DNA from: an uncultured Planctomycetaceae bacterium
Lineage (GTDB): Bacteria > Planctomycetota > Planctomycetia > Pirellulales > PALSA-1355
Direction of reading: 5' to 3'
DNA: 64,000 nucleotides
Assembly: GCA_963715755.1 (NCBI GenBank)
Contig: OY970273.1
Coordinates: 86,028 to 150,027 of the forward strand
This document shows, piece by piece, positions 1 to 64,000 of the stretch. Under the pieces are notes generated by a model. The model worked only from the letters and a program-made list of their open reading frames with translations. It was not told the DNA's origin and did no database searches. The translations under genes were made by a program, and so were the position numbers. How positions within the stretch are numbered: position 1 is the first letter of the stretch; every line of letters starts with the position of its first letter.

Positions 1-301
1 GGCCGCTTCGGCCAGGAGAGCCTGATCCCAGGCGTCGAAATCGTGGACGTAGGCCGTCACGGTGGCGCTCGTGGCCTGTCCGGTGGTGCTGCGCGAGCGA
101 TTGCCCGGCAGCCCGCCGAATTGGTTCTGCCCCGACGCCGCGCTGTTGATCCCGCCCAGCGAGGCGGCGCCGCGATCGGGCACGACCACCGTCGTGCTTG
201 TGCCAAAGGATTGAAACGACGGCAATTCGACCACCTGCGCCGCCAGGTTGGCGGCAGTCAGGAGCACCATTGCGCAGCAACTTGCAGCCGGCAGTTTCAT
301 G
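1..301 (-). CDS. secreted hypothetical protein, 5' part only (runs off window start)
   Basis: ATG at 301..299 preceded by GAGAAGGA SD; translation MKLPAASCCAMVLLTAANLAAQVV... is signal-peptide-like; no stop before position 1. Confidence 0.35.
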
Positions 302-390
302 ATCCTTCTCATGCGGCTCGAAGAGGGGTTCATTCTATCGCTGGCCGGCCGGCGGACGCAAATCCTTTTTCGCGAGGGCCGGTTCGCCGG

Positions 391-1383
391 CTAATTCGCT
401 CCCAGACCGGTGATTACTTCCGCGCCCGCCCGCGTGACCAGGGCGTCATACATGCCCGGTGGAGTGGTTTCGTCGATCGGCTGGGCCGAGCCGTCGGCAA
501 ACAGGTGGCAGACCACGCCCGGGTGCATGCTCGAGGGCCCGTACAGCATGTCGATCGAGGAGCTGCCTCCGTAGACATAATAGGGAGTGTAGTTGAGCGA
601 ATTCTCCACGCCGGCATAGCTGGGGGCATTGTTGTCGTCGACGCGGCGCGAGGTGATGCTGGCCGTCGTGGCGTCGATCCACACCGAGGCGTTCTGTTCG
701 CGCGTTTCGGCGATCAGCAACGTGTGGGTGAGCCCGTCGGAGATGTCCTTCAGCCGGGTGCCGGACTGGGGATAGATCGAACCGTCCTGGGTCGGCGGCG
801 TGCCGAAGCTGGGGATCCAATACATCTTGCCGGCCGTCGTCGCTCCCAGCGCCACGTAGTTGCGAATCGCCAGGGTGGGCGAAATGGCCGTGTACTGCGG
901 GTCCTGAGCGTAATCCGGGCCCGCATACGAGGGGCAGCGGTACAGCGAGATCACCTGGGCGCCGGCGGGCAGGTTGGCCGGATCGAGCGCCGGCAGATCG
1001 AAGCGCACCAGGTGCTGCAAATTCGACTCTTCCAACTGGGGCAGGATCATGGTCGCCCAGCCGTGCAGCAGCTTGACCGGCGGAGCATTCCAATTCCAAA
1101 CACCGTCGACCACCGGCGTCGTGCTGCTGGGCGGCAGGCGGCCGAACGTGTCGTGATAGTTGTGCAGCGCCAGGCCAATTTGCTTGAGGTTGCTGAGGCA
1201 TTGCAGCCGCCGGGCCGCTTCGCGCCCCGCCTGGACCGCCGGCAGCAACAGCGCGACCAGCAAGCCGATGATCGCCATCACGACCAGCAGCTCGACGAGG
1301 GTGAAACCTCGCCACCAGCCTGCGGCATGATTCCTAATGCGCGAAGGATTACCGAGTCGGCGCGCCCGAGCACGATCGTTCAT
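391..1383 (-). CDS. DUF1559 / H-X9-DG protein with prepilin-type N-terminal cleavage/methylation segment
   Basis: N-terminus GFTLVELLVVMAIIGLL (type IV pilin-like leader); C-terminal HPGVVCHLFADGS = H-X9-DG motif; planctomycete hallmark family; ATG at 1383 overlaps stop of upstream LRR gene (ATGA). Confidence 0.85.
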   Translation of the reverse strand: MNDRARARRLGNPSRIRNHAAGWWRGFTLVELLVVMAIIGLLVALLLPAVQAGREAARRLQCLSNLKQIGLALHNYHDTFGRLPPSSTTPVVDGVWNWNAPPVKLLHGWATMILPQLEESNLQHLVRFDLPALDPANLPAGAQVISLYRCPSYAGPDYAQDPQYTAISPTLAIRNYVALGATTAGKMYWIPSFGTPPTQDGSIYPQSGTRLKDISDGLTHTLLIAETREQNASVWIDATTASITSRRVDDNNAPSYAGVENSLNYTPYYVYGGSSSIDMLYGPSSMHPGVVCHLFADGSAQPIDETTPPGMYDALVTRAGAEVITGLGAN

Positions 1384-1985
1384 GGCCGGGCTCCCTGGCC
1401 GGACTCGATCTGAATCGCAGCCGTGGGCAATTGGCGGCGGAGCGTGCTGACGGCAGCGGGCGTGAGCCGGGTCCGCAGCAGGATCAGCTGCTTCAGGTGC
1501 GTCATCCGCTGGAGATATTCGACGCTGGCGTCGGTCAGCGGAGTCTCGATGAGGTACAACTCTTCGAGCGCGGGCAAGTCGACCAGGTACGCCAGGCCGG
1601 AATCCGAAATCTTGGTCAGATTCAGATTCAGTTTTTTCAGGCTAGGGATATTGCGCAGCACTTTGAGCCCCCGGTCGGTAGTCGCCGTGCCGCTGAGATT
1701 GAGCGTCTGCAGTTGGGCCAGAGACGCGAGCCGCTCCAGGTCGGAATCGGTGGCGGAAGTGCGGCTAAGGTCGACCTCGACGACCGCGCGATCGGCCGCC
1801 TGGCCGGCGAATTTGACCTTGCCATTCAGGCGTTCGACGGCGGCGGCGGCTTTTTGGTCGGTCGTGTGCTTGCAGCCGGCGAGCGCAGCCGCGATCAAGA
1901 GTATCCCGGCAAGCCCGATACGGCCGCACTTCCGGCTTGCCCGGTGCGGCGCGCGGGCCGCCGCGCCCTGGCTCCGTGCGAACAT
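1380..1985 (-). CDS. leucine-rich-repeat lipoprotein
   Basis: lipobox-like LAGILLIAAALAGC; repeated LxxLxLxxT LRR units (LQTLNLSGTATTD, LKKLNLNLTKISD, LEELYLIETPLTD). Confidence 0.7.
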   Translation of the reverse strand: MFARSQGAAARAPHRASRKCGRIGLAGILLIAAALAGCKHTTDQKAAAAVERLNGKVKFAGQAADRAVVEVDLSRTSATDSDLERLASLAQLQTLNLSGTATTDRGLKVLRNIPSLKKLNLNLTKISDSGLAYLVDLPALEELYLIETPLTDASVEYLQRMTHLKQLILLRTRLTPAAVSTLRRQLPTAAIQIESGQGARP

Positions 1986-2170
1986 GCTTCCCTCCTGCCG
2001 GCGCGCCCGCGGGCAGCGCTGGGAATGCGCTGCGCGCTACCTGGCCAGGTCGGCGCGCCGTCTGCCCCTGATGGTGACGCTGTTCCTGATGGTGACGCTG
2101 CGACTTGATGACGCCGCTGCGGACCTGGGCGCATTCTACGCCATCGGCCGCGAACGGTCGAATGGCTGCA

Positions 2171-3802
2171 TCAGGGCTCGTCTTCGCGGATCGTGATCAG
2201 CCGATCGGCCGCCACGTGGTGCCGGACAGTGCGCTGTCCGCTGGGCCAGATGATTTCCAGCGTCTCGACTTCGGCCGCCGGGCCCAGTCCAAAGTGCAGT
2301 TCCAGGGCGCTTTGCGACAGGTAGGTCGAGCCGCTGCGCAGCTCGCGGAGCTGGGTCTTGCCGGCGGCGGTGACGATGGCCCGGGCGCTGATGGCCGGGC
2401 TGCCGTGCCGGTTGAGCAAGCGGAGTTTCAGCCAATGGCCCGAGCGGCGGGTGTCGTTGCGCAGCAGCAAGGGCGCGCGGTCGATGGCCGTGATCAGCAA
2501 GTCCAGGTCCCCGTCGTTGTCGATGTCGCCCAGGGCCAAACCGCGGGCCGACACGGCCAGGGAGCCGAGCCCGGCCAGGGTGGAAATGTCGCCCAGCCGT
2601 CCGGCATCGTTGCGGAGCAAAGTGGGCGGGCTGCAGTAGCGTTCGTCGAGCGAGGGTTCGGCGTCGACCTGGGGATAGATATGGCCGTTGCAGATCAATA
2701 TGTCCAGGTCGGCATCCTGGTCGAAATCGAACAGCGCGCAGCCCCATTTCACGGCGTCGTAGGTCAGCTCTTTGAGCCGCAGCTGGCTGCTGGCGTCGGT
2801 GAAGAACAGGTCGCCGTCGTTGTGGTAGAACGTGGCGTAGTCCTTGGCAAAATTAGTGACGAGCATGTCCTGCAGGCCGTCGCCGTCGAAGTCGGCGGCG
2901 TCGACCCCCATACCGGCCTGGGCTTTGCCTTCGGCACTGACGCCGGCCCCGCTCCAGGCGCCGATCTCGCTGAACTTGCCGTTGCCGTCGTTGCGATAGA
3001 GGTAATGGACGTTGGAGTCGTTGGCGACGTACACGTCGACGTCGCCGTCGCCGTCCAGGTCAGAGGCCAGGACGCCCAGTCCATAGGCTTCGGCCGTGTC
3101 GGTCATGCCCACTTCGGCGGTCGCGTCGACGAACGTGCCGTCGCCGCGATTGTGGAAGAAGTGGTCGTGGCCGCCGCGCAGTCCGAACGGGCCGACCATC
3201 ACCTTGACCTTGTCGCGCCAAGTATTGGTGCGCTGGCCGGCGAGCACCTCCGGCAGCGTGCAAGCCACGTAGTTGGCGACGTACAGGTCCAGGTGGCCGT
3301 CTCGGTCGGCGTCGAAAAAGGCCGCTCCGGCGCCCCAGCCCGGGTCGGCCACACCGGCCTGCTCACCGACTTCCTCGAACGTGCCGTCGCCACGATTGCG
3401 GTAGAGCGCGTTGAGGCCGAAATTGGTGACGTACAGGTCGACGTGTCCGTCGTTGTCGTAGTCGGCCGCACAGACGCCGCAGCCCCAGCGATCGGAGGCC
3501 AGCCGGGCGCGCTCGGTCACATCCTCGAACCGGCCCGCGCCGAGGTTGCGATATAATTTGTTGCTGCCGCGCTCTTCGATCGAAGGCGGATTCTCCGCGA
3601 GACCCCAGGCGTTGACCACGAACACGTCGAGCCAGCCGTCTTCGTCATAGTCCAGCAGTGCGCAGCCCGACCCGGTCGACTCGAGCAGATGATTCTTGTT
3701 CGGACCGCCGCACAGGAGCCGGACCGACAAGCCGGCCTCGGGCGAAATGTCGGCGAATGCCGGCTCGGGCGCCAGCGGCGCGCCGCCGGCGGCAGCGGTC
3801 AC
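2171..3802 (-). CDS. CRTAC1-family protein (FG-GAP/ASPIC-UnbV beta-propeller); true N-terminus probably upstream (to ~3962) across a frameshift
   Basis: repeated DxDxDGxxD FG-GAP motifs and C-terminal UnbV/ASPIC-like segment; in-frame upstream region encodes signal-like FAAAQLLCAALCSSLGSCS without a start codon, while ATG at 3962 (MTAS...) lies 1 nt out of frame. Confidence 0.8.
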   Translation of the reverse strand: MTAAAGGAPLAPEPAFADISPEAGLSVRLLCGGPNKNHLLESTGSGCALLDYDEDGWLDVFVVNAWGLAENPPSIEERGSNKLYRNLGAGRFEDVTERARLASDRWGCGVCAADYDNDGHVDLYVTNFGLNALYRNRGDGTFEEVGEQAGVADPGWGAGAAFFDADRDGHLDLYVANYVACTLPEVLAGQRTNTWRDKVKVMVGPFGLRGGHDHFFHNRGDGTFVDATAEVGMTDTAEAYGLGVLASDLDGDGDVDVYVANDSNVHYLYRNDGNGKFSEIGAWSGAGVSAEGKAQAGMGVDAADFDGDGLQDMLVTNFAKDYATFYHNDGDLFFTDASSQLRLKELTYDAVKWGCALFDFDQDADLDILICNGHIYPQVDAEPSLDERYCSPPTLLRNDAGRLGDISTLAGLGSLAVSARGLALGDIDNDGDLDLLITAIDRAPLLLRNDTRRSGHWLKLRLLNRHGSPAISARAIVTAAGKTQLRELRSGSTYLSQSALELHFGLGPAAEVETLEIIWPSGQRTVRHHVAADRLITIREDEP

Positions 3803-3972
3803 CGGACCCGCCGGGGCTGGAGTTGCCGCGGACGAGCCCGTGGGGGCCGTCGCCGCAGCCGGTCCGCGCGCGGAGCCGGAGGGCGAGCAGGAGCCGAGCG
3901 AAGAGCAAAGCGCCGCTGCGCACAGGAGCTGCGCAGCGGCGAATGAGACTGGAAGCCGTCATGGCTTCATTG

Positions 3973-4506
3973 TTACTTGCCCGCCATGCTCTTGTCGAAC
4001 AGGCCGGCGAGTTCCTTTTCGACGGCGCCGATCTGAGCGGCGGTCGCCTTGGGGCCGAGTTGGGCGATCTTCTTGGCCAGCGCCAGCAGTTCCTTCTTCT
4101 CCTTGCTGTCGATGTACATGAAGTCTTCCTTGGTATCGGCGTCCGAGTTGTGCGTGTGCCCGGCCTTCGACAAGCGCTGCCGAATCGCCTGGACCCGCTT
4201 GTCTCCTTCGTTGGCGATGTTGGTCACTTCGGCGGCGGCGGCTTCGAGATGCTTCACTCGGCCGGCGGCATCGCTTTCCGATTTTTTCAGGTGATCCTGA
4301 GCAGCCTGGCAATAGCCACCCAGGATCTCGGCCACCAGGCTGTCTTCCGTGGCGCGGATGGCAATGATGGCGGTGGCCAACTGCTCGTAGGCGGCGGCAC
4401 CGGCGGCGGCTCGATCGGAGAGCGTTTCGCTCGGCGTGTCGGCAGCCGTCGCCGCGGCTGCCGTTGAACTGACAATGAGCACCAGGGCGGCCAAAGTTTT
4501 GCGCAT
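3973..4506 (-). CDS. secreted hypothetical protein
   Basis: ATG at 4506, signal peptide MRKTLAALVLIVSSTAAAATAA, helical Ala/Glu/Lys-rich body. Confidence 0.5.
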   Translation of the reverse strand: MRKTLAALVLIVSSTAAAATAADTPSETLSDRAAAGAAAYEQLATAIIAIRATEDSLVAEILGGYCQAAQDHLKKSESDAAGRVKHLEAAAAEVTNIANEGDKRVQAIRQRLSKAGHTHNSDADTKEDFMYIDSKEKKELLALAKKIAQLGPKATAAQIGAVEKELAGLFDKSMAGK

Positions 4507-4704
4507 GGTTCGTACTCCGGACAGGGAAAGGGGTGTAGACGGGAGGCGCGAAAGGTATACCGCACTTGAATGCAACCAACAAGCCGCCGGCGGACGCAAG
4601 GCCGTCGAAGCGCCGGCTGCATGCGCGACGCAACCGACCGCCACGAGGCGGATCGAGGCCCGGCGGCGAATCCCGATGTTTTTTGCAATAACCGTTCGTT
4701 TTTC

Positions 4705-4733
4705 TTGACAGCCAGACGCAAGCTGGCTAAACT
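4705..4733 (+). promoter_or_regulatory. sigma70-like promoter candidate (TTGACA-N17-TAAACT)
   Basis: tcTTGACAgccagacgcaagctggcTAAACTcg read directly; ~80 nt upstream of the ORF starting 4815. Confidence 0.3.
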
Positions 4734-4814
4734 CGACCGAGTGCCCCGCAATGGGGGCGGGACCGGGTTGCGCGAAAAACGCGAAGATTGCCGATTATTT
4801 AGCGGCGTTTGAGC

Positions 4815-5216
4815 ATGTTTGCCCGCAGATTCCAACTGATTGTCCTGGTGCTCTTCGTCGTTCTGGCGATTGGGCTGGGGACGCGCCGCGCGAGCGCTTC
4901 GTGCGGCGATTACGTGATGATCGGCGGGCATCATGCCGCCGACCACGCAGCGCCGGCGGCACCGGATGCGCCCTCGAAAGGCCCCGCCCGCGAGCAGGTG
5001 CCCTGTCCCTGCCGGGGTGCCGAGTGTTCGCGTTTGCCGGCATCGCCATCGGCACCGGCACCCGTCCGCGTCGAGCCGGGGCGCGAGAACCTGCTGGGCG
5101 CTAGTCCCATGCAGCCTGGCGCGACGCGCGGCCGCGAGAGCCTGTGCCTCGAACCGGCAAGACTCGCTTTGAGATTCTCTCCGGCGGATATCTTCCGCCC
5201 ACCGCAGTCGGCCTGA
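4815..5216 (+). CDS. hypothetical small secreted Cys/His-containing protein
   Basis: MFARRFQLIVLVLFVVLAIGLG signal/TM then HHAADH and CPCRGAEC motifs; compositionally weak, low support. Confidence 0.25.
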   Translation: MFARRFQLIVLVLFVVLAIGLGTRRASASCGDYVMIGGHHAADHAAPAAPDAPSKGPAREQVPCPCRGAECSRLPASPSAPAPVRVEPGRENLLGASPMQPGATRGRESLCLEPARLALRFSPADIFRPPQSA

Positions 5217-5504
5217 CAGGCCGGCGGATGGTCCGCTCCTGCGCTTGATCGTCGGCGATCGACGACGCGCGCGTTTGCAGCCCTGCTGGCCGAAAGCGTG
5301 CTGCTGCGGCTTGGGTTCTTGTAGTCTCCTGGCGGATGATGCGCCCTGTGGCGCGGCAGTCCGCCCGAGCGAATCCCAGTCGACCGGCAGCGCCTGACCG
5401 AGGGTGAATGCGTGCGCAGCGAGCGCGTCCCGTGGCGGACGGCCGTCTGGCGCGGGAACTGACCCAATTCATTTGCAATCTCAATTCGCGGAGATATACC
5501 GACC

Positions 5505-5774
5505 ATGAAATGCGGAAAATACGGCTATCGAACGGCGGAAAGCGGCCGGGGTCTCGTGCCCGATCCGGCAGAACAGCGCACTCTGGCCTTCGTGCGCCAA
5601 TTGCGGCAAGAAGGCAAACCGTACAAGCAAATCGCGCTGGAGCTGAAGCGGCGGGACATTTTGACCCGCACCGGCCGCACCTGGACCGAGAGGAATTTGA
5701 TCAGCTTGCTGAACAATTCCTTGATCAATGTTTCCTGGCAGATGCCGGAGTATTCGCCGGCGGCCTGTTCCTGA
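5505..5774 (+). pseudogene. remnant of a large serine recombinase (internal Recombinase-domain fragment only)
   Basis: GKYGYRTAESGRGLVPDPAEQRTLAFVRQLRQEGKPYKQIALELKRRDILTRTGRTWTERNLISLLNN matches the Recombinase domain that follows the resolvase catalytic domain; no catalytic N-terminal domain upstream; local G+C clearly lower than flanks. Confidence 0.55.
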
Positions 5775-6019
5775 GCAGCGCCTTGCCGCGGGCGTTTGTT
5801 TCGTCGACGAGGTGGCTAGCTCCGCTGCGTGGGTTGGCGACGGCGCCGAAATCGCGCTAACTCGGTTTTGGTTGCGATGTTCCGCGCCGCAAACCTGGCT
5901 GCGGCGAACGTGGCACCGTTGCCGGCCCACGACAGACTTGTCGGCGCCGGCTACAATTCCCTGCACATCGAGCGTCCTGCGTCGGCGCACGGCTCGACTC
6001 GTGGCAGGCAGGTCCGGCA

Positions 6020-6615
6020 GTGGAATTGAATCGCCGCAAGCGAAAACCCAAGCCGGTGATCGGCTGGCGTGAGTGGCTGTCGCTCTCGGTGCCGGGTATT
6101 CCCGCGATCAAGGCCAAGGTCGACACCGGGGCCCGGAGTTCGGCCTTGCACGCTTTCGACGTGGAGATCTTCTCGCGCGAGGGCGCGAGATGGTCCGCTT
6201 CAAGGTGCACCCCTTCCAGCGCGACAAGACCCACGCGCTGGAATGCGTGGCCGAACTGTACGATCGGCGGACCGTGCGCAGCTCGGCCGGGCACGAAAGC
6301 ATCCGGCCGGTGATCCTGGCCCAGGTCGAGCTGGGGGGCCAAGAGTGGCAGATCGAGCTGACGCTCACTCGCCGCGACGCGATGGGCTTTCGCATGCTAC
6401 TCGGCCGGCAGGCCATCCGCCGGCGCTTCCGGGTCGATCCGGGCCGATCGTACCTGGTCAGTCGAGCCCTGGCCGATCAGGCCAGGCAGCTGCGCCGCGC
6501 GCGACCGGAGACTGCCGGTCCGGCCGGCGGCAATCCGCCCGCTACCCAGCGACCCGATATCCAGCGACCCGATCCCCAGCAGCAGGGGGCCCAGCTGCCG
6601 AGGAATCCCGGATGA
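6020..6615 (+). CDS. RimK-associated retropepsin-like protease (putative ATP-dependent zinc protease family), split by a 1-nt frameshift near 6190
   Basis: frame 2 [58 protein letters not shown] continues in frame 1 as [28 protein letters not shown]...; family normally sits immediately upstream of rimK. Confidence 0.7.
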
Positions 6616-7517
6616 AGATCGCGATCCTGAGTCAGAAGGCCTCGTTGTACTCGACGCGGCGTTTGAAAGAGGCGGGCACCGAGCGCGGCCACGAAATGCA
6701 CGTGGTCAACTACTTGCGCTGTTACATGAACATCACGTCGCACAAGCCCGCGGTGATCAACCAGGGCACGCCGCTCGAGGGCTTCGACGCGGTGATCCCG
6801 CGAATCGGCGCCTCGAAAACCTTCTACGGCACGGCCGTGGTCCGGCAATTCGAGATGATGGGCGTCTTCTCGGCGAACGAGTCGCAGGCCATCACCCGCT
6901 CGCGCGACAAGCTGCGCTGCCTGCAGCTGTTGGCCCGGCAGGGCATCGGGCTGCCGGTGACCGGGTTTGCCAATTCGACCAAGGACATCGACGGCCTGAT
7001 CAGCACGGTGGGCGGAGCGCCGCTGGTGGTGAAACTGCTGGAAGGGACCCAGGGCATCGGCGTGATCCTGGCCGAAACCAACAACGCGGCCGAGGCCGTG
7101 ATCGAGGCCTTTCGCGGCCTGGACGCAAACATCCTGGTGCAGGAATTCATCAAAGAGGCGGGCGGCTCGGACATTCGCGTGCTGGTTGTCGGCCAGAAAG
7201 TCGTGGCCGCCATGCGCCGCACGGCCGTGGCCGGCGAGTTCCGCTCGAACCTGCATCGCGGCGGCACGGCCGAACGCGTCAAGCTCACGCCCGAGGAGCG
7301 CAGCACCGCGGTGCGGGCCGCCAAGACGATGGGCCTGAACGTGGCGGGCGTCGACCTGCTGCGCTCCAATCACGGGCCGGTGGTGATGGAGGTCAATTCA
7401 TCGCCCGGGCTCGAAGGCATCGAGAAGGCTACGCACGTCGACGTGGCCGGCGCCGTGATCCGCTTTTTAGAAAAGAAAGCGGTCAAAGGCCAGACGAAGG
7501 ACCGCGTGAAAGGGTAG
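6612..7517 (+). CDS. rimK: ribosomal protein S6--L-glutamate ligase RimK (ATP-grasp)
   Basis: [18 protein letters not shown]..., ATP-grasp core, ATG at 6612 overlapping upstream stop; the ORF-track N-terminal extension is out-of-frame overlap. Confidence 0.9.
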
Positions 7518-7568
7518 GGGGGCCAGGGTCGCTGCTGCGCCGGCCGATCGCCTCGATCTGCCGCCCGC

Positions 7569-9037
<1,469 letters not shown>

Positions 9038-9040
9038 GAT

Positions 9041-11729
9041 TCAGTCCAGAAATACGAATTCGTTCGAGAGCAGGAGCACCTGTGCGAGCCGAGTCCAGGA
9101 ATCCATCGCGGGGGGCAGCGGACCATGGAAGTCGGTCTCGGCGTTCCAATGATCGGTCGGCAGAGCTTGCCCAGCGGCGGCAGCAGGTGCGCCAGCGGCA
9201 GGGGCAAGATGCAGCTTGGGCGCCCAGCGGAACGAGTCGTAATTGTCGTTGGCCCGCGGATCGACGATGAAGTCGATGGTGTCTCCCCGTTCCACCGCGA
9301 CGTTCTCGACATGCGTGTCTTGCCGGTTGTGCGCCACCGTCCAGCGGCCCAGTACGCCGTGCCGACTCGAGCGGGCAATTGCCTCGACGCCATCGCCCTG
9401 GGCATTGCCGTGTTCGGCTACACCGTCGATCGTCACGCTGCCGGCGGCCGGGGCCGTCCAGCGGCGGACCACCGCCTGTGAGACGCCGGGATGCCCGCCC
9501 GTGGCATTGAGCCCGACGTACGACATTTTCGGATCGGGATACTGAGGCCCGAACTGCCAATGGGTGCCGCTGAAATGGGCCAGGTCCGTGTAGCCGGTCA
9601 GCTGGTCGGCGGCCCGATCCCAGGTGCCATAGCCGTACCGCCAGGCGGGCGCCAAAGGGGCCCGAGCCGCCTCGCCGGCCAGGTAATCCTGGGCCAGCTG
9701 CGCTTCATCGGCCGCCGGCATTCGGCCCAGCGCGCCGGTACAGCCGGGCAATCCGCTCGCGCGGCTGTGCCTGCGCGCTCTGCGCGGCCGGCTCCTGAGT
9801 TGCCGCCGCCAGCAAGCGGGCCTGTTCGGCCACGAACCGGCTATTCATCAGGAACAGGGCCTGCTGGGGCACGGTGGTCACGAACCGCTGCGGGCTGTGC
9901 GTGTCGGGCCCGGCAAAATCGAAGGTGCGAAACATGCCCGGCAGGTTTTGCCGTTCGACCAGCCCGTAGATTGTCCGCCGATGCGTGAAGGGCTCGGTCG
10001 CCAGGTCCACTGACGGTCCGCCCAAAGTCAGGTCCAGCGCACCGCTGGCCGATAAGAGCGCGTCGCGCATCGCTTCCAGATCCAGGCGGCGGCGATTCAT
10101 GCGCGACAAGAGCCGGTTTTCCGGATCGCGCTGGTCGGCCAGCCGCTGCCGCTGGGCGTCGGACGTGTCGCTCGACTGTCGATAGGTGCTGGACAGCACG
10201 ATTGCCCGGTGCAGCTTCTTCAGCGACCAGCCGTCGTCGATGAAATGCCGGGCGAGCCAGTCCAGCAGCTCCGGATGCGTCGGAGATTCGCTCCGCAAGC
10301 CGAAATCGCTGGGCGTGCGCACCAGCCCCGCGCCGAAGAATTGCTGCCACACCCGATTGACCAGCACCCGGCCCGTCAGCGGGTTGTCGCGGCCGGCGAT
10401 GGCCTGGGCCAGCTCGAGCCGGCCGCTGCCTTGCGAGAACAGGGCCGCATCGGGACCGGCCAGGCAGGTCAGGAAGCGCCGCGGGGCTTCGTCGCCCTGG
10501 TTGCCCGGGTTGCCGCGAATGAATACCCGCACGTTGTGTGGCTGCGGAGCGTCGGCCATCGACATTACTTCGGCCGGCTCCTTGGGCTCGACCGTGCTGG
10601 CGAAGACGCCATAGAGGGCGTAATAGTCCTTGGCCGAGATGGGATCGAACTTATGATCGTGGCAGCGGGCGCAGGTGACCGTGAGCCCCATCGTCGTGCG
10701 GCAGAGCACGTCGAGCCGATCGTCGATGATGTCGGCCTGGTTGTTGAGAAACCGCCGACCCACGGTCAGAAACCCGAGTGCCGCCAGCGCGCCCGGCTCG
10801 CCGGCCGTGGGCAGCCGGTCGGCGGCAATCTGCCGGATCAGAAACTCGTCGTAGGGCATGTCGTCGTTCAGGGCCTTGACCACCCAATCGCGATATTTGT
10901 ACGCGAACGGGTACTTGCGGTCCTCCATGAAGACGTAGCCCTTGGTGTCGGCATAGCGTGCATAGTCGAGCCAGTGCCGGGCCCAGCGCTCGCCGTAAGC
11001 GGGCGCCGCGAGCAGGCGATCGACGACGCGCTCGAAGGCATCGGGCGCCGTGTCGCGCGCGAATTCGTCGATCTGGTCGGCCGTGGGCGGCAGGCCCAGC
11101 AGGTCGAACGACACCCGCCGCAGCCACACGGCCCGCTCGGCGGGGGCCGCCGGCGCTAGGCCCGCGCTTTCCAGTTTCGCCAGGACGAAGGCGTCGAGCG
11201 GCGCGCGGACCCAGGCGGTTTGCCGGACGGCCGGCGGCGGTGGATCCCGTAGCGGCTGAAAGGCCCAGTGCCGTTTCCAGGTATCCGGATCGGCTGCGGC
11301 CGCGTCGGCCGGCGCCGTGGGCCAGGGGAGCCCCAGCTCGATCCACTGGTTCAGCGCGGCCAGCGCCTCGGCCGGCAGCTTGCCGTCGGGAGGCATCTGC
11401 AGGTTTTCGTCGCCGTAGCCGATCGCCGTGGCCAGCTTGCTGGCGCCCACATTGCCCGGCACGACCACCGGCCCGCCGTCGCCGCCGCGGAGCAGACTGG
11501 CCCGGGAATCGAGCCGGAGGCCGGCTTCCTGCTTTTTCGGGCCGTGGCACTTTTGACAATGCTCGACCAGCACGGGGCGAACCCGGCGCTCGAATAGTTC
11601 CAGGCCCTCGGGCGTGGCCGCCGGCGCCTGGGCGGCATTGGGCGGGCCTGCATTGGGCGGTTCGGCTGCCAGCCGCGCTCCGGTAAGCAAGGCCAGACCC
11701 AGAGCGGCGTTGAGCAGGCGACGATTCAT
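9041..11729 (-). CDS. planctomycete cytochrome-c domain protein PSCyt1-PSCyt2(DUF1549)-PSD1(DUF1553), split by a frameshift near 9725
   Basis: signal MNRRLLNAALGLALLTGA, heme-binding CQKCHGPKKQEAGLRLD, DUF1549/DUF1553 body; C-terminal ~230 aa continue in another frame and end in the family-typical LLLSNEFVFLD; classic partner of the adjacent DUF1501 gene. Confidence 0.8.
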
Positions 11730-12091
11730 AGGCTCGATCGCAGGGCGGGCGAGGGGCATTCCCGGCGGGCCGGTTCGTGCGTCCGGCAAAGGGCAGGGCA
11801 GCGGGGGTTGCGGTGGGACGTCGATCGTGGCTGGCAGCTTCGGGGCTGCAACTTCGGGGTGGCAACTTCGGGGTGGCAGCCGCTATCGAGAACAATTATA
11901 TCTGCGCCGGCCGGACCTGGCCAATCGGCCCGGCGCACCCTCCGGGCCGTCCGGGCGGCAAATTGCCCGCTGCCGCTCCCGCGCACAACACACGAGCCGG
12001 GCGGTTGTTACAATGTGGTGCGCGCCGGACGGCGGCCCTCCGGCTGCCATCCGACCGCGCTGGCCTGCTGCCGAGACCGGTTGAGCCGTTC

Positions 12092-13210
12092 ATGAAAAAC
12101 GATCCAGTTCCGCCGGTCGACGAGACGATTCCGCCGATCCTGGCGGAGCCGACGCGCGGGTGGTTGTCGCGCGATCGGGCCTTGGCCCTGGTGCTGGTGC
12201 TCGCGACGCTGATCGCGGTGTACCTGTGCTATCTGCTGCTGCACCCATTCCTGTCGGCGATGGCCTGGGCGCTGGCGCTGGCGATTGTTTCGTATCCTTC
12301 CTACGAGCGGCTGGCCCGGCGGATCCGCAGCCGGAACATCGCGGCCGCGATCACGGTGGCGGTCGTGGCGCTGGTGATCATTGCGCCGACGGTGCTCTTG
12401 GCCCAGCAGTTATTGGGCCAGGTGGGCGAGGGGGTCGACTACGTCAAGCACCAGGTGCAGGAGTTGTCGCAGGAAGAGCTCGTCAAGCGACATCCCTGGC
12501 TCGATCCGGTGGTCAAGTGGATCGAGCGCTCGAACGCACCGAACGAGGACGTCAATCGGATCGCGACGACGATCAGCGCGCAGCTATCGTCGTTCGTCAG
12601 CGGATCCGTCTGGGCGCTGACGCAGGTGTTGATCACGCTGTACATCCTGTTCTACTTCATTCGCGACCAGCGCGAGGGGGTCGACTGGCTGCGGTCGCTG
12701 GTGCCGCTGTCGGACGGCGAGACGGACGAAGTGTTTGCCCGGGTGCAAGACACGATTTACGCCACGATCTACGGCAGCGTGATCGTGGCCCTGGTGCAGG
12801 GGGTGGTCGGCGGCGCGGTGTTCTGGGCGGTGAAGTTGCCGGCCCCGCTGCTGTGGGGCGCGCTGATTGCCGTGCTCGCCCTGGTGCCGATCCTGGGCCC
12901 GCTGGTGATCTTCATTCCGGCGGTGCTGCTGTTGGCGCTGCAGGAAGACTGGCCCAAGGCGATCGCCGTGGGCATTGGCGGCATCGTGATCGCCCTGATC
13001 GGCCACTTTCTCTACCCGTTCCTGGTCGGGCAGCGGTTGCGGTTGCACCCGGTATTGGTGTTTTTCGCCTTCTTGGGCGGGCTGGCCGTATTCGGCGCGG
13101 CGGGGCTGATCCTGGGGCCGGCGGTGCTGGCGCTGACCGAAGCCCTGGTCCACGTCTGGCAGCGGCGCACGGCCGCGGGCGGCCCGGCCGAAATCCGGCC
13201 CTCGCTGTAG
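12092..13210 (+). CDS. AI-2E family transporter (PerM/UPF0118)
   Basis: ATG 12092; 8-TM profile with conserved LVPILGPLVIFIPAVLLLAL and GGLAVFGAAGLILGP segments. Confidence 0.85.
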   Translation: MKNDPVPPVDETIPPILAEPTRGWLSRDRALALVLVLATLIAVYLCYLLLHPFLSAMAWALALAIVSYPSYERLARRIRSRNIAAAITVAVVALVIIAPTVLLAQQLLGQVGEGVDYVKHQVQELSQEELVKRHPWLDPVVKWIERSNAPNEDVNRIATTISAQLSSFVSGSVWALTQVLITLYILFYFIRDQREGVDWLRSLVPLSDGETDEVFARVQDTIYATIYGSVIVALVQGVVGGAVFWAVKLPAPLLWGALIAVLALVPILGPLVIFIPAVLLLALQEDWPKAIAVGIGGIVIALIGHFLYPFLVGQRLRLHPVLVFFAFLGGLAVFGAAGLILGPAVLALTEALVHVWQRRTAAGGPAEIRPSL

Positions 13211-13238
13211 CGCCATTCGTTGCCCGACGTGCCGGGCC

Positions 13239-13838
13239 CTAGCTGCCCGAAGCGGTGCGGGTTTCGGGCTCTTTCTCGAAGGCCGCCCGGCGATCGCCGT
13301 AACGCGCGGTGAAGTCTGTCGACCCTTTAAACACCCAGGCCGCGCTGCGGTAGAACGAGCCCTTCGACTGCATCCGGACGAATCCAAGCCATTTGCGGTC
13401 GGGCGCCAGGCCCATGTACATCCGCTCGGTGGGCTGGAAGTTCTCGAACAGGAAGTTGCGGGCCAAAGGCGCGGTGTGCAGCGTGGCCAGCGTGAAGCAC
13501 TGCATGGCAAAACCCACGATGCAGGCCATGAGAATGCCGCCGACCTGATCGATCGGCCGGCGGAATTTGACTTTGACCGTCGACAGCAGGTCGGTGACGC
13601 TGCGCATCAGGCCCAGGCTGGCGGCGAAGATCAGCCACAGGCAGAGAAAGTCCCATAAGTAGGTGTACGAAGGCTGTTGCCTGTCGAGAAAATTGGCCAG
13701 CGGCTCGAAATAGTTGAACGCGATCAGGCCGGCGGTGACCATGTTGATCAGCACCAGCGTGTTGGTCCACAGGCCGCCGTTGACGAGAAAGGCCACGCAG
13801 CCGAAGAAGATCAGCGTGAGGATGATCCAGAGGTACAC
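13239..13838 (-). CDS. 4-TM membrane protein (CvpA-like topology), last gene of the pilT operon
   Basis: four hydrophobic helices, starts 19 nt after the stop of the upstream GspE-like gene. Confidence 0.5.
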   Translation of the reverse strand: MYLWIILTLIFFGCVAFLVNGGLWTNTLVLINMVTAGLIAFNYFEPLANFLDRQQPSYTYLWDFLCLWLIFAASLGLMRSVTDLLSTVKVKFRRPIDQVGGILMACIVGFAMQCFTLATLHTAPLARNFLFENFQPTERMYMGLAPDRKWLGFVRMQSKGSFYRSAAWVFKGSTDFTARYGDRRAAFEKEPETRTASGS

Positions 13839-13857
13839 GGTCGGGCGCTCCTGGGAC

Positions 13858-15570
13858 TTATTGTTTGAGAACGCGGAGCAGTTCTTGCAGCGAAGTCACG
13901 CCGCGGGCAACCAACAGCAAGCCCTCTTCCTGCAAACTGCGGTGTTTCGACTTGCGGGCCGCGTCGCGCAGCGCGTCGAGCTTGGGCGTCGTGCCGAGCA
14001 CGCCGCGGATCCGGTCGTCGATCACCAGCAGTTCGAAAATTCCGGTGCGCCCCCGATAGCCGATGCCCTGGCAGGCCGAGCAAACGACCTCGGGATGCTT
14101 GGGATCGATGGGCTTGGTCGGGGGGCGATAAAAATGCTCGATCCGGCCCGGCGGCAGGCCCATCTGCTTGAGCACTTCGGCCGGGGGCGGATAGGCCTCC
14201 TTGCAGGTTTCGCACAGTTTGCGAACCAGGCGCACGTTGATCACCGCGGTTACGACGGCGGCAAAATCGGCCGGCGGAATCTTGAGCAGCAGCACGCGCA
14301 ACAGCGCCTCGACGGCTTCCTTGGCCCGGGTGCTGCTGATGGCCATCCGATCCTCGTTCGCGACCTGGTCGACCAGGATGCGAACCGTTTCCAATTCGAT
14401 CAGATCGCGGACGACCAGCACGTCGGGGTAAGTGCGGATCAGCTTGGGCAGCACGGAGGCGGGGGTCTCGCCGGCCGCGGCGTCGTAGGGAGTGATGGGC
14501 ACGTTCAGGATTTCGCGCTCGATGCTGTGCGCCTCTTCCACCGCGGCGAAATTGCGCATGAAGCGGTCGCTGGCGTTGAGCGCCACGTCGAACAGGGTCG
14601 AAAGCCCGCCGGCCGGCAGCGCCGAGAACAGAATGAAGCCCTTCTTCTGGTTCAGGGTTTCTTCCACCTGCTGGACCATCTTTTCCCGCATGCCAATTTC
14701 TTCGAGCGACTTGAAGGTGAGCTTCTTGCCCTCGAGCTGCAGGGCCACGCGTTCGCCGCCTTGCGTGCCTTGCGTGGTGATCTTGCAGACGTACTTGGTT
14801 TCCTTGACGTCCTGGGGCTTCTTGACTTCGACGCCGAACGCCCCCGACTGCTTGGCCCGGCGCTCGGCGGCATTCAGCGCGGCCAGGGTCTTCCAGACCG
14901 TCAAAATCGGGTCGCCCAATTGCACCCGGTCGATCGGCTGCTGATTGTGCCAGACGCCGTCGATCTGGTGCCGCACGGCCACGCTGGCCGCGCCAAAATC
15001 CAGCAGCAGGCTGTCGGCTCCGTGCTCCAGGGCGTCGAAGATGGTTTGCCGGGCCGGGATATAACCGGGGTTCTGGCGCACGGTGAGCAGATTGATGTTG
15101 TCCTCGCGCTCGCTCTTGGCGCCCATGGCCTTGAACTTCAGCGGCGGGCCTTGCTCGTCGACCCCGGCCGCCTCGGCCTGGACCTTCATGCCCAGCAGGA
15201 CGGCCTTGCCGGCGAACCAGCGGCGGAGGTGGGCCTTGGTCAGCACCTTTTCGGAGTATTCAACCTCTTTATTGCGCAGGTAGATGAATACCCCCAGCGG
15301 CGCGGCCCAAGCGGTCAGCTCCAGCGGAAACGTGAACCAGAAGGCCCAGGAGCCCGGGATGAGCCACACCAGCAGGAAGGCGGCCAGGAACGTGAAGAAG
15401 GTGATGTTGTTCCAGCGCGAATAGTCGGCCCGGCGGTTTTGCAGGTCCTGGTTGACCCAGTCCGTCGTGTAGACCCAGCCGACGAAGACCAGCCAGCAGG
15501 CGACGATCTTCCAGATGCTGAGATAGAAGCCCGAACCGCGCGCGAACGGCCCCAGTACGGGCGCCGGCAC
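13858..15570 (-). CDS. GspE/PilB-family secretion ATPase homolog with degenerate catalytic motifs and an N-terminal 3-TM domain (predicted pseudo-ATPase)
   Basis: GspE N2-like segment (VAVRHQIDGVWHN...ERVALQLEG) and C-terminal tetracysteine CETCK...CSACQG retained; Walker A reads FSALPAGGLST (Lys replaced), Walker B/Glu region reads YPDVLVVRDLIE, His-box reads NEDRMAISSTRA; residues 18-98 form three TM helices. Confidence 0.8.
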   Translation of the reverse strand: MPAPVLGPFARGSGFYLSIWKIVACWLVFVGWVYTTDWVNQDLQNRRADYSRWNNITFFTFLAAFLLVWLIPGSWAFWFTFPLELTAWAAPLGVFIYLRNKEVEYSEKVLTKAHLRRWFAGKAVLLGMKVQAEAAGVDEQGPPLKFKAMGAKSEREDNINLLTVRQNPGYIPARQTIFDALEHGADSLLLDFGAASVAVRHQIDGVWHNQQPIDRVQLGDPILTVWKTLAALNAAERRAKQSGAFGVEVKKPQDVKETKYVCKITTQGTQGGERVALQLEGKKLTFKSLEEIGMREKMVQQVEETLNQKKGFILFSALPAGGLSTLFDVALNASDRFMRNFAAVEEAHSIEREILNVPITPYDAAAGETPASVLPKLIRTYPDVLVVRDLIELETVRILVDQVANEDRMAISSTRAKEAVEALLRVLLLKIPPADFAAVVTAVINVRLVRKLCETCKEAYPPPAEVLKQMGLPPGRIEHFYRPPTKPIDPKHPEVVCSACQGIGYRGRTGIFELLVIDDRIRGVLGTTPKLDALRDAARKSKHRSLQEEGLLLVARGVTSLQELLRVLKQ

Positions 15571-15667
15571 GGGAACGGTGCTTGCCCCGGGGCTTGGGCC
15601 CAGAGCCCGAGCGGATCGAGGGCCAGGATCGCGGCCGCGCCCGCCAGCACTAACACGAAGCGCAGCA

Positions 15668-16876
15668 TCAGAGGATCCCGGGTTGCGAAACGGCGATGCC
15701 CTTGAGGGACATCTTCAAGGCTTCCACGTTCGGCGCCACCTCCAATGCGACCGCTCGATCGACCAGATCTTTTTTCACCAGGTCCGTCAGGCTCATGGTG
15801 AAATCCTGCATTCCTTCCCGCGCGGACATGCGGATCAGGTCGCCCAGCTTGACGTCCTGCTCCTCCAGAATCAACTTGCGCGTCATCGGCGTGAAGGTCA
15901 GCACCTCGACCGTCGGCACGCGCGAAACGCCCGGCTTGATCGAAGGCAGCAGCTTCTGGGCCACGATCCCCCGCATGTTGAAGGCCATGGCGCTGCGCAG
16001 GGCCGGATGCATGTCGGCCGGGAACAAGTCCAGGATACGCCCGATGGTGGTCGAAGCGCTGGAGGCGTGGATCGTGCCGAAGACCAGGTGACCCGTTTCG
16101 GCGGCGTGGATGGCGGTCATGAACGTTTCGCGGTCGCGCATTTCGCCGACCAGCATCACGTCGGGATCTTCGCGCACGGCGTGCTTCATGCCGATCTCGA
16201 AGTCCTTGACGTCCAGGCCGATCTCGCGCTGATTGACCAGGCACTTGTCGTCGGTGAAGACGAATTCGATCGGGTCCTCGAGCGTCAGGATGTGCTTGCG
16301 GTAGTTGGCGTTGATCCAGTTGAGCATCGAGGCGATCGTCGTGCTCTTGCCGGAGCCGGTCACGCCGGCCAGTAGGATCATGCCCTGGTCGAACTTGCAC
16401 AGGTCTTCCATGATCGGGGGCAGATACAGCCCGGCGAAGTCGGGGACGAAGTTGTTCACCCGCCGGGCGACCATGCCGACGTGCCCCAGCTGTTGCAGCA
16501 GGTTGACGCGGAAACGCCAGTTTTTGCCCTCGAACTCCATGGCGAAGGCGAAGTCCGCGCCGCCGTTCTGATCGAAAATGCGGCGGTTGCGCTCGTCCAT
16601 CATCGGAAAGCAAAGTTCGACCATCTCGGCGTCGTCGATCGGTCCGCGGTTCATCGGCCGCAGGCTGCCTTTGACGCGCACGAACGGCGGCTTGCCCACC
16701 TTCAGGTGCAGGTCGCTGCCGGACAGCTTGATCGTCGCTCGAAACAGCTTTTCGATTTCCAGTTCGGGACGTTTTTCGGTATAGCGCGCGGCCAGCGCGT
16801 CTTTGGCCGCTTGCGCACTGGGAGCAGGCGCGGCGGTTGCCTGTTTGACGATTTCGTCTTCCACACTGCTATCCAT
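15668..16876 (-). CDS. pilT: type IV pilus retraction ATPase PilT (intact motifs)
   Basis: GVTGSGKSTT Walker A, LEDPIEF, DPDVMLVGEMRD, TGHLVFGTIHA His-box; ATG 16876 preceded by GGAGAAGG. Confidence 0.9.
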   Translation of the reverse strand: MDSSVEDEIVKQATAAPAPSAQAAKDALAARYTEKRPELEIEKLFRATIKLSGSDLHLKVGKPPFVRVKGSLRPMNRGPIDDAEMVELCFPMMDERNRRIFDQNGGADFAFAMEFEGKNWRFRVNLLQQLGHVGMVARRVNNFVPDFAGLYLPPIMEDLCKFDQGMILLAGVTGSGKSTTIASMLNWINANYRKHILTLEDPIEFVFTDDKCLVNQREIGLDVKDFEIGMKHAVREDPDVMLVGEMRDRETFMTAIHAAETGHLVFGTIHASSASTTIGRILDLFPADMHPALRSAMAFNMRGIVAQKLLPSIKPGVSRVPTVEVLTFTPMTRKLILEEQDVKLGDLIRMSAREGMQDFTMSLTDLVKKDLVDRAVALEVAPNVEALKMSLKGIAVSQPGIL

Positions 16877-16949
16877 GGCTGCCTTCTCCCGCTCTCGAAT
16901 CACTCAGACGCACGCACGCATAATTTTCGCCTGGTCCGGATTTGCGCGT

Positions 16950-17723
<774 letters not shown>

Positions 17724-18040
17724 CGGGTCAAGCCGCCGCGGAACTACGAAAAAGAGACTGCCCTCCGGCCGCGCCCCGTCTGCGGTGGCCGGAAATCGGG
17801 CTATATGGCTTCACTCTATGTTGCCTGGGCTAGCTGGTCAACCGACCAAGGGCGGGGGCCCAGCGCCTCGCGTTCCGTTCCTGCTAAGGCGCCAGCCTGG
17901 TGGCACTGCCGCACGTCTCGGCCGGCAATTTCCAGCTTCGCGGATGTTTTGTTTGGCGCAAGCGACGCGATGTGGCCCAAGGCAGTCGGCTGTTCCAGCG
18001 TGAGACAAGTGTTCGGTCATTTAGCCGAATGTCCCATTAC

Positions 18041-18200
18041 ATCTGCGCGTATCTGCGTCCATCCCGTTTATCTGCGTCGATTGAAACTGGTCCGGCTACA
18101 AGCGCGATCGAGCGGTCTGAATTTGGACGGCCCTGCCAAGCGTGAATCCGCGACGATCGAAAAACGCAGATGAACGGGATGGACGCAGATTTTCGCAGAT
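18041..18200. repeat. imperfect inverted repeat: two 36-bp arms (4 mismatches) built from ATCTGCG motifs, 86-bp spacer
   Basis: arm1 18041-18076 atctgcgcgtatctgcgtccatcccgtttatctgcg; reverse complement of 18165-18200 is atctgcgaaaatctgcgtccatcccgttcatctgcg; between hisF 5' end and dinG-like 3' end; local G+C lower. Confidence 0.6.
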
Positions 18201-18267
18201 AGGCGAGCCGGGAAGTTCAAGTTCGCGGTGCCGAGCGCCGTGAGTGACCAATGAGCGGACACCGCCG

Positions 18268-20271
18268 CTACAACTCGAGTTGCTCGGCATCGAATTGATC
18301 TTCATCCGCCGATTCGGTCGAGAGCCGGCAGTCGGGCAGGCTTTCCAGGAATGAGCGGCCGTAGGGCTTGCTGCGCATCCGCGGATCGAGAATCACCACC
18401 AGGCCCCGGTCCCGGGCCGAGCGGATCAGCCGGCCGAAGCCCTGCTTGAGCTTCAGGATCGCCTCGGGCAATTGATAATCGGCAAACGGATTGCCCCCCG
18501 CGGCCCGGATCGCCTCGAGCCGGGCTTCGAGCAGCGGCCGGTCGGGCACGCTGAACGGCAGCTTCGTGATGATCACGTTCTGCAGGGCGTCGCCCGGCAC
18601 GTCCACGCCCTGCCAGAAACTGTCGGTGCCCATCAGCACGCCGCGCGGGTTGGCCTTGAAACGCTCGATCATCGTGCTGCGGGGCACGCCGTCGGCCTGG
18701 CAGTACAGCGCCAGATCGCGCTCGGCCAGCCAACCGGTCAGGCCCGCCGCCACGCGGCGCATCATCTCGTAACTGGTAAACAGCACGAACGCGTGCCCGT
18801 CGGTGCGGCCGGCAAATCGCTCGATCATGTCGATCGTGCGCCGCTGGTAGCGCTGGGTGTCCGAAGGGTCGGGCATGCCGTCGACCAGGATCAACTCGAC
18901 CTGCCGGGCGTAGTCGAAAGGGCTGCCCCAGCGGCGGGCCGTGGCCTGCGTCAGGCCGACCCGGCTCTTGAAGAAATCAAACGAGCCCTGGCGGCCGACG
19001 GTCAGTGTGGCGCTGGTCATAATCACGCTGGGCACCTTGCCGAACAGCTCCTTGCGGAGGGCCGGCCCCACGTCGAGCGGCGCCGCGGCCAGCGTCATGC
19101 GCAACCGGCCGCGCCGGCTGCGCGACGCATCGGCCCAGTAGACGGTGTCGGGCATCTGCTGCGTGCGCCAGGCTTCGAGCTCGGCGGCGAGCCCGGACAG
19201 CCGGTCGGCCGCCGAGATGAGATCCTGGCGCTCGATTTCGCCCAGCTTGCTGGCCGCCGAGCGCAGCAAGCCGGACAGATTCGCCAGGCCCGGGCTGAGC
19301 CGGTTCAGCCCGACGACCGTGCCCGGCGCCCGGGCGCTGGCCTTGCCCTGCCGGGCCAGCCAGGCGTGGGCGTCGGCGAAGAACTCTTCGGCCAGGTGCC
19401 GGCAATGATCGACGCTCCGCTGGGCATCGCCGAGGTGGTGATGGACCAGCAAGCCGCGATTGGTGCGGTCGTTGTAGAGCTTGGAGAGCAGGTAATCGAC
19501 CTGGCCGCTCGAGGCGCTGGCGCCCAGGTGATCGCTGGCCACGGCTTCGAGCGTATGGGCTTCGTCGAAGATCACGGCCCCGTAGTCGGGCAGAATGCTC
19601 ACGCCCTCGCGGCGCAGGGCCAGATCGCTGAAGAACAGGGCATGGTTGACGACCAGCAGCTGGGCGTGCTGCACGCGGCGCCGGGCCGAGTAGTAGAAGC
19701 ATTCCTTGTAGGTCGGACATTTGCGCCCCAGGCAGTTGCCGCTGTCGCTTTGCACTTCGTCCCAGACGGTCGAGAGCGGCTGATGCTCCAGGTCCGTCAG
19801 CGAGCCGTCCTGGGTGTTGCGCGACCAATCGATCACGTCGGCCAGATCGGCAAATTCTTCTTCGCGGTGGAACAGGCTGGCCGCCCGCTCGGCGGCGCCC
19901 TGCATGCGTCGCAAGCTGACATAGTTGTGCCGCCCCTTGACCAGCACGGCCGTGAACTCGCAAGGCATCACGCTGCGCAGCAAGGGTAAGTCCTTGTGGA
20001 TCAGCTGTTCCTGCAGGCTGATCGTATGCGTCGAGATGACGATCCGCTTGGGCAGGGCTTCGCTCGACTCGGCCACCGCCAGGATGGCAGGCACGAGGTA
20101 GGCAAAACTCTTGCCCACGCCGGTACCGGCCTCGGCGATCAGGTGCTGGTGTCCGTTGAGCGCGGCGGCGACCGCATCGGCCATTTCGAGCTGTTCGCGG
20201 CGCTGCTCGTAGTGGTCGAGCCGGGCGGCAATCCGGCCGGTGGGTCCCAGAATTTCGGCGGGCGTGAGCAT
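18268..20271 (-). CDS. DinG/Rad3-family ATP-dependent DNA helicase
   Basis: [16 protein letters not shown] Walker A, DEAHTLE box, Cys cluster region; ATG at 20271 ([10 protein letters not shown]). Confidence 0.8.
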
Positions 20272-20584
20272 GGGGCGGAAGTGTTGCGAAGAGTGAGCCG
20301 CTGGCGTCAAGGTAACATATGCAAGGCCAAAGGCAGACGGCAAAACGCGGAACGACCCGGGCAGAAGGCAGCAGGATGAGACCATCCGAATAACCGGCGG
20401 ACAACGTGCCGCCGGGCGGACGCCGCGCGACGTGGCGATTCGCGCCGCGCGGAAACGGCAAGCCCGCGGGCGTGTGTTTTGCCGTGGGGTCTGCTATTCT
20501 GCCTCGGGCAGCCGGGACACCGGACCGAGAGCCCGCTAAGAAAAACGCGCCGCCGCAGGCGCCCGCCGCACCGCGAGAGAATCT

Positions 20585-21625
20585 ATGCCGATTGAGTTCC
20601 GCTGTACCAAGTGCAGCAAGTTATTGCGCACACCCGACGAAACGGGGGGCAAACAAGCTCGCTGCCCCCAGTGCGGCACGATTCTGGCCATTCCGGTGCC
20701 CGCTGCGGCGCCGGCGACGCCGGCTCCGTCGCCCCCAACTCCCGCTCCCGCGGGTCTGTCCCGTGCTGCGCTGGCGCCGGCCAGTGCGAACCCGTATCAG
20801 TCGTCGACCGTCACGTCGCCGTCAGCCGGTGTGACGCCCGCCGCGGGGTACGGCAAGCTGGACGTCAGCGATGCATTTGCGCGGGCCTGGGCGATCTTCA
20901 AGCCGAACATCGGGCGTTGCATCGGCATCGTGCTGTTGTTTTACCTGTGCTACATGGGATTGTTTCTGCTATTTGGAGCCGCGATCGGCTTTGTCAGTTT
21001 CGCCGTGCGGCCCGGCGCCGGGGGCAATGCCGGCGGAGGCCTGCCGGCGATCTTTGCGGTGGCCGGAGCGTTGTACGTGGTGGCGCTATTGGCGAACATG
21101 TGGTTTTTGGCCGGGCAGACCAATTTCTTTTTGAAGGTGGCGCGGGGCGACAGGGATGCCTCGGTCTCGCTGCTGTTCGGCGGCAGTCGTTGGTTTCTGA
21201 CGGTCTGCGGGGCCGGAATCCTGGTGGCTCTGGCGATTTCCCTCGGTTGGATCCTCTGTATCGTGCCGGGCATCATCGTCGGGCTGATGTTTTCGCAATT
21301 CCTGTTTTCGATCGTCGACCGCGATCTGGGCGTGCTCGAATCGTTGAGCGAATCGCGCCGCATCACGTCGGGCAACAAAGGCATGCTGTTCGTCACATTT
21401 CTGATTCCATCGGTAATCATGATGGCCGCCAGCATCGCGCCCAATCTGGCCCTGCGGCCGCTGCTCGCAGACCACCCGTTTTTCATCATGGGCATTCAAT
21501 TCGGGATCCAGATGGTCGCCACCGTCACGGTATTGCCTTGGTTCTGGGTGTTACTGGCGACGTGCTACCTGATCATGTCGGGGCAGCCCACCGCGGACCG
21601 GAGCTCGAACCAAACATTCGGCTAG
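20585..21625 (+). CDS. membrane protein with N-terminal zinc ribbon and Pro/Ala-rich linker
   Basis: CTKCSKL...CPQCGT zinc ribbon, PAPSPPTPAP linker, 5-6 TM helices. Confidence 0.6.
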   Translation: MPIEFRCTKCSKLLRTPDETGGKQARCPQCGTILAIPVPAAAPATPAPSPPTPAPAGLSRAALAPASANPYQSSTVTSPSAGVTPAAGYGKLDVSDAFARAWAIFKPNIGRCIGIVLLFYLCYMGLFLLFGAAIGFVSFAVRPGAGGNAGGGLPAIFAVAGALYVVALLANMWFLAGQTNFFLKVARGDRDASVSLLFGGSRWFLTVCGAGILVALAISLGWILCIVPGIIVGLMFSQFLFSIVDRDLGVLESLSESRRITSGNKGMLFVTFLIPSVIMMAASIAPNLALRPLLADHPFFIMGIQFGIQMVATVTVLPWFWVLLATCYLIMSGQPTADRSSNQTFG

Positions 21626-21717
21626 TGAACCGGGTTGGCGTCCAGGCGATTGAACGCTGCCGGTGGGCCTGGGCGAGTGAATGACCGGCCCGTTTTCGCC
21701 CCTTCGGGGCGAAGCCG

Positions 21718-22560
21718 CTACCGCCCCTTCGGGGCGATCAGGTCCGTTTCCGGACTGCTGGCCGTGGCATAGAGCTTCTTGGGAATCCGGCCGGCCAGCC
21801 AGGCCAGGCGCCCGGCCGTGATCCCGGCTTTCATGGCCAGGGCCATGGACAGCGGATCGCCGGCGTGGGCAATGCCCGTGTTGAGCAGCACGCCGTCGAC
21901 CCCCAACTCCATGGCTGCGGTGACGTCGCTGGCCGTGCCCACCCCCGCATCGACGATGACCGGATAGTCCGGATCGCCGTCCTTGAGGTACTCGAGGCAG
22001 ATGCGGATGTTGTTGGGGTTGAGGATTCCCTGGCCCGAGCCGATCGGGCTGCCGGCCGGCATGACGCTGGCGGCGCCGGCTTGTTTGAGCCGCCGGGCGA
22101 CGATCGGATCGTCGCTCGTGTAGCACAGGACCTGGAAACCTTCGGCCACGAGTTTCTCGGTGGCGGCGATCGTGGCGACGGGGTCAGGCAGCAGAGTCTT
22201 GGTGTCGGCCAGCACCTCGAGCTTGACCCAGTCGGCGCCGGGATTTTCCAGGCCGAGCAGAATTTCGCGTCCCAGCCGGGCCACGCGAATTGCGTCGTCG
22301 GCCGAAAAGCAGCCGGCCGTGTTGGGCAGCAGCGTGTAACGGCTGGTGTCGAGGTAGTCCAGGATGTTCTGCCCCTGGGCGTTGACCAGGCGCTCGCGGC
22401 GGACGGCCACGGTGATGCAATCGGTGCCGCTCAGCGCAAGCGCCTCGGCCATCAGCTCGTAGCTGGCGTATTTGCCCGTGCCTACGATCAGCCGGCTGGC
22501 CAGCGTATGCGTGCCGATTTGCAGCTTGTCGCCCACTTGCACGTCCGTCGCCACGCTCAT
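21718..22560 (-). CDS. thiG: thiazole synthase ThiG
   Basis: ATG 22560 preceded by GGAGGAGG; [19 protein letters not shown]...[13 protein letters not shown]...[13 protein letters not shown] conserved ThiG core; overlaps thiS stop (ATGA). Confidence 0.9.
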
Positions 22561-22763
22561 CCTCCTCCGACCAGCGTCACCACTTCGACCTTGTCCCCTG
22601 GTGCGAGCTCGTGCTGGGCATGCCGGGCACGGGGCACCAATTCCAAATTCACTTCGACGGCCACTTGCCGCGCGTCGAGCTCGAGCTCGGCCAGCAGCGC
22701 GGCCACACTGGTGCCTGGGCACGCTTCACAGGGCTTGCCGTTGACCGAGATTTCCACGCCCAT
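22557..22763 (-). CDS. thiS: sulfur carrier protein ThiS
   Basis: 68 aa [13 protein letters not shown]... ending in GG; translationally coupled to thiG. Confidence 0.75.
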
Positions 22764-23087
22764 TCGCCAGCCGCAGGTTTGAAAACAGTTGCCGAGCCCC
22801 GGCATTGTAGAAGTGCCCTGCGCGGCCGGTCAAGGATCGACTAAATGTCGGCCGGGCCGGTGTGATCTAACGCGATCCTGGCAAAGTGTGCTCCCGGAGG
22901 CGTGATCCGCACATCGCCGGCACGACGAGAACGGCGGAGATCCTCGTGCCCGCCGCGTGCCGGATTCGATGCCGAGCCGGGAAAAGCTTACAATGGCTGG
23001 AGCGAATAGCTGCTGGGGACCGGCCGCTGTCGGATGCCGGCCGGTTACGCGACCCCCGCTGCCGGCTGCCTGAGCGTCAAGCGATCT

Positions 23088-24227
23088 ATGTCGACCAAAG
23101 CCAGCGTGGACAATCCGTTCTCCTGCCCGCATTGCGGCACGCTGGAGCCGCGATTTGCCAGCCGGGCCGGATTGCCGGTTTCCTGCCCGGGGTGCGGCCG
23201 GCAATTCGTGGCGGGGGTTCCCAGCCTGGCAACTCCCAACGTGCTGGCTGCCGGCTCCGAATCGGCCGACGAATCCGACACGTACGAGCTCGAGCCGCCG
23301 GTCGCCCGTCCGCCCGCGCCGGTGTTCACCGATGAAGAGTTGGCTCCGCCCGAACCGCGCAAGCCGGCGGCGACGCGCGAGGTGTCGCTGGAGCCGGTCG
23401 GCTACGATTCGCACGCGGCGCGCGAGCAGCGGCTGCATCGGTTTCATCACGAGCCCGACGAGCCGCCCAAGGTGGTCTTTCTGTCGGGGGTGTTCGATTT
23501 TCCGCTGCGCTCGGGAGTCTGGCAGCGCTGGCTGTCGATGTCGTTTTCGCTGCTGGTCCTGGGCCAGATCGGAATCCCCTGCCTGCGGCTGCTCGGCGTG
23601 CTCGACGATTCGGCGGCTTCCGGCGCCATGATCCTGGGCCTGGTAATGGGCTTGCCGACGCTGTTGATCACGTTGATCGGCGGCGGCTATGTTTCGGCCT
23701 GCCTGCTGGCCGTGGTCGAAGACACGGCCAACGGTTGCGATCAGGTGCAAGAGTGGCCCGAGTCCGACTGGCGCGATTGGGCCTTTACGCTGCGCCTGCC
23801 GCTGATGGCGGCCTTGGGCTCGTTTGCCGCCGGCAGCTTGTTTAGTTGGCTCGCCGGCCAGTGGAACCTGGCGGCCGACCTGGCCGCGCTCGTCGTCTTT
23901 CCGGTCCTGATCCTATCGATGCTGGAAAGCGGGGCGGCGCTCGCACCGATCAGCGCCGCAATCCTGAGCACCTGCCTCCGCTTCTGGTGGGTCTGGGCGA
24001 TCTTCTATGCCGAGACCGGTCTGGCGCTCATTGCCGTGGCCTGGCTGCTGCGCTGGATCGCAGGTCAATCCCTGAGCGTGGCGCTCCTTTGCGGCGCTCC
24101 GCCACTGGTGTATTTCATGCTGGTCTACGCGCGGCTGTTGGGCCGCCTGGCCTGGTACACCGGTTGGGACGAACAAGAGGAGTCCGACGATGACGAAGAG
24201 TTGTCCGCTGGCGACCTGCCGGCCTGA
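23088..24227 (+). CDS. membrane protein with N-terminal zinc ribbon (second such gene flanking thiSG)
   Basis: CPHCGT...CPGCGRQF zinc ribbon, acidic/Pro linker, multi-TM C-terminal half, acidic tail. Confidence 0.55.
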   Translation: MSTKASVDNPFSCPHCGTLEPRFASRAGLPVSCPGCGRQFVAGVPSLATPNVLAAGSESADESDTYELEPPVARPPAPVFTDEELAPPEPRKPAATREVSLEPVGYDSHAAREQRLHRFHHEPDEPPKVVFLSGVFDFPLRSGVWQRWLSMSFSLLVLGQIGIPCLRLLGVLDDSAASGAMILGLVMGLPTLLITLIGGGYVSACLLAVVEDTANGCDQVQEWPESDWRDWAFTLRLPLMAALGSFAAGSLFSWLAGQWNLAADLAALVVFPVLILSMLESGAALAPISAAILSTCLRFWWVWAIFYAETGLALIAVAWLLRWIAGQSLSVALLCGAPPLVYFMLVYARLLGRLAWYTGWDEQEESDDDEELSAGDLPA

Positions 24228-24272
24228 CCAATCGCCTGTTGCCACGTGCGACGCGAGCCACCCCGAGGGCCT

Positions 24273-25409
24273 ATGAGAACCGAGCGCACGCGTCGACTGC
24301 CACCGCTGTTTACGCAAGTGATCGGCTCGCTCCCCCGGCCGCAAGCGGTGCGCGATCTGGTGGCCGCCCGCGACCGGCGCACCGGCGACGGCGCAGGCGA
24401 TCAGGCCGGGCCAGCGGATGCTGAGGCCCTGGACAGCATGGTCGCGTTTGCCATTGGCGTGCAAGAACAGGCCGGTCTCGACGTGGTCAGCGACGGCGAA
24501 TGGCGCCGCGGCCATTACATCGGCGAATTTCTGAGCCGGGTCGGCGGCTTCGAAAAAGTCCGGCCCTACGAGCACCAGGGGGAACGGAAACTTACCGACG
24601 TGGTCGTTCGTCGGATGCAGGCCGGCGAGCCGGTGTTTGCCCGCGATGCGGCTTTCCTGGCCAGTCACACTCGGCGCGTGACCAAATTTGCCCTGCCCAG
24701 CCCGTTCCTGATTGCGGTGCGCTACTGGCACCAGGACTTCAGCCGCGAGGCCTATCCGACGCTGGAGCATTTCCTCGCGCATCTGGCTGAACTGCTGGCC
24801 CGCGAGGCTCAGGCCGTGGCCGCGGCGGGCATCGACATCGTGCAGCTCGACGATCCGGCCCTGGCTTATTTCTGCGACCGGCGTTTGACCGCCGGCGAGT
24901 CGATCCACGACGAGCGCTTGCGGCGCGAGTGGAACATCGACCGGCAATTCCCTCAGGCGCTGGCGGCGATCGGCCGGGTGGTCGACGGTTTGGCGGCCGA
25001 AGTTCACCTGCACTGCTGCCACAGTGTGTACAAACGGCAGAGCGACGTTCGCGGCGATTACCGGCCGATCCTGTCGCGGTTTGCCGGCGCGCCCATCGAC
25101 CGGCTAAATCTCGAGTTCGCCTACGAGGGCACAGGAGACGTGAGCGACTTGGACCTGCTGCCCGAGGGCATCGACCTGGGCATGGGCGTCGTCGACGTGC
25201 GGACCGAGCAGCCACAGTCGATCGAGGCGATCGAGCGGCTGGCCGCGGCGGGCATCGCGCGGATCGGGGCGGCGCGGATGGCGCTGAATCCCGACTGCGG
25301 CTTTGCGCCCGGGGCCGGCGAACCGCCGACGCTGGACGAAGCCTACGAAAAGCTCAAGCGGTTAGTGGCGGCGGCGAAGCGGCTGCGCGAGCGGTTTGCC
25401 GGCTATTGA
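24273..25409 (+). CDS. cobalamin-independent methionine synthase (MetE C-terminal domain)-like family protein
   Basis: IGSLPRP N-terminus, zinc-ligand-like HLHCCHS and LNPDCGF; last ~50 codons are repeated at 30181-30336. Confidence 0.7.
   Translation: MRTERTRRLPPLFTQVIGSLPRPQAVRDLVAARDRRTGDGAGDQAGPADAEALDSMVAFAIGVQEQAGLDVVSDGEWRRGHYIGEFLSRVGGFEKVRPYEHQGERKLTDVVVRRMQAGEPVFARDAAFLASHTRRVTKFALPSPFLIAVRYWHQDFSREAYPTLEHFLAHLAELLAREAQAVAAAGIDIVQLDDPALAYFCDRRLTAGESIHDERLRREWNIDRQFPQALAAIGRVVDGLAAEVHLHCCHSVYKRQSDVRGDYRPILSRFAGAPIDRLNLEFAYEGTGDVSDLDLLPEGIDLGMGVVDVRTEQPQSIEAIERLAAAGIARIGAARMALNPDCGFAPGAGEPPTLDEAYEKLKRLVAAAKRLRERFAGY
25251..25409. repeat. left copy of ~150-bp imperfect direct repeat (3' end of the MetE-like gene)
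   Basis: ggcatcgcgcggatcggggcggcgcggatggcgct... shares all but ~5 positions with 30181-30336 before the two copies diverge at the last few codons. Confidence 0.8.
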
Positions 25410-25711
25410 GGCCGTTGCAGCCAGTAGTTCGGCTCGCGGCTGCAGTGCGTCACGGCAACTACCAAGATTTCATTTTCCAGCACCTCAAAGACTACCGCGT
25501 AACGCAATTTGTCCAATAACGCGCGGCGGTAGGGCTGGTCGGCCGGGAGGGTCTCAAGTTTGGGAAAACTGAGCGGGCGGGAGACGATGGTGTCAAACGC
25601 CCGCTCAAGTTCGACGAGCAAGGCGGCACCGGCCGACGCGGATTGGTCGTTCAGGTACCGTCGCGCAGCTTCGACCTCAGCCTCGGCCTCGGGAAGGATA
25701 CGGAGGATCAC
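25403..25711 (-). CDS. type II toxin, ParE/RelE family
   Basis: 102 aa ...YRRALLDKLRYAVVFEVLENEILVVAVTHCSREPNYW; overlaps antitoxin stop by 4 nt. Confidence 0.8.
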   Translation of the reverse strand: MILRILPEAEAEVEAARRYLNDQSASAGAALLVELERAFDTIVSRPLSFPKLETLPADQPYRRALLDKLRYAVVFEVLENEILVVAVTHCSREPNYWLQRPQ

Positions 25712-25956
25712 CCTGCCGTCTCGCTCGCCTGACGACGTGATAAGTCGGCAAGCATCTCGGCAGCCGATCTGGTGTCCGTCGCGCCTGCTCGATATGCGGC
25801 CGACCGGCGCTGCAACTCGGTGAGCAGTTCGCTGCCGGCGAGCACTTCGCGGCGATCGCTGGCTTCAAGGCTTTGTCCGAGGGCCACGGCAACGTAGGCC
25901 CGATCTTCGGGTGTGAGGGCAAGCGCCTGTTGCAGAATTTGTTCGCGATCCGACAT
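25708..25956 (-). CDS. antitoxin, putative addiction-module component (TIGR02574-like)
   Basis: MSDREQILQQALALTPEDRAYVAVALGQSLE...; ATG 25956 preceded by GAGGAG; operon with the ParE-like toxin. Confidence 0.65.
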   Translation of the reverse strand: MSDREQILQQALALTPEDRAYVAVALGQSLEASDRREVLAGSELLTELQRRSAAYRAGATDTRSAAEMLADLSRRQASETAG

Positions 25957-26128
25957 GGTCGACTCCTCGCTGGCTGATAGTTCCAATTTTCGCATCGTGG
26001 GGTCCAAAAGTCGAGAGTATTGCCTGTCCGGGTGACGGCCGCACGATAATTGACACCCCACCGCGAACGGTGAGACAATACCGCGCCTGGATTTCATCTC
26101 TCCGCGGCGGCTTTGCCGGACGACGGCC

Positions 26129-29100
26129 ATGGCCCAAAGTTTTGACCCGTATCACATCTGGCTGGGAATCCCGCCCGAGGATCAGCCACCCGATCATTAC
26201 CGCTTGCTGGGGGTCAAGCAGTTCGAGTCGAACCCCGACGTGCTGGAAAGCGCCGCAGATCAGCGGATGACGCACATCCGCTCGTTTCAGACCGGCAAGC
26301 ACGCGGCCGAATCGCAAAAACTGCTCAATGAGTTGTCGGCGGCCCGGCATTGCCTGCTGAATCCGGAAAAGCGCCAGCCCTACGACCAGGCGCTGCGGGC
26401 CCAGCAACCGCAGGCAGCTCCGCCGGCTACGCTGCCCAAAGCGATGCCGACAAGCCCGGTCAGACCGCTGGCCGTGGCCACACCGCTGGCGGTGCAGAGC
26501 GTCGCACCGACGTCGCCCGACCTCGGCTTCGATCCGCTGGAGCAGGCCGGCGGACGGCGCACCGCCAAGAGACGCCGGACCACGGTGCCACCGGTGATGT
26601 TGGCCGCGGTCGGTGCGGGGCTCGTCGCCGTGATTGGAATTGCCTGGGTAATCCTGGGCGGCGGGACGGACGAAAGCACTCCACTCGCCGCACGTGTCCC
26701 GGGTGATTCGGCAACCCGCGAGCAGCGCGGCGCGGACGACACGCGTGAATCGATCCCCGCGCGACCCCTGCCCGCGGCTCCGCACCCATCGACCAGTCCG
26801 CTCGATCCCGACGGCGTTCCGGCGGACGACGGAACGCAGGACTCGATGACCTCAGCCGATGATCCGGCCGTCGAGCCCGCCGAGGACACCGCCGGCGACA
26901 TGCCCGCGGCCGTGTCGGCGGACGAAGACGAGACGCCCCAGACGGCGGTTGAGACCCGACCCGCTCCGCCCGACGCGGCCCAGCAGGCGGCCGCCCTGGC
27001 CGAAGTGCAGCGGGCGCTGAAGGCCGAATTCGCTGCGGCCAAGAAACCGGCCGACAAGGCGGCGCTAGCCGAAAAGTTGCTTGCGCTGGTGCCCGACAGC
27101 AGCGATCCGGGCGAGCAGTACGTCCTGCTCGGCGAGGCTCGGCGGCTGGCCATCGCGGCGGGCGCTCCGGCCCTGGCGCTGCAAGCGACGGAGGGATTGG
27201 CCGAGAGCTTTGCGGTCGATCGCTTCGAAGAGCTGGCCAAAACGGCTGAGGAACTGGGTGGAAAAGACCTTTCGTCGGCACTGAAGAAAGAACTGGCCGA
27301 GTCCCTTGAGCCCCTGACCGGCGCGGCTCTGTCGGCGGGCCAGTTTGCGGCCGGGAAGCGCCTGGCCAGGGTGGGGCTGGCGGCCGCCCGCAAGAGCAAC
27401 CAATCCGAGCTCGCCAAAACCTTTGTCGGGCGGGGCAAGGAATTGGCCGCCGGCGAAAAGGTCGTGACCAGCGCTGCCGAGGCGCGGGAAAACCTGGCAA
27501 AAAATGCGAACGACGCCGCGGCACACGAAACGCTGGGGAGATACTTGTGCCTGTACGTCGGCGACTGGCCGGCTGGCCTAGAGCATCTGGTGCGCTCGGA
27601 GAGCCCGGCCCTGCGGTCCGTTGCCCAATTGGAAACGTCGGCCGATCCGACTCCCGCCGCAATGACGAAACTGGGCGATGCCTGGTGGGACCTGGCCGAG
27701 CATGGCGTTGTGGATGCCAGCCGCATGCGCGGCCGTGCAGGCTACTGGTACGAGCAGGCGGTCGGCGGGCTGACGGGGTTGACACAGACCCGGGTCGAGA
27801 AGCGACTGGAAGAAACCGCTGCTACTCAGCCGAACGGGGCGGGTGGCGGAGTCATTGCCGACAAGCTGGTCCTCTGGAACTGCAATAGTAACCAGTGGAG
27901 GAACCGCGGGATGCTCAGCGCCAACATCGAGCTGCGAAGGGCAGACAAAGTCGTCTGGTCGAAGAAAGACATTCCGCTGGCGTGGAGCAGAGACGAAGAA
28001 CCAGCGACAACGATTCTGTTGCCGAAGATCCCCTTCGACGCATTGCGGGTAGTAACGGCCTCGTTTCAAGAGCTTGGATCGGCGCTCTGCGAGATCGAAG
28101 TTTTTCGCGGTCGCGACAACCTTGCTCGCGGAAAACCAGCGATAGCCAGCGCGACGTACGATTCGCATTCGCCGGCGGCGCTCGTCGATGGAATCACGAA
28201 TTCTTCGCGCGTCGGCGTCGGGTATTGGGTAGCGCCCGACCGTCAGCCCTCTTGGGTCGAAGTGCAACTGACCCCGCCCGTGCGTCCGAACATGGCCGAG
28301 GCAGGTGGCGGCGTCATTGCCGACAAGCTGGTTCTATGGAACTGCAACAGCAACCATTGGAAGGATCGCGGCGTCCTGATCGCCAACGTGGAGTTGATGA
28401 GGGCCGGGAAGGTCGCCTGGTCAAAGAAGGCGATCAGAGTGGCTTGGAGCAAAGACGCGGAACCCGCGACGACGATTCGGTTGCCGAATATCCGGTTCGA
28501 CGTGCTACGCATCGAAGCGGCCTCCCATCAGGGGGCGGGCTCGGCACTGTGCGAGATAGAAGTATTCCGTGGCGGCATGAACCTTGCACGCGGAATGGCG
28601 GTCGTGGCGAGCGGTTCCCACCATTCGGGCCATCATCCGGCCAGCGCCTTGGTTGACGGCGTCACGGATTCATCGCAGGACGGTGTCGGTTACTGGGTCG
28701 CGCCAGACCATCAACAGGCATGGGTCGAAGTGCAGGTCGCTCCGCCATCAACCCCGAGCGGCAAGACCGTCTACTTGTCCGACCTACCGGCCACCGAGAC
28801 TCGAATTCACATCGCGTCACTGTACGACCGGCATCCGGTTGGCGGCGTAGAATGCACCCACGGCCTGTTCATGCCTCCGAACCACAGTAGTTCATCCCAC
28901 GTGGCTTTCGTTCTCGATCAGGAGTACCGGACGGTTTCCGGCGCGGCGGCGATTGCCGACTCGGCTGGAGTGCGAAGCGCCTCGCCGCTGACGTTCCGAA
29001 TCGTAGGCGACGGAACGGAATTATGGCGCACGACAATACAAAGCGTTCGTGAAATTCGGCCTATACGCGTACCTGTCGGCAATGTCAGCAAGCTCGAATT

Positions 29101-30154
29101 GTTCGTCGACTGCCCCGGCAACGCTGACGCGGGACACGCGCTCTGGGTCGATTTGGTTCTAACACGTTCCGGCGCGACACCAACGGTATCCACGAAATCG
29201 CGGCCGGGAAAAACCCCTGATGAACCTGCCGTCAACAAGCAAGGGCACGCCGCCGGTGTCGTCGCGGACAAGCTGGTGTTATGGAACTGCAACAACCACA
29301 CCCGGAATGATCGCGGAATGCAAAGCGTCGACGTTGAATTGCGCGCGGCAGGCAGAGTCGTTTGGTCGAAGAAAAGCATCCCAACGGCTTGGAGCAAGGA
29401 CGACGAACCGGCGACGACGGTCCCACTTCCAAAGGTCGCGTTCGAAGCGGTTCGCGTCGCAACGGCCTCCTTTCAGGGGATCGGGTCCGCGCTTTGCGAG
29501 GTCGAGGTCTTCCAGGGGAACGCCAACATCGCGAGCGGAAAACCGGTGAAGGGCAGCGGATCGTACGCTGGAGAATACTCGCCCGCAGCGGTCGTCGACG
29601 GCATTACCGACTCCTCGCGCTTCCACGTCGGGTATTGGGTCGGGCCCGATCAGCAACTTGCCTGGGTCGAGGTGCAGGTTGCTCCGCCAACGGCGCCGAC
29701 CGGCAAGACCGTCTACTTGTCCGACCTGCCGGTCCTGGAGTCCCAGGTACACACCGGGACGACCCTGACCGACTCGATTCCAGTCGGCGGCGCGACGCCC
29801 GCTCACGGTCTTTTCATGCACCCTGCAGACGGTGGTACGTCGCATGCCGTTTATGCTCTGGACAAGAGATATCAGATGCTCTCGGGCGCGGCGGCGGTCG
29901 GCGACACGGCGGGTGAACGGAGCGCGACGCCGCTCACATTCCGCATTGTCGGGGACGGAAAAGAATTGTGGCGTGCGACGACGCAAGAGGTTGGGGTGAC
30001 ACGCCCCGTGAACGCGCTCGTCAGCGGCGTTACCAAGCTTGAGCTGTTTGTCGACTGCCCCGGCAGTGTGGTGGCTGCGCACGCAGTTTGGCTGGATTTG
30101 GCGCTCACGCGAGCCGGACCGGGCACCGGGCCGAAGGCAAAAAAATCGCCTTGA
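26129..30154 (+). CDS. 1341-aa membrane-anchored multi-CBM protein: J-domain-like N-terminus (no HPD), one TM, helical stalk, 3 discoidin (F5/8 type C)-like and 2 NPCBM-like modules
   Basis: N-terminus DPYHIWLGIPPEDQPPDHYRLLGV...FQTGKHAAESQKLLNEL (J-like, HPD absent); TM VMLAAVGAGLVAVIGIAWVILGG; repeats GGVIADKLVLWNCNSN...ALVDGITxSS...YWVAPD..WVEVQ x3 (27841, 28303, 29249); TVYLSDLP...GHALWVDLVLT and ...AHAVWLDLALT (NPCBM-like, DHADWAD-type ending) x2; repeat region has visibly lower G+C. Confidence 0.85.
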   Translation: MAQSFDPYHIWLGIPPEDQPPDHYRLLGVKQFESNPDVLESAADQRMTHIRSFQTGKHAAESQKLLNELSAARHCLLNPEKRQPYDQALRAQQPQAAPPATLPKAMPTSPVRPLAVATPLAVQSVAPTSPDLGFDPLEQAGGRRTAKRRRTTVPPVMLAAVGAGLVAVIGIAWVILGGGTDESTPLAARVPGDSATREQRGADDTRESIPARPLPAAPHPSTSPLDPDGVPADDGTQDSMTSADDPAVEPAEDTAGDMPAAVSADEDETPQTAVETRPAPPDAAQQAAALAEVQRALKAEFAAAKKPADKAALAEKLLALVPDSSDPGEQYVLLGEARRLAIAAGAPALALQATEGLAESFAVDRFEELAKTAEELGGKDLSSALKKELAESLEPLTGAALSAGQFAAGKRLARVGLAAARKSNQSELAKTFVGRGKELAAGEKVVTSAAEARENLAKNANDAAAHETLGRYLCLYVGDWPAGLEHLVRSESPALRSVAQLETSADPTPAAMTKLGDAWWDLAEHGVVDASRMRGRAGYWYEQAVGGLTGLTQTRVEKRLEETAATQPNGAGGGVIADKLVLWNCNSNQWRNRGMLSANIELRRADKVVWSKKDIPLAWSRDEEPATTILLPKIPFDALRVVTASFQELGSALCEIEVFRGRDNLARGKPAIASATYDSHSPAALVDGITNSSRVGVGYWVAPDRQPSWVEVQLTPPVRPNMAEAGGGVIADKLVLWNCNSNHWKDRGVLIANVELMRAGKVAWSKKAIRVAWSKDAEPATTIRLPNIRFDVLRIEAASHQGAGSALCEIEVFRGGMNLARGMAVVASGSHHSGHHPASALVDGVTDSSQDGVGYWVAPDHQQAWVEVQVAPPSTPSGKTVYLSDLPATETRIHIASLYDRHPVGGVECTHGLFMPPNHSSSSHVAFVLDQEYRTVSGAAAIADSAGVRSASPLTFRIVGDGTELWRTTIQSVREIRPIRVPVGNVSKLELFVDCPGNADAGHALWVDLVLTRSGATPTVSTKSRPGKTPDEPAVNKQGHAAGVVADKLVLWNCNNHTRNDRGMQSVDVELRAAGRVVWSKKSIPTAWSKDDEPATTVPLPKVAFEAVRVATASFQGIGSALCEVEVFQGNANIASGKPVKGSGSYAGEYSPAAVVDGITDSSRFHVGYWVGPDQQLAWVEVQVAPPTAPTGKTVYLSDLPVLESQVHTGTTLTDSIPVGGATPAHGLFMHPADGGTSHAVYALDKRYQMLSGAAAVGDTAGERSATPLTFRIVGDGKELWRATTQEVGVTRPVNALVSGVTKLELFVDCPGSVVAAHAVWLDLALTRAGPGTGPKAKKSP

Positions 30155-30180
30155 GCCGCCGCCGGACTTGCCGTTGCCAG

Positions 30181-30336
30181 GGCATCGCGCGGATCGGGGC
30201 GGCGCGGATGGCGCTAAATCCCGACTGCGGCTTTGCCCCCGGGGCCGGCGAACCGCCGACGCTGGACGAAGCCTACGAGAAGCTCAAGCGGCTAGTAGTG
30301 GCGGCGAAGCGGCTGCGCGAGCGGCTGGCGAAGTAA
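30181..30336. repeat. right copy of the MetE-like 3'-end direct repeat (diverged, encodes ...LKRLVVAAKRLRERLAK*)
   Basis: aligns base-for-base with 25251-25406 with ~5 substitutions, then diverges. Confidence 0.8.
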
Positions 30337-30376
30337 TCAAGTGGGCCCTATGGGACCGACCCATTGGCCGCCGGCG

Positions 30377-30684
30377 TTAATGCGGGCGGCCGAGCCAATA
30401 ATTCGGCTCGCGAATGGCGTGCGCCAGCGCGACGATGACGACCTGGTCCGTCAGCACTTCGAACACCACGGCGTAGTGGAATCGCGCCAGCAGCGCCCGT
30501 CGATAAGGCGCACGCTTGGGTAGCGTTTCCAGTTTAGCGAAGCTCAAGGGACGTTCGGCGATCGCATCGAGCGATTGACACAGATCATTCAGGAATGGTC
30601 GCCCGCGGAGATCGGTCGGCCGTTCAAGAACTGCCGAGCAGCCTCGATCGCCGCTTCGGCCTCGGCGAGGATCCGTGGAGTCAC
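30377..30684 (-). pseudogene. decayed second copy of the ParE/RelE toxin gene
   Basis: GTG 30684 reads VTPRILAEAEAAIEAARQFLN...SAGDHS* then the other frame continues ...SLDAIAERPLSFAKLETLPKRAPYRRALLARFHYAVVFEVLTDQVVIVALAHAIREPNYW; about 10 codons missing relative to copy A and frame broken. Confidence 0.6.
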
Positions 30685-30777
30685 AAGGTGGGCTCGCCGG
30701 CCTGTCGGCACTGCGCGTCGGCAAGCACATCCGCGTCGGCACGCGCGGTCGTTTCGCCGGCCCGGCAGCGACCGATG
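30681..30777 (-). pseudogene. 3' fragment of a second antitoxin copy
   Basis: encodes ...GRCRAGETTARADADVLADAQCRQAGEPTL*, homologous to the C-terminus AAYRAGATDTRSAAEMLADLSRRQASETAG* of the intact antitoxin; N-terminal part absent. Confidence 0.45.
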
Positions 30778-31188
30778 CTAAGGGCTCCCCCAGAACCACG
30801 CGAAAATTCCGAAACCAAGAAGCAGCCCGATCCCGGTTAGGGTCGGCCCCCAAACGGCATTGAAACACACCGGTTCACACCAACGCGGCTGGCTGGGGTT
30901 GTAACGGATGAAGATCGAGTCGCCGCGCCGCCACGGCCTGCGCCACCCGCTCCACGTGGAAACGGTCACGACCTTGTTTCCGTCTACAGTCTCAAATTGA
31001 ACAACGGGAGCATAATAACGCCCCTCGGATCCATGCGTAATTTGATAGCGCAGGACAATCGCCGACACCTTGGGCCAGCGCCGCCACTTCCAGGTTTCGT
31101 AACCGACAAAAAAAATCAGCAGACCTGCGATAAACGTGAACGCGACAACGAAAAAAATGATTTCGATCATACCTGGCTGATCACGCAT
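30778..31188 (-). CDS. DUF3592-family membrane protein
   Basis: MIEIIFFVVAFTFIAGLLIFFVGYETWKW...PVVQFETVDGNKVV...; start could be 31188 (MRDQPGM) or 31170 (MIEII). Confidence 0.6.
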   Translation of the reverse strand: MRDQPGMIEIIFFVVAFTFIAGLLIFFVGYETWKWRRWPKVSAIVLRYQITHGSEGRYYAPVVQFETVDGNKVVTVSTWSGWRRPWRRGDSIFIRYNPSQPRWCEPVCFNAVWGPTLTGIGLLLGFGIFAWFWGSP

Positions 31189-32821
31189 CTCCCTTGCGAG
31201 CAGTCTCCGGCGCCCCGTTGCCGGCGGCAACGTTGCCGCTGGGCGCATTGCGGGCCGGCTCGTGCGCTTCGCCGCCCAGCTTGATTAGTGCCTCGGGCAG
31301 CTCCACCCCGCCGATGTCGCGGAGCACCTGCATCATCGGCGGCATCGTGCTGGCCATGTTGTGCAGGAAGCTGGCCGTGTTGCTCTTGCCGCCCGAGCCG
31401 CCGTTTTCCCAAACGATGACCTTGTCGAACTTGATATTCGAGATCGCCTGGGCCGAGGTCTCGGCCAGCTTGTCGAGGTGTTCGAGCATGAGCAGCTGAA
31501 AGGCCTCTTTGGCGCCGCCGCAGGCCGCGATGATCTGCTTGAGGCCTTCGCCCTTTTTGGCCAGGATTTCGTACTGCCCGCGGGCTTCGGCCTCGAGCTT
31601 GGCGAAAATGGCCTGGGCCTGGCCCTCGGCTTCGATCCGCCGCTTTTGCGCTTCGGCTTCTGCCTCGACGATGGTTTTGGCCTTCTGGGCTTTGGCTGGG
31701 GCTTCGAGCTCGGCCCGGCGCTCGGCCTCGACACGTTCGGCGTCGGCCAGGGCGGCCTTGGCCATGGCCCGGTTCTGGGCCTCGAGCACGGCGGCTTCGG
31801 CCTCGCGCTTGCGGCGCTCGCCCAGCTCGTAGGCCTCGGCCTTTTTGACCAGCAGCTGGGCCTGCGAGTTGGCGATCAGCGCCTGGGCCGAGTTTTCGCC
31901 TTCGATCGCCTTGGCCTCGGCGCCGGCCAGCGACACCCGCATGGCCTGCTGGGCGTTCTTGACCTGGGCGTCGCGATCGAAGGCGGACGACTGCTCGCCC
32001 ACTTTCTGATCGCGGTCCAGCTCGGCCAGCCGCACCGCCTGCTCGCGCTGGGCCTCGCGGGTGCCGATGTCGCGGAACTTATTGGCATTGGCCACCTGAA
32101 TGACGCGGTCGCGCTCGGCCTCGGCGACGCGCGTCTCGCCGATCCGCTCCTGCTCGGCCACGTCGCCCCGGGCTTGCTGGATGGCCTGGCTGGCGGCCTT
32201 CTGGCCGATGGCGTCGATGTAGCCCGACTCGTCCTGGATGTCGGTCACGTTGACGTTGATCAGCACCAGGCCGATCTTTTTCAGCTCCGGTTCGAGCGAA
32301 CTTTGGATGTGATGGAGAAAGGTTTCGCGGTCGCGATTGATGTCCTCGATCCGCATCGAGGCGATCACCTGTCGCAGCTGGCCGAAGATGATTTCCTCGG
32401 CCTGCTTGCGCACCTGGGCCGCGTTTTGCCCCAACAGGCGGATGGCGGCGTTCTGCATCACGTCGGGCGCGGTGCCGATGGCCACCGTGAACACGCTCGG
32501 GACGTTGACGCGGATGTTTTCCATCGACAGCGCCCCGCGGAGCGGAATCTCGATCTGGATCGGCTCCAGGCTCAGGTAACTGTAGTCCTGGATCAGCGGC
32601 CAGACGAACGATGCCCCGCCGTGGATGCAGCGGGCGCTGTCGCCGTGCCCCACCTTGCCGTAGATCACCAGCACCCGGTTGCTCGGGCAGCGCTTGAACC
32701 GCTTGGCAACGAAGATCAGCGTGCTTAGCAGCAGCAGCGCCAGGGCCACGCACATCGCCACCACGTAGGCGTACGGTCCGGACGCGCGACCGGCTTGAGC
32801 GAGCAGGAGGTAGCAGTTCAT
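31181..32821 (-). CDS. flotillin-family SPFH/Band-7 protein (YqiK-like)
   Basis: N-terminal TM, SPFH domain, long Ala/Glu/Arg/Lys coiled-coil (EAERRAELEAPAKAQKA...). Confidence 0.85.
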   Translation of the reverse strand: MNCYLLLAQAGRASGPYAYVVAMCVALALLLLSTLIFVAKRFKRCPSNRVLVIYGKVGHGDSARCIHGGASFVWPLIQDYSYLSLEPIQIEIPLRGALSMENIRVNVPSVFTVAIGTAPDVMQNAAIRLLGQNAAQVRKQAEEIIFGQLRQVIASMRIEDINRDRETFLHHIQSSLEPELKKIGLVLINVNVTDIQDESGYIDAIGQKAASQAIQQARGDVAEQERIGETRVAEAERDRVIQVANANKFRDIGTREAQREQAVRLAELDRDQKVGEQSSAFDRDAQVKNAQQAMRVSLAGAEAKAIEGENSAQALIANSQAQLLVKKAEAYELGERRKREAEAAVLEAQNRAMAKAALADAERVEAERRAELEAPAKAQKAKTIVEAEAEAQKRRIEAEGQAQAIFAKLEAEARGQYEILAKKGEGLKQIIAACGGAKEAFQLLMLEHLDKLAETSAQAISNIKFDKVIVWENGGSGGKSNTASFLHNMASTMPPMMQVLRDIGGVELPEALIKLGGEAHEPARNAPSGNVAAGNGAPETARKGDA

Positions 32822-32871
32822 GGATCGTCTTTCAGTGAGGAAGCGGGGGCGCAGCGCGCCGGAGCCAAAAC

Positions 32872-33630
32872 TCAGACATGAGCCCGCGTCGGCTGCGAAT
32901 CGGTGGCGCTCGCAGTCTCGGCCGCAACCACCTCGACCGCGCTGGGCCCGACGACCTCGACGACGATGACCCGCGTTCCGGTCGGCAGCGCCGCCCCGGC
33001 GGTGGTGGCCTGGTATTCGAGCGTGCGGTTTTGCATGGTGAGGTGAATTTTTCCGGCCCCGGCCCGGGCCGCGGGAATGCTCAGGTAAACGAGCGCCTCG
33101 CGGCCTACCGCGGCGCCGATCCGTTCGGTGCCGTCGGCCCGCAGCCGGCCCAGCGATTGCATCAGGTAGAACACGCTGTACATCGCCGCAGCGCCGCTGG
33201 CCAGGGCCAGCATCAACGGCCGCGGCGAGGCCAACTCGGCGCTCTCGGCCGCCAGGCCCGCCAGGCCGAAAAACACCAGCGCCGCAACCACCGTACGAAA
33301 CGTCAGCACGCGAAACAGCGTCGTCGAGTCGTGCTTGGAATGCGCCTGCGAATGGGCCTGGCTATGCGCGGTGCCGCCATGCGCGGCGCCGGCATGCCCG
33401 GGGCTATGGCCGTCGTGCGAGTCGCTCAGGTGACCGCCGGCCGACGAAGTGAACGTGTCGTGTCCAGCGTAATCGTGGCTGGCGAAATCATGCCCGGCCA
33501 GATCGCCGCCGCCGTCGCTGCCCAGGTCGTGATCGAGCCCCTCGTGGCCGAAGCCGACGAGCGAGAGGAGGAACTGACCAATCATCAGCGTTCCGCCGAG
33601 AATCGCGGCCGAGAGGAACAGCATTTCCAT
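32872..33630 (-). CDS. NfeD-like membrane protein (YqiJ-type flotillin partner) with His/Asp-rich insert
   Basis: N-terminal TM, HEGLDHDLGSDGGGDLAGHDFASHDYAGHD... His-rich segment, two TMs, C-terminal OB-fold-like GTRVIVVEVVGPSAVEV. Confidence 0.7.
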   Translation of the reverse strand: MEMLFLSAAILGGTLMIGQFLLSLVGFGHEGLDHDLGSDGGGDLAGHDFASHDYAGHDTFTSSAGGHLSDSHDGHSPGHAGAAHGGTAHSQAHSQAHSKHDSTTLFRVLTFRTVVAALVFFGLAGLAAESAELASPRPLMLALASGAAAMYSVFYLMQSLGRLRADGTERIGAAVGREALVYLSIPAARAGAGKIHLTMQNRTLEYQATTAGAALPTGTRVIVVEVVGPSAVEVVAAETASATDSQPTRAHV

Positions 33631-33977
33631 GGGAGCGAACCTCGCCGTACGAGCCTGGGTCCTGCTATCCGAAGGTATTTCGCCCGAACGGGCCGAAGAT
33701 TGGGCACCCGCCCGCGGCTACTGGCCTCAATCATCAAGGTGCGCCGACGGCGTGTCAAACTTGCGGGCTGGCGGTTGCGCGGCGGCGGCCTGCGGCATCC
33801 GGGCGCGGCCATTGGACTTAGCCGCGCGCAGGGTGCGCAAGTCGCGTAATTCCGAGCCATGCCGACCCATCGCCAAGGCCGCCCCAGACGACTACAATGC
33901 GTGGTTTTCACTGCCGGATTGTTTTGTTAGCCCACTAGCGGATCGAGGGCCGATCCATCCTCTCGACTGCCCAGGCC

Positions 33978-35165
33978 ATGCCCAAGCCTCGCTTGATGAC
34001 GCCCGGACCGACGCAAGTGCCGGAGCTTGCGCGCTTGGCCATGGCCCGGCAGGTGCTGCACCATCGCACGCCCGAGTTCAAAGCCCTGTTTGCCGAAGTG
34101 TTGGCAGGCCTGAAGTACGTCTTTGCCACCCAGAATGACGTGGTGGTCCTCTCGGCCTCGGGCACGGGGGCGATGGAGGCGGCGGTGGTCAACCTGGTGC
34201 CGCGCGGCGGCAAGGCCATCGTGCTCGACGCGGGGGTGTTTGCCCGCCGCTGGGCCCAGATCGCCCGGGCTTTCGGCATCGAAGTGGTCCGGCACGAAGT
34301 GCCCTGGGGCCAGGCGGTCGAAGCGGCCGACGTGGCCCGGCTGCTGGCCGAGCATTCCGACGCGGTGGCCGTGTTCGGCACGCTGATGGAGAGCAGCACG
34401 GGCGTGGGGCACGACGTGCAAGCGATCGGTCGCGTGGTCCGCGAAAGCCAGGCGGTATTCGTCGTCGACGGGATCAGCGGCGTGGGCGCCATGGAATGCC
34501 GCACGGATGACTGGGGCATCGACGTGCTGGTCGTCGGTTCGCAGAAGGCGCTGATGTTGCCGCCGGGATTGAGCTTTTTGTCGATCGGCGAGCGGGCCTG
34601 GCGGCAAATCGAAAAGACCCAGCCGCAAGCGTTTTATTTCAACCTCGGCCTGCATCGCGAAAAACTCAAGAGCGGACCCGAGACGCCCTGGACTCCCGCG
34701 GTCACGCTGGTCGTCGGCCTGGCCGAAAGCCTGCGGCAGATTCGCATGTCGGGCATCGAAGCGGTTTGGGCCCGGTGCGACGAACTGGCCCGGGCCACGC
34801 GAGCCGGCGTCCAGGCCATCGGCCTCGAGCTGTTTGCCCAGCGCCCCGCGGCGGGGCTGACTGCCGTCAAGGTGCCGGCCGGCGTAGAAGGGGGCGCGCT
34901 GCTCGCCCGGCTCGAGAGCCGTTTCGGCGTCAAGCTCGCCGGCGGGCAGGACAAGCTGCGGGGCAAGATTTTTCGCATCGGCCATTTCGGCGCGCTCGAC
35001 GAGCTGGACGTGCTTGGCACACTGGCCGCGCTCGAGTTGACGCTGGCCGAGCTGGGCCAGCCGATACGTCTGGGTGCCGCGGTGGCCGCCGCCGGCAGCC
35101 AATTGATCCGGCCGGCCGACAAACCGAACGCCGATAACAAGAACGTGGCACTGACTGGGTCTTAG
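33978..35165 (+). CDS. class V aminotransferase, alanine--glyoxylate/serine--pyruvate (AGXT) family; likely phosphoserine aminotransferase role next to serA
   Basis: MTPGPTQVPELARLAMARQVLHHRTPEF, PLP-fold; adjacent 3-PGDH gene. Confidence 0.8.
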   Translation: MPKPRLMTPGPTQVPELARLAMARQVLHHRTPEFKALFAEVLAGLKYVFATQNDVVVLSASGTGAMEAAVVNLVPRGGKAIVLDAGVFARRWAQIARAFGIEVVRHEVPWGQAVEAADVARLLAEHSDAVAVFGTLMESSTGVGHDVQAIGRVVRESQAVFVVDGISGVGAMECRTDDWGIDVLVVGSQKALMLPPGLSFLSIGERAWRQIEKTQPQAFYFNLGLHREKLKSGPETPWTPAVTLVVGLAESLRQIRMSGIEAVWARCDELARATRAGVQAIGLELFAQRPAAGLTAVKVPAGVEGGALLARLESRFGVKLAGGQDKLRGKIFRIGHFGALDELDVLGTLAALELTLAELGQPIRLGAAVAAAGSQLIRPADKPNADNKNVALTGS

Positions 35166-35272
35166 CTGACAAGTGGGTGCGGGGCGACCACCAGGAAGCC
35201 CGCGGCGCACCGCCTGGCCGCTGTCGACGCCCAACGATCTCGATCTCGACATCAATAACCTTGAGTTGAACC

Positions 35273-36895
35273 ATGCCTAAAGTTGTCATTCTCGATACGC
35301 TGGCCCCCGAGGGGCTGGAAATCCTGTCCAAAGCGCCCGGCATGCAGTGCGAAGTGCGCACGGGACTGAAAGGGGACGCCCTGCGCTCGACGCTGGCCGA
35401 GTTCGACGGCGCCATCTGCCGCAGCGGCGTCAAGATCACCGCCGACGCGCTCGAAGGCAACCGCCGCCTGAAGGCCATCGTGCGGGCCGGAGTGGGCACC
35501 GACAATATCGATTCGCGGGCGGCCACGCGGCTGGGCATCGTGGTCATGAACACGCCGGCCGGCAACACGCTGAGCACGGCCGAACACACGCTGGCCATGA
35601 TGCTGGCCCTGTCGCGCAATATCGCCCCGGCCTATCAGAGCCTGATCGAGGGCAAATGGGACCGCAATCGCTACATGGGCACCCAGCTGGCCGACAAGAC
35701 GCTGGGCGTCGTCGGCCTGGGACGCATCGGGCAGGCCGTCGCCGCCCGGGCCCGGGCGCTGGAAATGAAAGTGATCGGCTACGACCCGTTCTTGTCGCGC
35801 GAACGGGCCCTGGAGCTGGGCATCGAATTGGTGCCCAAGGTGGACGACATGATCGAGCATATCGACTATCTCACGGTCCACACGCCGCTGACCGACGAAA
35901 CCCGGCACTTGATCAGCACGCCGCAGATCCAGCGGATGCGCAAGGGGGCCCGGCTGATCAACTGTGCCCGGGGCGGCATTTATGACGAGGCCGCGCTGGT
36001 CGAAGGGCTTAAGAGCGGTAAGCTAGGCGGCGTCGCGCTCGACGTTTACGCCAGCGAGCCCTGCACGAACAGCCCGCTGTTCGGCATGCCGGGCGTCCTC
36101 TGCACGCCCCACTTGGGCGCCAGCACCGAAGAGGCCCAGACGCAGGTGGCCGTCGAAGGCGCCAACTTGCTCGTCGATTATCTGACCAACGGCACGATCC
36201 GCCACGCCGTGAATTTCACGCCGATCGACGCCCAGGCGCTGGGCGATCTGCGCGGCTATCTGGACGTGGGCTACCGGCTGGGGCTGATGCTGGCCCAATT
36301 CGACACCGCTTCGATCCGCCGCTGCACGCTCAACTATCGGGGCGAAGTGGCCGGCAAGAACACCCGGCTGATCACCGCCGCCTTTGCCGCCGGGCTGCTC
36401 TCGAACGCCTTGGAACAGTCGATCAACATCGTCAATGCCGAAGTGCTCTTGCGCGAGCGCGGGATCGAGCTGGTCGAGCAAACCCGGGCCGACTTGGGAG
36501 CGTTCAGCTCGATCGTTTCGGCCGAAGTCACCACCGAGTCCTGCACGCGCAGGGCGGCGGCCACCGTCTTCGGCACGGGCATGCCGCGACTGGTGCAGTT
36601 GGACGGCTATCCGCTGGACGCCTACCTGGACGGGGTGCTGATGGTTTTCGGCCACCGCGACGTGCCCGGCATCATCGGCGCCGTGGGCACGATTTTCGGC
36701 CGGCATGAGGTGAATATCGCCCAGATGGCAGTGGGCCGGGCCAGCAAGGGAGGCGATGCCGTGGGCGTGCTGAACCTGGACGTGCGCCCGCCCCAAGCCG
36801 CGCTGGACGAAGTCCGGGCCCATCCGGCAATCCAGCGGGCCGTCGTGATCAAGCTGCCCCCGGCCGGCGAGCGTCCTCCGTGGTTGGCGGGCTGA
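35273..36895 (+). CDS. serA: D-3-phosphoglycerate dehydrogenase SerA with C-terminal ACT domain
   Basis: GVVGLGRIGQAVA NAD-binding motif, catalytic His/Glu region, ~540 aa long form. Confidence 0.9.
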   Translation: MPKVVILDTLAPEGLEILSKAPGMQCEVRTGLKGDALRSTLAEFDGAICRSGVKITADALEGNRRLKAIVRAGVGTDNIDSRAATRLGIVVMNTPAGNTLSTAEHTLAMMLALSRNIAPAYQSLIEGKWDRNRYMGTQLADKTLGVVGLGRIGQAVAARARALEMKVIGYDPFLSRERALELGIELVPKVDDMIEHIDYLTVHTPLTDETRHLISTPQIQRMRKGARLINCARGGIYDEAALVEGLKSGKLGGVALDVYASEPCTNSPLFGMPGVLCTPHLGASTEEAQTQVAVEGANLLVDYLTNGTIRHAVNFTPIDAQALGDLRGYLDVGYRLGLMLAQFDTASIRRCTLNYRGEVAGKNTRLITAAFAAGLLSNALEQSINIVNAEVLLRERGIELVEQTRADLGAFSSIVSAEVTTESCTRRAAATVFGTGMPRLVQLDGYPLDAYLDGVLMVFGHRDVPGIIGAVGTIFGRHEVNIAQMAVGRASKGGDAVGVLNLDVRPPQAALDEVRAHPAIQRAVVIKLPPAGERPPWLAG

Positions 36896-37078
36896 GCGAC
36901 CGCAGGCTATCATTCGCAGTGCGGGTTTGCGTCCCGCGCACCGCTCGACGTGCGATGCTGCCCCGGCGGACTGCAAAATAGTGGTCGGGGAGCGGCACGG
37001 CATGGTTCCCGATCGGTCGCCCCCCGGGCAGGCGCGGAAGTTTCCGGCAGACTTGCAACTCACCCTCGTCAGTCCAAA

Positions 37079-37678
37079 ATGACCGGCACGCTCCTGGCCG
37101 TCCTGGCTCGATTGCTCAGCGGTTCCAGCGTGCGCTGGATCGACTGCCAGCCCGACACGTGCCAGCGGGTATATTTCGCCAATCACACCAGCCATCTGGA
37201 CGCGATCGTGGTCTGGTCGGCGCTGCCGCACACGCTGCGCTCCCTGGTCCGGCCGGTGGCTGCCAAGGACTATTGGGAAAAAGGGTTCGTGCGCCGCTAC
37301 CTGGCCCGCACGTTCAACGCGCTGTTGATCGACCGCACCGACATCAAAGTGCATCAGAGCCCGGTCGATCTGATGCTGCGCGAGATCGGCGATCGGTATT
37401 CGCTGATCGTGTTTCCCGAGGGCAGCCGCAATGCCGAGGCGGAGATCGCCGAGTTCAAGAGCGGGCTGTATTATCTGTCCAAGAAACGGCCGGACCTGGA
37501 ACTGGTTCCCGTCCACATCGACAACATGAACCGCGTCCTGCCGCGGGGCGAGTTCCTGCCGGTCCCGCTGCTCAGCTGCATCAGCTTCGGTCCGCCGATG
37601 TGGCTGGAAGCCGGCGAGCCCAAGGCCGAGTTTCTCAAACGGGCCCGCGACGCCGTCCGCCGGCTGAAGGACCTGTGA
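37079..37678 (+). CDS. 1-acyl-sn-glycerol-3-phosphate acyltransferase-like (PlsC family)
   Basis: HTSHLD (HX4D) and FPEGSRN motifs. Confidence 0.8.
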   Translation: MTGTLLAVLARLLSGSSVRWIDCQPDTCQRVYFANHTSHLDAIVVWSALPHTLRSLVRPVAAKDYWEKGFVRRYLARTFNALLIDRTDIKVHQSPVDLMLREIGDRYSLIVFPEGSRNAEAEIAEFKSGLYYLSKKRPDLELVPVHIDNMNRVLPRGEFLPVPLLSCISFGPPMWLEAGEPKAEFLKRARDAVRRLKDL

Positions 37679-37679
37679 C

Positions 37680-38642
37680 ATGGATTACAAGACGCTGGGA
37701 CTGGTCGGCGGCGTGTTGGCCGTGTTGAGCTGCGCCACGGCGGTGGGGCAGTTTCTCAAGCAGCAGCGCGACGTCGGCCTGAACACGGCCGTCGTCGAGA
37801 CGTTCAACAACCGCATCCGCGCCTGGTGGCTAATGTGCACGGTGTTGGGCGCGGCGTTCCTGCTGGGCAGCTGGTCGCGGCAGACGACGGTGGTGCTGTT
37901 CGGGCTGATCTCGTTCTGGGCGCTGCGCGAGTTCATCACGCTCACGCCGACCCGACTGGGAGACCATCGCACGCTGTTCTGGGTGTTTTTCCTGTTTACG
38001 CCGCTGCAGTACGTGCTGGTCGGCTACGACAAGTACGACCTCTACAGCATTCTGATTCCGGTGTACGCGTTCTTGTTCATTCCGGCCCGGGTGGCGCTCT
38101 CCGGCGATTACAAGCGGTTCCTGGAGCGGACGGCCAAGATCCAGGCCGGGCTGATGGTCAGCGTGTATTGCTTGAGCCATGCGCCGGCCCTGTTGTTTTT
38201 GCCTTTGCCCCAGACCAGCGACGGCGGCGGCGGACAGAACGCCCGGCTGCTGTTCTTCTTCGTGCTGGTGGTGCAGCTGAGCGATGTGTTTCAATACGCC
38301 TGGGGCCGGCTGGCCGGGCGCCGGGTGATCGCGCCGGCGATCAGCCCGAACAAGACCTGGGAAGGCTTCGTCGGCGGAGTGGCCAGCGCTACGCTGGTGG
38401 GCACGGCCTTGTACTGGGCCACGCCGTTCGAGCCCTGGCATGCGGCCGGGTTATCGCTGGTCATCTCGGTGATGGGATTTTCGGGCGGCATGGTGATGTC
38501 GGCCATCAAGCGGGACCGCGGTGTCAAGGATTACGGCACGCTGGTCGCCGGCCACGGCGGAGTGCTCGACCGGATCGACTCGATCTGCTTCGCGGCGCCG
38601 ATCTTCTTTCACCTGACGCGGTTTTATTTGCAGCAGTTGTGA
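37680..38642 (+). CDS. cdsA: phosphatidate cytidylyltransferase CdsA
   Basis: C-terminal KRDRGVKDYGTLVAGHGGVLDRIDS signature; ATG directly after plsC-like stop. Confidence 0.88.
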   Translation: MDYKTLGLVGGVLAVLSCATAVGQFLKQQRDVGLNTAVVETFNNRIRAWWLMCTVLGAAFLLGSWSRQTTVVLFGLISFWALREFITLTPTRLGDHRTLFWVFFLFTPLQYVLVGYDKYDLYSILIPVYAFLFIPARVALSGDYKRFLERTAKIQAGLMVSVYCLSHAPALLFLPLPQTSDGGGGQNARLLFFFVLVVQLSDVFQYAWGRLAGRRVIAPAISPNKTWEGFVGGVASATLVGTALYWATPFEPWHAAGLSLVISVMGFSGGMVMSAIKRDRGVKDYGTLVAGHGGVLDRIDSICFAAPIFFHLTRFYLQQL

Positions 38643-38678
38643 GGTCTCGCGGTTCCTTTTCCCACTCGGAGGTCGGCC

Positions 38679-38906
38679 GTGCCCCAACATCGCGTGAATT
38701 TCGACATCCCCGATCGTCCGCTGGCGCATGCGGACATCATCTTTACCGTGTACGAAGACGACGAGAAATTTGGCGAGCTCCGGGTGAGCAAGGGGGCCGT
38801 CGTCTGGTTTCCGGCCAACAAGGTGAAGGGATTCCGGCTGAGCTGGAAGCAACTGGACAACTTTTTTCAGGCCCAGGGCCGGACCGGGCAAAAACGCACG
38901 ACCTGA
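38679..38906 (+). CDS. small conserved-looking hypothetical protein (75 aa)
   Basis: GTG start with GGAGG 5-11 nt upstream; balanced composition (MPQHRVNFDIPDRPLAHADIIFTVYEDDEKFGELRVSKG...). Confidence 0.4.
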   Translation: MPQHRVNFDIPDRPLAHADIIFTVYEDDEKFGELRVSKGAVVWFPANKVKGFRLSWKQLDNFFQAQGRTGQKRTT

Positions 38907-39039
38907 CCGGTGGTGTGCACGCTCTTTGCGGTCGATAAGTCCTGAACGTGCGCGCCCGAATTTTCTCCGCTGATGACGCTGCCCTGGCTGTGCTTACTCT
39001 GCCTTCTGCCTTCATCCTTCTGCCTTTCTCCTCCCTTCT

Positions 39040-40701
39040 ATGTCTCGATCGCTGCTGAAAATCGCCGCCGGCACGGTCTACGATCCGACCAACGGCATCG
39101 ATGGCCGGGTGCAGGATGTGTGGATCGAAGACGGCCGCATCGTCGCCGCTCCCGGCGATCCGCAGACCCGGCCCGAGCGCACGATCGACGCTCGGGGGCT
39201 GGTCGTCATGCCGGGTGGCATCGACATGCACTGCCACATTGCCGGGCCGAAAGTGAACGTCGCCCGAAAGCTGCGGCCCGAGGAGAAGCGCCGCTGTGAA
39301 CCGGTCCGCCGCACGGCCCTCACCCGTAGCGGGACCATGGGGAGCGTGCCCAGCACGTTTGCCACCGGCTACAAGTATGCGGCCCTGGGCTACACCACGG
39401 CCTTCGACGCGGCCGTCCCGCCGCTGGCCGCCCGGCACGTGCACGAGGAGTTCGAGGACACGCCCTGCCTGGACAAGGGCTTTTATGTCCTGATGGGCAA
39501 CAACCATTACGTGATGCAGGCCCTCCGCGAGCATGAGCCCGAGCGGCTGCGCGCGTTCGTGGCCTGGCTGCTCGGCGCGGCCAAGGGCTACGCCCCCAAG
39601 CTGGTCAACCCGGGCGGCGTGGAAGTCTGGAAGCAAAAGTCGCAGGGCAACGTGCACGGCCTGGACGAGCCGGTCGGGCATTTCGAAGTCACGCCGCGGC
39701 AAATTTTGCAGGGCGTGGCCCAGGCCGCGGCGGAACTGAAACTGCCGCACCGCGTGCACGTGCATGCCAACAACCTGGGAATGCCCGGCAACTGGACCAC
39801 GACGCTGGCCACGCTCGAAGCGCTCGAAGGTTTCGGGGGCCACCTGACGCACATCCAGTTTCACAGCTACGGCGGCGGGCAGGGGGACCCCGACACCTTC
39901 AGCTCGAAAGTGCCCCAGCTAGCCGCCTATGTGAACGACCACCCCAGCCTGACGGTCGACGTGGGCCAGGTGATGTTCGGCCCCACGACCAGCATGACCG
40001 GCGACGGGCCGCTGGGCTATTACCTGAGCAACATCTACAAGACGAAATGGTTTTCGATCGATACCGAGCTGGAAGCCGGCTGCGGCATTGCCCCGATCGA
40101 GTACAAGAACAAGAGCCTGGTCCACGCCCTGCAATGGGCCATCGGGCTGGAGTGGTATTTGCTGGTCACCGATCCCTGGCGGGTGGCCATGAGCACCGAC
40201 CATCCCAACGGCGGCTCGTTCATGGCCTATCCGCAGATCATCCGGCTGCTGATGGATCGGACCTGGCGGCGGGACATGCTCAAGACCGTGCATCCGCTGG
40301 TCCGCGAGCGAACCGTGCTGGCCGACCTGGATCGCGAGTATTCGCTCGCCGAGATTTGCATCATCACCCGCAGTGGCCCGGCGCGGATGCTGGGCCTGAA
40401 GCACAAGGGGCACCTCGGACCCGGCGCCGACGCCGACCTGACGATCTACACCCCGGACGAAAACAAACAGACGATGTTCGAGCTGCCGCGCTACGTGATC
40501 AAGGCCGGCGAGGTCATCGTCGACGGCGGCGAGATCCGTGCGACCCCCTCGGGCAAGACGTTGCACGTCGCCCCCGACTACGATCCCGGCATCGAGGCCG
40601 ATCTGGCCGGCTGGTTCGAGCAGTATTATTCGATCCAGCTGGCCAACTATCCGGTCAGCGCCGATTACTTGCCGCACGCCGAGCAGGTCGACTGCGGGTA
40701 A
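39040..40701 (+). CDS. fhcA: formyltransferase/hydrolase complex subunit A (FhcA; FwdA-like amidohydrolase) of the H4MPT C1 pathway
   Basis: DPTNGIDGRVQDVWIEDGRIV, MPGGIDMHCHIAGPKVNVARKLRPE, SVPSTFATGYKYAALGYTTAFDAA match FwdA/FhcA. Confidence 0.85.
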   Translation: MSRSLLKIAAGTVYDPTNGIDGRVQDVWIEDGRIVAAPGDPQTRPERTIDARGLVVMPGGIDMHCHIAGPKVNVARKLRPEEKRRCEPVRRTALTRSGTMGSVPSTFATGYKYAALGYTTAFDAAVPPLAARHVHEEFEDTPCLDKGFYVLMGNNHYVMQALREHEPERLRAFVAWLLGAAKGYAPKLVNPGGVEVWKQKSQGNVHGLDEPVGHFEVTPRQILQGVAQAAAELKLPHRVHVHANNLGMPGNWTTTLATLEALEGFGGHLTHIQFHSYGGGQGDPDTFSSKVPQLAAYVNDHPSLTVDVGQVMFGPTTSMTGDGPLGYYLSNIYKTKWFSIDTELEAGCGIAPIEYKNKSLVHALQWAIGLEWYLLVTDPWRVAMSTDHPNGGSFMAYPQIIRLLMDRTWRRDMLKTVHPLVRERTVLADLDREYSLAEICIITRSGPARMLGLKHKGHLGPGADADLTIYTPDENKQTMFELPRYVIKAGEVIVDGGEIRATPSGKTLHVAPDYDPGIEADLAGWFEQYYSIQLANYPVSADYLPHAEQVDCG

Positions 40702-40830
40702 GTACTCCGGGCTCGCCGCTAACCCCAGGGTATCGCTCCGCTCAACCCTGGGCTGTGCTCTGGAGGCCTTTCAGGCCTGCGAGCGGCCGCGCTATCCCCT
40801 TGCTGATTTGCCTGGACTATACTCCTCGCC

Positions 40831-41649
40831 ATGCCGCTCCTTCTGCAATACACCGGCCTGACTAGCTTGCCCGTCGAGGTCGAGGGGATCACGCCCGACC
40901 GGCTGCAGGGCAAGTCGCTGGCCGAGATCGAGCGACTGGAGATTTTTCACGGCAATCAAAAGCTGCCGCTGGCCGAGCTGTTTCGCGTCTCGGGCGATCC
41001 GGCCGATGGCCGACTGGAACTGGCCGGCGCGCTGGCCGGGGTGCACTGGATCGGCGCCGGGATGACGTCCGGCGCGATTCACGTTCAGGGCGCTGCCGGC
41101 CGCCACGTGGGCAGCCAGATGCAGGGGGGCGAGATCCGCGTCGATGGATCGGCCGGCGATTGGCTGGGGGCCGAAATGCACGGCGGACTGATCCGAGTCG
41201 CCGGTCGCGGCGGCCACTCGGTCGGCGGCGCCTATCGCGGCAGCCCACGCGGCATGACCGGCGGCACGATCCTGGTCGGCGGCGACGTCGGTCAGGAAGC
41301 CGGTCACAGCATGCGGCGCGGGCTGCTGGCCATCGGCGGGGCCGCGGGCGAATTTGTCGGCGCCAGCATGATCGCCGGCACGATCCTGGTCACCGGCAAC
41401 TGCGGCACTCGGCCCGGCGCGGGCATGCGGCGGGGGACGATCGGACTGTTGGGCTCCCAGGCACCGCAGCTATTGCCCACGTTTCGCCGGGGAGTCTGTG
41501 CGCGCCCGCTCATTCTGGAACTGCTGCTGCGGCACTTGCGCGGGCTCGAATTCCCTGTGGCCGGCGAGCTGTTGGCGGCCAATTACTGGAGCTATCACGG
41601 CGACTTCCTGACCTCCGGCCGCGGCGAGCTATTGGTGCGGGCCGCTTGA
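40831..41649 (+). CDS. fhcC: FhcC (FwdC-like subunit, GXGXXG beta-helix repeats)
   Basis: repeated G-x-G-xx-G-xxM-xGG-I-x-V-xG units (GAAGRHVGSQMQGGEIRVDGSAGD...). Confidence 0.85.
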   Translation: MPLLLQYTGLTSLPVEVEGITPDRLQGKSLAEIERLEIFHGNQKLPLAELFRVSGDPADGRLELAGALAGVHWIGAGMTSGAIHVQGAAGRHVGSQMQGGEIRVDGSAGDWLGAEMHGGLIRVAGRGGHSVGGAYRGSPRGMTGGTILVGGDVGQEAGHSMRRGLLAIGGAAGEFVGASMIAGTILVTGNCGTRPGAGMRRGTIGLLGSQAPQLLPTFRRGVCARPLILELLLRHLRGLEFPVAGELLAANYWSYHGDFLTSGRGELLVRAA

Positions 41650-41676
41650 CCGGTTGCCGAAAGCGTCGATCCATCC

Positions 41677-41925
41677 ATGGGCGATATCCGCAATCCCAAG
41701 CTGCTCTATCTGAAAGGGGCCTTGCTGCTCGCCCTGGGCATCTTGGCGGCGGGCATGCTGCTGGCCGAGCATCCTGATTGGCGGACGGCACTGTTGCTGG
41801 CGGTCGCCGTCTGGGCATTTTGCCGGGCGTACTACTTCGCGTTTTACGTGATCGAGCACTACGTCGATCCGAAGTTCCGCTTCGCCGGCCTGATCGATTT
41901 CGTTCGCTACCTGACTCGTAGGTGA
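41677..41925 (+). CDS. small 2-TM membrane protein
   Basis: two hydrophobic helices; followed by hairpin ttggatc-gcatg-gatccaa. Confidence 0.45.
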   Translation: MGDIRNPKLLYLKGALLLALGILAAGMLLAEHPDWRTALLLAVAVWAFCRAYYFAFYVIEHYVDPKFRFAGLIDFVRYLTRR

Positions 41926-41958
41926 GGCGTGACGATCGTTGGATCGCATGGATCCAAT

Positions 41959-43867
41959 TCAAGGCGCCAGTTTCGCGTCGGGAGCCTGAGCCTGTGCGGG
42001 CGGGCTCGCCGCAGCTTGCGGCTGCCACTGCTGGCTGGCAATGCTCTGCAAGCGGCACGATTCAAGCGAGAAGTCGGTCCCCGGCGTCATCCCGATGCAT
42101 TCGTCGAGGATTCCGCCGTCGTCGGTTCCGTCGTTTCCGACGCTGTAGAGCAGGTAGCCCTCGGCATCGGCGCGGTAAACGAGGGCCTGGCCGCTGAATG
42201 GATCGAGGGGAACTTCGTTGAGCCATGCCGGCACGAGCGTTTGCAGCGACGTGGGAAAATTGCCCTCGTCGCGCCGATAGCCGTGAATTGCCAGCTCGGT
42301 GCGGACGAGACGGAGCAGAGCCAGCCCGCGATTGTCGGCTGCGATCAGGGCGTCTCCAAACGGCGCCTTGCCTGACGCGACGTCCTCCAACCGACGATGC
42401 AGCCTGCCAGACCAACCGTTGGCCGTCATGTCCCACGCGTACTCGCGCGAGAACGTCGCCAGGCCGTTCACGATCGCGTTCTGCCGCCGCGAGCGCGGCG
42501 TCGAGCCGGCGTGATTGCTCGCGGCCGAGGGTGGGTGCCAGGTCGGCGAATACGTCCAGCGCGACGGATTCCAGCGCCGTGCCGATAAGTCGATGGAACA
42601 ACATGCCGCCTCGCAGCCCGCGGCTCCCCGCTCGAAAACAATCGAGCCCCGCCGACACGGCCTCCGCGGGATCGTCTCTTTCGGCGGCCGCCCGCGACTG
42701 CAGGACGAACGCCCTTGCCAGCTCGCGCAGGCGCATGGCGCCCGCGATGCCGGGAAACGGTTCATGGTAATCGACCACGACTGCGCAGGGCCCCGCAAGA
42801 ATGTCGTGTGCCGCGGCCAGCCGGTTCGCGTTCAGCAGGGCAAAACTCTGGCACACAGCCGGCGTCGCCACATCGAGATCCTGGCTCGGCAGCGCGCTCC
42901 AATCCAGTCGTCCCGCGAGTGCGTCGAGCCGGGCTTCATTCTCACCGCCCGGCAGGTCAGCCGGAAGCGCCACCGGCATCACGAGCTGCCACCAAAGCCA
43001 GCCGACGGATCCGGCCAGCGGCACGAGCAGGGCCACGAGCGCCACCCGCTGGGCGATCAACCGGAAGGGCACTCGGCGCGGAGTTGCTGCCGTTTCGCCG
43101 TGGGCCTGCGCGCCATCCGCCACGGGCGATTGGCTGCCGAGCCACCACAGTCCCAACCAGACCATTTCCGCCAGTCCCAGCAAGAACGCCGCGGCTGTTA
43201 ACGTTCTGGGCCAGGAGTATTCGCTTTGCACGGCGAACGTGCCAATCATGATCGGCGGCGTCTCGCAGCATGCCTTATAAAATCCCGCAACCAGCCCGCC
43301 CAAGAGCAGCGTGCCAATGAGGGCGACGGCGCACCGCACGCACCCGATGGCGAAGCGGTGGCCCCGGCGGCGAGCAACCTCCGAAAGTAATTTGGTGTGT
43401 GGGACATCAATGGCCCAGATCGCCAGGCAAGTCACCAGCCCGGCAGCCACGCCGATCAGCGCCCACAACGCTCCGTTCGCTTCCCCTCGCCAGTCGGCCG
43501 CCAGACGCCGACTGGCCAGGATTGCCAGGACAAAGGCAAAAATTGGAACGGCGAGCAAGCCGTCGCCGAGCGAGAACTGCCATGCTGCGAGCCCCGTCTG
43601 CTCGCTTCCAGCGCGCAATGCGGCGCGGCGCTTTAGCTGCCACCAGACAATGCGCAACTCGGCCGTCGTGCTGAACTGGGCGATAAACAGGAGCGTTGGC
43701 CCGAGGGCGCCTGTTTGGGCCACGAAGGCGATCCAGGCAACCAGCGGCAGCGTCCGCCAAAACCAGTGCCACGGGCGAGTGAGAACACCGAGGGCCAACA
43801 GCGCCGCCAGAAAAACGGCCGCCAGGCCGATCAGGGCGCCAAGCTGATCCCATTCGTCCATAGCCAT
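41959..43867 (-). CDS. polytopic membrane protein with periplasmic domain ending in a T2SS-pseudopilin (GspG)-like C-terminal motif; split by a frameshift near 42450
   Basis: N-terminal frame MAMDEWDQLGALIGLAAVFLAALL... with ~8 TM helices; C-terminal frame ...LQTLVPAWLNEVPLDPFSGQALVYRADAEGYLLYSVGNDGTDDGG resembles DPWGxxYxY...YxLxSxGxDGxxGG. Confidence 0.5.
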
Positions 43868-44018
43868 CGATCCTACCGCAAATCGGCAGGTATGGCTGCC
43901 CGGCGGCGCGGTCGGACGCAAGGATCGAGCGCCGATCGATCAATCGCCGGCTGAATCCAGGAGGCCTAATTCCAGGCGCCGGCTTCGCCGTCGAGCTTTT
44001 GCAGGGCCCGTTTGATCG

Positions 44019-45680
44019 TCATGCTGCCGGCCGGGACGGGCTGGGCGGCAAAGGGCGTTGCTGCCCGCGCGGCGCCGGCCGCGTGGCGGCGGGAGCAGCT
44101 GGCTGCTTTTCGCAGGCCGGGTTCGCAGTCACCGGAGCTAAAACCGGGGCCGGGGTCACGAACACCGGAGCCGTCGGCGCCGGGCTCGCGACCACGGCAG
44201 CCGGCGCAAGCGGCGCTGCCGGCACGATGAACTCGGCGGTGGACACAGGAGCAGCGGCCTCGGCCGGCGCTGGTGCGCGCTGCGAACGGCGGTCGGCGAC
44301 GGACCACTCGGTGCGTTGCGATTGTGAGTCCGGAAGGGCTGCGGGCTGAATCGTGAGAAACACGATTCCAAAAGCCACGAACAAGCCTGCCATGAGACCG
44401 CCCAAAACGACAGTCGTGCGCCCCGGGCCCGACGGCTTGCTCCCGGCATCGGGCTGGTCGATCAGGGTGATCAGGCTGGAAGTGCGGGCGGCCGCTTGTC
44501 CGGCGTGGGCCTCGGCGAGTTCCTGTTGGGCGGTCTTGAGGATGTCGGAGCGATGCCGCGTGGCGGCCACCAGGTTGCTGTATTCGGCCCGCACGTTGGC
44601 CAATTGCAGCAGCCGGTTTTGCAAGTCCTCGCGATTGCGTTCCAGTCCGGCGACCCGCTCCTGGGCCAGCCGCAGTTCGATCTGCAGGCCTTTGATCGCG
44701 ATGGCGATTTCCTCGCTCAGGTGGGCGCCGATTTCCTGTTCGCCGGCCAGGGCCGATTTCGCCGCGGGATGTTCGGGCGACATCGTGCCCAGCACCGTGG
44801 CCGTGCGGAGCTGGGCGTCGACCAGGCCGTCTTTCAGACGCCGCAGCGCGGGCTGGGCTTCGAGCAGGCGGCTGGGGCTGGCCAACAGCTGGCCCGGCTC
44901 GTCTTTGGCGGCTTCGAGCAGCGAGAGCAATTCCAGGTTCGAGCCGACCTGGGCCCGGTACGTTCGCAGTTCGGCTTCCAGCTCGTTGGACATGCGGCGC
45001 AGGGCGCTATCGCTCGAGGGCGATTCATTCAGCGTGCGCAGTTCGGCCAGATCGCGGCCGGCTTGCTGCTCGACGGCGGTCAGGGCGGCGGTCGACGTGT
45101 CCAGGTCGGCCTGGGCCAAGGCGACCGTGTTTTTCATTTCGTCGATCACGCTTTGATACTTGCTCACCCGGAGTTGCTCGAAGTGCGCCTCCAGCTCGTG
45201 GCAGATCGCGGCGGCCAGTTCGACGGCCCGCTGCTTGTCCGGGGCCGAGACTTTGAGATAGAAGACCTCGGTCTTGCCGAACTCGGCTCCCTTGGGGGGC
45301 GTGAGCTTGACGGACTGTCCGAGCGTCTCGACCGCTCCCACCGAGGGCCACGCCGCGGGGTCGCGATAGTCGTCCGGTGCGCCAACGGCTTTGAGCGCAC
45401 CGGCCAGCACGCTACGGCTCTTGACCAGTTCGAGTACGGTTTCCTGGGCTGTCTTCATTTCTTCGACGTGCGAAAAGCGGCCCAGTCGCGTGGTGTTGCC
45501 CACCGCCTCGTCGCGCACGACCAGCGCCTGGGTTGCTTCCCAGCTGACCGGCCGGACCAGGGCGTAAACCACCGCCAGCGTGGTGCAGGCGACGATCGGC
45601 AGCACCCAGCGCCAGGGATGGGCCCAGAGCGTGCGCAGAACGTCGGTCGGATGGATCGTGGCATGAGGGCCGCGAGACAT
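44019..45680 (-). CDS. polysaccharide co-polymerase / chain-length determinant (Wzz/GumC-like) with Pro/Ala-rich tail
   Basis: TM near N-terminus (VLPIVACTTLAVVYALV), long coiled periplasmic domain, second TM (TVVLGGLMAGLFVAFGIVFLT); alternative upstream ATG at 45731. Confidence 0.8.
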   Translation of the reverse strand: MSRGPHATIHPTDVLRTLWAHPWRWVLPIVACTTLAVVYALVRPVSWEATQALVVRDEAVGNTTRLGRFSHVEEMKTAQETVLELVKSRSVLAGALKAVGAPDDYRDPAAWPSVGAVETLGQSVKLTPPKGAEFGKTEVFYLKVSAPDKQRAVELAAAICHELEAHFEQLRVSKYQSVIDEMKNTVALAQADLDTSTAALTAVEQQAGRDLAELRTLNESPSSDSALRRMSNELEAELRTYRAQVGSNLELLSLLEAAKDEPGQLLASPSRLLEAQPALRRLKDGLVDAQLRTATVLGTMSPEHPAAKSALAGEQEIGAHLSEEIAIAIKGLQIELRLAQERVAGLERNREDLQNRLLQLANVRAEYSNLVAATRHRSDILKTAQQELAEAHAGQAAARTSSLITLIDQPDAGSKPSGPGRTTVVLGGLMAGLFVAFGIVFLTIQPAALPDSQSQRTEWSVADRRSQRAPAPAEAAAPVSTAEFIVPAAPLAPAAVVASPAPTAPVFVTPAPVLAPVTANPACEKQPAAPAATRPAPRGQQRPLPPSPSRPAA

Positions 45681-46085
45681 GGCAAGCTTTCTGACTTTTG
45701 GAGGCGATTCGTGCAATGGGGGGGCGCGCATGGGGGGCGCGCGTCCATCACTAACGTAGGTTACGCCCGGCGCGGCGGGACGGGCGGCCGGCGAGCCCGA
45801 GTTGACGAATGTGCCGCTTGTAGCGGCACGGGGCGCCCGCGATTCAGGGTCGGAGCGCCGGGGGTGTTGCTAAATAGTCACAACGGTCGGCGGTTTTTCG
45901 TTCCCAGCCGGAGCCGACTTGCATCTTGCCCCCAGTAACCAAGAGTTGCAGTGACCCGGAGTTAATGTGTCTTGCGGCCGAGCACCGCGGCAGATCACGG
46001 CGGCGACTCGTGCGCAGCCCACGACCTGCGGCGGCCGCTCGCTTTCCAAGTTTGCTCTTTTGCCCAACTGCGCGGGCCTGGCACC

Positions 46086-47357
46086 ATGCTCGACGTCGAA
46101 CTGCAAGTCGCCGAATCCGTGCCCGACGCGTTGTTGCCCAATGCGTCCCCGCCCGATGCGCCCCCGCCCAATGCGTTCGCAGGCGACCTGTGCGTGCCGG
46201 CGGATGCCTCGCGGCTGAGCGTCAGCCGGCTGGATTCGCTTGACGCGCTTGCGTACTGGGCCGCTGCCTGGAACCGGTTGTCCGGCGACGTGCCGTTCCG
46301 CTCCTACGAATGGGCCAGCTGCTGGTGGCGGCACTACGCGCCGGCCCACGGCGAGCTCTTCGTGCTGGCCGTCCAAGATGACCGACAGAAACTGGTCGGG
46401 CTGGCTCCCTGGTATCGCTCGCGGTCGGCGGGCTGGGGCCAGACCTTGCAGCTCTTGGGTAGCGGCGAGGTGTGCTCGGATTATCTTTCGCTGATTTGCC
46501 GCGAACAGGATGCCCGGGGCGTGAGCGCGGCCTTGGCCGAGTATCTCACGGGCAAAGCGCGGCGTCGCTGGCACGTGTTGGACATGCCGGCGATCGACGC
46601 GGCCGATGCTGCCCTGGGACATCTGCGCGAGCAGCTCGCGCTGCGGGGTCATGCGGTCGATTGCCGCAACGAAGCCCGCTGCTGGCGCCTGGCTTTGCCG
46701 GCGACGTGGAGCGAATTTCTGGCTGGATATTCGAAGTCGCGCCGCGATCGGATCCGGTACTTGTTGCGCCGGCACGTCGAGTCGGGCAAGGTGAAGCTGC
46801 TGCGCGCGGTCGATGGCGAGTCGCTGGAGCGGGCGTTCGGCATTTTCGTCGAACTGCATCAAAAGCGGCGGGCCATGCTGGGGCAGCCGGGTTGCTTTGC
46901 CTCGGCCCGGTTCGAGGCTTTTCACCGCGAAGTGGCTCGGCAGTTTCTCGATTCGGGCCGGCTGCGGCTGGTGTGGCTGGAGTTCGAGGGGCGGCCGCTG
47001 GCGGTGGAGTACGGCTTCGTCGGCGCCGGCACCGTGTATTACTACCAGGGCGGGTTCGAGCCCGAGCTGGCCGACTTCTGCCCCGGCACGCTGATGCAGG
47101 CCGTTTCGCTGCAAGCGGCCATCGCCGAAGGCCACCGGCAGTTCGACTTCCTCCGCGGCGACGAGCCGTACAAGCTGCAGTGGAACGCCCAGAGCGTGCC
47201 GCTGGCGAGTTTGCGGATTGCCGGCGGCAGTCCCGCGGCGCGGGTGCGGCATTCGGCCTGGCAGACGCGCGAGTCGGTCAAGCATTGGATTCGCCAGCGC
47301 TGGTCGCAGCGCGCCGGACAAGCGCCGCCGCCAGCCCGGGAAGAGTCGCACGCATGA
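46086..47357 (+). CDS. FemAB/CelD-like GNAT acyltransferase (Acetyltransf_6-like)
   Basis: ...RRWHVLDMPAID..., LEFEGRPLAVEYGFVGAGTVYYYQGGFEPE, FDFLRGDEPYKLQW. Confidence 0.7.
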   Translation: MLDVELQVAESVPDALLPNASPPDAPPPNAFAGDLCVPADASRLSVSRLDSLDALAYWAAAWNRLSGDVPFRSYEWASCWWRHYAPAHGELFVLAVQDDRQKLVGLAPWYRSRSAGWGQTLQLLGSGEVCSDYLSLICREQDARGVSAALAEYLTGKARRRWHVLDMPAIDAADAALGHLREQLALRGHAVDCRNEARCWRLALPATWSEFLAGYSKSRRDRIRYLLRRHVESGKVKLLRAVDGESLERAFGIFVELHQKRRAMLGQPGCFASARFEAFHREVARQFLDSGRLRLVWLEFEGRPLAVEYGFVGAGTVYYYQGGFEPELADFCPGTLMQAVSLQAAIAEGHRQFDFLRGDEPYKLQWNAQSVPLASLRIAGGSPAARVRHSAWQTRESVKHWIRQRWSQRAGQAPPPAREESHA

Positions 47358-48378
47358 AATTCCTGTCGCAATGCGCGGGCGGCGCCCTGGATTTCCCCAA
47401 ACGGCTGGCCCTGAACCTGTATTACTGCGCCAGCTGGCCGTATCGCAGCGGCTACAACCGCGAATTGGCGCGGGCCGGCCGGGCGCCGGTGATGGTGCTG
47501 TTCTACCACCGCATCGCCGACACGTATCCGAACTCCTGGACCGCTTCGAATCGCACGTTTCGCCGGCAGATTTCCTGGCTGAAACGGAATTTCGAAATGG
47601 TCTCGCTGGCCGAAGCCCAGCGCCGGCTGGTCAGCGGCTACAACGAGCGGCCCTGCGTCAGCATCACGTTCGACGACGGCTACGCCGAGAATTGCCAGCA
47701 CGCCTTGCCGCTCTTGCGCGCGAGCGAATTCCCTGCACGTACTTCGTGACCAGCCGCAACGTGATCGACCGGCGGCCGTTTCCGCACGACGTCGAGCGCG
47801 GCGGCCCGCTGGAGCCCAACACGCCGGAACAGATCAAGGCCCTGGCCGACGCCGGCATCGAGATCGGCTGCCACACCCGAAACCATGTCGACCTGGGCAC
47901 GCTGGCCGACCCGGACGACCTGCACGACGAGATCGTCGTCGCCCGGGCGGAACTGGAGCAGCTGGTCGGCGGGCCGGTGCGTTACTTCGCCTTTCCCTAT
48001 GGGCATCACGTGAACATGTCGCGCGCGGCCGTGGCCGTGGCCCGCGATTGCGGTTTTAAAGGGATCTGTTCGGCCTTCGGCGGATTCAACTTTCCCGGCG
48101 ACGATGCTTTTCACCTGCAGCGCATCCACGCCGACGCCGACCTGATCCGGCTGAAGAACTGGCTGACGGTCGATCCGCGCAAACTGCAGGAGTCGCGGCA
48201 ATTCGCCGCGGCCACGCAGGCCCTGCTGCAGCCGGCGGCGGAGGCAGGCTATGCCGATCGCCGCGCCGCGGACTCCGGCCGAGGCTTGCCCGGCAGCGCG
48301 GGATTTGCGACCGACACGCGTGCGGCCCAGCCGCTGGATTGGCCCGGCTCACTCGTTCTAGAAGGCCCGAACCGATGA
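47354..48378 (+). CDS. polysaccharide deacetylase (NodB homology), split by a 1-nt frameshift near 47728
   Basis: frame A ...VSITFDDGYAENCQHALPLLRASEFPARTS* ; frame B continues ...RERIPCTYFVTSRNVIDRRPFPHDVERGGP...GIEIGCHTRNHVDL. Confidence 0.75.
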
Positions 48379-49946
48379 CCACCGCAGTCGAAACGCAGCC
48401 GAATGCGCAGGCCGCGAGCCTGTGCGCCGACGGCCTGGCCGCGAGCGTCGTGATCCTGCTGGGCATGACGGTGATGCAGCGTCTGATCGGCTTTGGCCGC
48501 GGGGTGCTGTTTTGCCGCTTGCTCGATCCGGAGCAGCTCGGCCAATGGGACGTGGCCTTCAGCTTTTTGAACCTGGCGGCCCCGCTGGCCGTCCTGGGTT
48601 TGCCCGGTTCGTTCGGCAGGTATTTCGAATATTATCGCTGCCGGCAGCAATTGCGCCCGTTCTTGCGGCGCACGACGATCATGTGCGCGATCACCGGGCT
48701 GGTCGGGGTGTTGCTGATCGCCGTCTGGCGACGGCAGTTCTCGGAGCTGATCTTCGGGCGCAGCGATCGCGGCGAACTGGTGCTGTGGCTTTCGGCCTGC
48801 CTGGTCGCGGTCATCGTGCACAACTTCCTGGTCTGCATTTTCATGGCCGCCCGGATGTATCGGGCCGTCACGGCGCTGCAATTTCTGCAAAGCCTGCTGT
48901 TTGCCGTGATCAGCGTGGCCCTGTGTTGCTGGTGGCAGCAAACGGCGGCAAGCGCGGTGGCCGGGTACGGCGTCTCGGCGCTGATCTGCGTGCTGGGCGC
49001 TTATCCGCTGGTGCGCCGAGTGTGGGGGGAAGCGGCTCACGAGCCGGCGGCGGCTGCCGCCGGACGGCGCGAGTTCTGGGCCAAGCTGCTCCCCTTTGCC
49101 GCCTGGGTCTGGGTGACGAACCTGCTTACGAACCTGTTCGACATCGTCGATCGCTACATGATCGTGCATTACAGCGGCCTGGACGTCGACGATGCCCTGC
49201 GGCAAGTCGGCTATTACCACAGTTCGCGATTGATCCCGCTCTTGATCGTGGCTCTGGCGGCCCTGCTGGGCACGATGGTCACTCCGCACTTGAGCCACGA
49301 CTGGGAAGCCGGCCGCCGCCGGGAAGTGGCCCGGCAGCTCAACACGATTCTCAAGAACCTGTCGCTGGCCTTGTTTACCGGCTCGGTGGCCGTGTTGGCG
49401 ATCGCGCCCTTGTTGTTCCGGTTCGCGCTGGCAGGAAAGTTCACGGCCGGACTCGACCAGCTGCCGCTGACCTTGGCTTACTGCACCTGGTTCGGCACGA
49501 TCGCCGTGGCCCAGAACTACCTCTGGTGCGCCGAAAAAGCCTGGCTCAGCAGTTGTTCGCTCCTGGTCGGCTTGCTGGTCAACGTCGGGCTCGATCTGGT
49601 TCTGCTCCAGCGGTTCGGGTTGCACGGCGCAGTCATGGCCACCACGGCTGCCAACTTCGTGGCCCTGCTGCTGGTCTACCTGTTCAGTTGGCATTACGGC
49701 ATGCAAATTGATCGGGGGACGTGGCTATTGTCGGCGGCGCCAGCGCTGCTGTGGCTGGGTCCGCTGGCGGCGAGCGTGGCCCTGATTGCGATCTGGATCG
49801 TCGCCGCCACCACGAATCTGCTGTTTACGAGCGCTGAAAAACAGCACTCGGTCGAAGTGGCCCGCGGTTTTGTCGCCCGATTTGCCGGCCGCGCGGGCGG
49901 GCTCTGGCCCTGGCCGACGCGAACCGCCCTGGAGACCGACGCCTAA
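48375..49946 (+). CDS. Wzx-like oligosaccharide flippase (MOP superfamily polysaccharide biosynthesis protein)
   Basis: ~12-14 TM profile; ATG 48375 overlaps deacetylase stop. Confidence 0.8.
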   Translation: MTTAVETQPNAQAASLCADGLAASVVILLGMTVMQRLIGFGRGVLFCRLLDPEQLGQWDVAFSFLNLAAPLAVLGLPGSFGRYFEYYRCRQQLRPFLRRTTIMCAITGLVGVLLIAVWRRQFSELIFGRSDRGELVLWLSACLVAVIVHNFLVCIFMAARMYRAVTALQFLQSLLFAVISVALCCWWQQTAASAVAGYGVSALICVLGAYPLVRRVWGEAAHEPAAAAAGRREFWAKLLPFAAWVWVTNLLTNLFDIVDRYMIVHYSGLDVDDALRQVGYYHSSRLIPLLIVALAALLGTMVTPHLSHDWEAGRRREVARQLNTILKNLSLALFTGSVAVLAIAPLLFRFALAGKFTAGLDQLPLTLAYCTWFGTIAVAQNYLWCAEKAWLSSCSLLVGLLVNVGLDLVLLQRFGLHGAVMATTAANFVALLLVYLFSWHYGMQIDRGTWLLSAAPALLWLGPLAASVALIAIWIVAATTNLLFTSAEKQHSVEVARGFVARFAGRAGGLWPWPTRTALETDA

Positions 49947-50046
49947 GCGCAGCGCGCTGCCCCGGGGCGCAACCCCCGTCCGGCGAGCGCGCCCGGCCGG
50001 ACCATCCCCTTCATCCCCCAAGATAGATTCAAGCGAGCAACCCCCG

Positions 50047-51264
50047 ATGTTTTCCCGCCGACCGAAATTGATTCCGCTGGCCGATCGTGGACCCTTGCGC
50101 GTGATGTTCGCGCTGACGTCGATGCCCGTGGGCGGCGCCGAGACGCTCCTGGTGAACCTGATCCGCCGGCTCGATCGCGAGCAGTTTCTGCCCGAGCTTT
50201 GCTGCCTGAAAGAGCTCGGCCCGTTGGGCGAAGAAATGGCCGAAGAGGTGCCGACCTTCTCGCAGCTGATCGGCGGCAAGACCGATGTCCGCGTGCTGGG
50301 CCGGCTGGCAAAACTGCTGGCTTGGCGCCGGATCGACGCTTTGATCACCGTGGGCGCGGGCGACAAGATGTTTTGGGGCCGCCTGGCCGCCTGGCGCGCC
50401 GGCGTGCCGGTCGTGGCCTCGGCCTTGCATTCGACGGGCTGGCCGGACGGCGTCGGCCGCTTGAACCGGCTGCTCACGCCGATGACCGACGCGTTCATTG
50501 CCGTGGCCCCGGCGCACGGCGAGTACCTGGTCGAGCGCGAGCGGTTTCCGCGGGCGAAGGTGCGAGTGATTCCCAACGGCGTCGACGTCGAGCGCTTTGG
50601 CGGCGACGCCCAGCGGCTGGCCGTGCGCAGCGAGTTGGGACTTGCGCCCACGACCCCGGTGGCCGGCATCGTGGCCGCGCTGCGGCCGGAAAAAGATCAC
50701 CTGCAGTTCCTGCGGGCGGCGGCGATCGTCCGCCGGCGCGTCCCCGAAGCGGTGTTTCTGATCGTGGGGGACGGCCCGCTGCGCCCGGGGCTCGAAGCCG
50801 CGGCGGCCGAGTTGGGCATTGCCCAGGCCGTGCGCTTTTTGGGCACGCGCTCCGATATTCCCGGGCTGCTGGCCGCCATGGACGTGTTCGCCCTCACGTC
50901 GCAGATGGAAGCCAACCCGGTTTCGATCCTGGAAGCGATGGCTACCAGCCGGCCGGTCGTGGCGCCGAACGTCGGCTCGATTGCCGAATCGGTCGACGAT
51001 GGCGTGACCGGCTATCTCACCGAGCAGGGCAGCGCCGAGCAGACCGCCGAGCGGATTTGTCAGCTGCTGGAAAATGTCGAACTGGCTCGCTCGCTGGGCC
51101 GCACCGGTCGCGAGCGGGTTGAAAAGCGCTGGTCGCTGGACGTGATGGTCCGCGGCTACGAGCAGTTGATTGCCGAAATCTATTCGGCCAAGTGCGGCCC
51201 GAGCCAGTTCGCCCGGCCAACCGCTGCCGACGATGCGCTGCCGCACGCGGTCAAGTCGGTCTGA
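50047..51264 (+). CDS. GT4-family glycosyltransferase
   Basis: MFALTSMPVGGAETLL N-terminal domain, EANPVSILEAMATSRPVVAPNVGSIAESV C-terminal E-X7-E region. Confidence 0.85.
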   Translation: MFSRRPKLIPLADRGPLRVMFALTSMPVGGAETLLVNLIRRLDREQFLPELCCLKELGPLGEEMAEEVPTFSQLIGGKTDVRVLGRLAKLLAWRRIDALITVGAGDKMFWGRLAAWRAGVPVVASALHSTGWPDGVGRLNRLLTPMTDAFIAVAPAHGEYLVERERFPRAKVRVIPNGVDVERFGGDAQRLAVRSELGLAPTTPVAGIVAALRPEKDHLQFLRAAAIVRRRVPEAVFLIVGDGPLRPGLEAAAAELGIAQAVRFLGTRSDIPGLLAAMDVFALTSQMEANPVSILEAMATSRPVVAPNVGSIAESVDDGVTGYLTEQGSAEQTAERICQLLENVELARSLGRTGRERVEKRWSLDVMVRGYEQLIAEIYSAKCGPSQFARPTAADDALPHAVKSV

Positions 51265-51309
51265 CGGGCGAGCGCCCGTTTGTGCAGCAGGTGCCGTGTG
51301 CGGGCATGG

Positions 51310-52135
51310 CTACTGCTGCGGCGCTGACGAGCCGCGGGTCGGCTTCTTGGCCGCGGCGGCTTGGGCCAGCGACTCGGCATGACTGAGCAATTCGTCGCGC
51401 TCCGGTCCGGTGGCTCGCCGGGCCGCCTGCTGATAATACAGCCGGGCCACCGATGCCTTGCCACTGTGTTCGGCCTCGCGCGCGCTGGACCAGGGCCTGC
51501 GTCTCGTGCTCCAAGGCCTCGTGCGCGGCCTGGGCCTGCCGGGCCCGCAGTTGGCGCAGCTCGGCCACGCTCAGCGCCGAACTGGCCGATGCATCGGCGG
51601 CGGCCGCCGGGTTGGGTTTGCCGCCAGAGGCGGGCGGGTCGCTCGCCGAGCCGGTATGGCGGGGCGACCGCGGTACAGCCGGGCCCCCCTCCTGCAGCTG
51701 TTGCCAACGCTCGAGCGCCGGGGTCATTGGCGGACCCTGGCTGACGACAAACGGCGTTTGCGTCGTGTCGGAGAAGCCGGCCGTCGTGCCGTTCATCATT
51801 GTGGTGCTCACCGTCTGCGACGTCTGGCTCTGCCGGCTGCCCTGGCTGGCGGTGATGTTGAAGTAGGCCATGCCGCCGGGAACGGAGAGCGCGAAGCCGG
51901 TTGTCGCGCCGGCATTGGGCGTGGCGCCGCCGAACTGCGGAGCCGCCAGCGGTGCACCGTTTTGCTGGAAGTGGAAGCCGCCGATATTGACGTTGAAGCC
52001 GACGCCGATCTGCTCGAAGAAATTGCTGTTGCCGGTATTGAACGGCGTGGTCACGGTCGCGTGCTGCGCCGCGGCCAGCTGAGCCAGCGCGGTCCAGCAA
52101 ACCAGCGATCCCCAGAGCGATAATCGCGTGCCCAT
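51310..52135 (-). CDS. secreted hypothetical Gly/Thr/Asn-rich protein, apparent frameshift near 51480
   Basis: ATG 52135 preceded by AGGAGG; signal MGTRLSLWGSLVCWTALAQLAAAQHA; tail ...ARLYYQQAARRATGPERDELLSHAESLAQAAAAKKP...* is in a different frame from the body. Confidence 0.45.
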
Positions 52136-52375
52136 GGCAACCTCCTGGCGATGCTCTGCGTCCGCAGAGTGTTTTGCGCTCAGCGAGCGCGGGGGTCCAG
52201 CTTTGCCTGGGGTGAATTGTAGGGGGTCGGGCGAAAAACTCCAAATCGCCGGTCCCGGCCGCCGCGTGTTTTTTTGCCAAACGCCGTCGGCAACCCTTTT
52301 CATCGGTCGGCCCCACCGCCATGATCGAGGAAGTTGCTGTTTGCCCGCGCCACAGGCCGCATCTTGGCTGCCGAC

Positions 52376-53638
52376 ATGTCCGACAAGACCACCCCGACCC
52401 AGGTTGCCCAACCGGCCAAGGCCGGTTCGGTTGTGGAGGAGATTCGGGCGTTCAACCAGGACCGCAAGCCGCGCCTGTTGGCCCTCAAGTACGAGCGGAT
52501 GGCGGCCGACGCGTTTGCGTTTTTTCGCGGCACGCTGCACGTATTCGCTCGCCGCTGGTCCGGATTCGCACCTGCCGACGCCGGGCCGGAAATTCTCAGC
52601 TGCGGCGATTTGCACATCGAGAATTTTGGCGCGTTTCAAACCGACGACGCCCTGCTGGGCTACGACGTCAACGACTTTGACGAGGCGCTGGTCGCTCCAT
52701 CCGCGTTCGACCTGGTCCGCCTGGCCGCCAGCATTCGCCTGGCCGCCGAAGCGTGGCAGCTCGACGTCGACCAGGCCCGGCAAACCGCCACCATGCTGCT
52801 GGCCAATTACTGCCACCCGGCCAGCGCGACCGCCTGGGCTGACGGCGCCGACCCGCTAGGCGCGGGGCAAGGAAGCGGACCGATCTGGGAGTTGCTGTCC
52901 AAGGCTGCCGTCAGCACGGTGGCCGATCTGCTCGATCGCCACACGCGCGTCGAACATGGCGGCGAGCGGCGGATCGTGCGCAGCGACGACAAGCATTACG
53001 AATTGAACGACGATCGGGTGAAGAAGGTCACCCGGGCGGTCGAGGAATATGGCCGCCGCCGCGGCGCGGCTGCCGCCTTTCGCGTGCTCGACGTGACCGG
53101 CCGGATTGCCGGCATCGGCAGCCTGGGCTTGCGCCGGGCGATGGTGCTGGTTGCCGGCGAAGGCTCGCCCGACGGCAACAAACTGCTCGACATCAAGGAA
53201 TGCCGCCCGTCGTCGGCGGCCCGCTGGGTGGGCCGCGCGATGCCGTGCCAGACGAACGACGCCCAGCGCGTGGTCCTGGCCCAGCGCCAGCTGCAGGTTC
53301 GCCTGGCCGCGGGCCTGGACGTGCTCGAGATCGGATCGGGCTGGTATCGCATGCGGGCGCTGGTTCCCGACGAAAACCGCTCGAAGCTCGATCGGCTCAA
53401 GGGGGACCCGGCCCGCTTTCGGGCTGCCATTGCGGCCTTGGGCCCGATCGTGGGCCGCTCGCACGCCCGCGGAGCCGACTACGCCCGCACCGGCAGCGAG
53501 CTGGCCCTTTTTGCCCAGGTCGATCGCATGCGGGCCGTGCTCGAGGCGGCCGATTGCGCCGCTGCGGCGGCGCTGGCCGATTATCGAGAGTACCGGCGCG
53601 CCTACGAGGCGGGCGCTTTCCATTTGGATTCCGAATAA
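52376..53638 (+). CDS. DUF2252 family protein
   Basis: AFFRGTLHVFARRW...CGDLHIENFG signature. Confidence 0.75.
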   Translation: MSDKTTPTQVAQPAKAGSVVEEIRAFNQDRKPRLLALKYERMAADAFAFFRGTLHVFARRWSGFAPADAGPEILSCGDLHIENFGAFQTDDALLGYDVNDFDEALVAPSAFDLVRLAASIRLAAEAWQLDVDQARQTATMLLANYCHPASATAWADGADPLGAGQGSGPIWELLSKAAVSTVADLLDRHTRVEHGGERRIVRSDDKHYELNDDRVKKVTRAVEEYGRRRGAAAAFRVLDVTGRIAGIGSLGLRRAMVLVAGEGSPDGNKLLDIKECRPSSAARWVGRAMPCQTNDAQRVVLAQRQLQVRLAAGLDVLEIGSGWYRMRALVPDENRSKLDRLKGDPARFRAAIAALGPIVGRSHARGADYARTGSELALFAQVDRMRAVLEAADCAAAAALADYREYRRAYEAGAFHLDSE

Positions 53639-53654
53639 GCGAGGGTCGCCCACG

Positions 53655-54137
53655 ATGGATGAAGTCTGGCAGGAGTTCGCCGCCGAGGCCGTCGATTGGC
53701 CCATGCTGGTCCGCATCACGATCAAGCTGGCCGTGGCTTGCGCTTGCGGCAGCATCATCGGGCTGAACCGCGAGCACGCCGGCGAAAACGCCGGTTGGCG
53801 CACGCACATCCTGGTGACCCTGGCGGCGGCCTGCTTCGTGATGTCGATGAAGGAATCAGGGGCCGCCGTGGCCGAGTTGACCCGTGTGGTGCAGGGCGTG
53901 GCGACCGGCGTCGGCTTTCTGGGTGCGGGCGTGATCCTGCGGCTGACCGACTCGATCCGCGTCCGGGGCCTGACCACGGCCGCCAGCATCTGGCTGACCG
54001 CGGCGGTCGGCTGCGCCGTCGGCGCCGGGCGGATCTGGATGCCGCTGGTGGCCACGCTGTTTGCCTGGATCACGCTGGCCTGGCTGCGCCTGCTCGAACA
54101 TCACATTGTCGGCTCGCCGGCCGAACACGACGCGTAA
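53655..54137 (+). CDS. MgtC/SapB family membrane protein
   Basis: MLVRITIKLAVACACGSIIGLNRE... typical MgtC N-terminus, 4-5 TM. Confidence 0.8.
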   Translation: MDEVWQEFAAEAVDWPMLVRITIKLAVACACGSIIGLNREHAGENAGWRTHILVTLAAACFVMSMKESGAAVAELTRVVQGVATGVGFLGAGVILRLTDSIRVRGLTTAASIWLTAAVGCAVGAGRIWMPLVATLFAWITLAWLRLLEHHIVGSPAEHDA

Positions 54138-54626
54138 GGCGCCCCGGCGCAGGGTACTTTTCTTTACAGTTGACGACGCCGGGACTAGACTTCAGCTAGT
54201 TCGCGCCACGCCTCCGGCATTTCCCGTCTTTTCTCGAAGGGAGGTGGCTTATCGCGTAATCTGCTCGCTTCGCGGCACGTGCAGTCATTCGCCTGCCGGC
54301 CGAACTTGCAAGCTGCCCTCGCGCCTGGCTAATTCGCGTTCTCATACTTTTCTTTCCTTCGCGCAGCGCGCGAGGCCCGTTGCAGGGTTCTCTCGGGCGA
54401 CGAATTCTCTGTCCGCCAGCCGCCAACCGAAGTGGTCTGGTCCGTGCGGGTGTCTTGCGCGGTGCCCGACCGCCTACTGCGCTTGCGCCCCCATTTGCCG
54501 CCCGGCCGGGCTCGGCTCGTTTCGCGGTCCGCGCCTAGTTTCGCCTGCGGTGGGGCAGCGGGCCGGAGGGCAAGCAGCATTCGTCCCATTTCCATCCCTG
54601 TTCGCCTACAGGCCACGAGGTGCCGC

Positions 54627-56300
54627 ATGTCAAGTTCGCCTCCGCTGTCTGGCCGCGCGATTCGCGGCATGCTGTATACCCATAATCCGTTCTATTTGCT
54701 TAGTGCGCTCTTGGTGCTTATCGGATTGCACAAGGCGCTGGCCGGCGATAGCAGCCTGGCTGGCGGCTGGCTGCTGATGGGCACGCTCTGCGGCTATACC
54801 TTGTTGCTCGTCGTTGCCGGCTATGTGATCGTCCGCTTCGGCCAGGTGTGGGAAGACGCACGGATGATCCTGCTGGTGATCGTGCTCCTGTTTCTGGCCT
54901 TGTCGGTGAGTTTCGACCGAATCACGCTCGCCCGGCCACTTAGCGGCGCGGGCTTTCTGCTGGGCGGCTGGTGTTTCGCCGTGCTGGTTTCCGAGGCAGT
55001 GTTCCGCAGTCTGGCGATTCGGCTCGCGGCGAGTTATCGGGTTCCCTATTACCTGGTGTTGGCGCTAATGTTTGCTTATCCGGTGGGGCTGGCCGTGCTG
55101 TCGGTCGAAGGGCGCGATGTGGCCATGTCCTGGGGCGTGTTTTTGTTTCCCGTGGCGGCTGCGGCCGCGCTCTTAATGCTGTCGCCGGCCGCGCGGCGCC
55201 GCGGGCAGGACGAACCGCCCAGCGGCACGCCCTGGCGCTGGCCCTGGTTTCCCTGGACGCTGTTCTTCTTCTTGCTGCTGGCGGTGGGGCTGCGGACCTA
55301 CTCGCTCAGCATGGCCTTCGAAGCGGCTAAGGGCTCGGCCGTCAGTTTCCAGCCCTACTTTCTCACGCCGCTGGTGCTCGCCAGCGCGGCGCTATTGTTT
55401 GAGGCGGCGATGGCCAACGGCAGTCGCCGCGCGCAGCAGGTGGCTCTCCTGCTTCCGGCCGCGGTCTTGTTGCTCAGTTTTCCCGGAACGCCCATGAACC
55501 CGGTGGCCGCCCGCTTCCTGCTGCGGCTCTCAGCCAGCCTGGGTTCGCCGCTGCAGCTGGCCCTGGTCGGGCTGGCCGTGTTCTGGACGATGGCCTGGAT
55601 GCGCGGGCAGCGAATTGCCGAACTGGGAATGATTGGCTGCGCGGTGTTGGCCAGTCTGGCCGGCTCGCAGACGGTCGACTTCAGCTCGCTGACCTTCGTG
55701 CAGCCCTGGCCGCTCGCGGCGCTTGCGGCCTGGCAATTGCCTCGCGGGCTGTGGCAGCGGTCATCGTGGCGCACCCTGGCGGGATCGACCGCCGGTCTGG
55801 CCGCAATCTGGGCTTCGCGATGGTCGCCCGATCACGGTTTGCTGTCGCGGTACGCGCTGGGTCATGCCCTGGTGGTCATGGCATTGGCGGCGGCCGCGAT
55901 GTATGACGACCGCTGGGCTCGCTGGTTCCGGCGATTCGTCGGGCCGCTGGTGCCCTGTGCAGCGCTGATTGCCGCGACGGCGTACGATTTCTTGTTTCCC
56001 CACGTGCCGCGGATCGACCATGCGATTTACCTCTCGGCGCTGCTGGCCGTGGCCGTGCTTTATTGGCGGCGGTGGGCGGCAACGCTGCAAATGCTGGCCG
56101 CGCTGGTCACGGCCGCATGCCTGCTGCTGTTTGGCGGCCGGAGTCTTTACTTGTGGCTCCAGTCGTCGCCGCTCGACAAGGGGCTTCCCTGGCTGGCCAG
56201 CGGGCTGCTGGTCCTGGGCGTGGCGCTGGCGCTCAGTTTGAGAAAAGGGGGCCTGCTTGCCCGGGCCTGGATCACGCTCCGGGCGTTGAACAAGGCGTGA
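54627..56300 (+). CDS. large polytopic membrane protein, unknown function
   Basis: ~14 hydrophobic helices, Trp-rich; ATG 54627. Confidence 0.55.
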   Translation: MSSSPPLSGRAIRGMLYTHNPFYLLSALLVLIGLHKALAGDSSLAGGWLLMGTLCGYTLLLVVAGYVIVRFGQVWEDARMILLVIVLLFLALSVSFDRITLARPLSGAGFLLGGWCFAVLVSEAVFRSLAIRLAASYRVPYYLVLALMFAYPVGLAVLSVEGRDVAMSWGVFLFPVAAAAALLMLSPAARRRGQDEPPSGTPWRWPWFPWTLFFFLLLAVGLRTYSLSMAFEAAKGSAVSFQPYFLTPLVLASAALLFEAAMANGSRRAQQVALLLPAAVLLLSFPGTPMNPVAARFLLRLSASLGSPLQLALVGLAVFWTMAWMRGQRIAELGMIGCAVLASLAGSQTVDFSSLTFVQPWPLAALAAWQLPRGLWQRSSWRTLAGSTAGLAAIWASRWSPDHGLLSRYALGHALVVMALAAAAMYDDRWARWFRRFVGPLVPCAALIAATAYDFLFPHVPRIDHAIYLSALLAVAVLYWRRWAATLQMLAALVTAACLLLFGGRSLYLWLQSSPLDKGLPWLASGLLVLGVALALSLRKGGLLARAWITLRALNKA

Positions 56301-56434
56301 GTTGCAGCGAAAGTGGGGTGGCGAGGACTGATAACACCACCACCCCACTTGCCGGCTGGCCGTGGCTGGGGCCCAGATGGTAAGTTGACGGATTCGATGC
56401 GTGCAGGACCACGCGGCCCCGGCGTTTTTCGGCG

Positions 56435-58672
56435 ATGAAATCGATTCCGCTCAAGCACCTGCGGCGACGCATCTCGATTGCCCGCGACGATAACGGCGTG
56501 CCGCACGTCGCCGCCACCAGCTGGCGCGGGGCCCTCTACGGCCTGGGCTACATGCACGCCATCGACCGGCCCACGCAACTGCTCTTCGCCCGGGCTGTGG
56601 CCAGCGGCCGCTCGGCCGAACAGATCGCCGACAAGCCCGAGCTGGTCGAAACCGACCGCTTTTTCCGCCGTGCCGGTTTGTACCTGAACCTGGACCGCGA
56701 AGTCGATCAGCTCGACGACAGCACGTTCGATCAGTTGACCGCCTACTGCGAGGGAGTCAACGACGGGCTCAAGGACGCCGGTCGCTCCTGGCCGATGTGG
56801 GCCACGGGCTTCGTGCCCACGCCCTGGACGCAGCAGGCCGTGCTGCTGGTGGGCAATCTATTGAGCTATGGCGGCCTGGTCGTCGGCCAGCAGGAGAACG
56901 AGCGGATCCTGTTGGAACTGATCCAGGCCGGAGTCGAAGACGACAAGATGCGCGAGCTGTTCGCGCCGCTTTTGGATCACGAGGATTTCGACCTGCTGCG
57001 CCAGGTGCAGATCCGCCGCACGCTTTCGGACGAGGCCTTGGAGCTGCTCACCGATTTGCCGCGGCTGGCCGGCAGCAATGCCTGGGCGGTGAGCCCCAAG
57101 CGCAGCGCGACCGGATCGGCCCTGCTGGCCAGCGATCCGCATTTGGAAATCCACCGCCTGCCGGCGATCTGGTACGAGGCGGTGCTCCGCTGGGGCCCGC
57201 ACGGCGAGCAATTTGCAATGGGCGCCACGCTGCCCGGTTGTCCGCTGTTTGCCGTGGCCCGGACCGAGCGGCTGGGCTGGGGCGTCACGTATCTGAAAGG
57301 GGACACCAGCGACTCGTTCATCGAAGATTGCCGCACGGGGGGCGGCAGCGGCTGGCAGTATCGCCGCGGCGACAGTTGGCGCGACTTCGAGCGGCGGCGC
57401 GAAACGATCCTCCGCAAAGGCAACTCGCCGGAAGTGCTCGACGTTTACTTCAATGCCCAGGGCACGCTGGAGCGCGACCCGCAGCCCGAGCGACCCGGCT
57501 ATTACTTGTCGACGGCCTGGATTGGCGATCGGGCCGGCGCAGGGCGCTCGATCGGCACGTGGCTCGACATCGTCGCGGCCCAGAGCACGGCCGAAGCGAT
57601 GGAGATCGCCCAGGCTTGCCCGCTGCCCACGTTGTGTTGGGTGTTTGCCGACAGCCGCGGACACATCGGCCGCCAGGCGAACGGCTGGTTTCCGGAGCGG
57701 GCCAAAGGCACGAGCGGCCTGCTGCCGATCGCGGCCTGGGACGAGCGCAATCATTGGCGGGGCCGGCTGCCGGCCTCGGTGTTGCCCTCGGCCTACGATC
57801 CGCCCGAGGGCTACGTGGCCGCGGCCAACGAAGACACGAACCTGCCGGGCGGACCGCGGCTGGTGACGATGATCGTGCCCGACTATCGCCGCCGCCGCAT
57901 CGACGAGCGGCTGCGCGAGCTGGACGAGGCCACGCTCGACGACATGAAAGGGATGCAGTACGACGTCGTGAGCCTGCACGCGGCCCAGCTGCTGCCGATT
58001 TTTCTGCCGCACTTGCCCGAGGGAGAAATGAAAAGCCGTCTGGCCGCCTGGGACTGTCAGTACGATCCGCACAGCATCGAGGCGACCTGGTTCTCGCGGC
58101 TCTACCAGTACGTGCTGCTCGAAGTGTTCGGCCAGGAGCGTGGAATCGGCTGGCGGCGAATGCTATACCTGGCCACGCGCGTCGGCTTTTCGACCATGTT
58201 GCTGACGGCCATCGATCGGCTGTTGATCAAAGAACGCTCGCTGTGGTGGCAAGGCCGCGACAAGGCCGAGCTGATTCGCCGAGCCGGCGAGCGGGTGGAG
58301 CAAGAGCCGCCCCAACCCTGGTCGGTGACCAACGGCTTCCACTTCGTCAATCGATTCCTGGACGACGGCTTCTTCGGCCGGGCGCTGGGTTTCAGCACCG
58401 GCGAGATCGCGCTGCCCGGTTGCCACGCGACCTTGTTTCAAGGCCACCTGCTCAAGAGCGCCCGGCGCGAAACGACCTTCGCCCCCTCGTACCACTTCGT
58501 CACCGACCTGGCCACGCGCCAGGCCCACACCAACCTGCCGGGCGGACCGAGCGAGAGCCGCATGTCCGGCTTCTACAAAAGCGACATCCCGCGCTGGGTC
58601 ACCGGCGAGTACAAAGTGCTGGAGCCAGTCGATCAGAACCGCGAGCCTTGGCAGGCCGGATCGAGCGGGTAG
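56435..58672 (+). CDS. penicillin acylase family protein (Ntn-hydrolase, peptidase S45)
   Basis: N-terminal DDNGVPHVAATSWRGALYGLGYMHAIDRPTQL and SNAWAV nucleophile region. Confidence 0.85.
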   Translation: MKSIPLKHLRRRISIARDDNGVPHVAATSWRGALYGLGYMHAIDRPTQLLFARAVASGRSAEQIADKPELVETDRFFRRAGLYLNLDREVDQLDDSTFDQLTAYCEGVNDGLKDAGRSWPMWATGFVPTPWTQQAVLLVGNLLSYGGLVVGQQENERILLELIQAGVEDDKMRELFAPLLDHEDFDLLRQVQIRRTLSDEALELLTDLPRLAGSNAWAVSPKRSATGSALLASDPHLEIHRLPAIWYEAVLRWGPHGEQFAMGATLPGCPLFAVARTERLGWGVTYLKGDTSDSFIEDCRTGGGSGWQYRRGDSWRDFERRRETILRKGNSPEVLDVYFNAQGTLERDPQPERPGYYLSTAWIGDRAGAGRSIGTWLDIVAAQSTAEAMEIAQACPLPTLCWVFADSRGHIGRQANGWFPERAKGTSGLLPIAAWDERNHWRGRLPASVLPSAYDPPEGYVAAANEDTNLPGGPRLVTMIVPDYRRRRIDERLRELDEATLDDMKGMQYDVVSLHAAQLLPIFLPHLPEGEMKSRLAAWDCQYDPHSIEATWFSRLYQYVLLEVFGQERGIGWRRMLYLATRVGFSTMLLTAIDRLLIKERSLWWQGRDKAELIRRAGERVEQEPPQPWSVTNGFHFVNRFLDDGFFGRALGFSTGEIALPGCHATLFQGHLLKSARRETTFAPSYHFVTDLATRQAHTNLPGGPSESRMSGFYKSDIPRWVTGEYKVLEPVDQNREPWQAGSSG

Positions 58673-58737
58673 GGCGTTGGGGGCCGGCAGGGCGCCGGCT
58701 GGGGTGCATGCAGGACACGGACGGCGCCATCCGTTAA

Positions 58738-58761
58738 GCCCACGGGCGGCGGCCCGTGGGC
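58738..58761. terminator. perfect 10-bp-stem hairpin (gcccacgggc-ggcg-gcccgtgggc) between convergent genes; member of a repeated TTAAGCCCACGGG element
   Basis: read directly; 66 nt after the acylase stop, 50 nt before the hydrolase gene 3' end; near-identical element at 62094-62118. Confidence 0.55.
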
Positions 58762-58810
58762 ACGTGCCGCGCGCGAAATCTAATTCTCGGGCCGGTTCCG
58801 CCAAGCCTCG

Positions 58811-60912
58811 CTACGGCTTTGGAGCGGGCTGGAACTGCCAGCTCTCGTCGAAGAACCCGGCCGTGGCGATGCCCCCCGGCGCACGCGCGGTGACCGGCAC
58901 ACGAATGTCGATCACGGCGTAATCGGGCAGCTTGGGCACTTGCCGGGCGTTGTTCAAATAGTCGTACTCGCGGAACGTGAAGCCGGAGTTGACGACTACG
59001 TAGCGCTCGGGGTTCAGCGGGTTCGGATAAACCAGCACCGGCACATGATCGGTGGCGGAAAACTTCTCGCCGCCGGATTCGATGCCGCCGGCGGTCCAGC
59101 GGATCGGCAGCCGGTCGGCGATCTTGGCCAGCACAGAATTGCTCGATGGATCACCCCAGAGAATCAGGTTGTGCTGGGCGGTGTCGGCCTCGGTGATGTC
59201 TTTGTCGGCCTTCACTCGGGCATCGCCGCGGAATTGCCGCCGCCAGTGCTCGATGGCGTGTTTCATTTCGCCGGCCGTCCAGCGGCCGACTGGTTCATTG
59301 AGTGCCGCGCCCGAGGGCTGCACCATCAGAAAACTGTCCATAAAGGCGTCGTCGATCGGGCCTTGCAGGCCGGGCCGCTTGGTCAGCGGGGCCGACTCGG
59401 CCTTAGGCTCGGGCGCCAATTGCCAACGGCCGCCAACCTTGGCCAGCCGGGCCACCCAAGAGCGGTCGGACAGCGGCTGCGGGGCTTCGAACGCGACGCC
59501 ATCGATTTCGATCACCGGCTTTTTCAGAATGTCGAGCGGGCATTCGCCGGCCGCAAACCGCAGGGTCAGTCCGGTGACGTTGTCGGTCTTCACCACCACG
59601 TCGACCGACTGGCCATGCATTAGCCGGGCTTCAACTCGGGCGCGGTTCCAATGCTGGCCCAGCCCGTCCAGTTCGAGCCACAAGCAGCGGTTGTAGCGGA
59701 GGGTAAAGGTCGTGAAGCAGATCTGCTCCGGCACGCGATTGCGGCCCTGTTCGGCCAGGCGATCGATTCGGGCGTTGATCTCTTCCTTGGCCGCCGGCGT
59801 GTAGTTGTGCTCGGCGCCAGAGCCGATGATGTGGACCAGCCGGATGCCGACGGCGGCCAGCGCCTGTTCCATTTGATCGGCGGCTTGTTTCTGCCGGTCC
59901 TTCTGGCCGCTATAGGCCACGGTCGGACAGTTGAACAAGTTAAGCGCGTAATCCGTGGCGTCGTACAGATGCCAAAGCTTGCGCTCGTACCAGGTGGGCG
60001 TGAGCGTCTCGCCCTGGAACGTCTTGAGGAAGTCGGCCGTCTCTGAGAATCCGGCTCCCGGCGCCGCCGCGGCCCACGTGCCGGGATAGTGCGTGGCGAA
60101 TTGCCAGGAGGCGGCGCCCCCCATCGAGAAACCCCGCATCACCAGCCGGTCCTGGTCGATCGGGTAATGCCGGCGACGTGGTCGAGCGCCTCGAACAAAT
60201 CGATCTCGCCGGCGAACTTGTTGGCGTTGCAGTAGCGGCCGTAGGGATGCAGGACGAATGCGCCCGGCGGCAGAAACTCGCCCGGCGACGACTGCCGGCC
60301 GGTGATGAAATTGACCTCGCTCAACGTCTCGCCCCGGCCGTGGCACCAGACGTCGAGCCGGAACCGGTGCGGCGTGCGCGGCTGGTACGTCGCCGGCACG
60401 ACCAGCCCATACGGCTGCACCGAGCCGTCGATCTTCGAGCGGTAGCCGCGCACGACCAGCCCGGTGGCCGCCTGCCAGGGAGCCTCGCCGGCCCGCAGTT
60501 GCCGAGCCCGCTCCAGGCCTTGCTTGAGCAGGTTTTGGGCTGCCGCCAACTCCCGGGCATCGAAGAACTCGTTGTAGGCGAGCGCGTAATGCACGGCCTG
60601 GCGATAAATTTCGACGTCGGGCAGCAGTTCCAGGAGGTCGGGCCGGTTCTGAAGCGCTTCGGGCAGGGCCGCGATCGCTTTTTGCAATTCGTCCAGCCCG
60701 GCCTGCAATTCGGCCCGATCGGCGGCCGCCAGGGCGATTCCCGGCGGCGGAATCGGCCGGACAGTGTCGGTCACGTTGTCTTTCGGGCCATCGGCCCGGA
60801 GCAGGGTACCGCTGAGGACAGCAGCGCCCCAGAGCACAGAGCCCCATAACACGGGGCCCCATAACACAGGGCCCCAAAACACGGTGAGCCAGGCCAGTGG
60901 GCGGTGCGTCAT
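58811..60912 (-). CDS. secreted alpha/beta-hydrolase (prolyl-oligopeptidase/esterase-like) with C-terminal extra domain; 1-nt deletion in a C-run near 60165
   Basis: signal MTHRPLAWLTVFWGPVLWGPVLWG..., N-terminal frame ends ...LFEALDHVA, second frame continues RHYPIDQDRLVMRGFSMGGAASW (GxSxG elbow); gtcgccggcattac would read through as gtcgcccggcattac. Confidence 0.7.
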
Positions 60913-61113
60913 GGCGGTTTCCTTGGCAAGGATGCCGGCGGGGGTGGTTGGTCTGGGGGCAGCGCCGCCCCCTGCCGCCGGCGACAAAGTTTTCGCGCCC
61001 CGCTTGTCGGGCGCGTCGCCGACCGTTTAGTCTGGCGATTATATCAAGCCGCGGCGATGCATGGCGCGGCGACCGGGCGGACGAATCGAAAATCCGGGAA
61101 AGTGGCGAAGCCT

Positions 61114-62043
61114 ATGAACCGGCTGGTCAGGGGTGGTTCGGCAAGCGTGGGGCTGATGTTGGCGGCGCTGGTCCTCTGCGGGCGATCGGGCACCACTCAG
61201 GCCGACGACAGCCCGGTGGTTGCGGCGGGGGCCAAGCTCAAGAAGCTGGCCGACGGATTCGAGTTTACCGAGGGGCCCGCCGCCGACGCCCAGGGCAACG
61301 TCTACTTCACCGATCAGCCGAACGACCGCATCCTGCGCTGGAGCACCGACGGCAAGCTGTCGACCTTTCTGCAGCCGGCCGGCCGCTCGAACGGGTTGTG
61401 CTTCGATGCCAAAGGCAACCTCTGGGCCTGCGCCGACGAGAAGAACGAGCTGTGGCGGATCGATCCGGCCACCGGCCAGCACACCGTCGTGCTCAAAGAC
61501 CACCAGGGCAAGTTGTTCAACGGGCCCAACGACGTCTGGATTCGCCCCGACGGCGGCGTCTATTTCACCGATCCGTTCTATCAGCGCCCTTATTGGAAGC
61601 GCGGGCCGATGGAACAGGACCAGCAGGCAGTGTATTACCTGGCGCCCGACGGCCAGAAACTGGTGCGCGTGGCCGATGACCTGCGGCAGCCGAACGGATT
61701 GATCGGCACGGCGGACGGCAAGACGCTGTACGTTGCCGACATTGGCGACAACAAGACCTATGCCTACCAGATCCAGCCCGATGGCAAGCTGGCCGACAAG
61801 CGGCTGTTTTGCGAGCTGGGTTCCGACGGCATGACGCTCGACGTCGATGGCAACGTTTACCTGACCGGCAAGGGAGTCACGGTGTTCGACAGCCAGGGCA
61901 AGCGGATCGAACAGATCAATGTGCCCGAGGGCTGGACCGCCAACGTCTGCTTCGGGGGCGCCGACCGGCAAACGCTGTTCATCACGGCCGGCAAGGGGTT
62001 GTATGGGGTGAAGATGAAGGTCAAAGGCGTGGGCAGCCAGTAG
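61114..62043 (+). CDS. SMP-30/gluconolactonase/LRE-like protein (secreted)
   Basis: FEFTEGPAADAQGNVYFTDQPNDRILRW, GPNDVWIRPDGGVYFTDP 6-blade propeller signature. Confidence 0.85.
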   Translation: MNRLVRGGSASVGLMLAALVLCGRSGTTQADDSPVVAAGAKLKKLADGFEFTEGPAADAQGNVYFTDQPNDRILRWSTDGKLSTFLQPAGRSNGLCFDAKGNLWACADEKNELWRIDPATGQHTVVLKDHQGKLFNGPNDVWIRPDGGVYFTDPFYQRPYWKRGPMEQDQQAVYYLAPDGQKLVRVADDLRQPNGLIGTADGKTLYVADIGDNKTYAYQIQPDGKLADKRLFCELGSDGMTLDVDGNVYLTGKGVTVFDSQGKRIEQINVPEGWTANVCFGGADRQTLFITAGKGLYGVKMKVKGVGSQ

Positions 62044-62093
62044 TCCCACACACGCGTCCCGCCGCGCCACTCCTGCGCGCACCCACCTATTAA

Positions 62094-62118
62094 GCCCACC
62101 GGGATGCTGCCCGTGGGC
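62094..62118. terminator. second copy of the TTAAGCCCAC(C)GGG...CCCGTGGGC hairpin at a convergent gene junction
   Basis: attaagcccaccgggatgctgcccgtgggcg; 51 nt after the gluconolactonase stop. Confidence 0.5.
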
Positions 62119-62168
62119 GCGTCGCGTCATGGGCATCGACGAGCAACAAACTTCGCTTCGTGCGAGAA

Positions 62169-63923
62169 TCACTGGCCTTTCTTGATCGCCGCTTCGGTCC
62201 GCTCGACCAGCGACTCGAGAAACTCGGTCCCCTTGGCCAGCGCCGTGTGGCCGGTAAAGACATAGTCCGGCTTGCGCGGCAGGACCTTTTCGCGAATCAC
62301 CCGGGTCACCGCCTGGGCGGCCAGCACGTCGCCCCAGGTGCGGTGCAGGATGTGCGATTCGCCCTCGAAGCCGATGTCGCCGGTAAAGGCCACCCGCTTG
62401 CCGGCGAAATCCATCAGGTAAACGACCGAATCGAAACTGTGGCCGGGCACGAAGATCGCCTGCACTCGCTGGCCGCAGAGCGTGATCTCGGCCTCGTCTC
62501 CCACCTTGCCCAGGGGGAGCGGCTCGTCGACCGGCGTCGGCACCCAGATGCCGTAATCGGTCCAAGTGGGCATCAGCCAGCCGAGCGTCAGCGCGGCGGA
62601 TTGGGGCGCCACGATCTTGGCCCCGCCGGTGCGCCACAGATACAGGGCGCCGGCATGATCTCCGTGCGAGTGGCTGACCAGCACGTAGCGCAGCTGCTCC
62701 GGCGCAACGCCCGCGGCCCGCATCCGCTGCCAGGAGAGCGGGATCGCGGAGGAGCCGCCGCCGTCGACCATCAGCGCGCCCTCGGGGGCTTTGATCAGCC
62801 ACATGTCGCCCACGTAGGCGTGTTCGCCGCCCACGCGGCCGACAGAATAAATCGGCACGTCGGCAAAGACCGGTTTGGCCGGCTCGGTGGCCTCCGGCAC
62901 GCGCGCTGCCGGTAGCTCGGTGTGCCAGCGAACCTGGCCGCTGCTCTCCAGGCACCAAACCCGGCCCTGCTGCGTGCCGGCAAGCGCAAAGCCGCCGTCC
63001 GGGCTCCAAGCCAAGCGCGCGGCATCTCCCACGTCGATGTCGGCCCGCACTTGCCCGTCGGCCGCGAGCAAATACACCCGGCCGTCCCAGCAGCTGGCGA
63101 GCACCTGACCGCCGCCCGGGGCCACGGCCAGCGCGCTCACGGCATCGGGAAATTGCCAAGCCGAGTGCCAGGACCCGTTGTCCACGTCGAAGGCATAGAC
63201 CGTCCGGGCTGCTGGATCGGCCGGCAGCCACGAGCGGCCGGCGAGTCCCCGGGCAAACCAGCTTTGCGGCCAGCACCAGACTGTCTTGCCGGCGGCATCG
63301 AGCTGGACGTCGAACAGCCCGGCGGTTGGGAACTCGGCTGCGGCCAGCGTCTCGCCGCCGGCGCCAAACACCTGCAGCCGGCCGCGCTGCCGCGGGCAGT
63401 ACGACACCGGGTGATCGGGGTTCCAGCTGCCGATGCCGCGATCCTGCTTGAGCCGCAGCCAGCCGCGATACTCGGCCATCGCCACCCGGGAGCCGTCGCC
63501 GCTGACGCCCAGCGCGAGCGGCGCCCGAAACGGCAACAGCGTCTGCGGCCGTGTGCGAAACACCGCGGCCAGCTCCGGAAAATCGTCCGCCGCTTCGGGC
63601 GGCTGCTCGACCGCCGGCGCCGCGGCCAGTTCGTCGGCGGAGCGCCGCCAGAGCTCGGCCGAGGTGAGCGCGTTGCGCGTGGCCAGCAGGGCAGGGGGCA
63701 AGCGCAGCCGCGAGCGGGACTTTTCGTCGAGTGCGCTGGCATCCGGTGCCAGGTAGCCCAAGGCCAGCACGCGACCGTCGGCGCTGGCCGCCATCCGCAG
63801 CGGACGCTGATAGGCCAGCGGCCAGCTTTGCCCGCGGCCGGTGGCGTCGTACCGGCGCGCTCCGTCGTGCGACGAGACCGTAAACAGCTGGTTGCCCGAG
63901 CGGACCATCAGGTCTCCCAGCAA
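62169..63923 (-). CDS. beta-propeller (WD40/PQQ-like) + MBL-fold metallohydrolase fusion protein; N-terminus uncertain (may extend beyond window)
   Basis: C-terminal HSHGDHAG metallo-beta-lactamase motif; N-terminal repeated W/G beta-strand units. Confidence 0.7.
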   Translation of the reverse strand: MLGDLMVRSGNQLFTVSSHDGARRYDATGRGQSWPLAYQRPLRMAASADGRVLALGYLAPDASALDEKSRSRLRLPPALLATRNALTSAELWRRSADELAAAPAVEQPPEAADDFPELAAVFRTRPQTLLPFRAPLALGVSGDGSRVAMAEYRGWLRLKQDRGIGSWNPDHPVSYCPRQRGRLQVFGAGGETLAAAEFPTAGLFDVQLDAAGKTVWCWPQSWFARGLAGRSWLPADPAARTVYAFDVDNGSWHSAWQFPDAVSALAVAPGGGQVLASCWDGRVYLLAADGQVRADIDVGDAARLAWSPDGGFALAGTQQGRVWCLESSGQVRWHTELPAARVPEATEPAKPVFADVPIYSVGRVGGEHAYVGDMWLIKAPEGALMVDGGGSSAIPLSWQRMRAAGVAPEQLRYVLVSHSHGDHAGALYLWRTGGAKIVAPQSAALTLGWLMPTWTDYGIWVPTPVDEPLPLGKVGDEAEITLCGQRVQAIFVPGHSFDSVVYLMDFAGKRVAFTGDIGFEGESHILHRTWGDVLAAQAVTRVIREKVLPRKPDYVFTGHTALAKGTEFLESLVERTEAAIKKGQ

Positions 63924-64000
63924 GCTGGCCGGCCAGCCGCTGCGCCAATCCCCCTCGCCGTAGCGGAGCCAGCCCAGGTCCCAGAATGCATCGACGAGCG

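Follow-up and report, generated by a model that had tools for sequence, protein, structure and literature searches.

The window, by which we mean the whole stretch of 64,000 nucleotides that was analysed, carries eight conserved genes in which the reading frame is interrupted. A CRTAC1/ASPIC-UnbV lipoprotein gene on the minus strand (2171..3962; Pfam FG-GAP_3 and UnbV_ASPIC) breaks at 3929/3930, where 2 nt are missing compared with locus L001 of a same-species relative (TG on the plus strand, corresponding to CA within GCACAG in coding orientation). Its ATG at 3962 (MTASS...) lies in a frame that differs from that of the lipoprotein signal and the gene body; in L001, which has the 2 nt, the same ATG is joined to the LGSC lipobox signal. 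Upstream of rimK, a RimB-like Zn_protease gene on the plus strand (6020..6615; Pfam PF05618) lacks 1 nt at ~6183-6189 (GGGCGCGAG). Two neighbouring genes on the minus strand are affected next to each other. The DUF1501 gene (7569..9037) has lost one G at 8856, with GG in the window versus GGG in the relative, and the break cuts the signal region off from the domain; on the plus strand this GG stands directly 5' of CGCGAG. The PSCyt1-PSCyt2-PSD1 (DUF1549/DUF1553) gene (9041..11729) has one extra T at 9721 that L001 does not have.

The remaining four breaks lie in the distal part of the window. A gene for a multi-pass membrane protein whose C-terminal part is weakly T2SSG-like (41959..43867, minus strand) misses one CG unit of CTCGCGCGCGAG at ~42443-42450; the CG is present in L162, and the relative's P0002 reads uninterrupted through ...PGDVLAREYAWDMTANGW... 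A NodB-type polysaccharide deacetylase gene (47354..48378, plus strand; Pfam PF01522) lacks 1 nt at ~47718-47724 (TTGCGCGCGAG). A gene for a secreted protein with the signal peptide MGTRLSLWGSLVCWTALA... (51310..52135, minus strand) is again short of one CG unit, at ~51476-51481, which is present in L162, and the ORF is unbroken in L002. Finally, a Peptidase_S9-type alpha/beta hydrolase gene with a GFSMGG nucleophile elbow (58811..60912, minus strand) misses 1 nt within CACGT-CGCCGG at ~60166-60176; it is continuous in L002 and L003 and has more than 100 full-length homologs.

At least eight frame breaks had been claimed in the original prediction, and all eight are present, offset by no more than ~30 nt; the CRTAC1 break, for example, had been placed at ~3950 and lies at 3930. 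Family-consistent sequence on both sides of the breaks is likewise evident from Pfam, where PF05618 is split into profile positions 1-46 in one frame and 42-135 in another and PF01522 into 4-35 and 22-122. The description of the lesions as single-nucleotide holds for five of the eight (four deletions and one insertion), whereas the other three are 2-nt deletions. For the hydrolase, a C had been thought to be missing from a CCC run; 1 nt is indeed missing, but a CCC run is not the context.

Restoration of the reading frames and search for further breaks

An edit of 1-2 nt restores the frame at every junction (8/8). After such repair in silico, the CRTAC1, DUF1501, membrane protein and secreted protein genes each form one ORF (597, 489, 636 and 275 aa, respectively). 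The repaired RimB-like Zn_protease of 198 aa gives a single Pfam match (1-135/138, 123 bits), and the NodB deacetylase of 341 aa a single Polysacc_deac_1 match (4-122/124, 95.6 bits). In the repaired PSCyt1/PSCyt2/PSD1 protein of 895 aa the match to PSD1 (244 positions) grows from 1-227 to 1-243, and ...LLLSNEFVFLD forms the C-terminus. The repaired hydrolase has 700 aa, the length of the intact protein P0123 in the same-species relative.

The whole window was scanned with a codon-usage HMM for changes of frame on the same strand that do not coincide with a stop/start boundary, and no frame breaks beyond the eight were detected by it over the entire window. Frame switches at 22560 (ThiS/ThiG), 25741 (ParE/antitoxin), 32915 (Band_7 and its neighbour) and 38642 were considered as extra frameshifts and turned out to be normal gene boundaries. 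An extra break at 5424 was hinted at by a 242-aa gene call in the relative (window 4720-5447); this call is apparently spurious, and apart from one 89-aa gene nothing in the region is coding. Two other approaches were less useful: the GC3 phase in 120-nt windows was too noisy for the attribution of individual indels and was superseded by ORF, Pfam and homolog reasoning together with the codon-usage HMM, and greedy best-frame tracking by tblastn was confounded by antisense and off-frame matches in the high-GC DNA. According to the HMM path and Pfam coverage, the lesion spectrum consists only of 1-2 nt indels, seven of the eight being deletions. By the same two measures we found no nonsense codons, truncations, larger deletions or IS insertions in the window, and the Pfam coverage of the other genes is complete.

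Comparison with relatives and selection downstream of the breaks

The closest relative is a metagenome contig of the same species (ENA ERZ25039529 contig_13731) with ~96% nucleotide identity. Comparison of the junctions with the closest genomes had been proposed as a check of the predicted assembly error, and the outcome is divided: the frame is intact in contig_13731 at six of the eight sites (3930, 8856, 9721, 42443, 51476 and 60176), but the breaks at ~6186 and ~47722 are common to both. At ~6186 the DNA of the window is that of L001, and at ~47722 there is no indel compared with L162. The relative has many 1-2 nt indels of its own at other sites, in genes that are unbroken in the window. 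In more distant relatives all eight breaks are absent wherever they can be compared. Among the matches listed for the GT1 protein against genomes none was above ~80% amino acid identity. The matches of RimK against metagenomes, with at most 80% identity, were of use only for comparison with an unbroken RimB-like gene.

Purifying selection persists downstream of every break, in the restored frame. Between the window and its relative, dN/dS past the break is 0.021 for DUF1501 (gene body), 0.027 for CRTAC1, 0.099 for PSD1 and 0.108 for the hydrolase; over all breaks the downstream parts range from 0.02 to 0.53, compared with 0.01 to 0.24 for intact genes. The pooled pN/pS downstream of the breaks is 0.145 (p = 2e-42 versus neutrality), and the ratio would be >1.5 in the frame imposed by a real shift. 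Relaxed selection in the disrupted genes (dN/dS approaching 1) was not found in this comparison. It might be argued that all eight breaks are real and very recent frameshifts, that is, incipient pseudogenisation in, for example, a mismatch-repair-deficient or strongly bottlenecked lineage. The breaks are present in the sequence as given, and slippage at short repeats is a genuine mutational mode. Nevertheless we regard this as very unlikely: the selection past every break would confine the events to the very recent past, eight broken genes out of ~55 together with an equally but differently broken relative would demand many independent events per lineage, and the nonsense mutations and larger lesions of such a process are absent.

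Sequence context of the breaks

The errors had been predicted to be of the homopolymer type, which is not what we observed. No homopolymer of more than 3 nt is found at any of the eight breaks, and the lesions are instead contractions of short CG-rich repeats, for example of a (CG)n unit or of GG/CC adjoining CGCGAG. Five of the eight breaks fall on the heptamer GCGCGAG, of which the window has 41 copies (p = 5.6e-8; 3.9e-4 after Bonferroni correction), among them the two breaks at 6186 and 47722 that are common to the relative and three that are found in the window only. At 8856 the heptamer is antisense to the gene, hence the underlying process acts on DNA or on reads and not on translation. 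In contig_13731 (CG)n units that are lost in the window are retained and several motif sites are intact, so that the bias is not deterministic. No obvious enrichment of CGCGAG was seen where frameshifts occur in Microflora Danica loci of other species, and nothing relevant was found in the literature on GCGCGAG, CTCGCGC or CGCGAG.

One heptamer common to five breaks, and the conservation of two breaks in the relative, might also be expected if a GCGCGAG-type signal allowed the split genes to be expressed by programmed recoding, be it ribosomal frameshifting or transcriptional slippage. The probability of this seems negligible to us. Besides the antisense orientation at 8856, the required shifts vary from site to site (restoring 1-nt deletions, 2-nt deletions and a 1-nt insertion), the junctions have no slippery X XXY YYZ heptamer, homopolymer or A/T run, the orthologs are unsplit in all other genomes, and six of the sites lack conservation even among members of the species.

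The two breaks common to the relative are either systematic errors or real. Accordingly one might assume a mixed case, in which the six window-only breaks are errors and those at ~6186 and ~47722 are real lesions that were inherited, or mark genes that are split by nature. Two contigs that were assembled independently have the same DNA at both sites, and an ATG following GAGGG stands exactly at the 6186 junction, where the gene caller of the relative opens a 146-aa ORF. Yet the downstream parts of the RimB-like and NodB genes show only 18/35 and 4/13 nonsynonymous changes, respectively, against a neutral expectation of 75% (pooled p = 1.2e-5), and such a synonymous excess in both since divergence is not predicted by an ancestral inactivating lesion. 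A natural split would part the DTGA active-site segment of the RimB-like protein from the remainder of its 138-residue domain and, in NodB, the TFDDG motif from the His motif, and other loci are unsplit: the RimB-like gene has a single frame in 54/54 of them and the NodB gene one continuous frame in ~70. Moreover, both sites have the same GCGCGAG as three window-only breaks. Altogether a mixed origin appears unlikely. If both breaks are artefacts, the restoring base would be expected there, as in GGCGGCGAG/GGCGCCGAG and CGCCGCGAG.

Frameshift rate and sequencing technology

The influence of technology was examined in 80 syntenic loci around the GT1 gene, 16 of them from Microflora Danica MAGs and 64 from other records. 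In the 16 nanopore-only Microflora Danica loci there are 25 frameshifts in 38,690 aligned amino acids, compared with 0 in 95,749 aa of the 64 others (p = 3e-14). The syntenic block of the window comprises 7,161 aa with 4 breaks, a rate that again differs from that of the 64 non-nanopore loci (p = 2e-5). Per 1000 aa this amounts to 0.56 for the window and 0.65 for the Microflora Danica loci. The frameshift rate of the window is thus far above background and like that of nanopore MAGs, and that the phenomenon follows sequencing technology over 80 loci is a further point against real frameshifts. The Microflora Danica MAGs were produced by Flye nano-hq assembly with one Medaka round and without short-read polishing (PMC12313526), and nanopore consensus indels at low coverage are a known source of frameshifted gene calls (PMC9262707). 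As the closest relatives come from nanopore assemblies of Microflora Danica or from assemblies with Flye-style 'contig_N' names, the sequence of the window itself, which belongs to a single contig of 7.08 Mb, probably also stems from a nanopore-only MAG of the Microflora Danica type.

Discussion

In this study we conclude that the eight breaks are very probably consensus indel errors of an error-prone long-read metagenome assembly, with genes that would be intact in the organism. Assembly indel error was also the reading preferred in the original prediction, and the repair edits, the six sites intact in the relative, the selection data and the link to technology all favour it. The errors would mostly be 1-2 nt deletions (7/8) in short CG-rich repeats. 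This pattern is more suggestive of a basecalling or polishing bias that depends on context, and may be related to modification, than of random noise. Identical breaks at ~6186 and 47722 in an independent assembly are not predicted by random error, and consequently a systematic, context-driven error is required; the two common breaks may then represent one error recurring in one sequence context. A targeted hotspot in the organism would likewise account for five of the eight breaks on one heptamer, including the two common to the relative. Such a process might, for example, be a mutational hotspot linked to modification or to a nuclease, at which short repeats are contracted again and again in this lineage. 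However, that the breaks are real and arose by a sequence-targeted indel process at GCGCGAG or (CG)nAG sites is, in our opinion, extremely unlikely.

With consensus error as the preferred explanation nothing at this locus points to new biology, and the finding is an ordinary one that serves chiefly as an annotation warning. Extrapolated to the 7.08-Mb contig, the rate in the window would mean that several hundred genes are miscalled as fragments or pseudogenes. Here the miscalled genes include both members of the DUF1501/PSD1 pair and the deacetylase of an exopolysaccharide cluster, and a public protein collection already contains P0001, P0041 and P0124, which are truncated products. As a consequence metabolic reconstruction, pseudogene counts and protein databases would be distorted. 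Residual long-read errors extend beyond homopolymers, and the CG-repeat/GCGCGAG context is usable as a flag in the frameshift-aware correction of high-GC long-read MAGs.

Pseudogene-rich reductive genomes, such as those of Mycobacterium leprae and recent host-restricted symbionts, combine many frameshifted conserved genes with nonsense mutations, deletions, IS expansion and relaxed dN/dS. The window resembles them in its numerous frameshifted conserved genes but has none of the other four features. Programmed frameshift genes (prfB with +1, dnaX with -1 and the IS3-family transposases) have conserved sites, defined slippery sequences and a single shift direction; as in these cases, two family-consistent frames abut in the window without a stop/start boundary, yet the sites show neither ortholog conservation nor a slippery sequence nor a uniform direction. 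The breaks also resemble the indels of nanopore-only assemblies (Sereika et al. 2022, PMC9262707; MFD-LR, PMC12313526), which are 1-2 nt long, mostly deletions, split conserved genes, are absent from short-read assemblies of relatives and occur at a similar rate (0.56 versus 0.65 per 1000 aa). Unlike the classic nanopore indels in long homopolymers, those in the window, whose technology is deduced from its relatives, lie in runs of at most 3 nt, in CG dinucleotide repeats and at GCGCGAG. Systematic nanopore basecalling errors induced by modification (methylation) at specific motifs have been described (Lohde et al. 2024, PMC11610573; PMC11610603). The published cases are reportedly mainly substitutions, in contrast to the indels found here, and several motif sites are intact in the relative. 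Like such methylation-induced errors, the breaks in the window cluster on a single short motif and reappear at an identical position where the same species has been assembled independently.

Eight frame interruptions and their repair

All eight gene interruptions of the original prediction are present in the window, but their description as single-nucleotide frameshifts does not hold throughout: three of them involve 2 nt. We consider it very probable that the eight breaks are assembly indel errors, the reading preferred originally; several independent kinds of indirect evidence favour it. As such they would be no biological feature, and their worth would lie in quality control. The window carries planctomycete-like genes (a DUF1501/PSCyt-PSD1 pair, an ASPIC/UnbV FG-GAP lipoprotein and an N_methyl/SBP_bac_10 protein), and the closest public genomes among the matches listed are uncultured Planctomycetia MAGs. 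Because ORF lists are uninformative at its G+C content of 66%, coding frames were followed by GC3 and by a codon-usage HMM, with 20 long ORFs as its training set. Across the whole window the HMM changed frame on the same strand, with no intervening stop/start boundary, at 8856, ~9737, ~42482, 47734, 51476 and 60164; it also had coding begin at 6185 in the RimB-like gene and marked the first codons of the CRTAC1-like gene as anomalous. Every other same-strand switch was rejected as a frameshift, being a normal gene boundary (e.g. ThiS/ThiG, ParE/antitoxin), so the list of eight breaks in ~55 genes is complete.

The lesions were defined by comparing the window with contig_13731 of the same species (ENA ERZ25039529, ~96% nucleotide identity) and with more distant loci. 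Two nucleotides are missing from CRTAC1 at 3929/3930, where putting them back connects ATG-MTASS with the lipobox signal, and one CG unit (2 nt) each from the membrane-protein gene at about 42443 and the minus-strand gene of the secreted protein at about 51476. Single nucleotides are missing from the RimB-like Zn_protease (about 6186), DUF1501 (8856, GGG to GG), NodB (about 47722) and the S9 hydrolase (about 60166–60176); PSD1 has an extra T at 9721. The errors had been thought ‘homopolymer-type’, yet none of the eight breaks lies inside a homopolymer longer than 3 nt. After the edits, single ORFs of 597 (CRTAC1), 198 (Zn_protease), 489 (DUF1501), 895 (PSD1), 636 (membrane protein), 341 (NodB), 275 (secreted protein) and 700 aa (hydrolase) are obtained. 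The Zn_protease Pfam profile, divided between two frames in the window (1–46 and 42–135), becomes continuous (1–135/138, 123 bits), as does Polysacc_deac_1 in NodB (from 4–35 and 22–122 to 4–122/124, 95.6 bits); the repaired PSD1 match is continuous as well (1–243/244).

Comparison with relatives and selection

Comparison of the junctions with orthologs, one of the checks proposed with the original prediction, showed that six of the eight breaks are missing from contig_13731, whose proteins read through. Its membrane protein is uninterrupted at the junction (P0002, ...VLAREYAWD...), and so is its 700-aa hydrolase (P0123, ...DHARRHYPID...), for which there are >100 full-length homologs; the secreted protein is unbroken in L002, a locus from a Microflora Danica (MFD) MAG. 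Conversely, contig_13731 has many 1–2 nt indels within genes unbroken in the window, and its indel-bearing genes include CRTAC1 (three), DUF1501, PSD1, both T2SSE ATPases, an amidohydrolase, CdsA, GT1 and a polysaccharide-synthesis protein, among others. Some of its indels add to zero relative to the window (amidohydrolase +1, +1, −2; lactamase-domain gene −2, +1, +1; GNAT and MgtC, each +1, −1), so that the ORFs remain open with garbled inner stretches; such indels would escape gene callers.

Could the genes have been truly lost? Between the window and contig_13731 (dS about 0.1), dN/dS downstream of the break is 0.021 in DUF1501, 0.027 in CRTAC1, 0.099 in the C-terminal part of PSD1, 0.108 in the hydrolase, 0.157 in part B of the Zn_protease and 0.25–0.53 in NodB and the secreted and membrane proteins, which evolve faster. 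Pooled over these stretches, pN/pS is 0.145, with intact genes at 0.01–0.24; in the frame that a true shift would impose, the ratio exceeds 1.5. Widespread real pseudogenisation is thus very improbable. The main reservation about assembly error concerns the breaks at 6186 and 47722, where the DNA is identical in the window and contig_13731, an identity that a systematic error or else a real event would have to explain. Among more distant sequences, all 54 metagenome loci compared have the RimB-like gene in a single frame, and about 70 loci have NodB in a single frame over the junction. For these two breaks, neutral evolution after the divergence is rejected (pooled p = 1.2e-5); therefore they are not old inactivating mutations. 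That they are real nevertheless seems unlikely.

Other differences and features

Some observations on the window lie outside the breaks. The relative has about 870 bp more than the window between its LRR and CRTAC1-like genes (2169–2176; 4670–5541 in L001, a locus of the relative); this extra sequence has lower coding potential, no clear gene and, at its edges, no more than a weak 16-nt inverted repeat. The region 4508–6019 (about 1.5 kb) is mostly non-coding; its sole ORF (5505–5774, 89 aa, helix-turn-helix-like) is conserved in the relative, whose 242-aa minus-strand gene call in this region appears spurious. Window 17529–31974 is about 5 kb longer than positions 223,295–232,756 of the contig_13731 record and likely contains a strain-specific segment, to which the 1341-aa NPCBM/F5_F8 type C protein (26129–30154) may belong. 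A type II toxin-antitoxin pair on the minus strand (25403–26130) is flanked by this NPCBM gene and a methionine-synthase-like gene; its genes, for a 102-aa ParE toxin and, upstream, a 140-aa ‘addiction module component’ antitoxin, overlap by ATGA. In the hydrolase gene, in-frame 15-nt repeat copies differ at 60877–60891 and about 59076, the window having one more LWGPV unit (signal region) and the relative one more GGIEC unit.

Sequence context and sequencing technology

The motif GCGCGAG lies under five of the eight breaks (6183–6189, 8857–8863, 42442–42451, 47718–47724 and 51475–51481), an association with binomial p = 5.6e-8 (Bonferroni 3.9e-4) given its 41 occurrences in the window, where it is not enriched over shuffled sequence (55.6 expected). 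Four of 13 occurrences of CGCGCGAG are break sites. A literature search for the GCGCGAG motif gave nothing. At another copy (54368–54374) a base is missing at 54367 in the relative, not in the window. A shared motif might call to mind programmed recoding, but at 8856 it is antisense to the gene and the sizes of the shift vary among sites, which speaks for a process at the level of DNA or reads; recoding is extremely improbable. The relative's own errors, too, often consist of a lost CG/GC unit (at 3865, 44276, 43612, 41028 and 53614). In the N-terminal region of NodB, loci of two different MFD MAGs, L002 (7420–7440) and L003 (7405–7425), are independently frameshifted about 20 nt apart in a very GC-rich stretch (GCGCGGGCCGGCCGGGCGCC), whose equivalent in the window (about 47470–47500) is unbroken; this suggests hot spots of context-dependent error.

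Assembly error also agrees with what is known of nanopore data. Below roughly 40x coverage, consensus indels in nanopore assemblies are documented to produce frameshifted gene calls (PMC9262707). The window's own truncated products (P0001, P0041 and P0124) are encoded on a contig that is in NCBI and ENA. When 16 repaired or intact window proteins were compared by tblastn with 80 GT1-neighbourhood loci among the matches listed, 64 non-MFD loci (95,749 aa) gave no frameshifts and 16 MFD MAG loci (38,690 aligned aa) gave 25 (p = 3e-14). The MFD MAGs are nanopore-only, Flye nano-hq assemblies with one Medaka polish (PMC12313526), and in the GT1 block the window has 0.56 frameshifts per 1000 aa versus 0.65 in the MFD loci.

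Follow-up and report, generated by a model that had tools for sequence, protein, structure and literature searches.

Short direct sub-repeats, phased by about one helical turn within each inverted end, are known from the TnsB sites of Tn7, the ends of Mu and the hexamers of Ac/Ds. The attC sites recombined in integrons are delimited by boxes of the form R'' (RYYYAAC) and R' (GTTRRRY). Among dispersed intergenic repeats, those of the REP type are marked by a GTAG or CGTC tag (PMC3733652). Finally, intervening sequences (IVS) in the 23S rRNA of Leptospira and Coxiella consist of terminal inverted repeats which form a 28-bp stem around a small ORF and are excised by RNase III (PMC4990558). Here, we analysed a palindrome with a total length of about 160 bp, located between the genes for a DinG-like helicase and for HisF in a stretch of Planctomycetaceae DNA of 64,000 nucleotides (hereafter the window). 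Judging from sequence similarity, this palindrome very probably belongs to a family of heptamer-repeat arms in PVC bacteria. Literature searches, by sequence strings as well as on REP in PVC bacteria, on invertons and on GxxExxY/PF13366, did not turn up the motif.

The palindrome between dinG and hisF

The first-pass annotation of this locus had pointed to two inverted arms, 86 bp apart, between hisF and the helicase gene. A repeat finder confirms them as arms of 37 nt each (18041-18077 and 18164-18200), which are 89% complementary and lie 86 nt apart. Arm 1 shows the pyrimidine-rich orientation on the plus strand, ATCTGCG-cgt-ATCTGCGTCCATCCCGTTT-ATCTGCG-T; arm 2 carries the same motif on the minus strand, and the plus strand there reads purine-rich ACGCAGATGAACGGGATGGACGCAGATTTTCGCAGAT. 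The three ATCTGCG heptamers previously assigned to each arm are all exact, at 18041, 18051 and 18070 on the plus strand and at 18165, 18184 and 18194 on the minus strand. They are spaced by 10 and 19 nt and represent six of the 15 occurrences of this heptamer in the window. Each arm contains one copy of the core 18-mer ATCTGCGTCCATCCCGTT (18051-18068, plus strand; 18173-18190, minus strand), which also served as the seed for finding the family in public genomes. The window has no other copy, and only 0.04 occurrences would be expected in it even with three mismatches allowed. No further arms or heptamer clusters were found elsewhere in the 64 kb. The 86-nt spacer between the arms (18078-18163) contains an additional heptamer-like ATCCGCG at 18146, as well as the 11-mer TTTGGACGGCC (18122-18132, plus strand), 30 nt ahead of the AAC end of arm 2. 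At the identical distance of 30 nt, this 11-mer also precedes both purine arms of another Planctomycetaceae locus (L056), outside these arms.

An interrupted stem of 40 bp (7+26+7 bp) is predicted for the palindrome on either strand, with 7 bp contributed by the two ends of the spacer (18077-18083 and 18154-18160). The predicted energy of this hairpin is -85 to -88 kcal/mol as RNA (z about -6.7) and -52 kcal/mol as DNA (z -6.3), and none of 200 shuffled sequences folded as well in either case. A single window arm has no self-complementarity and carries no GTAG/CGTC tag. The GC content at 18000-18199 is 0.535 as compared with about 0.65-0.70 in the flanks, which bears out the locally AT-richer stretch already noticed here, between the dinG stop and the hisF start. 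The sequences immediately beside the palindrome (...ttac and aggc...) show no target-site duplication.

The two flanking genes, hisF (16950-17723, minus strand; His_biosynth, 2e-84) and dinG (18268-20271, minus strand; Helicase_C_2 and DEAD_2), are separated by 544 nt. The longest dinG ORF extends to 20385 and would encode 705 aa, as against 667 aa for an identical database protein; since this protein is 667 aa long, the start codon is probably Met39 at 20271. Read in the direction of both genes, the palindrome begins 68 nt after the dinG stop and ends 318 nt before the hisF ATG. Outside the element, hisF is preceded by a promoter-like site, TTGACC-N17-TAGAGT followed by GAAG (17813-17841, minus strand). 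This was the only promoter detected by our scan, which found none in the spacer of the palindrome.

The helicase places the source organism in the Pirellulales, and the locus was compared with relatives. In two of them (L059 and L062), DinG is 74-77% identical and the dinG-hisF synteny is kept; the promoter-like site is also kept, as TTGACC-N17-TAAAGT-GAAG, and its distance to the hisF ATG is about 90-170 nt. The distance from the dinG stop to the -35 box of hisF is about 48 nt in both relatives versus about 427 nt in the window, so that some 380 nt, including the palindrome, are extra in the window lineage (17880-18265, boundaries approximate). In the two closest relatives (84% identity), another gene follows dinG. 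We conclude with high confidence that a block of about 380 nt with the two arms was inserted into a short dinG-hisF spacer, leaving the hisF promoter unchanged.

A structured RNA in the 5' UTR of hisF or at the 3' end of dinG had been proposed for this locus. The first alternative fails if the promoter at 17841-17813 is used, as the palindrome is located upstream of it, about 200 nt away. A hairpin in the 3' UTR of dinG is possible, but it is accompanied by neither a U-tract nor an Rfam match. On the dinG strand, the stem is followed by gtaatggg, and no terminator-like site was detected in 17600-18400. We thus rejected the reading of the palindrome as an intrinsic terminator, in line with the initial impression that the feature goes beyond a simple terminator. 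Rfam 15 gave no match at gathering score in the window and nothing relevant in 17650-18350 at E<=10; eight loci of the family described below matched only plant miRNA hairpin models, below threshold. There are no rRNA genes in the window.

One could nevertheless imagine a functional RNA hairpin of another type. Read-through transcription from dinG would produce a stem of about 40 bp that could be processed by RNase III or stabilise the 3' end, and in this way keep dinG and hisF transcripts apart. The very stable fold predicted for both strands and the location shortly after the dinG stop are in keeping with this scenario. Two further arguments in its favour are the precedent of the rRNA IVS, whose 28-bp terminal stem around an ORF leads to excision by RNase III (PMC4990558), and the presence of related cassettes inside operons (queC-queD, hisS-aspS), where RNA processing would make sense. 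However, we found neither a U-tract, a terminator-like site nor an Rfam family, close syntenic relatives exist without the element, and the arms of the family conserve their sequence and not their pairing (see below). Altogether, we consider a functional RNA hairpin unlikely.

A repeat family in Verrucomicrobiota and Planctomycetota

The family was searched by an exact scan for the core 18-mer in one genome per species (about 185,000 representative genomes, 596 Gb). This returned 57 loci. The extended motif yTCATCyCTTCC-ATCTGCGTCCATCCCGTTCATCTG(C/T)GGTT-raa is common to all 49 loci that we assign to the family; the remaining eight are scattered in unrelated taxa and lack the extension, compared with a chance expectation of about 17 for an 18-mer in 596 Gb. 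The 49 loci are distributed over about 36 assemblies, 31 from Verrucomicrobiota and five from Planctomycetota-labelled MAGs, with only one to four exact copies of the 18-mer per assembly. Besides these five MAGs, the hosts are Haloferula, Luteolibacter, Akkermansiaceae and Verrucomicrobiaceae. At one locus from an Akkermansia-labelled MAG (L054, 6508-6552, minus strand), we noticed a match to the Acido-Lenti-1 sRNA of 36.2 bits, against a gathering score of 37 bits.

The family arm (consensus ATCTGCGTCCATCCCGTTCATCTGYGGTT) is asymmetric and about 29-38 nt long. It is composed of three sub-repeats of about 9.5 nt, each of which starts with ATC: ATCTGCGTCC, ATCCCGTTC and ATCTGCGGTT. Both window arms match a profile built from 44 family sequences (E=2e-8 for arm 1 and E=3e-9 for arm 2) and are 96-100% identical over 28 nt to an arm in L037. 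Arm 1 is moreover 87% identical over 38 nt to positions 5364-5401 of L056, including the third heptamer. Planctomycete arms, those of the window among them, end in ...ATCTGCGTT or ...GCGTC, not in GCGGTT, and can contain extra heptamers. An arm subfamily with a longer outer extension, GGTTGAAAAAATCCAAA, is present at five loci (L019, L020, L026, L038 and L048), where the conservation of the arm thus continues past GGTT.

More elaborate arrangements were observed at two loci. In Haloferula chungangensis (L025, 780-1580), four tandem units of about 210 bp are located between a MatE gene and a gene for a small membrane protein; in each unit, about 72 nt separate a purine arm from the pyrimidine arm that follows, and a linker of about 76 nt completes the unit. 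In the Planctomycetaceae MAG with L056, two repeats of about 400 bp (5015-5415 and 7597-8000) each include a palindrome, about 240 bp long, with densely packed CGCAGAT/CACAGAT heptamers. Between these two repeats lies an array of small paralogous ORFs, which start with MTRPRFRFGLRT.

A profile search of the fetched loci revealed that most arms have an inverted partner and that about one third of the loci are single-arm. In all 33 inverted pairs outside the window, 28 of which are without indels, the purine arm (ttcAACCGCAGATGAACGGGATGGACGCAGAT) comes first and the GGTT ends face outward. The window pair shows the reverse order, with the pyrimidine arm first, then 86 nt, then the purine arm. 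This reversed order is otherwise only encountered at the junctions between the tandem units of L025, across linkers of 75-76 nt. The placement of TTTGGACGGCC shared with L056 is a hint that two truncated units may meet in the window pair. We also looked for decayed partner arms that would turn the window into two canonical units, and the candidates were not significant (p = 0.12 to 0.99). The spacers of the family pairs measure 28-178 nt, or about 400 nt in the seven loci where a gene is enclosed; those of gene-less pairs are unrelated in sequence, even inside one genome.

The genomic contexts of the family are very diverse. Pairs are tightly intergenic; the genes on either side are in tandem in about 20 cases, convergent in about 8 and divergent in about 6, and their products belong to diverse housekeeping Pfam families with no common regulon. 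The arms are co-oriented with the adjacent gene in 35 cases and anti-oriented in 36; for single arms, the proportion is about 8 to 7. The occurrence of the arms in all gene arrangements and orientations, beside diverse neighbours, is incompatible with a function as promoter or terminator of specific genes, and on the same counts we rejected the possibility that single arms are promoters. The first-pass annotation had also suggested a pair of operator sites for a dimeric or tetrameric regulator that loops DNA. Such a role in the control of hisF or dinG now appears unlikely, as arms lie next to dozens of unrelated genes in all orientations, relatives with the same synteny have none, and the conserved hisF promoter is located about 200 nt from the palindrome.

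A more general variant of this idea would be an array for a host DNA-binding protein, either a regulator or a nucleoid or architectural protein, which would contact the heptamers on one helix face, bridge the two arms, and in so doing regulate the neighbours or organise the DNA. The heptamer distances of 10 and 19 nt would suit such a protein, as would the conservation of the arms at the nucleotide level without compensatory change and a motif conserved across phyla in few copies per genome. However, the neighbours share neither a regulon nor an orientation and belong to diverse Pfam families, and the presence of the exact core in only about 36 of about 185,000 representative genomes argues against a core host function. 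In addition, the relatives keep the hisF promoter without any array, and the tight coupling of the arms to the ends of GxxExxY genes, described in the next section, is better explained by a cassette. A host-protein array therefore seems quite unlikely to us.

We did not detect any transposase, integrase or recombinase among 52 flanking ORFs at family loci, nor any enriched target-site duplication at 28 family pairs. BLAST searches of plasmids and phages and two scans of viral contigs yielded no family member, the two 18-mer matches obtained being due to chance. A scan of metagenome contigs with a Planctomycete-type 20-mer likewise yielded no family member and only chance matches in coding sequence.

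The arms could also be imagined as recombination sites at which a site-specific invertase turns round the 86-nt spacer, or a promoter located in it, and conserved inverted repeats around short variable segments at many intergenic loci would fit this idea. However, spacer orientation does not differ between the orthologous loci L012 and L034, nor between L029 and L030, and many spacers measure only 28-75 nt; furthermore, no recombinase gene adjoins the family loci, pairs are also present between convergent genes, and the window spacer contains no detectable promoter. To our knowledge, spacers of 28-75 nt are shorter than known invertible segments. We regard an invertible segment as very improbable.

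Recombination of the integron type has even less in its favour. The outer ends of the Verrucomicrobia pairs, (A/T)TTCAAC...GTTGAA(A/T), do resemble the R'' and R' boxes of attC sites. However, arms of the window and other Planctomycetes end in GCGTCG, GCGTTT or GCGTTC, with no RRRY, and the window arms have no GTTRRRY. Neither cassette arrays nor an integrase were found near any family locus, the GxxExxY gene is enclosed by one pair and does not separate successive sites, and many arms pair fully, with no bulged bases. That the arms are attC-like sites is, in our opinion, extremely improbable.

GxxExxY cassettes and constraint on the arms

The pairs with spacers of about 400 nt enclose a gene of about 135 aa whose product matches TIGR04256 'GxxExxY protein' and PF13366, of the PD-(D/E)xK superfamily (E down to 3e-37). 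GxxExxY genes bracketed by family arms were found in three unrelated contexts: hisS-aspS, queC-queD (L082) and phosphoribosyltransferase-pgi (L076). Gene and arms are closely interlocked. The purine arm contains the start codon (CAG ATG AAC GGG ATG GAC GCA GAT), and the stop codon precedes the pyrimidine arm by a few bases; the N-terminus encoded by the arm, MNGMDAD, MNAD or MDAD, is present in 106 of the 120 closest GxxExxY homologues. One GxxExxY subfamily has 3,247 homologues at E<=1e-10. Searching the PDB by sequence gave no match for the GxxExxY family, nor did a defence-system library contain one.

When nine hisS-aspS cassettes from nine genomes are aligned, the arms prove nearly invariant whereas third codon positions and outer flanks vary freely. 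The arms of these cassettes are thus under stronger constraint at the nucleotide level than the coding sequence. An identical GxxExxY protein is encoded at hisS-aspS in 24 of 24 contigs. Recent transposition of this protein was not seen, all 24 contigs being hisS-aspS, and the hisS-aspS cassette is stably inherited and not visibly mobile.

The other two contexts show some peculiarities. In L082 (2440-2975), the cassette is part of a queuosine-biosynthesis cluster, queF-queC-[cassette]-queD-GTP cyclohydrolase, with arms only about 15 nt from the flanking genes. In L076 (2915-3080), three tandem partial ends of pyrimidine arms, ..CATCTGTGGTT, ..CATTCATCTGCGGTTT and ..CCATCTGTGGTT, follow the GxxExxY stop and are separated by AAAAACCTCCCAGCCCC repeats. 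We also noticed a GxxExxY gene of another subfamily (L030, 4700-5260) inside a different imperfect inverted repeat, TTTAAACGGAGGATGCGGAGGAGACGGAGAGAACGGAG ... CTCCGTTACTTCCGTGTCCTCAGTTACCTCCGTTTTAAAA, built of phased purine-rich sub-repeats of the ACGGAG type. From this one example, bracketing by inverted repeats made of phased sub-repeats may be general for GxxExxY genes.

No GxxExxY gene or remnant was found in the 64-kb window, in the 8-kb Planctomycete loci or in the gene-less pairs, which means that the link to the nuclease rests on Verrucomicrobia. A tblastn match at 36041-36205 was rejected as a GxxExxY remnant, being antisense within an ORF of 540 aa.

The pattern of variation in the arms bears on what has been conserved. 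Among partner arms that the seed had not picked out, nearly all differences are C/T transitions at six fixed positions, and these arms share the invariant pattern ATC.G.GT..ATCC.GT..ATCTG.GGTT. A single core position varies freely, with 8 TT, 14 CC and 5 mixed pairs. Variation between paired arms of the family is mostly uncompensated. At hisS-aspS, for instance, the variable position of the purine arm is A in four loci, and in three of these the pyrimidine arm has retained C, leaving an A-C mismatch. The similarity of the flanks is no higher for arms within a pair than for arms of different pairs, so that we rejected a co-evolving stem. These transitions at fixed positions, together with the uncompensated variation of the pairs, favour sequence recognition over the maintenance of a stem. 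The A-C mismatches, the flanks and the single-arm loci also weigh against a functional RNA hairpin. We infer that each arm would be the recognition site of a sequence-specific factor, for which the nuclease-fold GxxExxY protein of the cassette itself is an obvious candidate and, most plausibly, the right one.

The reading that best accounts for the locus, and to which we give about an even chance, is that the palindrome is a gene-less and atypically arranged member of a conserved Planctomycete/Verrucomicrobia repeat family tied to GxxExxY genes, of a selfish or cassette type. Against it stand the reversed arm order of the window, the absence of GxxExxY genes and remnants from the window and the Planctomycete loci, the lack of a target-site duplication, the unrelated spacers of gene-less pairs, the stable inheritance of the hisS-aspS cassette, the few exact copies per assembly and the outcome of the metagenome scan. 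As to the mechanism, we have moderate confidence in a selfish cassette whose arms would be recognised by a protein. In this model, the arms would be bound sequence-specifically, most plausibly by the putative GxxExxY nuclease, and the family would persist or spread as a selfish cassette with gene-less derivatives. The window copy would have no dedicated role in the control of hisF or dinG, and RNA read through from dinG could fold into the 40-bp stem and become a potential substrate of RNase III.

It is tempting to go one step further and to suggest, more tentatively, a cross-phylum class of small cassettes. The GxxExxY gene would start in one arm, its stop would abut the inverted partner, the cassettes would sit among housekeeping genes and even within operons, and gene-less palindromes such as that of the window would be derivatives or decoys. 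The nuclease would recognise its own arms, possibly for homing, maintenance or self-repression by 5'-3' pairing. This is a speculative proposal that we think is rather more likely to be wrong than right. If true, it would provide a first testable function for the very large and uncharacterised GxxExxY family. The subfamily bracketed by arms offers both a ligand to test, arm DNA or RNA, and a model of a selfish nuclease cassette. For annotation purposes, the palindrome should not be read as an operator of hisF or dinG or as a riboswitch-like RNA.

Comparison with known systems

Miniature inverted-repeat elements (MITEs) such as Correia, ERIC and RUP resemble the window element in several respects: it is about 160 bp long (<600 bp), has terminal inverted repeats of 37 nt, is intergenic and AT-richer, and is present or absent among relatives. 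A MITE-like remnant was indeed the closest of the three readings offered by the first-pass annotation, in that the arms are part of an inverted-repeat family scattered over many loci and syntenic relatives lack the block. Unlike a classical MITE, however, the element shows no target-site duplication, the spacers are unrelated, with no shared internal sequence, and no transposase or related transposase-bearing IS was found at the family loci; the family arms are furthermore under purifying selection at orthologous sites. Phased sub-repeats within inverted ends recall the subterminal transposase-binding sites of Tn7 (TnsB), Mu and Ac/Ds, although no such transposase, cargo or TG/CA termini were found at the family elements.

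The family is also reminiscent of the REP/REPIN-RAYT system, in which intergenic inverted doublets are dispersed and a coding member is bracketed by the repeats while gene-less doublets are located elsewhere. In contrast to REP sequences, a single family arm is not a hairpin and carries no GTAG/CGTC tag, and the bracketed gene encodes PF13366 and not a Y1/HUH transposase. The copy number of the family is also apparently low and the spacers of its doublets are unrelated.

We file the element under none of rRNA IVS, REP/REPIN, MITE, attC or intrinsic terminator, because their defining features are absent from it: location in rRNA for the first, a tagged REP hairpin with a Y1 transposase for the second, a target-site duplication and shared core for the third. 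We regard it instead as a putative palindromic selfish cassette. In terms of architecture, its closest analogue appears to be the rRNA IVS. These are located inside 23S rRNA helices, whereas the family elements are intergenic between protein-coding genes, dinG and hisF in the case of the window copy. The IVS ORF encodes a four-helix bundle (S23p) and the family ORF a PD-(D/E)xK GxxExxY protein. The family arms, built of heptamer sub-repeats, are conserved in sequence across phyla, and the stem that they are predicted to form may be a substrate of RNase III. Nevertheless, both kinds of element combine a stem of about 28-40 bp with a small ORF of unknown function and exist in ORF-less versions, and the IVS, too, are regarded as selfish and possibly once mobile.

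Follow-up and report, generated by a model that had tools for sequence, protein, structure and literature searches.

A second copy of the 3' end of a metE-like gene, and the broken ParE/RelE toxin gene that follows it, are the leftover of an alternative version of the same locus, which a close relative has kept; the two versions may have been joined by rare one-sided recombination. Both were found in the window, by which we mean the whole 64,000-nucleotide stretch of DNA from an uncultured Planctomycetaceae bacterium that was analysed. The window chromosome is best read as a recombinant of two haplotypes of this locus, with import of a short fragment as the route which we tentatively favour. 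The two haplotypes, the joints between them and the relationships of their alleles can be read directly from the sequences, and from these we infer the direction and mechanism of the joining event. The features of the locus, in order, are:

24246..25409, forward strand: metE-like gene, cobalamin-independent methionine synthase catalytic domain (PF01717, E 4e-26)
25250..25399, forward strand: H_L, left repeat copy and functional metE 3' end, with the tail ...VAAAKRLRERFAGY before the stop
25403..25711, reverse strand: parE_A, intact ParE/RelE toxin gene, 102 aa (PF05016, 31.4 bits against a cut-off of 23)
25708..25956, reverse strand: antitoxin_A, 82 aa, PF09720 / TIGR02574-type (PF09720, 23.5 bits, barely over the threshold of 23.3)
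25957..26128: intergenic region between the divergent antitoxin_A and giant genes, with 45-60% nt identity to L012, a more distant relative
26129..30154, forward strand: giant gene, 1341 aa, with three repeats of approximately 155 aa and two NPCBM domains
30155..30179: spacer of approximately 25 nt after the giant gene, ending at joint J1 (30179/30180) with the abrupt onset of metE homology
30180..30336, forward strand: H_R, orphan metE 3' end (last 52 codons and stop), 95% identical to H_L, with the tail ...VVAAKRLRERLAK before the stop
30337..30376: B-type spacer of approximately 40 nt from the metE stop to the parE_B stop, missing from the left copy
30377..30684, reverse strand: parE_B', allele B toxin pseudogene with a 1-nt deletion near 30593/30594
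30681..30779, reverse strand: antitoxin_B 3' stump, approximately 27-28 alignable codons, with nucleotide homology traceable to about 30779
30778..31170, reverse strand: DUF3592 membrane protein gene, 130 aa (PF12158), right-hand neighbour of the scar
31181..32821, reverse strand: flotillin gene (SPFH/Band 7), conserved flank used for synteny

The database gene call for the metE-like gene begins at 24273 (378 aa; P0001 is a 100% match), and all of its matches to NCBIfam methionine synthase models were below the cut-offs. The initial annotation had reported that the 3' end of this gene is duplicated, and this was borne out: positions 25250-25399 recur at 30180-30329 as a direct repeat of 150 nt (95% identity; BLAST E 1e-63), the left boundary of which is sharp at 25250/30180. 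The substitutions, previously put at about 5, number 8, and the final 3-4 codons also differ. The tail of H_L is nearer than that of H_R to two outgroups (...RFAG before the stop in L032 and ...RFAP in L033), and H_R differs at 2 sites from the functional metE 3' end of L035, the close relative. The first variable site of the repeat, 25287, is G in both H_L and L035 and A in H_R; the L035 repeat is thus H_L-like at this site and is H_R-like from 25309 on. An excess of synonymous differences between H_L and H_R was considered as a sign that both had evolved as working gene ends, and was dropped because the outgroup-polarised counts were too small.

The intact ParE-antitoxin pair and giant CBM gene described earlier between the two repeat copies were recovered in domain searches (PF05016, PF09720 and two NPCBM domains). 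The parE_A stop codon overlaps that of metE, and antitoxin_A is located upstream of parE_A on the same strand with a 4-nt overlap; its match to TIGR02574 (E 1.5e-4) falls under the model cut-off. Judged by sequence, the left pair qualifies as a predicted type II ParE/antitoxin module. It has the same family pairing as known type II ParE/RelE and PF09720 (TIGR02574-type) systems, a pairing also present in L012 and L032, and shows nothing unusual in itself. The parE_A gene was found to be identical on an independent Logan contig (L031), and the closest database homologues of its product have at most 70% aa identity, the best one being at an unrelated locus. A plasmid search with ParE_A gave one match of 29% and no plasmid link, and a plasmid search with the 4.93-kb segment between the repeats gave zero matches. 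A scan for promoters and terminators identified nothing exceeding shuffled expectation; a promoter-like site for the giant gene at 26050-26079 (forward strand) is a single consensus match and is not significant.

The N-terminal ~90 aa of the giant protein are conserved and have weak DnaJ-like similarity, and the hydrophobic stretch which follows is a probable membrane helix. L012 and L032 each have an orthologue of the giant gene at the equivalent position, and L036, a further relative, has an orthologue of its C-terminal part. The N-terminal half of the antitoxin is conserved across alleles; L032 retains the antitoxin by itself, and in every case the antitoxin and giant genes are divergent. 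A weaker idea, which draws on these three observations, is that the antitoxin may help to regulate the giant gene.

Past the metE stop, homology between the two copies runs on at approximately 62% nt identity through a frameshifted parE and then the 3' end of an antitoxin. A second ParE/RelE gene with a broken frame (30377-30684) and an antitoxin 3' fragment (approximately 30681-30779) are therefore present as first described, while two of the details were revised: ParE identity, estimated at about 65% aa, was measured as 59% aa (62% nt), and in place of some 10 missing codons there is no such gap, a single 1-nt deletion near 30593/30594 breaking the frame. The right copy had been taken for a decayed second copy of the left pair, and is instead a different allele (B), 98.9% identical to L035. 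Its parE_B' has 74% aa and 81% nt identity to the L012 ParE and the lower values given above to ParE_A; since parE_A for its part is 64% identical at nt level to the L012 gene, B is the resident allele and A the divergent one. The antitoxin_B stump is identical to L012 at 17/21 residues, and the B-type spacer is identical in L035, with approximately 31 nt at the equivalent place in L012. Neither partner of the right copy has an intact reading frame, and the copy does not qualify as a type II ParE/antitoxin module. The repaired ParE_B toxin scored 20.1 bits against Pfam, below the cut-off of 23, and gave no match in a scan of JGI metagenomes.

At J1 the change is abrupt, from 95-99% identity to none. 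The stump ends at J2 (30779/30780), within the DUF3592 stop codon, and as this joint is identical in L035 and the window it was inherited and not made twice. Independent frameshifts in the window and L035 were considered as parallel decay; this was judged unreliable, as L035 has 1-nt indel errors in conserved genes, and the additional G that it shows in parE_B may likewise stem from sequencing.

Comparison with relatives was used to establish the state of the locus elsewhere. L035, approximately 96% identical to the window, has the order metE, parE_B', antitoxin stump, DUF3592, flotillin, without the giant gene or the left pair, and its functional metE end is of H_R type with parE_B adjoining. 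It aligned to the window at 15795-25394 (95.6%), then 30180-30704 (98.9%) and then 30754-41155 (96.7%). The empty site that the initial annotation had suggested looking for in close relatives was therefore found: the 4.93 kb between the repeats are exactly what L035 lacks, which makes 25251-30180 a presence/absence polymorphism with the repeat as its boundary. Conspecific comparison comprised this one relative. The more distant L012 and L032 have the order metE, toxin-antitoxin, giant gene, flotillin, with an intact B-type pair in L012. In L036 the orthologous giant C-terminus is followed by a 103-nt spacer and DUF3592-flotillin, without the fragment; the L036 arrangement corresponds to the right side of haplotype 1. 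Given the same placement in L012 and L032 and the giant-DUF3592-flotillin order in L036, the toxin-antitoxin slot and giant gene are ancestral at the locus and not foreign cargo. Flotillin identity in L012, L032, L035 and L036 is 92-97% aa, while the DUF3592 protein was found only in its own 90%-identity cluster (P0121-P0123) and is missing from L012 and L032. A GTDB scan with metE gave 1 syntenic locus (L012) out of 30, and among 80 loci from a flotillin scan of JGI metagenomes none was syntenic past flotillin/nfeD/aminotransferase.

Base composition was also assessed, as the segment had been described as a lower-GC insertion. A dip does exist, restricted to the left pair (0.62) and the repeat half of the giant gene (0.617). 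The overall difference is slight (0.643 for 25251-30180 vs 0.657 for the flanks), the orthologues in L012, L032 and L036 share the dip in the repeat half, and the lowest GC nearby belongs to the DUF3592 gene (0.556), outside the proposed insertion. GC gives no evidence for a foreign origin.

In haplotype 1, metE is followed by an intact ParE/antitoxin pair, the giant gene and a short spacer, and then by DUF3592 and flotillin. Haplotype 2 would be a deletion derivative which lost the 5' two-thirds of antitoxin B, the entire giant gene and the spacer, so that metE leads into an orphan parE_B with an antitoxin stump behind it and then into DUF3592; L035 still has this form. The window follows haplotype 1 until approximately 25 nt beyond the giant stop and switches to haplotype 2 at the illegitimate joint J1, 156 nt before the metE end; this switch accounts for the metE 3' end being present twice, along with a second, broken toxin-antitoxin copy. 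Under the favoured import, approximately 0.6-0.7 kb of haplotype-2 DNA would have entered a haplotype-1 chromosome by one-sided homologous recombination, anchored in DUF3592/flotillin, with the other end joined illegitimately in the spacer, an event of the type known as homology-facilitated illegitimate recombination (HFIR). On this reading the fragment at 30180-30779 is a non-functional scar, and the left pair, whose divergent allele A occupies a hypervariable slot between metE and the giant gene, is the predicted working one.

The direction of this event is suggested by divergence. Between the fragment and L035 there are 4 substitutions in 525 nt (0.76%), compared to 16 in 636 in the adjacent DUF3592/flotillin stretch (P = 0.024) and to 6.75% of the pooled four-fold sites of the flanking genes (P ~ 4e-8), so that the low-divergence tract coincides with the fragment, matching import. 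This argument is suggestive only, because the window and L035 diverge in a mosaic fashion (identity in 300-nt windows runs from 85% to 99.7%) and some further tracts are just as L035-like as the fragment, including the nfeD four-fold sites (1.9%) and the nfeD/aminotransferase intergenic region (approximately 99% identity). Differences between the window and L035 restart at 30776 and 30789, and an imported fragment would consequently require a right crossover within approximately 10-70 nt of J2, which counts against import, as does the fact that the 150-nt metE homology of the donor could instead have recombined with H_L.

A close rival, possible although on balance unlikely, reverses the roles and is near to the insertion proposed in the initial annotation. 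A cassette of the metE 3' end, the left pair, the giant gene and approximately 25 nt, on linear or circularised DNA, would have crossed over within the metE 3' end of an L035-like chromosome that lacked the giant gene, with the resident metE end, parE_B' and antitoxin stump pushed downstream; if H_L and H_R recombined in the reverse direction, the cassette would be lost again. L035 is then an exact empty site, the left pair and giant gene arrive in one event, and the state of site 25287 fits a crossover between 25287 and 25309, although a single mutation explains that site as well. Precedents exist: circularised molecules integrating by a single crossover gave 109-950-bp duplications of the homologous segment in E. 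coli (PMC3240628), a circle of this kind is part of the Rhs C-terminal displacement model, in which dissociated fragments retaining some of the conserved core are left behind (PMC2935791), and T6SS effector-immunity arrays have been explained likewise (PMC5361080). Such a displacement predicts roughly uniform closeness to L035 outside the cassette, whereas the fragment is approximately 3 times closer than its immediate flanks and approximately 9 times closer than the four-fold sites. Furthermore, no circle or cassette was found elsewhere, the nearest ParE_A relatives being at most 70% aa identical and the best of them in another context. A history entirely in situ is improbable: metE end, toxin-antitoxin pair and giant gene would have been duplicated in tandem, the second giant gene deleted and the left pair replaced by A, with L035 arising by recombination between H_L and H_R. 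The direct repeats around the segment would be expected of it, and the L035 repeat, H_L-like at 25287 and H_R-like from 25309, is what a deletion crossover gives. Four events are required, however; the contrast of 95% in the repeat with 62% in the toxin-antitoxin region means that allele replacement is still needed, any intermediate carrying the 4-kb giant gene twice would be prone to lose the very fragment that survives, and the low divergence of the fragment from L035 is left unexplained.

The same contrast tells against a simple tandem or segmental duplication followed by decay, one of the two origins put forward initially, as divergence is not equal throughout (95% in the metE end vs 62% in parE) and the right copy is orthologous to the toxin-antitoxin locus of relatives. 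The other, an element whose attachment region included the pair, fared no better. As in integrative genomic islands, in which a gene 3' end serves as attL/attR, a gene-end direct repeat brackets a segment without a counterpart in the close relative, and an empty site exists. The segment encodes only ParE, antitoxin and giant protein, however, and the early observation that no integrase or transposase is nearby holds for the segment and approximately 9-10 kb on either side; a tRNA search across the window found none; the flanks carry housekeeping genes and, to the left as to the right, stay collinear with L035 over more than 9 kb; the cargo is ancestral, the slot and giant gene being syntenic in the distant relatives L012 and L032; and the repeats are long (150 nt), 5% diverged and without a standout identical core. 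An integrase-mediated island with the metE 3' end as attachment site is accordingly largely refuted and the least credible of the explanations. Only slightly less remote is an assembly artefact, in which two co-occurring strain haplotypes were concatenated and J1 exists in no cell. Both component haplotypes do exist (L035 and L036), and L031, which holds the left copy only, breaks within the repeat at about the point where 31-mers become shared, such that both repeat types were probably in the sample. J1 has no independent confirmation, since exact-protein look-ups (metE with two starts, DUF3592 of 156 and 130 aa, a 163-aa ORF over parE_B', and flotillin) returned no recorded contig, and it is spanned by no independent read or contig that was found. 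Set against this, J1 joins non-homologous sequences, which is unusual for overlap or graph assemblers, the copies are 5% different with unique flanks, and the source is a single 7.08-Mb contig with long ORFs intact throughout the region.

The locus is a compact natural record of how a chromosomal toxin-antitoxin slot is turned over where it stands. Between one and the same pair of genes, four states occur in four related genomes: intact A, intact B, an orphan antitoxin accompanied by a small inverted-repeat element, and an orphan toxin plus antitoxin stump. Two of these haplotypes meet at a physical joint that the window has kept. The locus also shows that a gene-end duplication around a segment absent from a relative can arise without a mobile element, which is a caution for island-calling, and the locus is of value as an example for Planctomycetes population genomics and toxin-antitoxin locus evolution. 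A more speculative and doubtful proposal is that the left pair and giant gene form a reversible, integrase-free cassette. Recombination between H_L and H_R would give an L035-type chromosome with a working metE and a 4.9-kb circle, and one crossover in the metE 3' end could return this circle to strains without the giant gene, loss being penalised by the ParE/antitoxin pair. If true, this would be displacement in the style of Rhs tips applied to a housekeeping gene.

The scar itself is ordinary though well documented, of a known kind comparable to Rhs and T6SS displacement, and represents no new mobile element or molecular system. In HFIR (de Vries & Wackernagel 2002; Prudhomme et al. 2002, both cited in PMC5361080), incoming DNA is anchored by homology at one end only, and its other end is joined where homology is lacking. 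Such joints typically show microhomology of 3-10 bp. In the canonical outcome (Amarir-Bouhram et al. 2011, PMC3240628, introduction) the anchor is one-sided, the far joint is illegitimate and part of the recipient DNA is lost; circularised DNA entering by a single crossover leaves 100-950 bp of the homologous segment duplicated. The window shares with these one homology-free joint (J1) and a duplicated segment of 150 nt; its event is reconstructed from comparative data. In Rhs C-terminal displacement (Jackson et al. 2009, PMC2935791) and T6SS sequential displacement (Kirchberger et al. 2017, PMC5361080), the conserved gene is a toxin, whereas here it is a housekeeping metE-like enzyme, and what varies is a type II ParE/antitoxin pair encoded by the other strand. 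There is one orphan here and no array, and this orphan, a broken toxin and an antitoxin stump, offers no obvious benefit of the kind an immunity gene would. What is common to all of them is an intact gene followed by a dissociated fragment, made up of a conserved 3' piece and an alternative toxin-type module which is attached and working in other strains. In the window, H_R, parE_B' and the stump lie downstream of metE, the left pair and the giant gene, and the orphan allele is found attached to metE in L035 (98.9%) and as an intact B-type pair in L012.

A repeat search of the window identified a two-copy direct repeat of 150 nt at 95% identity (25250-25399 and 30180-30329; E = 1e-63 by BLAST within the window), the left edge of which is abrupt. 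Past the metE stop the alignment persisted rightwards at only ~62% nucleotide identity, spanning the ParE gene and reaching the 3' portion of the antitoxin gene. The initial annotation was thus borne out as regards the recurrence of the metE 3' end and the frame-broken second ParE gene with its antitoxin 3' fragment, while its figures were revised: the repeat has 8 substitutions and a differing tail rather than ~5 substitutions, the ParE copies are 59% rather than ~65% identical (aa), and the second ParE gene lacks no codons, where ~10 had been thought missing. The features are:

24246-25409, left copy: metE-like gene (PF01717)
Left copy: parE_A, intact, 102 aa (PF05016, above threshold)
25708-25956, left copy: antitoxin_A, 82 aa (PF09720)
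After the left pair (TA_A): giant gene, 1341 aa, two NPCBM domains and three ~155-aa repeats
Right copy: metE end, last 52 codons
Right copy: spacer of ~40 nt after the metE end, missing in the left copy
Right copy: parE_B', frame disrupted by one 1-nt deletion near 30593/30594
Right copy: antitoxin stump, ~28 C-terminal codons, its end being exactly the DUF3592 stop codon
30778-31170: DUF3592 gene

The right-hand fragment is non-functional, as its toxin is frameshifted and its antitoxin lacks the first two-thirds, together with which the operon promoter was presumably lost.

Four informative loci were recovered for comparison, and one contig (L031) in addition:

L012 (GTDB MAG; thiG 89% aa, flotillin 94% aa): thiG, up397, metE, parE, antitoxin, giant gene, flotillin
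L032 (ENA; metE 87% aa): metE, ~420 toxin-free nt, antitoxin, giant gene, flotillin
L035 (ENA, 672-kb contig, conspecific-level): metE with the end type of the right copy, parE_B, antitoxin stump shorter still, DUF3592, flotillin
L036 (JGI, 3.5 kb; 86% nt in DUF3592-flotillin): giant gene C-terminus, 103-nt spacer, DUF3592-flotillin
L031 (2.15-kb Logan contig): window 25319-27472 with one mismatch

The L012 locus contains neither a second metE end nor DUF3592. In L036 the giant C-terminus (...AHAVW.DL.LTRA...K.P*) is orthologous, and nothing lies between the spacer and DUF3592-flotillin. L035 aligned to window positions 15795-25394 (95.6%), directly thereafter to 30180-30704 (98.9%), and then to 30754-41155 (96.7%); TA_A and the giant gene are both absent from its locus, so that the empty site envisaged in the initial annotation exists in a relative, with metE running into parE_B, the stump, DUF3592 and flotillin.

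L035 has lost a further 60 nt of the stump (window 30705-30764). The missing stretch lies between a pair of short GCCGGCC repeats, a pattern compatible with slippage or microhomology-mediated deletion later than the main deletion. Single-base indels in conserved genes of L035 (window-equivalent 23419, 24085 and ~30510), which for example split up397, were also observed. L035 is probably an error-prone long-read assembly, so that the extra G in its parE_B may itself be erroneous; if so, L035 would hold an intact orphan toxin gene without antitoxin.

The allele inherited vertically is that of the broken right copy, and the intact left pair represents a divergent allele of the same slot, because identity of parE_B' to the parE of L012 is 81% nt (74% aa) and the fragment containing it is 98.9% identical to L035, while parE_A is only 62% nt identical to parE_B' and 64% to L012; the stump matches L012 at 17/21 residues and antitoxin_A at 13/24, and the left copy lacks the spacer that separates the metE stop from the parE stop in L012, L035 and the right copy. 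The nearest database relatives of ParE_A were <=70% identical, the best being at an unrelated locus of a 7.8-Mb genome, and no plasmid link was found. A sliding comparison with L012 delimited a hypervariable slot from the last metE codons to the giant gene start (45-67% identity; flanks 83-93%). The ~25 N-terminal antitoxin residues (MSDREQ[IV]LQQAL.L.PEDRAYV) are conserved in all three alleles (window 25708-25956, L012:11524-11706, L032:11543-11791), which diverge from one another in the C-terminal half and in the toxin. Antitoxin and giant gene are always divergently transcribed, with one promoter-like site at 26050-26079. Where a toxin gene would lie between metE and antitoxin, L032 has instead a ~320-nt non-coding element (11207-11529) with 39-nt terminal inverted repeats (87% complementary), which looks like a MITE, and the PF09720 antitoxin (30.5 bits) is left as an orphan.

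Judging from L012 and L032, and for the right side from L036, the TA slot and giant gene are ancestral. L035 is a deletion derivative, and the joint of the stump with the DUF3592 stop is identical in L035 and the window, which carries both the giant gene and the fragment bearing this joint. On these grounds the simplest reading is that haplotype 1 (metE-TA-giant-spacer-DUF3592) was joined to the giant-less haplotype 2 (metE-parE_B'-stump-DUF3592) by a single homology-free joint at 30179/30180; the metE end would be duplicated because metE directly adjoins parE_B' in haplotype 2.

As to direction, import of a haplotype-2 fragment into a haplotype-1 chromosome is tentatively favoured, since the recently shared tract coincides with the fragment: 4 substitutions in 525 nt separate it from L035, compared with 16 differences in the next 636 nt (p = 0.024), 12 in the 450 metE nt preceding the repeat, and 6.75% overall at four-fold sites of seven flanking genes (p ~4e-8). 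A ~0.6-0.7-kb piece would have been anchored through DUF3592/flotillin homology and joined illegitimately at its other end in the spacer, one homologous anchor with an illegitimate far joint being the canonical outcome of homology-facilitated illegitimate recombination (PMC3240628). A caveat is that divergence from L035 is a mosaic in which other tracts are as similar as the fragment (nfeD four-fold sites, 1.9%; a non-coding stretch, ~99% identical). Four patches (20950-21700, 24250-24700, 31530-32130 and 33180-33630), one in the metE N-terminal part with an 18-nt indel and another mid-flotillin, were only 85-92% identical to L035 against a background of 96-99%, which suggests recombination among conspecific lineages. 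The opposite direction, in which a haplotype-2 chromosome acquired DNA carrying the metE 3' end, TA_A and giant gene through a crossover within the metE end, is a close but somewhat less likely rival; position 25287 (G in the left copy and L035, A in the right) fits it or a secondary deletion in L035. It would resemble single-crossover duplications in E. coli (109-950 bp; PMC3240628) and match the circular-intermediate model of Rhs C-terminal displacement (PMC2935791) and T6SS effector-immunity displacement (PMC5361080).

A purely in-situ history of duplication and decay is improbable, as it requires about four events and leaves 95% versus 62% identity unexplained. Still more doubtful is an assembly chimera at 30179/30180: no independent contig was found across this joint, but it joins non-homologous sequence. 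The end of L031 falls inside the repeat, roughly where both copies begin sharing 31-mers. An integrase-mediated island is essentially excluded.

The lower GC noted initially proved slight (0.643 in 25251-30180, 0.657 in the flanks) and confined to TA_A (0.62) and the giant gene repeat half (0.617; GC3 0.71 versus 0.81-0.88 in core genes). As the giant orthologues of L012, L032 and L036 share the dip, it is a property of this gene rather than a sign of recent import. Locally, GC is lowest in DUF3592 (0.556; GC3 0.66), a gene outside the proposed insertion. Within the giant gene (27835-29756), a ~300-nt unit occurs three times (69-74% nt), and an internal duplication of 942 nt takes in one NPCBM domain; module number and order vary in L012, L032 and L036, and the L012 C-terminal domain is different.

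At E <= 1e-5, DUF3592 had no homologues beyond its own 90% cluster of three members. Its presence in L035 and L036 and absence from L012 and L032 make it look like an acquisition restricted to one lineage, placed downstream of nfeD and flotillin. Similarity of metE (71% to L012, 87% to L032) is at odds with its neighbours thiG, up397 and flotillin, for which L012 is nearer (thiG 89% vs 84% aa; flotillin 94% vs 92%), and an 85% identical metE occurs elsewhere in two further loci (L033, L034), being followed there by a zinc alcohol dehydrogenase. Lineages may have exchanged metE itself.

Neither of the working parts is out of the ordinary, one being a predicted type II ParE/PF09720 pair and the other a large protein of surface type. 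TA_A now lies within a segment flanked by 150-nt direct repeats, recombination between which would leave a viable L035-like metE. A genome-stabilisation role has been proposed for chromosomal TA loci, and an active ParE/antitoxin pair would accordingly counter-select such deletions. The phenomenon is of a known kind, namely the scars of recombination, or orphan fragments that have been 'displaced', at toxin loci that vary; slightly unusual are the conserved anchor, a housekeeping gene, the variable module, an opposite-strand type II TA, and the recoverability of both parental haplotypes from public data.

Follow-up and report, generated by a model that had tools for sequence, protein, structure and literature searches.

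The window, a stretch of 64,000 nucleotides, contains a giant gene whose product is probably a receptor or tether and not a chaperone. It would be a single-pass membrane protein with N-in/C-out topology that places a degenerate J domain as adaptor head inside and a helical stalk with a five-module glycan-binding array outside. The first ~90 residues, on the cytoplasmic side, keep the J scaffold but have lost the HPD tripeptide, and most likely act as a conserved docking or adaptor module that contacts a shared partner in the cytoplasm. This partner, which we infer together with the direction of any signalling, could be an ATPase of the Hsp70/actin fold, a genuine J protein, or another head. 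Beyond the membrane, a ~100-aa acidic linker and a helical module, probably a stalk or scaffold, would present five galactose-binding-domain-like β-sandwiches (three permuted A units and two NPCBM modules) as a multivalent array toward the periplasm or envelope. A constant head and transmembrane (TM) segment joined to a swapped ectodomain is how receptor or tether families are organised. The gene and its parts are as follows.

26050..26079, + strand: σ70-like promoter match TTGACA-18-(TG)GACAAT, 10/12 match
26129..30154, + strand: giant gene, complete open reading frame (ORF) of 1341 aa
26129..26404, + strand: J-like head, aa 1-92 (Pfam DnaJ alignment, family profile against the PDB)
26405..26584, + strand: cytoplasmic Pro/Ala-rich linker, aa 93-152, ending RRTAKRRRTT (from sequence)
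26585..26665, + strand: single TM segment, aa ~153-179, Kyte-Doolittle peak 2.56
26666..26980, + strand: acidic Pro/Asp/Ala/Thr-rich linker, aa 180-284 (from sequence)
26981..27826, + strand: conserved helical module, aa ~285-566 (conservation among homologs)
27842..28294, + strand: unit A1, aa 572-722, circularly permuted discoidin/F-lectin-type β-sandwich (repeats and fold evidence)
28304..28756, + strand: unit A2, aa 726-876, circularly permuted discoidin/F-lectin-type β-sandwich (repeats and fold evidence)
28757..29173, + strand: NPCBM module B1, aa 877-1015, Pfam NPCBM E 7.6e-13, profile 2-136 of 137
29249..29698, + strand: unit A3, aa 1041-1190, circularly permuted discoidin-type domain
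29699..30112, + strand: NPCBM module B2, aa 1191-1328, best Pfam stretch 1194-1326, profile 2-136 of 137

The ORF is present as the preliminary description had placed it, and databases list a protein of 100% identity (P0001) that is encoded on a contig of 7.08 Mb. A protein database search retrieves 82 homologs, and the start codon is judged right because the N-terminus aligns with the N-termini of these homologs. The GC1/2/3 values of 0.68/0.52/0.74 are typical for coding DNA, and an NCBIfam scan of the whole 1341-aa protein gives no match. The promoter match sits ~50 bp upstream of the ATG and is only suggestive, with one found against 0.6 expected by chance.

A J-like head without HPD

The claim of a J-like N-terminus that lacks HPD is borne out. 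The head is built from a ~20-aa family-specific extension (FDPYxxWLGIPPxxQPP) and a degenerate J domain at aa 22-88. Pfam DnaJ (PF00226) aligns to it over the full length of the profile (aa 22-86 to positions 1-63 of 63, E 0.008), at 16.7 bits and thus below the gathering threshold of 27.8, a weak similarity for this single protein. An E-value of 0.01 or better is reached by only 10 of 42 heads tested, and P0089 attains 43.3 bits solely through the summing of five heads. When the family profile of the head is compared with the PDB, 19 matches are returned, all of them J domains (best E 3.7e-5). These profile alignments establish the head as a full-length homolog of J domains without HPD, and the complete alignment points to a four-helix J fold.

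The loop between helices II and III reads H-I-R-S-F-Q-T-G-K-H, and HPD is absent whichever of the two alignment registers is chosen (I-R-S or F-Q-T for the 1341-aa protein). In a survey of such N-termini on planctomycete proteins, which extends the earlier observation, none of 284 heads (226 proteins) carries HPD in the helix II-III loop. Because the tripeptide is lost both here and across the family, the head is probably unable to stimulate ATP hydrolysis by Hsp70; in all systems that have been tested, the ATPase is no longer stimulated once H or D of HPD is substituted (PMC8215388). In the profile alignment, the basic contacts R22/K26/R27 in helix II of E. coli DnaJ align with L/A/D in the head, an assignment that depends on the alignment.

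These losses bear on the reading of the protein as a true membrane-anchored co-chaperone, similar to DjlA, that recruits and activates DnaK at the membrane, for instance for the export or folding of its own ectodomain. The homology of the head to J domains would fit such a role, as would two relatives, P0075, a single case in which the head is fused to a full Hsp70 domain (E 1.7e-109), and P0181, in which a canonical HPD J domain follows directly behind the head. Set against the missing HPD in all heads and registers and the replaced helix-II contacts, this role is quite unlikely. With J-domain proteins, and especially with the membrane-anchored class C protein DjlA from E. coli, the head shares the ~65-residue helical domain, the membrane tether, and the cytoplasmic J side. 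It differs from them in the family-specific conserved loop that takes the place of HPD, in the conserved 20-aa N-terminal extension, and in its score below the Pfam DnaJ threshold. The placement is also opposite, as the TM segment of DjlA is N-terminal and its J domain C-terminal.

Parallels for the preferred reading as an adaptor are found among J-like domains that lack HPD themselves. Pam16/Tim16 from mitochondria and ARC6/Ftn2 (ZipN) from chloroplasts and cyanobacteria have regulatory or docking rather than Hsp70-activating roles, and ARC6/Ftn2 combines an N-terminal J-like domain, one TM segment, and a domain across the membrane. The head would resemble them in keeping a predicted J fold without HPD as a putative docking module. 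In contrast to these single-copy components of import and division machines, the head is massively expanded, lineage-specific, and found in hundreds of architectures.

Membrane anchor and head family

The preliminary description had also proposed one TM helix, followed by a Pro/Asp/Ala linker and a helical domain, and this order is recovered from sequence and homolog conservation. The single strongly hydrophobic segment is preceded by RRTAKRRRTT, with six K+R on its N side versus one on its C side, and a single TM segment lies at the equivalent relative position in 79 of 83 homologs. The positive-inside rule and the domain fusions of the family both argue for an N-in/C-out topology. Membrane anchoring is upheld. 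That the protein lies at the cell surface is uncertain, since in a diderm cell an anchor of C-out orientation in the cytoplasmic membrane would place the lectin array in the periplasm. Planctomycetota import polysaccharides into an enlarged periplasm, and a multivalent lectin facing this compartment would suit such biology.

The acidic linker shows no conservation among homologs and is presumably disordered. The helical module is conserved in >60 homologs, at varying positions (three copies in P0061), and is marked by the motif ...GxYLCxxxGDWxxGLPHLAKGxD...LGDAWWDLA...RAxxWYxxALPxLxGLxKxxVEKRL. Its profile finds no Pfam family, and its matches in Pfam and the PDB are limited to designed helical repeats and stray TPRs, which give no assignment.

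At 50% identity the head sequences form about 10,000 clusters, and species-representative genomes contain at least 585 loci, which places the head among the most abundant lineage-specific modules measured in this analysis. Neither Pfam nor NCBIfam holds an entry for it, and literature searches for the head motif and for J-like domains in Planctomycetes returned no description. The largest survey of J-domain proteins (PMC10410713) removed every sequence without HPD and thereby left the head out by design. Sequence comparison reveals a very large Planctomycetota family in which the head, the TM segment, and usually the helical module are constant, and the ligand-binding ectodomain is swapped. 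The partners of the head include NPCBM, FGE-sulfatase, WD40, LRR, and lectin domains, and P0071/73/74 carry the head together with a kinase. This constant chassis with exchanged ectodomains suggests a large repertoire of receptors or tethers in Planctomycetota. Planctomycete transmembrane Ser/Thr kinases and anti-sigma factors likewise have variable extracytoplasmic domains and share the plan of a constant cytoplasmic module, one TM segment, and an interchangeable sensor ectodomain. The 1341-aa protein differs from them in having no catalytic or DNA-linked output, with the J-like head as its sole cytoplasmic module.

The same constancy could be explained if the head were a biogenesis or sorting tag of large C-out proteins that directs their membrane insertion, their quality control, or their localisation (e.g., at crateriform or pilus sites). 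Consistent with this, the head begins within the first 12 residues in 213 of 284 cases, nearly all homologs have a single TM segment no more than ~40-170 aa further on, the head is 60-70% identical among homologs and thus far more conserved than the remaining protein, and one family member (a single case) is a PilM fusion. A pure targeting signal would not be expected in proteins without a TM segment (P0075, P0080), in tandem arrays of two to five copies (P0089), or at internal sites, all of which occur, and this makes the explanation unlikely.

For the head as an adaptor, the family-wide loss of HPD together with the 60-70% conservation across otherwise unrelated proteins implies a strong, shared interaction. 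A possible, though rather doubtful, extension is that the HPD-less head serves as the common coupling module of an undescribed, Planctomycetota-wide transmembrane system, in which dozens of paralogous receptors per genome, each bearing its own extracytoplasmic ligand-binding domain (in this protein the lectin array that would face the periplasm), dock one cytoplasmic partner, plausibly an Hsp70/actin-fold ATPase. If true, an interface between J domain and Hsp70 that once activated chaperones would now serve in signalling or anchoring. An Hsp70-independent or non-canonical function of a J domain is directly testable here, in a phylum with unusual cell biology. When conserved neighbours are sought across 80 loci, no partner gene recurs near the heads, and the one large neighbour cluster is made up of the family's own antisense shadow ORFs.

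The putative lectin array and its permuted units

Three discoidin-like modules of ~150 aa and two NPCBM-like modules had been claimed for the C-terminal region. The latter are confirmed by domain searches, with 90.4 bits to Pfam NPCBM (PF08305) against a cutoff of 23.9 in two near-full-length stretches, and B2 is 57-58% identical to B1. A single-sequence NPCBM search against the PDB gives no match. Carbohydrate binding by these modules is suggested by their family, NPCBM/NEW2, which is equivalent to CAZy CBM51. Compared with known modules, the two full-length matches well over threshold are shared, whereas here they lie in a membrane-anchored, noncatalytic array with no glycoside hydrolase attached. 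Fold and family together suggest that the five-module array may bind glycans.

For the discoidin-like modules, the fold stands at the level of predicted structure, and the canonical discoidin order does not. By sequence, Pfam F5_F8_type_C stays below threshold (20.0 bits versus a cutoff of 28.2), and its alignment covers the second half of A2 alone (aa 828-869 to profile 5-40). Searches of an A unit against the PDB with a single sequence and a profile HMM yield no significant match; the top "Symfoil" hits are repeat artefacts, and the sole lead is that the permuted profile aligns weakly, in colinear fashion, with F-lectins. Structure prediction returns the distorted jelly-roll β-sandwich for the A units, with a strand order that departs from the canonical N-to-C order of F5/8 type C, discoidin, and CBM32 domains. 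The permutation was probed in the same way by folding the natural b+a stretch and half-unit fragments. In these models, the ~150-aa A units prove to be circular permutants, in which the C-terminal two-thirds of the fold come first and the N-terminal third comes last. The b+a register was rejected as the native folding register, as arrays open with "a" and close with "b", and a+b units also occur singly. A3 is itself isolated, flanked by the two NPCBM modules, and in the A1-A2 pair domain swapping may occur.

The permuted unit is rare, since a homolog search with one A unit finds two fragmentary proteins only, and literature searches for permuted discoidin domains returned no description. The circular permutation between CBM36 and CBM60 (PDB 2xhh) belongs to a different CBM family; unlike that case, the A units still lie in a tandem array, as a route of duplication followed by truncation would predict. 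They offer a clean natural case of a permuted discoidin/CBM32-type domain within an array that could have generated it. Because sequence models miss the permuted domain, it is of value to CBM annotation as well as to work on how folds evolve. The A units are alike to CBM32, F5/8 type C, and F-type lectin domains in their β-sandwich fold and unlike them in strand order. β-Sandwiches of the same fold also bind protein and lipid, as in the C domains of factor V/VIII, neuropilin, APC10, and IFT25.

Repeat age and the surrounding locus

In-gene DNA repeats are present as described earlier, beginning at 27835, 28297, and 29242 (300 nt, 74% and 69% identity), and further repeat families in the gene have spacings of 462-468 and 942-945 nt. 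Between the copies, tblastn gives E-values of 1e-63 to 1e-65, far past chance. The drop in G+C over the array is equally real (0.58-0.63 in 27800-29400 versus 0.66 for the window). What the preliminary description had read from both, an array grafted onto a native N-terminal module and repeats liable to recombination, does not hold up. The drop stems chiefly from first codon positions (0.735 to 0.636), whereas GC3 falls merely from 0.78 to 0.71, and the GC3 of the gene, 0.74, is within 1 SD of 39 ORFs in the window (0.79 ± 0.07); a graft by horizontal transfer was rejected on this GC3 evidence. The longest exact matches between repeat copies are 15-27 bp, which leaves the case for recombination weak. 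The duplications are judged old, because the A units differ among themselves (59-67% identity) about as much as from the units of the closest homolog (50-64%), and recent, recombination-prone expansion was rejected on both counts. The gene is surrounded by the following features.

25250..25394, + strand: left copy of a 145-nt direct repeat, 3′ end of an intact MetE-like gene (24246-25409)
25403..25956, − strand: ParE toxin and antitoxin pair, divergent from the giant gene (Pfam)
30180..30324, + strand: orphan MetE 3′ fragment that forms the right copy of the 145-nt direct repeat, 95.9% identical

The divergent toxin–antitoxin (TA) pair across a 172-bp intergenic region, another of the earlier claims, is corroborated by Pfam. 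The toxin (25403-25711) matches ParE_toxin (E 2.9e-7, 31.4 bits versus 23) and the antitoxin (25708-25956) Unstab_antitox (E 5.9e-5, 23.5 bits versus 23.3). With a ParE-family toxin and an adjacent upstream small antitoxin gene that overlaps it by 4 nt, the pair is of the ParDE-like type II. The antitoxin ATG at 25956 on the minus strand is served by a GAGGAG ribosome-binding site, and exactly 172 bp separate the antitoxin start from the giant gene. The pair is merely adjacent to this gene, and the adjacency is not conserved: the closest homolog lies among housekeeping genes with no TA pair beside it.

This neighborhood bears on a reading of the protein as an NPCBM/FGS-type sensor in conflict or immunity, in which the head is a small helical, effector-associated adaptor for homotypic joining and the TA pair and repeat-flanked cassette represent a defence-island context. 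The variable partners mirror the interchangeable sensor and effector sets of bacterial conflict systems (PMC8195603), and the same head occurs on sensor-like and enzyme-like proteins. Published NPCBM/FGS systems, however, are intracellular, whereas the lectin modules here lie past a conserved TM segment; moreover, no STAND NTPase, caspase, TIR, or other effector neighbor recurs in the 80 loci, and the setting of the closest homolog is a housekeeping one. A conflict role is thus very improbable, and the gene product is better read as a receptor or tether. The 145-nt direct repeat (96% identity), whose right copy starts 26 nt past the stop codon, brackets a 4.9-kb segment with the TA pair and the giant gene. 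If anything was acquired as a unit, it would be this whole TA-plus-gene segment.

The giant gene and its J-like head

The giant gene is an intact ORF preceded by a sigma70-like sequence match:

26050-26079: sigma70-like match TTGACA-18-TG-GACAAT, ~50 bp upstream of the giant-gene ATG
26129..30154, + strand: giant gene, intact ORF, 1341 aa

A database protein search returned an identical protein on a 7.08-Mb contig along with 82 further homologs, and the ORF proposed in the preliminary description stands. The start codon is correct, since the homolog N-termini line up with the giant protein from residue 1, and the codon-position G+C (0.68/0.52/0.74) follows the pattern of coding sequence. The sigma70-like match is only suggestive of a promoter.

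The N-terminus (the head, aa 1-92) had been likened to a J domain without HPD, the tripeptide that canonical J domains use to activate Hsp70, and both points hold. Residues 22-86 cover the entire Pfam DnaJ profile (1-63 of 63, E 0.008) with 16.7 bits, below the threshold of 27.8 bits. In a single-sequence PDB search all eight matches are J domains (best E 0.003). A profile built from an alignment of 42 homologous heads matches 19 PDB sequences over positions 22-88 (best E 3.7e-5). Because every one of these 19 is a J domain, the head is a genuine but distant homolog, in which a conserved 20-residue extension (FDPYxxWLGIPPxxQPP) precedes the J domain. HPD is found in the helix II-III loop of none of 284 head domains from 226 proteins, where the consensus H-[VLI]-R-[ST]-[FY]-Q-[TS]-G-x-H takes its place. 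Depending on the alignment, HPD falls opposite I-R-S or F-Q-T of the giant protein, and neither of the two registers restores it. In the 284-head sample HPD stands at the right place only once, in the homolog P0181, whose head is followed by a separate canonical J domain that carries it. Replacing H or D abolishes ATPase stimulation in all systems examined so far (PMC8215388). The basic helix-II contacts of E. coli DnaJ (R22/K26/R27; review PMC8215388) correspond to L39/A43/D44 in the profile alignment, an assignment that depends on that alignment. With HPD absent and these contacts replaced, the head is unlikely to act as a canonical co-chaperone; that the giant protein is a true DjlA-like co-chaperone is quite improbable, being contradicted by the loss of HPD across the whole head family.

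Searched exhaustively with the head profile, a set of 1.84 billion representative proteins yielded 10,767 clusters (E<=1e-3), of which 9,184 remain at E<=1e-10 and 4,581 at E<=1e-30. Canonical J domains, although far commoner, are absent from these matches, which sets the head apart as a distinct family. At least 585 head loci are confirmed in species-representative genomes, one genome sometimes giving several. The best 80 of these loci are all labelled Planctomycetota (among them Pirellulales, Thermoguttaceae, Pirellulaceae, Rhodopirellula, and Anatilimnocola) except three contigs of one "Nealsonbacteria" bin. The heads on these contigs (L053, L057, and L077; JABMRB01, "Candidatus Nealsonbacteria" bin.20, a CPR-labelled MAG) are of the usual planctomycete kind, with 64-66% identity, and the contigs are probably mis-binned Planctomycetota DNA rather than a true occurrence outside the phylum.

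Pfam detects only 10 of the 42 heads even at E<=0.01, NCBIfam has no match to the giant protein, and the J-domain survey that is the largest in print dropped all sequences without a full HPD (PMC10410713). No description of the head motif was found in the literature searched. The superfamilies of all components (J domain, NPCBM, discoidin fold) are already known; the domain combination, the very abundant one-phylum head that lacks HPD family-wide, and the circularly permuted discoidin unit appear undescribed within that literature.

Membrane topology and modular organization

In agreement with the single TM predicted to follow the head, the giant protein has a lone hydrophobic segment at aa ~153-179 (peak of 2.56 on the Kyte-Doolittle scale), flanked by six K+R on the N-terminal side versus one on the C-terminal side. 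Exactly one such segment occurs in 79/83 homologs, always C-terminal to the head. Ser/Thr protein kinase domains (homologs P0071, P0073, and P0074) and a PilM-type actin-fold ATPase domain (P0083) sit between head and TM, and P0075 (loci L082 and L083) joins the head to a full Hsp70 domain (HSP70 E 1.7e-109) with the TM absent. Since these fusion partners are cytoplasmic ATP-dependent domains, the head would lie in the cytoplasm and all modules past the TM outside it.

In the manner of a Rosetta stone, the fusions may point to the partner of the head; those to Hsp70 and PilM, both actin-fold ATPases, are single cases that hint at the kind of partner. No neighbor gene is conserved across 80 head loci. 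The head occupies the extreme N-terminus in 213 of the 284 cases, which agrees with a role as biogenesis or sorting tag, but this role is unlikely as tandem, internal, and TM-less heads do not fit it. Two to five heads each are borne by 51 of the 226 proteins; one of them, P0089 (604 aa), exceeds the Pfam DnaJ threshold only through the summed scores of its five tandem heads.

Past the TM, more than 60 homologs share a helical module of ~290 aa (aa ~285-566 of the giant protein, window 26981-27826) with the pattern GDWxxGLPHLAKGxD...LGDAWWDLA...WY..ALPxLxGL...VEKRL. Its distance from the TM varies between homologs, and P0061 contains three copies. The module is not in Pfam, and a PDB search returned resemblance to designed helical repeats only. 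It is an independent, mobile, extracytoplasmic domain and may at most be called a helical stalk or scaffold. The other extracytoplasmic domains vary by homolog (NPCBM, LamG, WD40, C-type lectin, PA14, FGE-sulfatase, LRR). Such an organization, in which the cytoplasmic module is constant, the TM single, and the ligand-binding ectodomain swappable, is that of a receptor or tether family. Head-bearing genes often stand side by side as tandem paralogs with differing C-termini (6/78 loci, for example P0002/P0003), suggesting that genes were duplicated locally and their domains shuffled.

C-terminal modules and their repeats

The C-terminus is composed of five modules:

aa 572-722: A1, ~150-aa unit
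aa 726-876: A2, ~150-aa unit
aa 877-1015: NPCBM module B1, Pfam NPCBM profile 2-136 of 137
aa 1041-1190: A3, ~150-aa unit
aa 1191-1328: NPCBM module B2, Pfam NPCBM profile 2-136 of 137

The two NPCBM modules, a lectin domain with a discoidin-like fold (PMC8195603), were recovered as expected (whole-protein Pfam E 1.4e-25). The three units described as discoidin-like are present, but none of them reaches the Pfam F5/8 type C threshold, the sole match aligning the second half of one unit with the first 40 model positions. The first ~90 residues of each unit (half "a") terminate in ...LCEIEVFRG, a typical discoidin C-terminal strand, and are followed by half "b" with the typical discoidin N-terminus NLARGKP...VDG...WVEVQ. 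The A units are circularly permuted discoidin units.

The tandem DNA repeats reported within the gene are confirmed. Copies of a 300-nt family begin at 27835, 28297, and 29242 (74% and 69% identity), companion families keep the same spacings (462-468 and 942-945 nt), and tblastn between the protein copies gives E 1e-63 to 1e-65. From the spacing, a block of A+NPCBM (~945 nt) was duplicated first, and A1/A2 arose by a later duplication. Identities are 67% for A1-A2, 59-63% for A-A3, and 57-58% for B1-B2; with 50-64% identity to units of the closest homolog P0002, the units differ among themselves about as much as from those. Exact DNA matches from copy to copy are 15-27 bp at their longest. The repeats are old duplications rather than a recent expansion prone to recombination.

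The drop in G+C is also present (C-terminal half 0.618, N-terminal half 0.681, window mean 0.662). It falls mostly on the first codon position (0.636 versus 0.735), because Ala/Pro-rich N-terminal linkers are set against a beta-sandwich composition. GC3 declines slightly from 0.777 to 0.711, and the gene as a whole (0.74) differs by less than 1 SD from the mean of 39 ORFs in the window (0.79 +/- 0.07; range 0.66-0.89). The idea that a foreign sugar-binding array was grafted onto a native head finds no support.

In the best-supported reading, the giant protein would be an N-in/C-out membrane protein. Its five galactose-binding-domain-like modules would form a multivalent array, carried by a helical stalk and a long linker and facing the periplasm or envelope if the cell is diderm. 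The cytoplasmic HPD-less head may serve as a docking module common to the whole family.

Genomic neighborhood

The giant gene lies in a segment bounded by direct repeats:

25250-25394: 145-nt direct repeat, left copy, 3' end of an intact MetE-like gene
25403-25711, - strand: ParE toxin (Pfam E 2.9e-7)
25708-25956, - strand: "addiction module component" antitoxin (E 5.9e-5)
30180-30324: 145-nt direct repeat, right copy, orphan MetE fragment 26 nt past the giant-gene stop
30377-30711, - strand: second ParE-like gene beyond the right repeat, in two frames (ORFs 30589-30711 and 30377-30868)

The divergent arrangement with the toxin-antitoxin (TA) pair is as described: exactly 172 bp separate the giant gene from the ATG of the antitoxin (25956), which has GAGGAG ahead of it. 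The repeat copies are 95.9% identical and flank a 4.9-kb segment with the giant gene and its TA neighbors. On the left, the copy belongs to a gene with a Meth_synt_2 match (E 4.2e-26), and the right copy still reads as the final 49 aa of MetE (ORF 30088-30336). The second ParE-like gene is frameshifted, has 70-76% DNA identity to the intact one and no recognizable antitoxin, and is probably what is left, in decay, of a TA pair present before the insertion. A simple tandem duplication is disfavored by 96% identity of the direct repeat versus ~73% for ParE. The arrangement fits a [MetE-3'-ParE-antitoxin-giant gene] segment that may have been inserted when recombination took place inside the 3' end of MetE; no integrase occurs within the 4.9 kb.

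The closest homologs, the tandem paralogs P0002 and P0003, lie in an unrelated neighborhood with neither TA pair nor MetE gene nearby, so that adjacency to the TA pair is not a conserved functional link. Their genes occupy 4930-9780 and 9895-12369 of locus L081. The partner repertoire (PMC8195603) and the TA and cassette context suggest a conflict sensor of NPCBM/FGS type, in which the head would be an effector-associated adaptor. This is very unlikely, as the lectin modules sit past a conserved TM and recurrent effector neighbors are absent from the 80 loci.

Downstream of the giant gene, a DUF3592 membrane protein gene (30778-31248, - strand) overlaps by 68 nt an SPFH/Band 7 flotillin-like gene (31181-32821, - strand), which suggests a co-transcribed membrane-microdomain pair.
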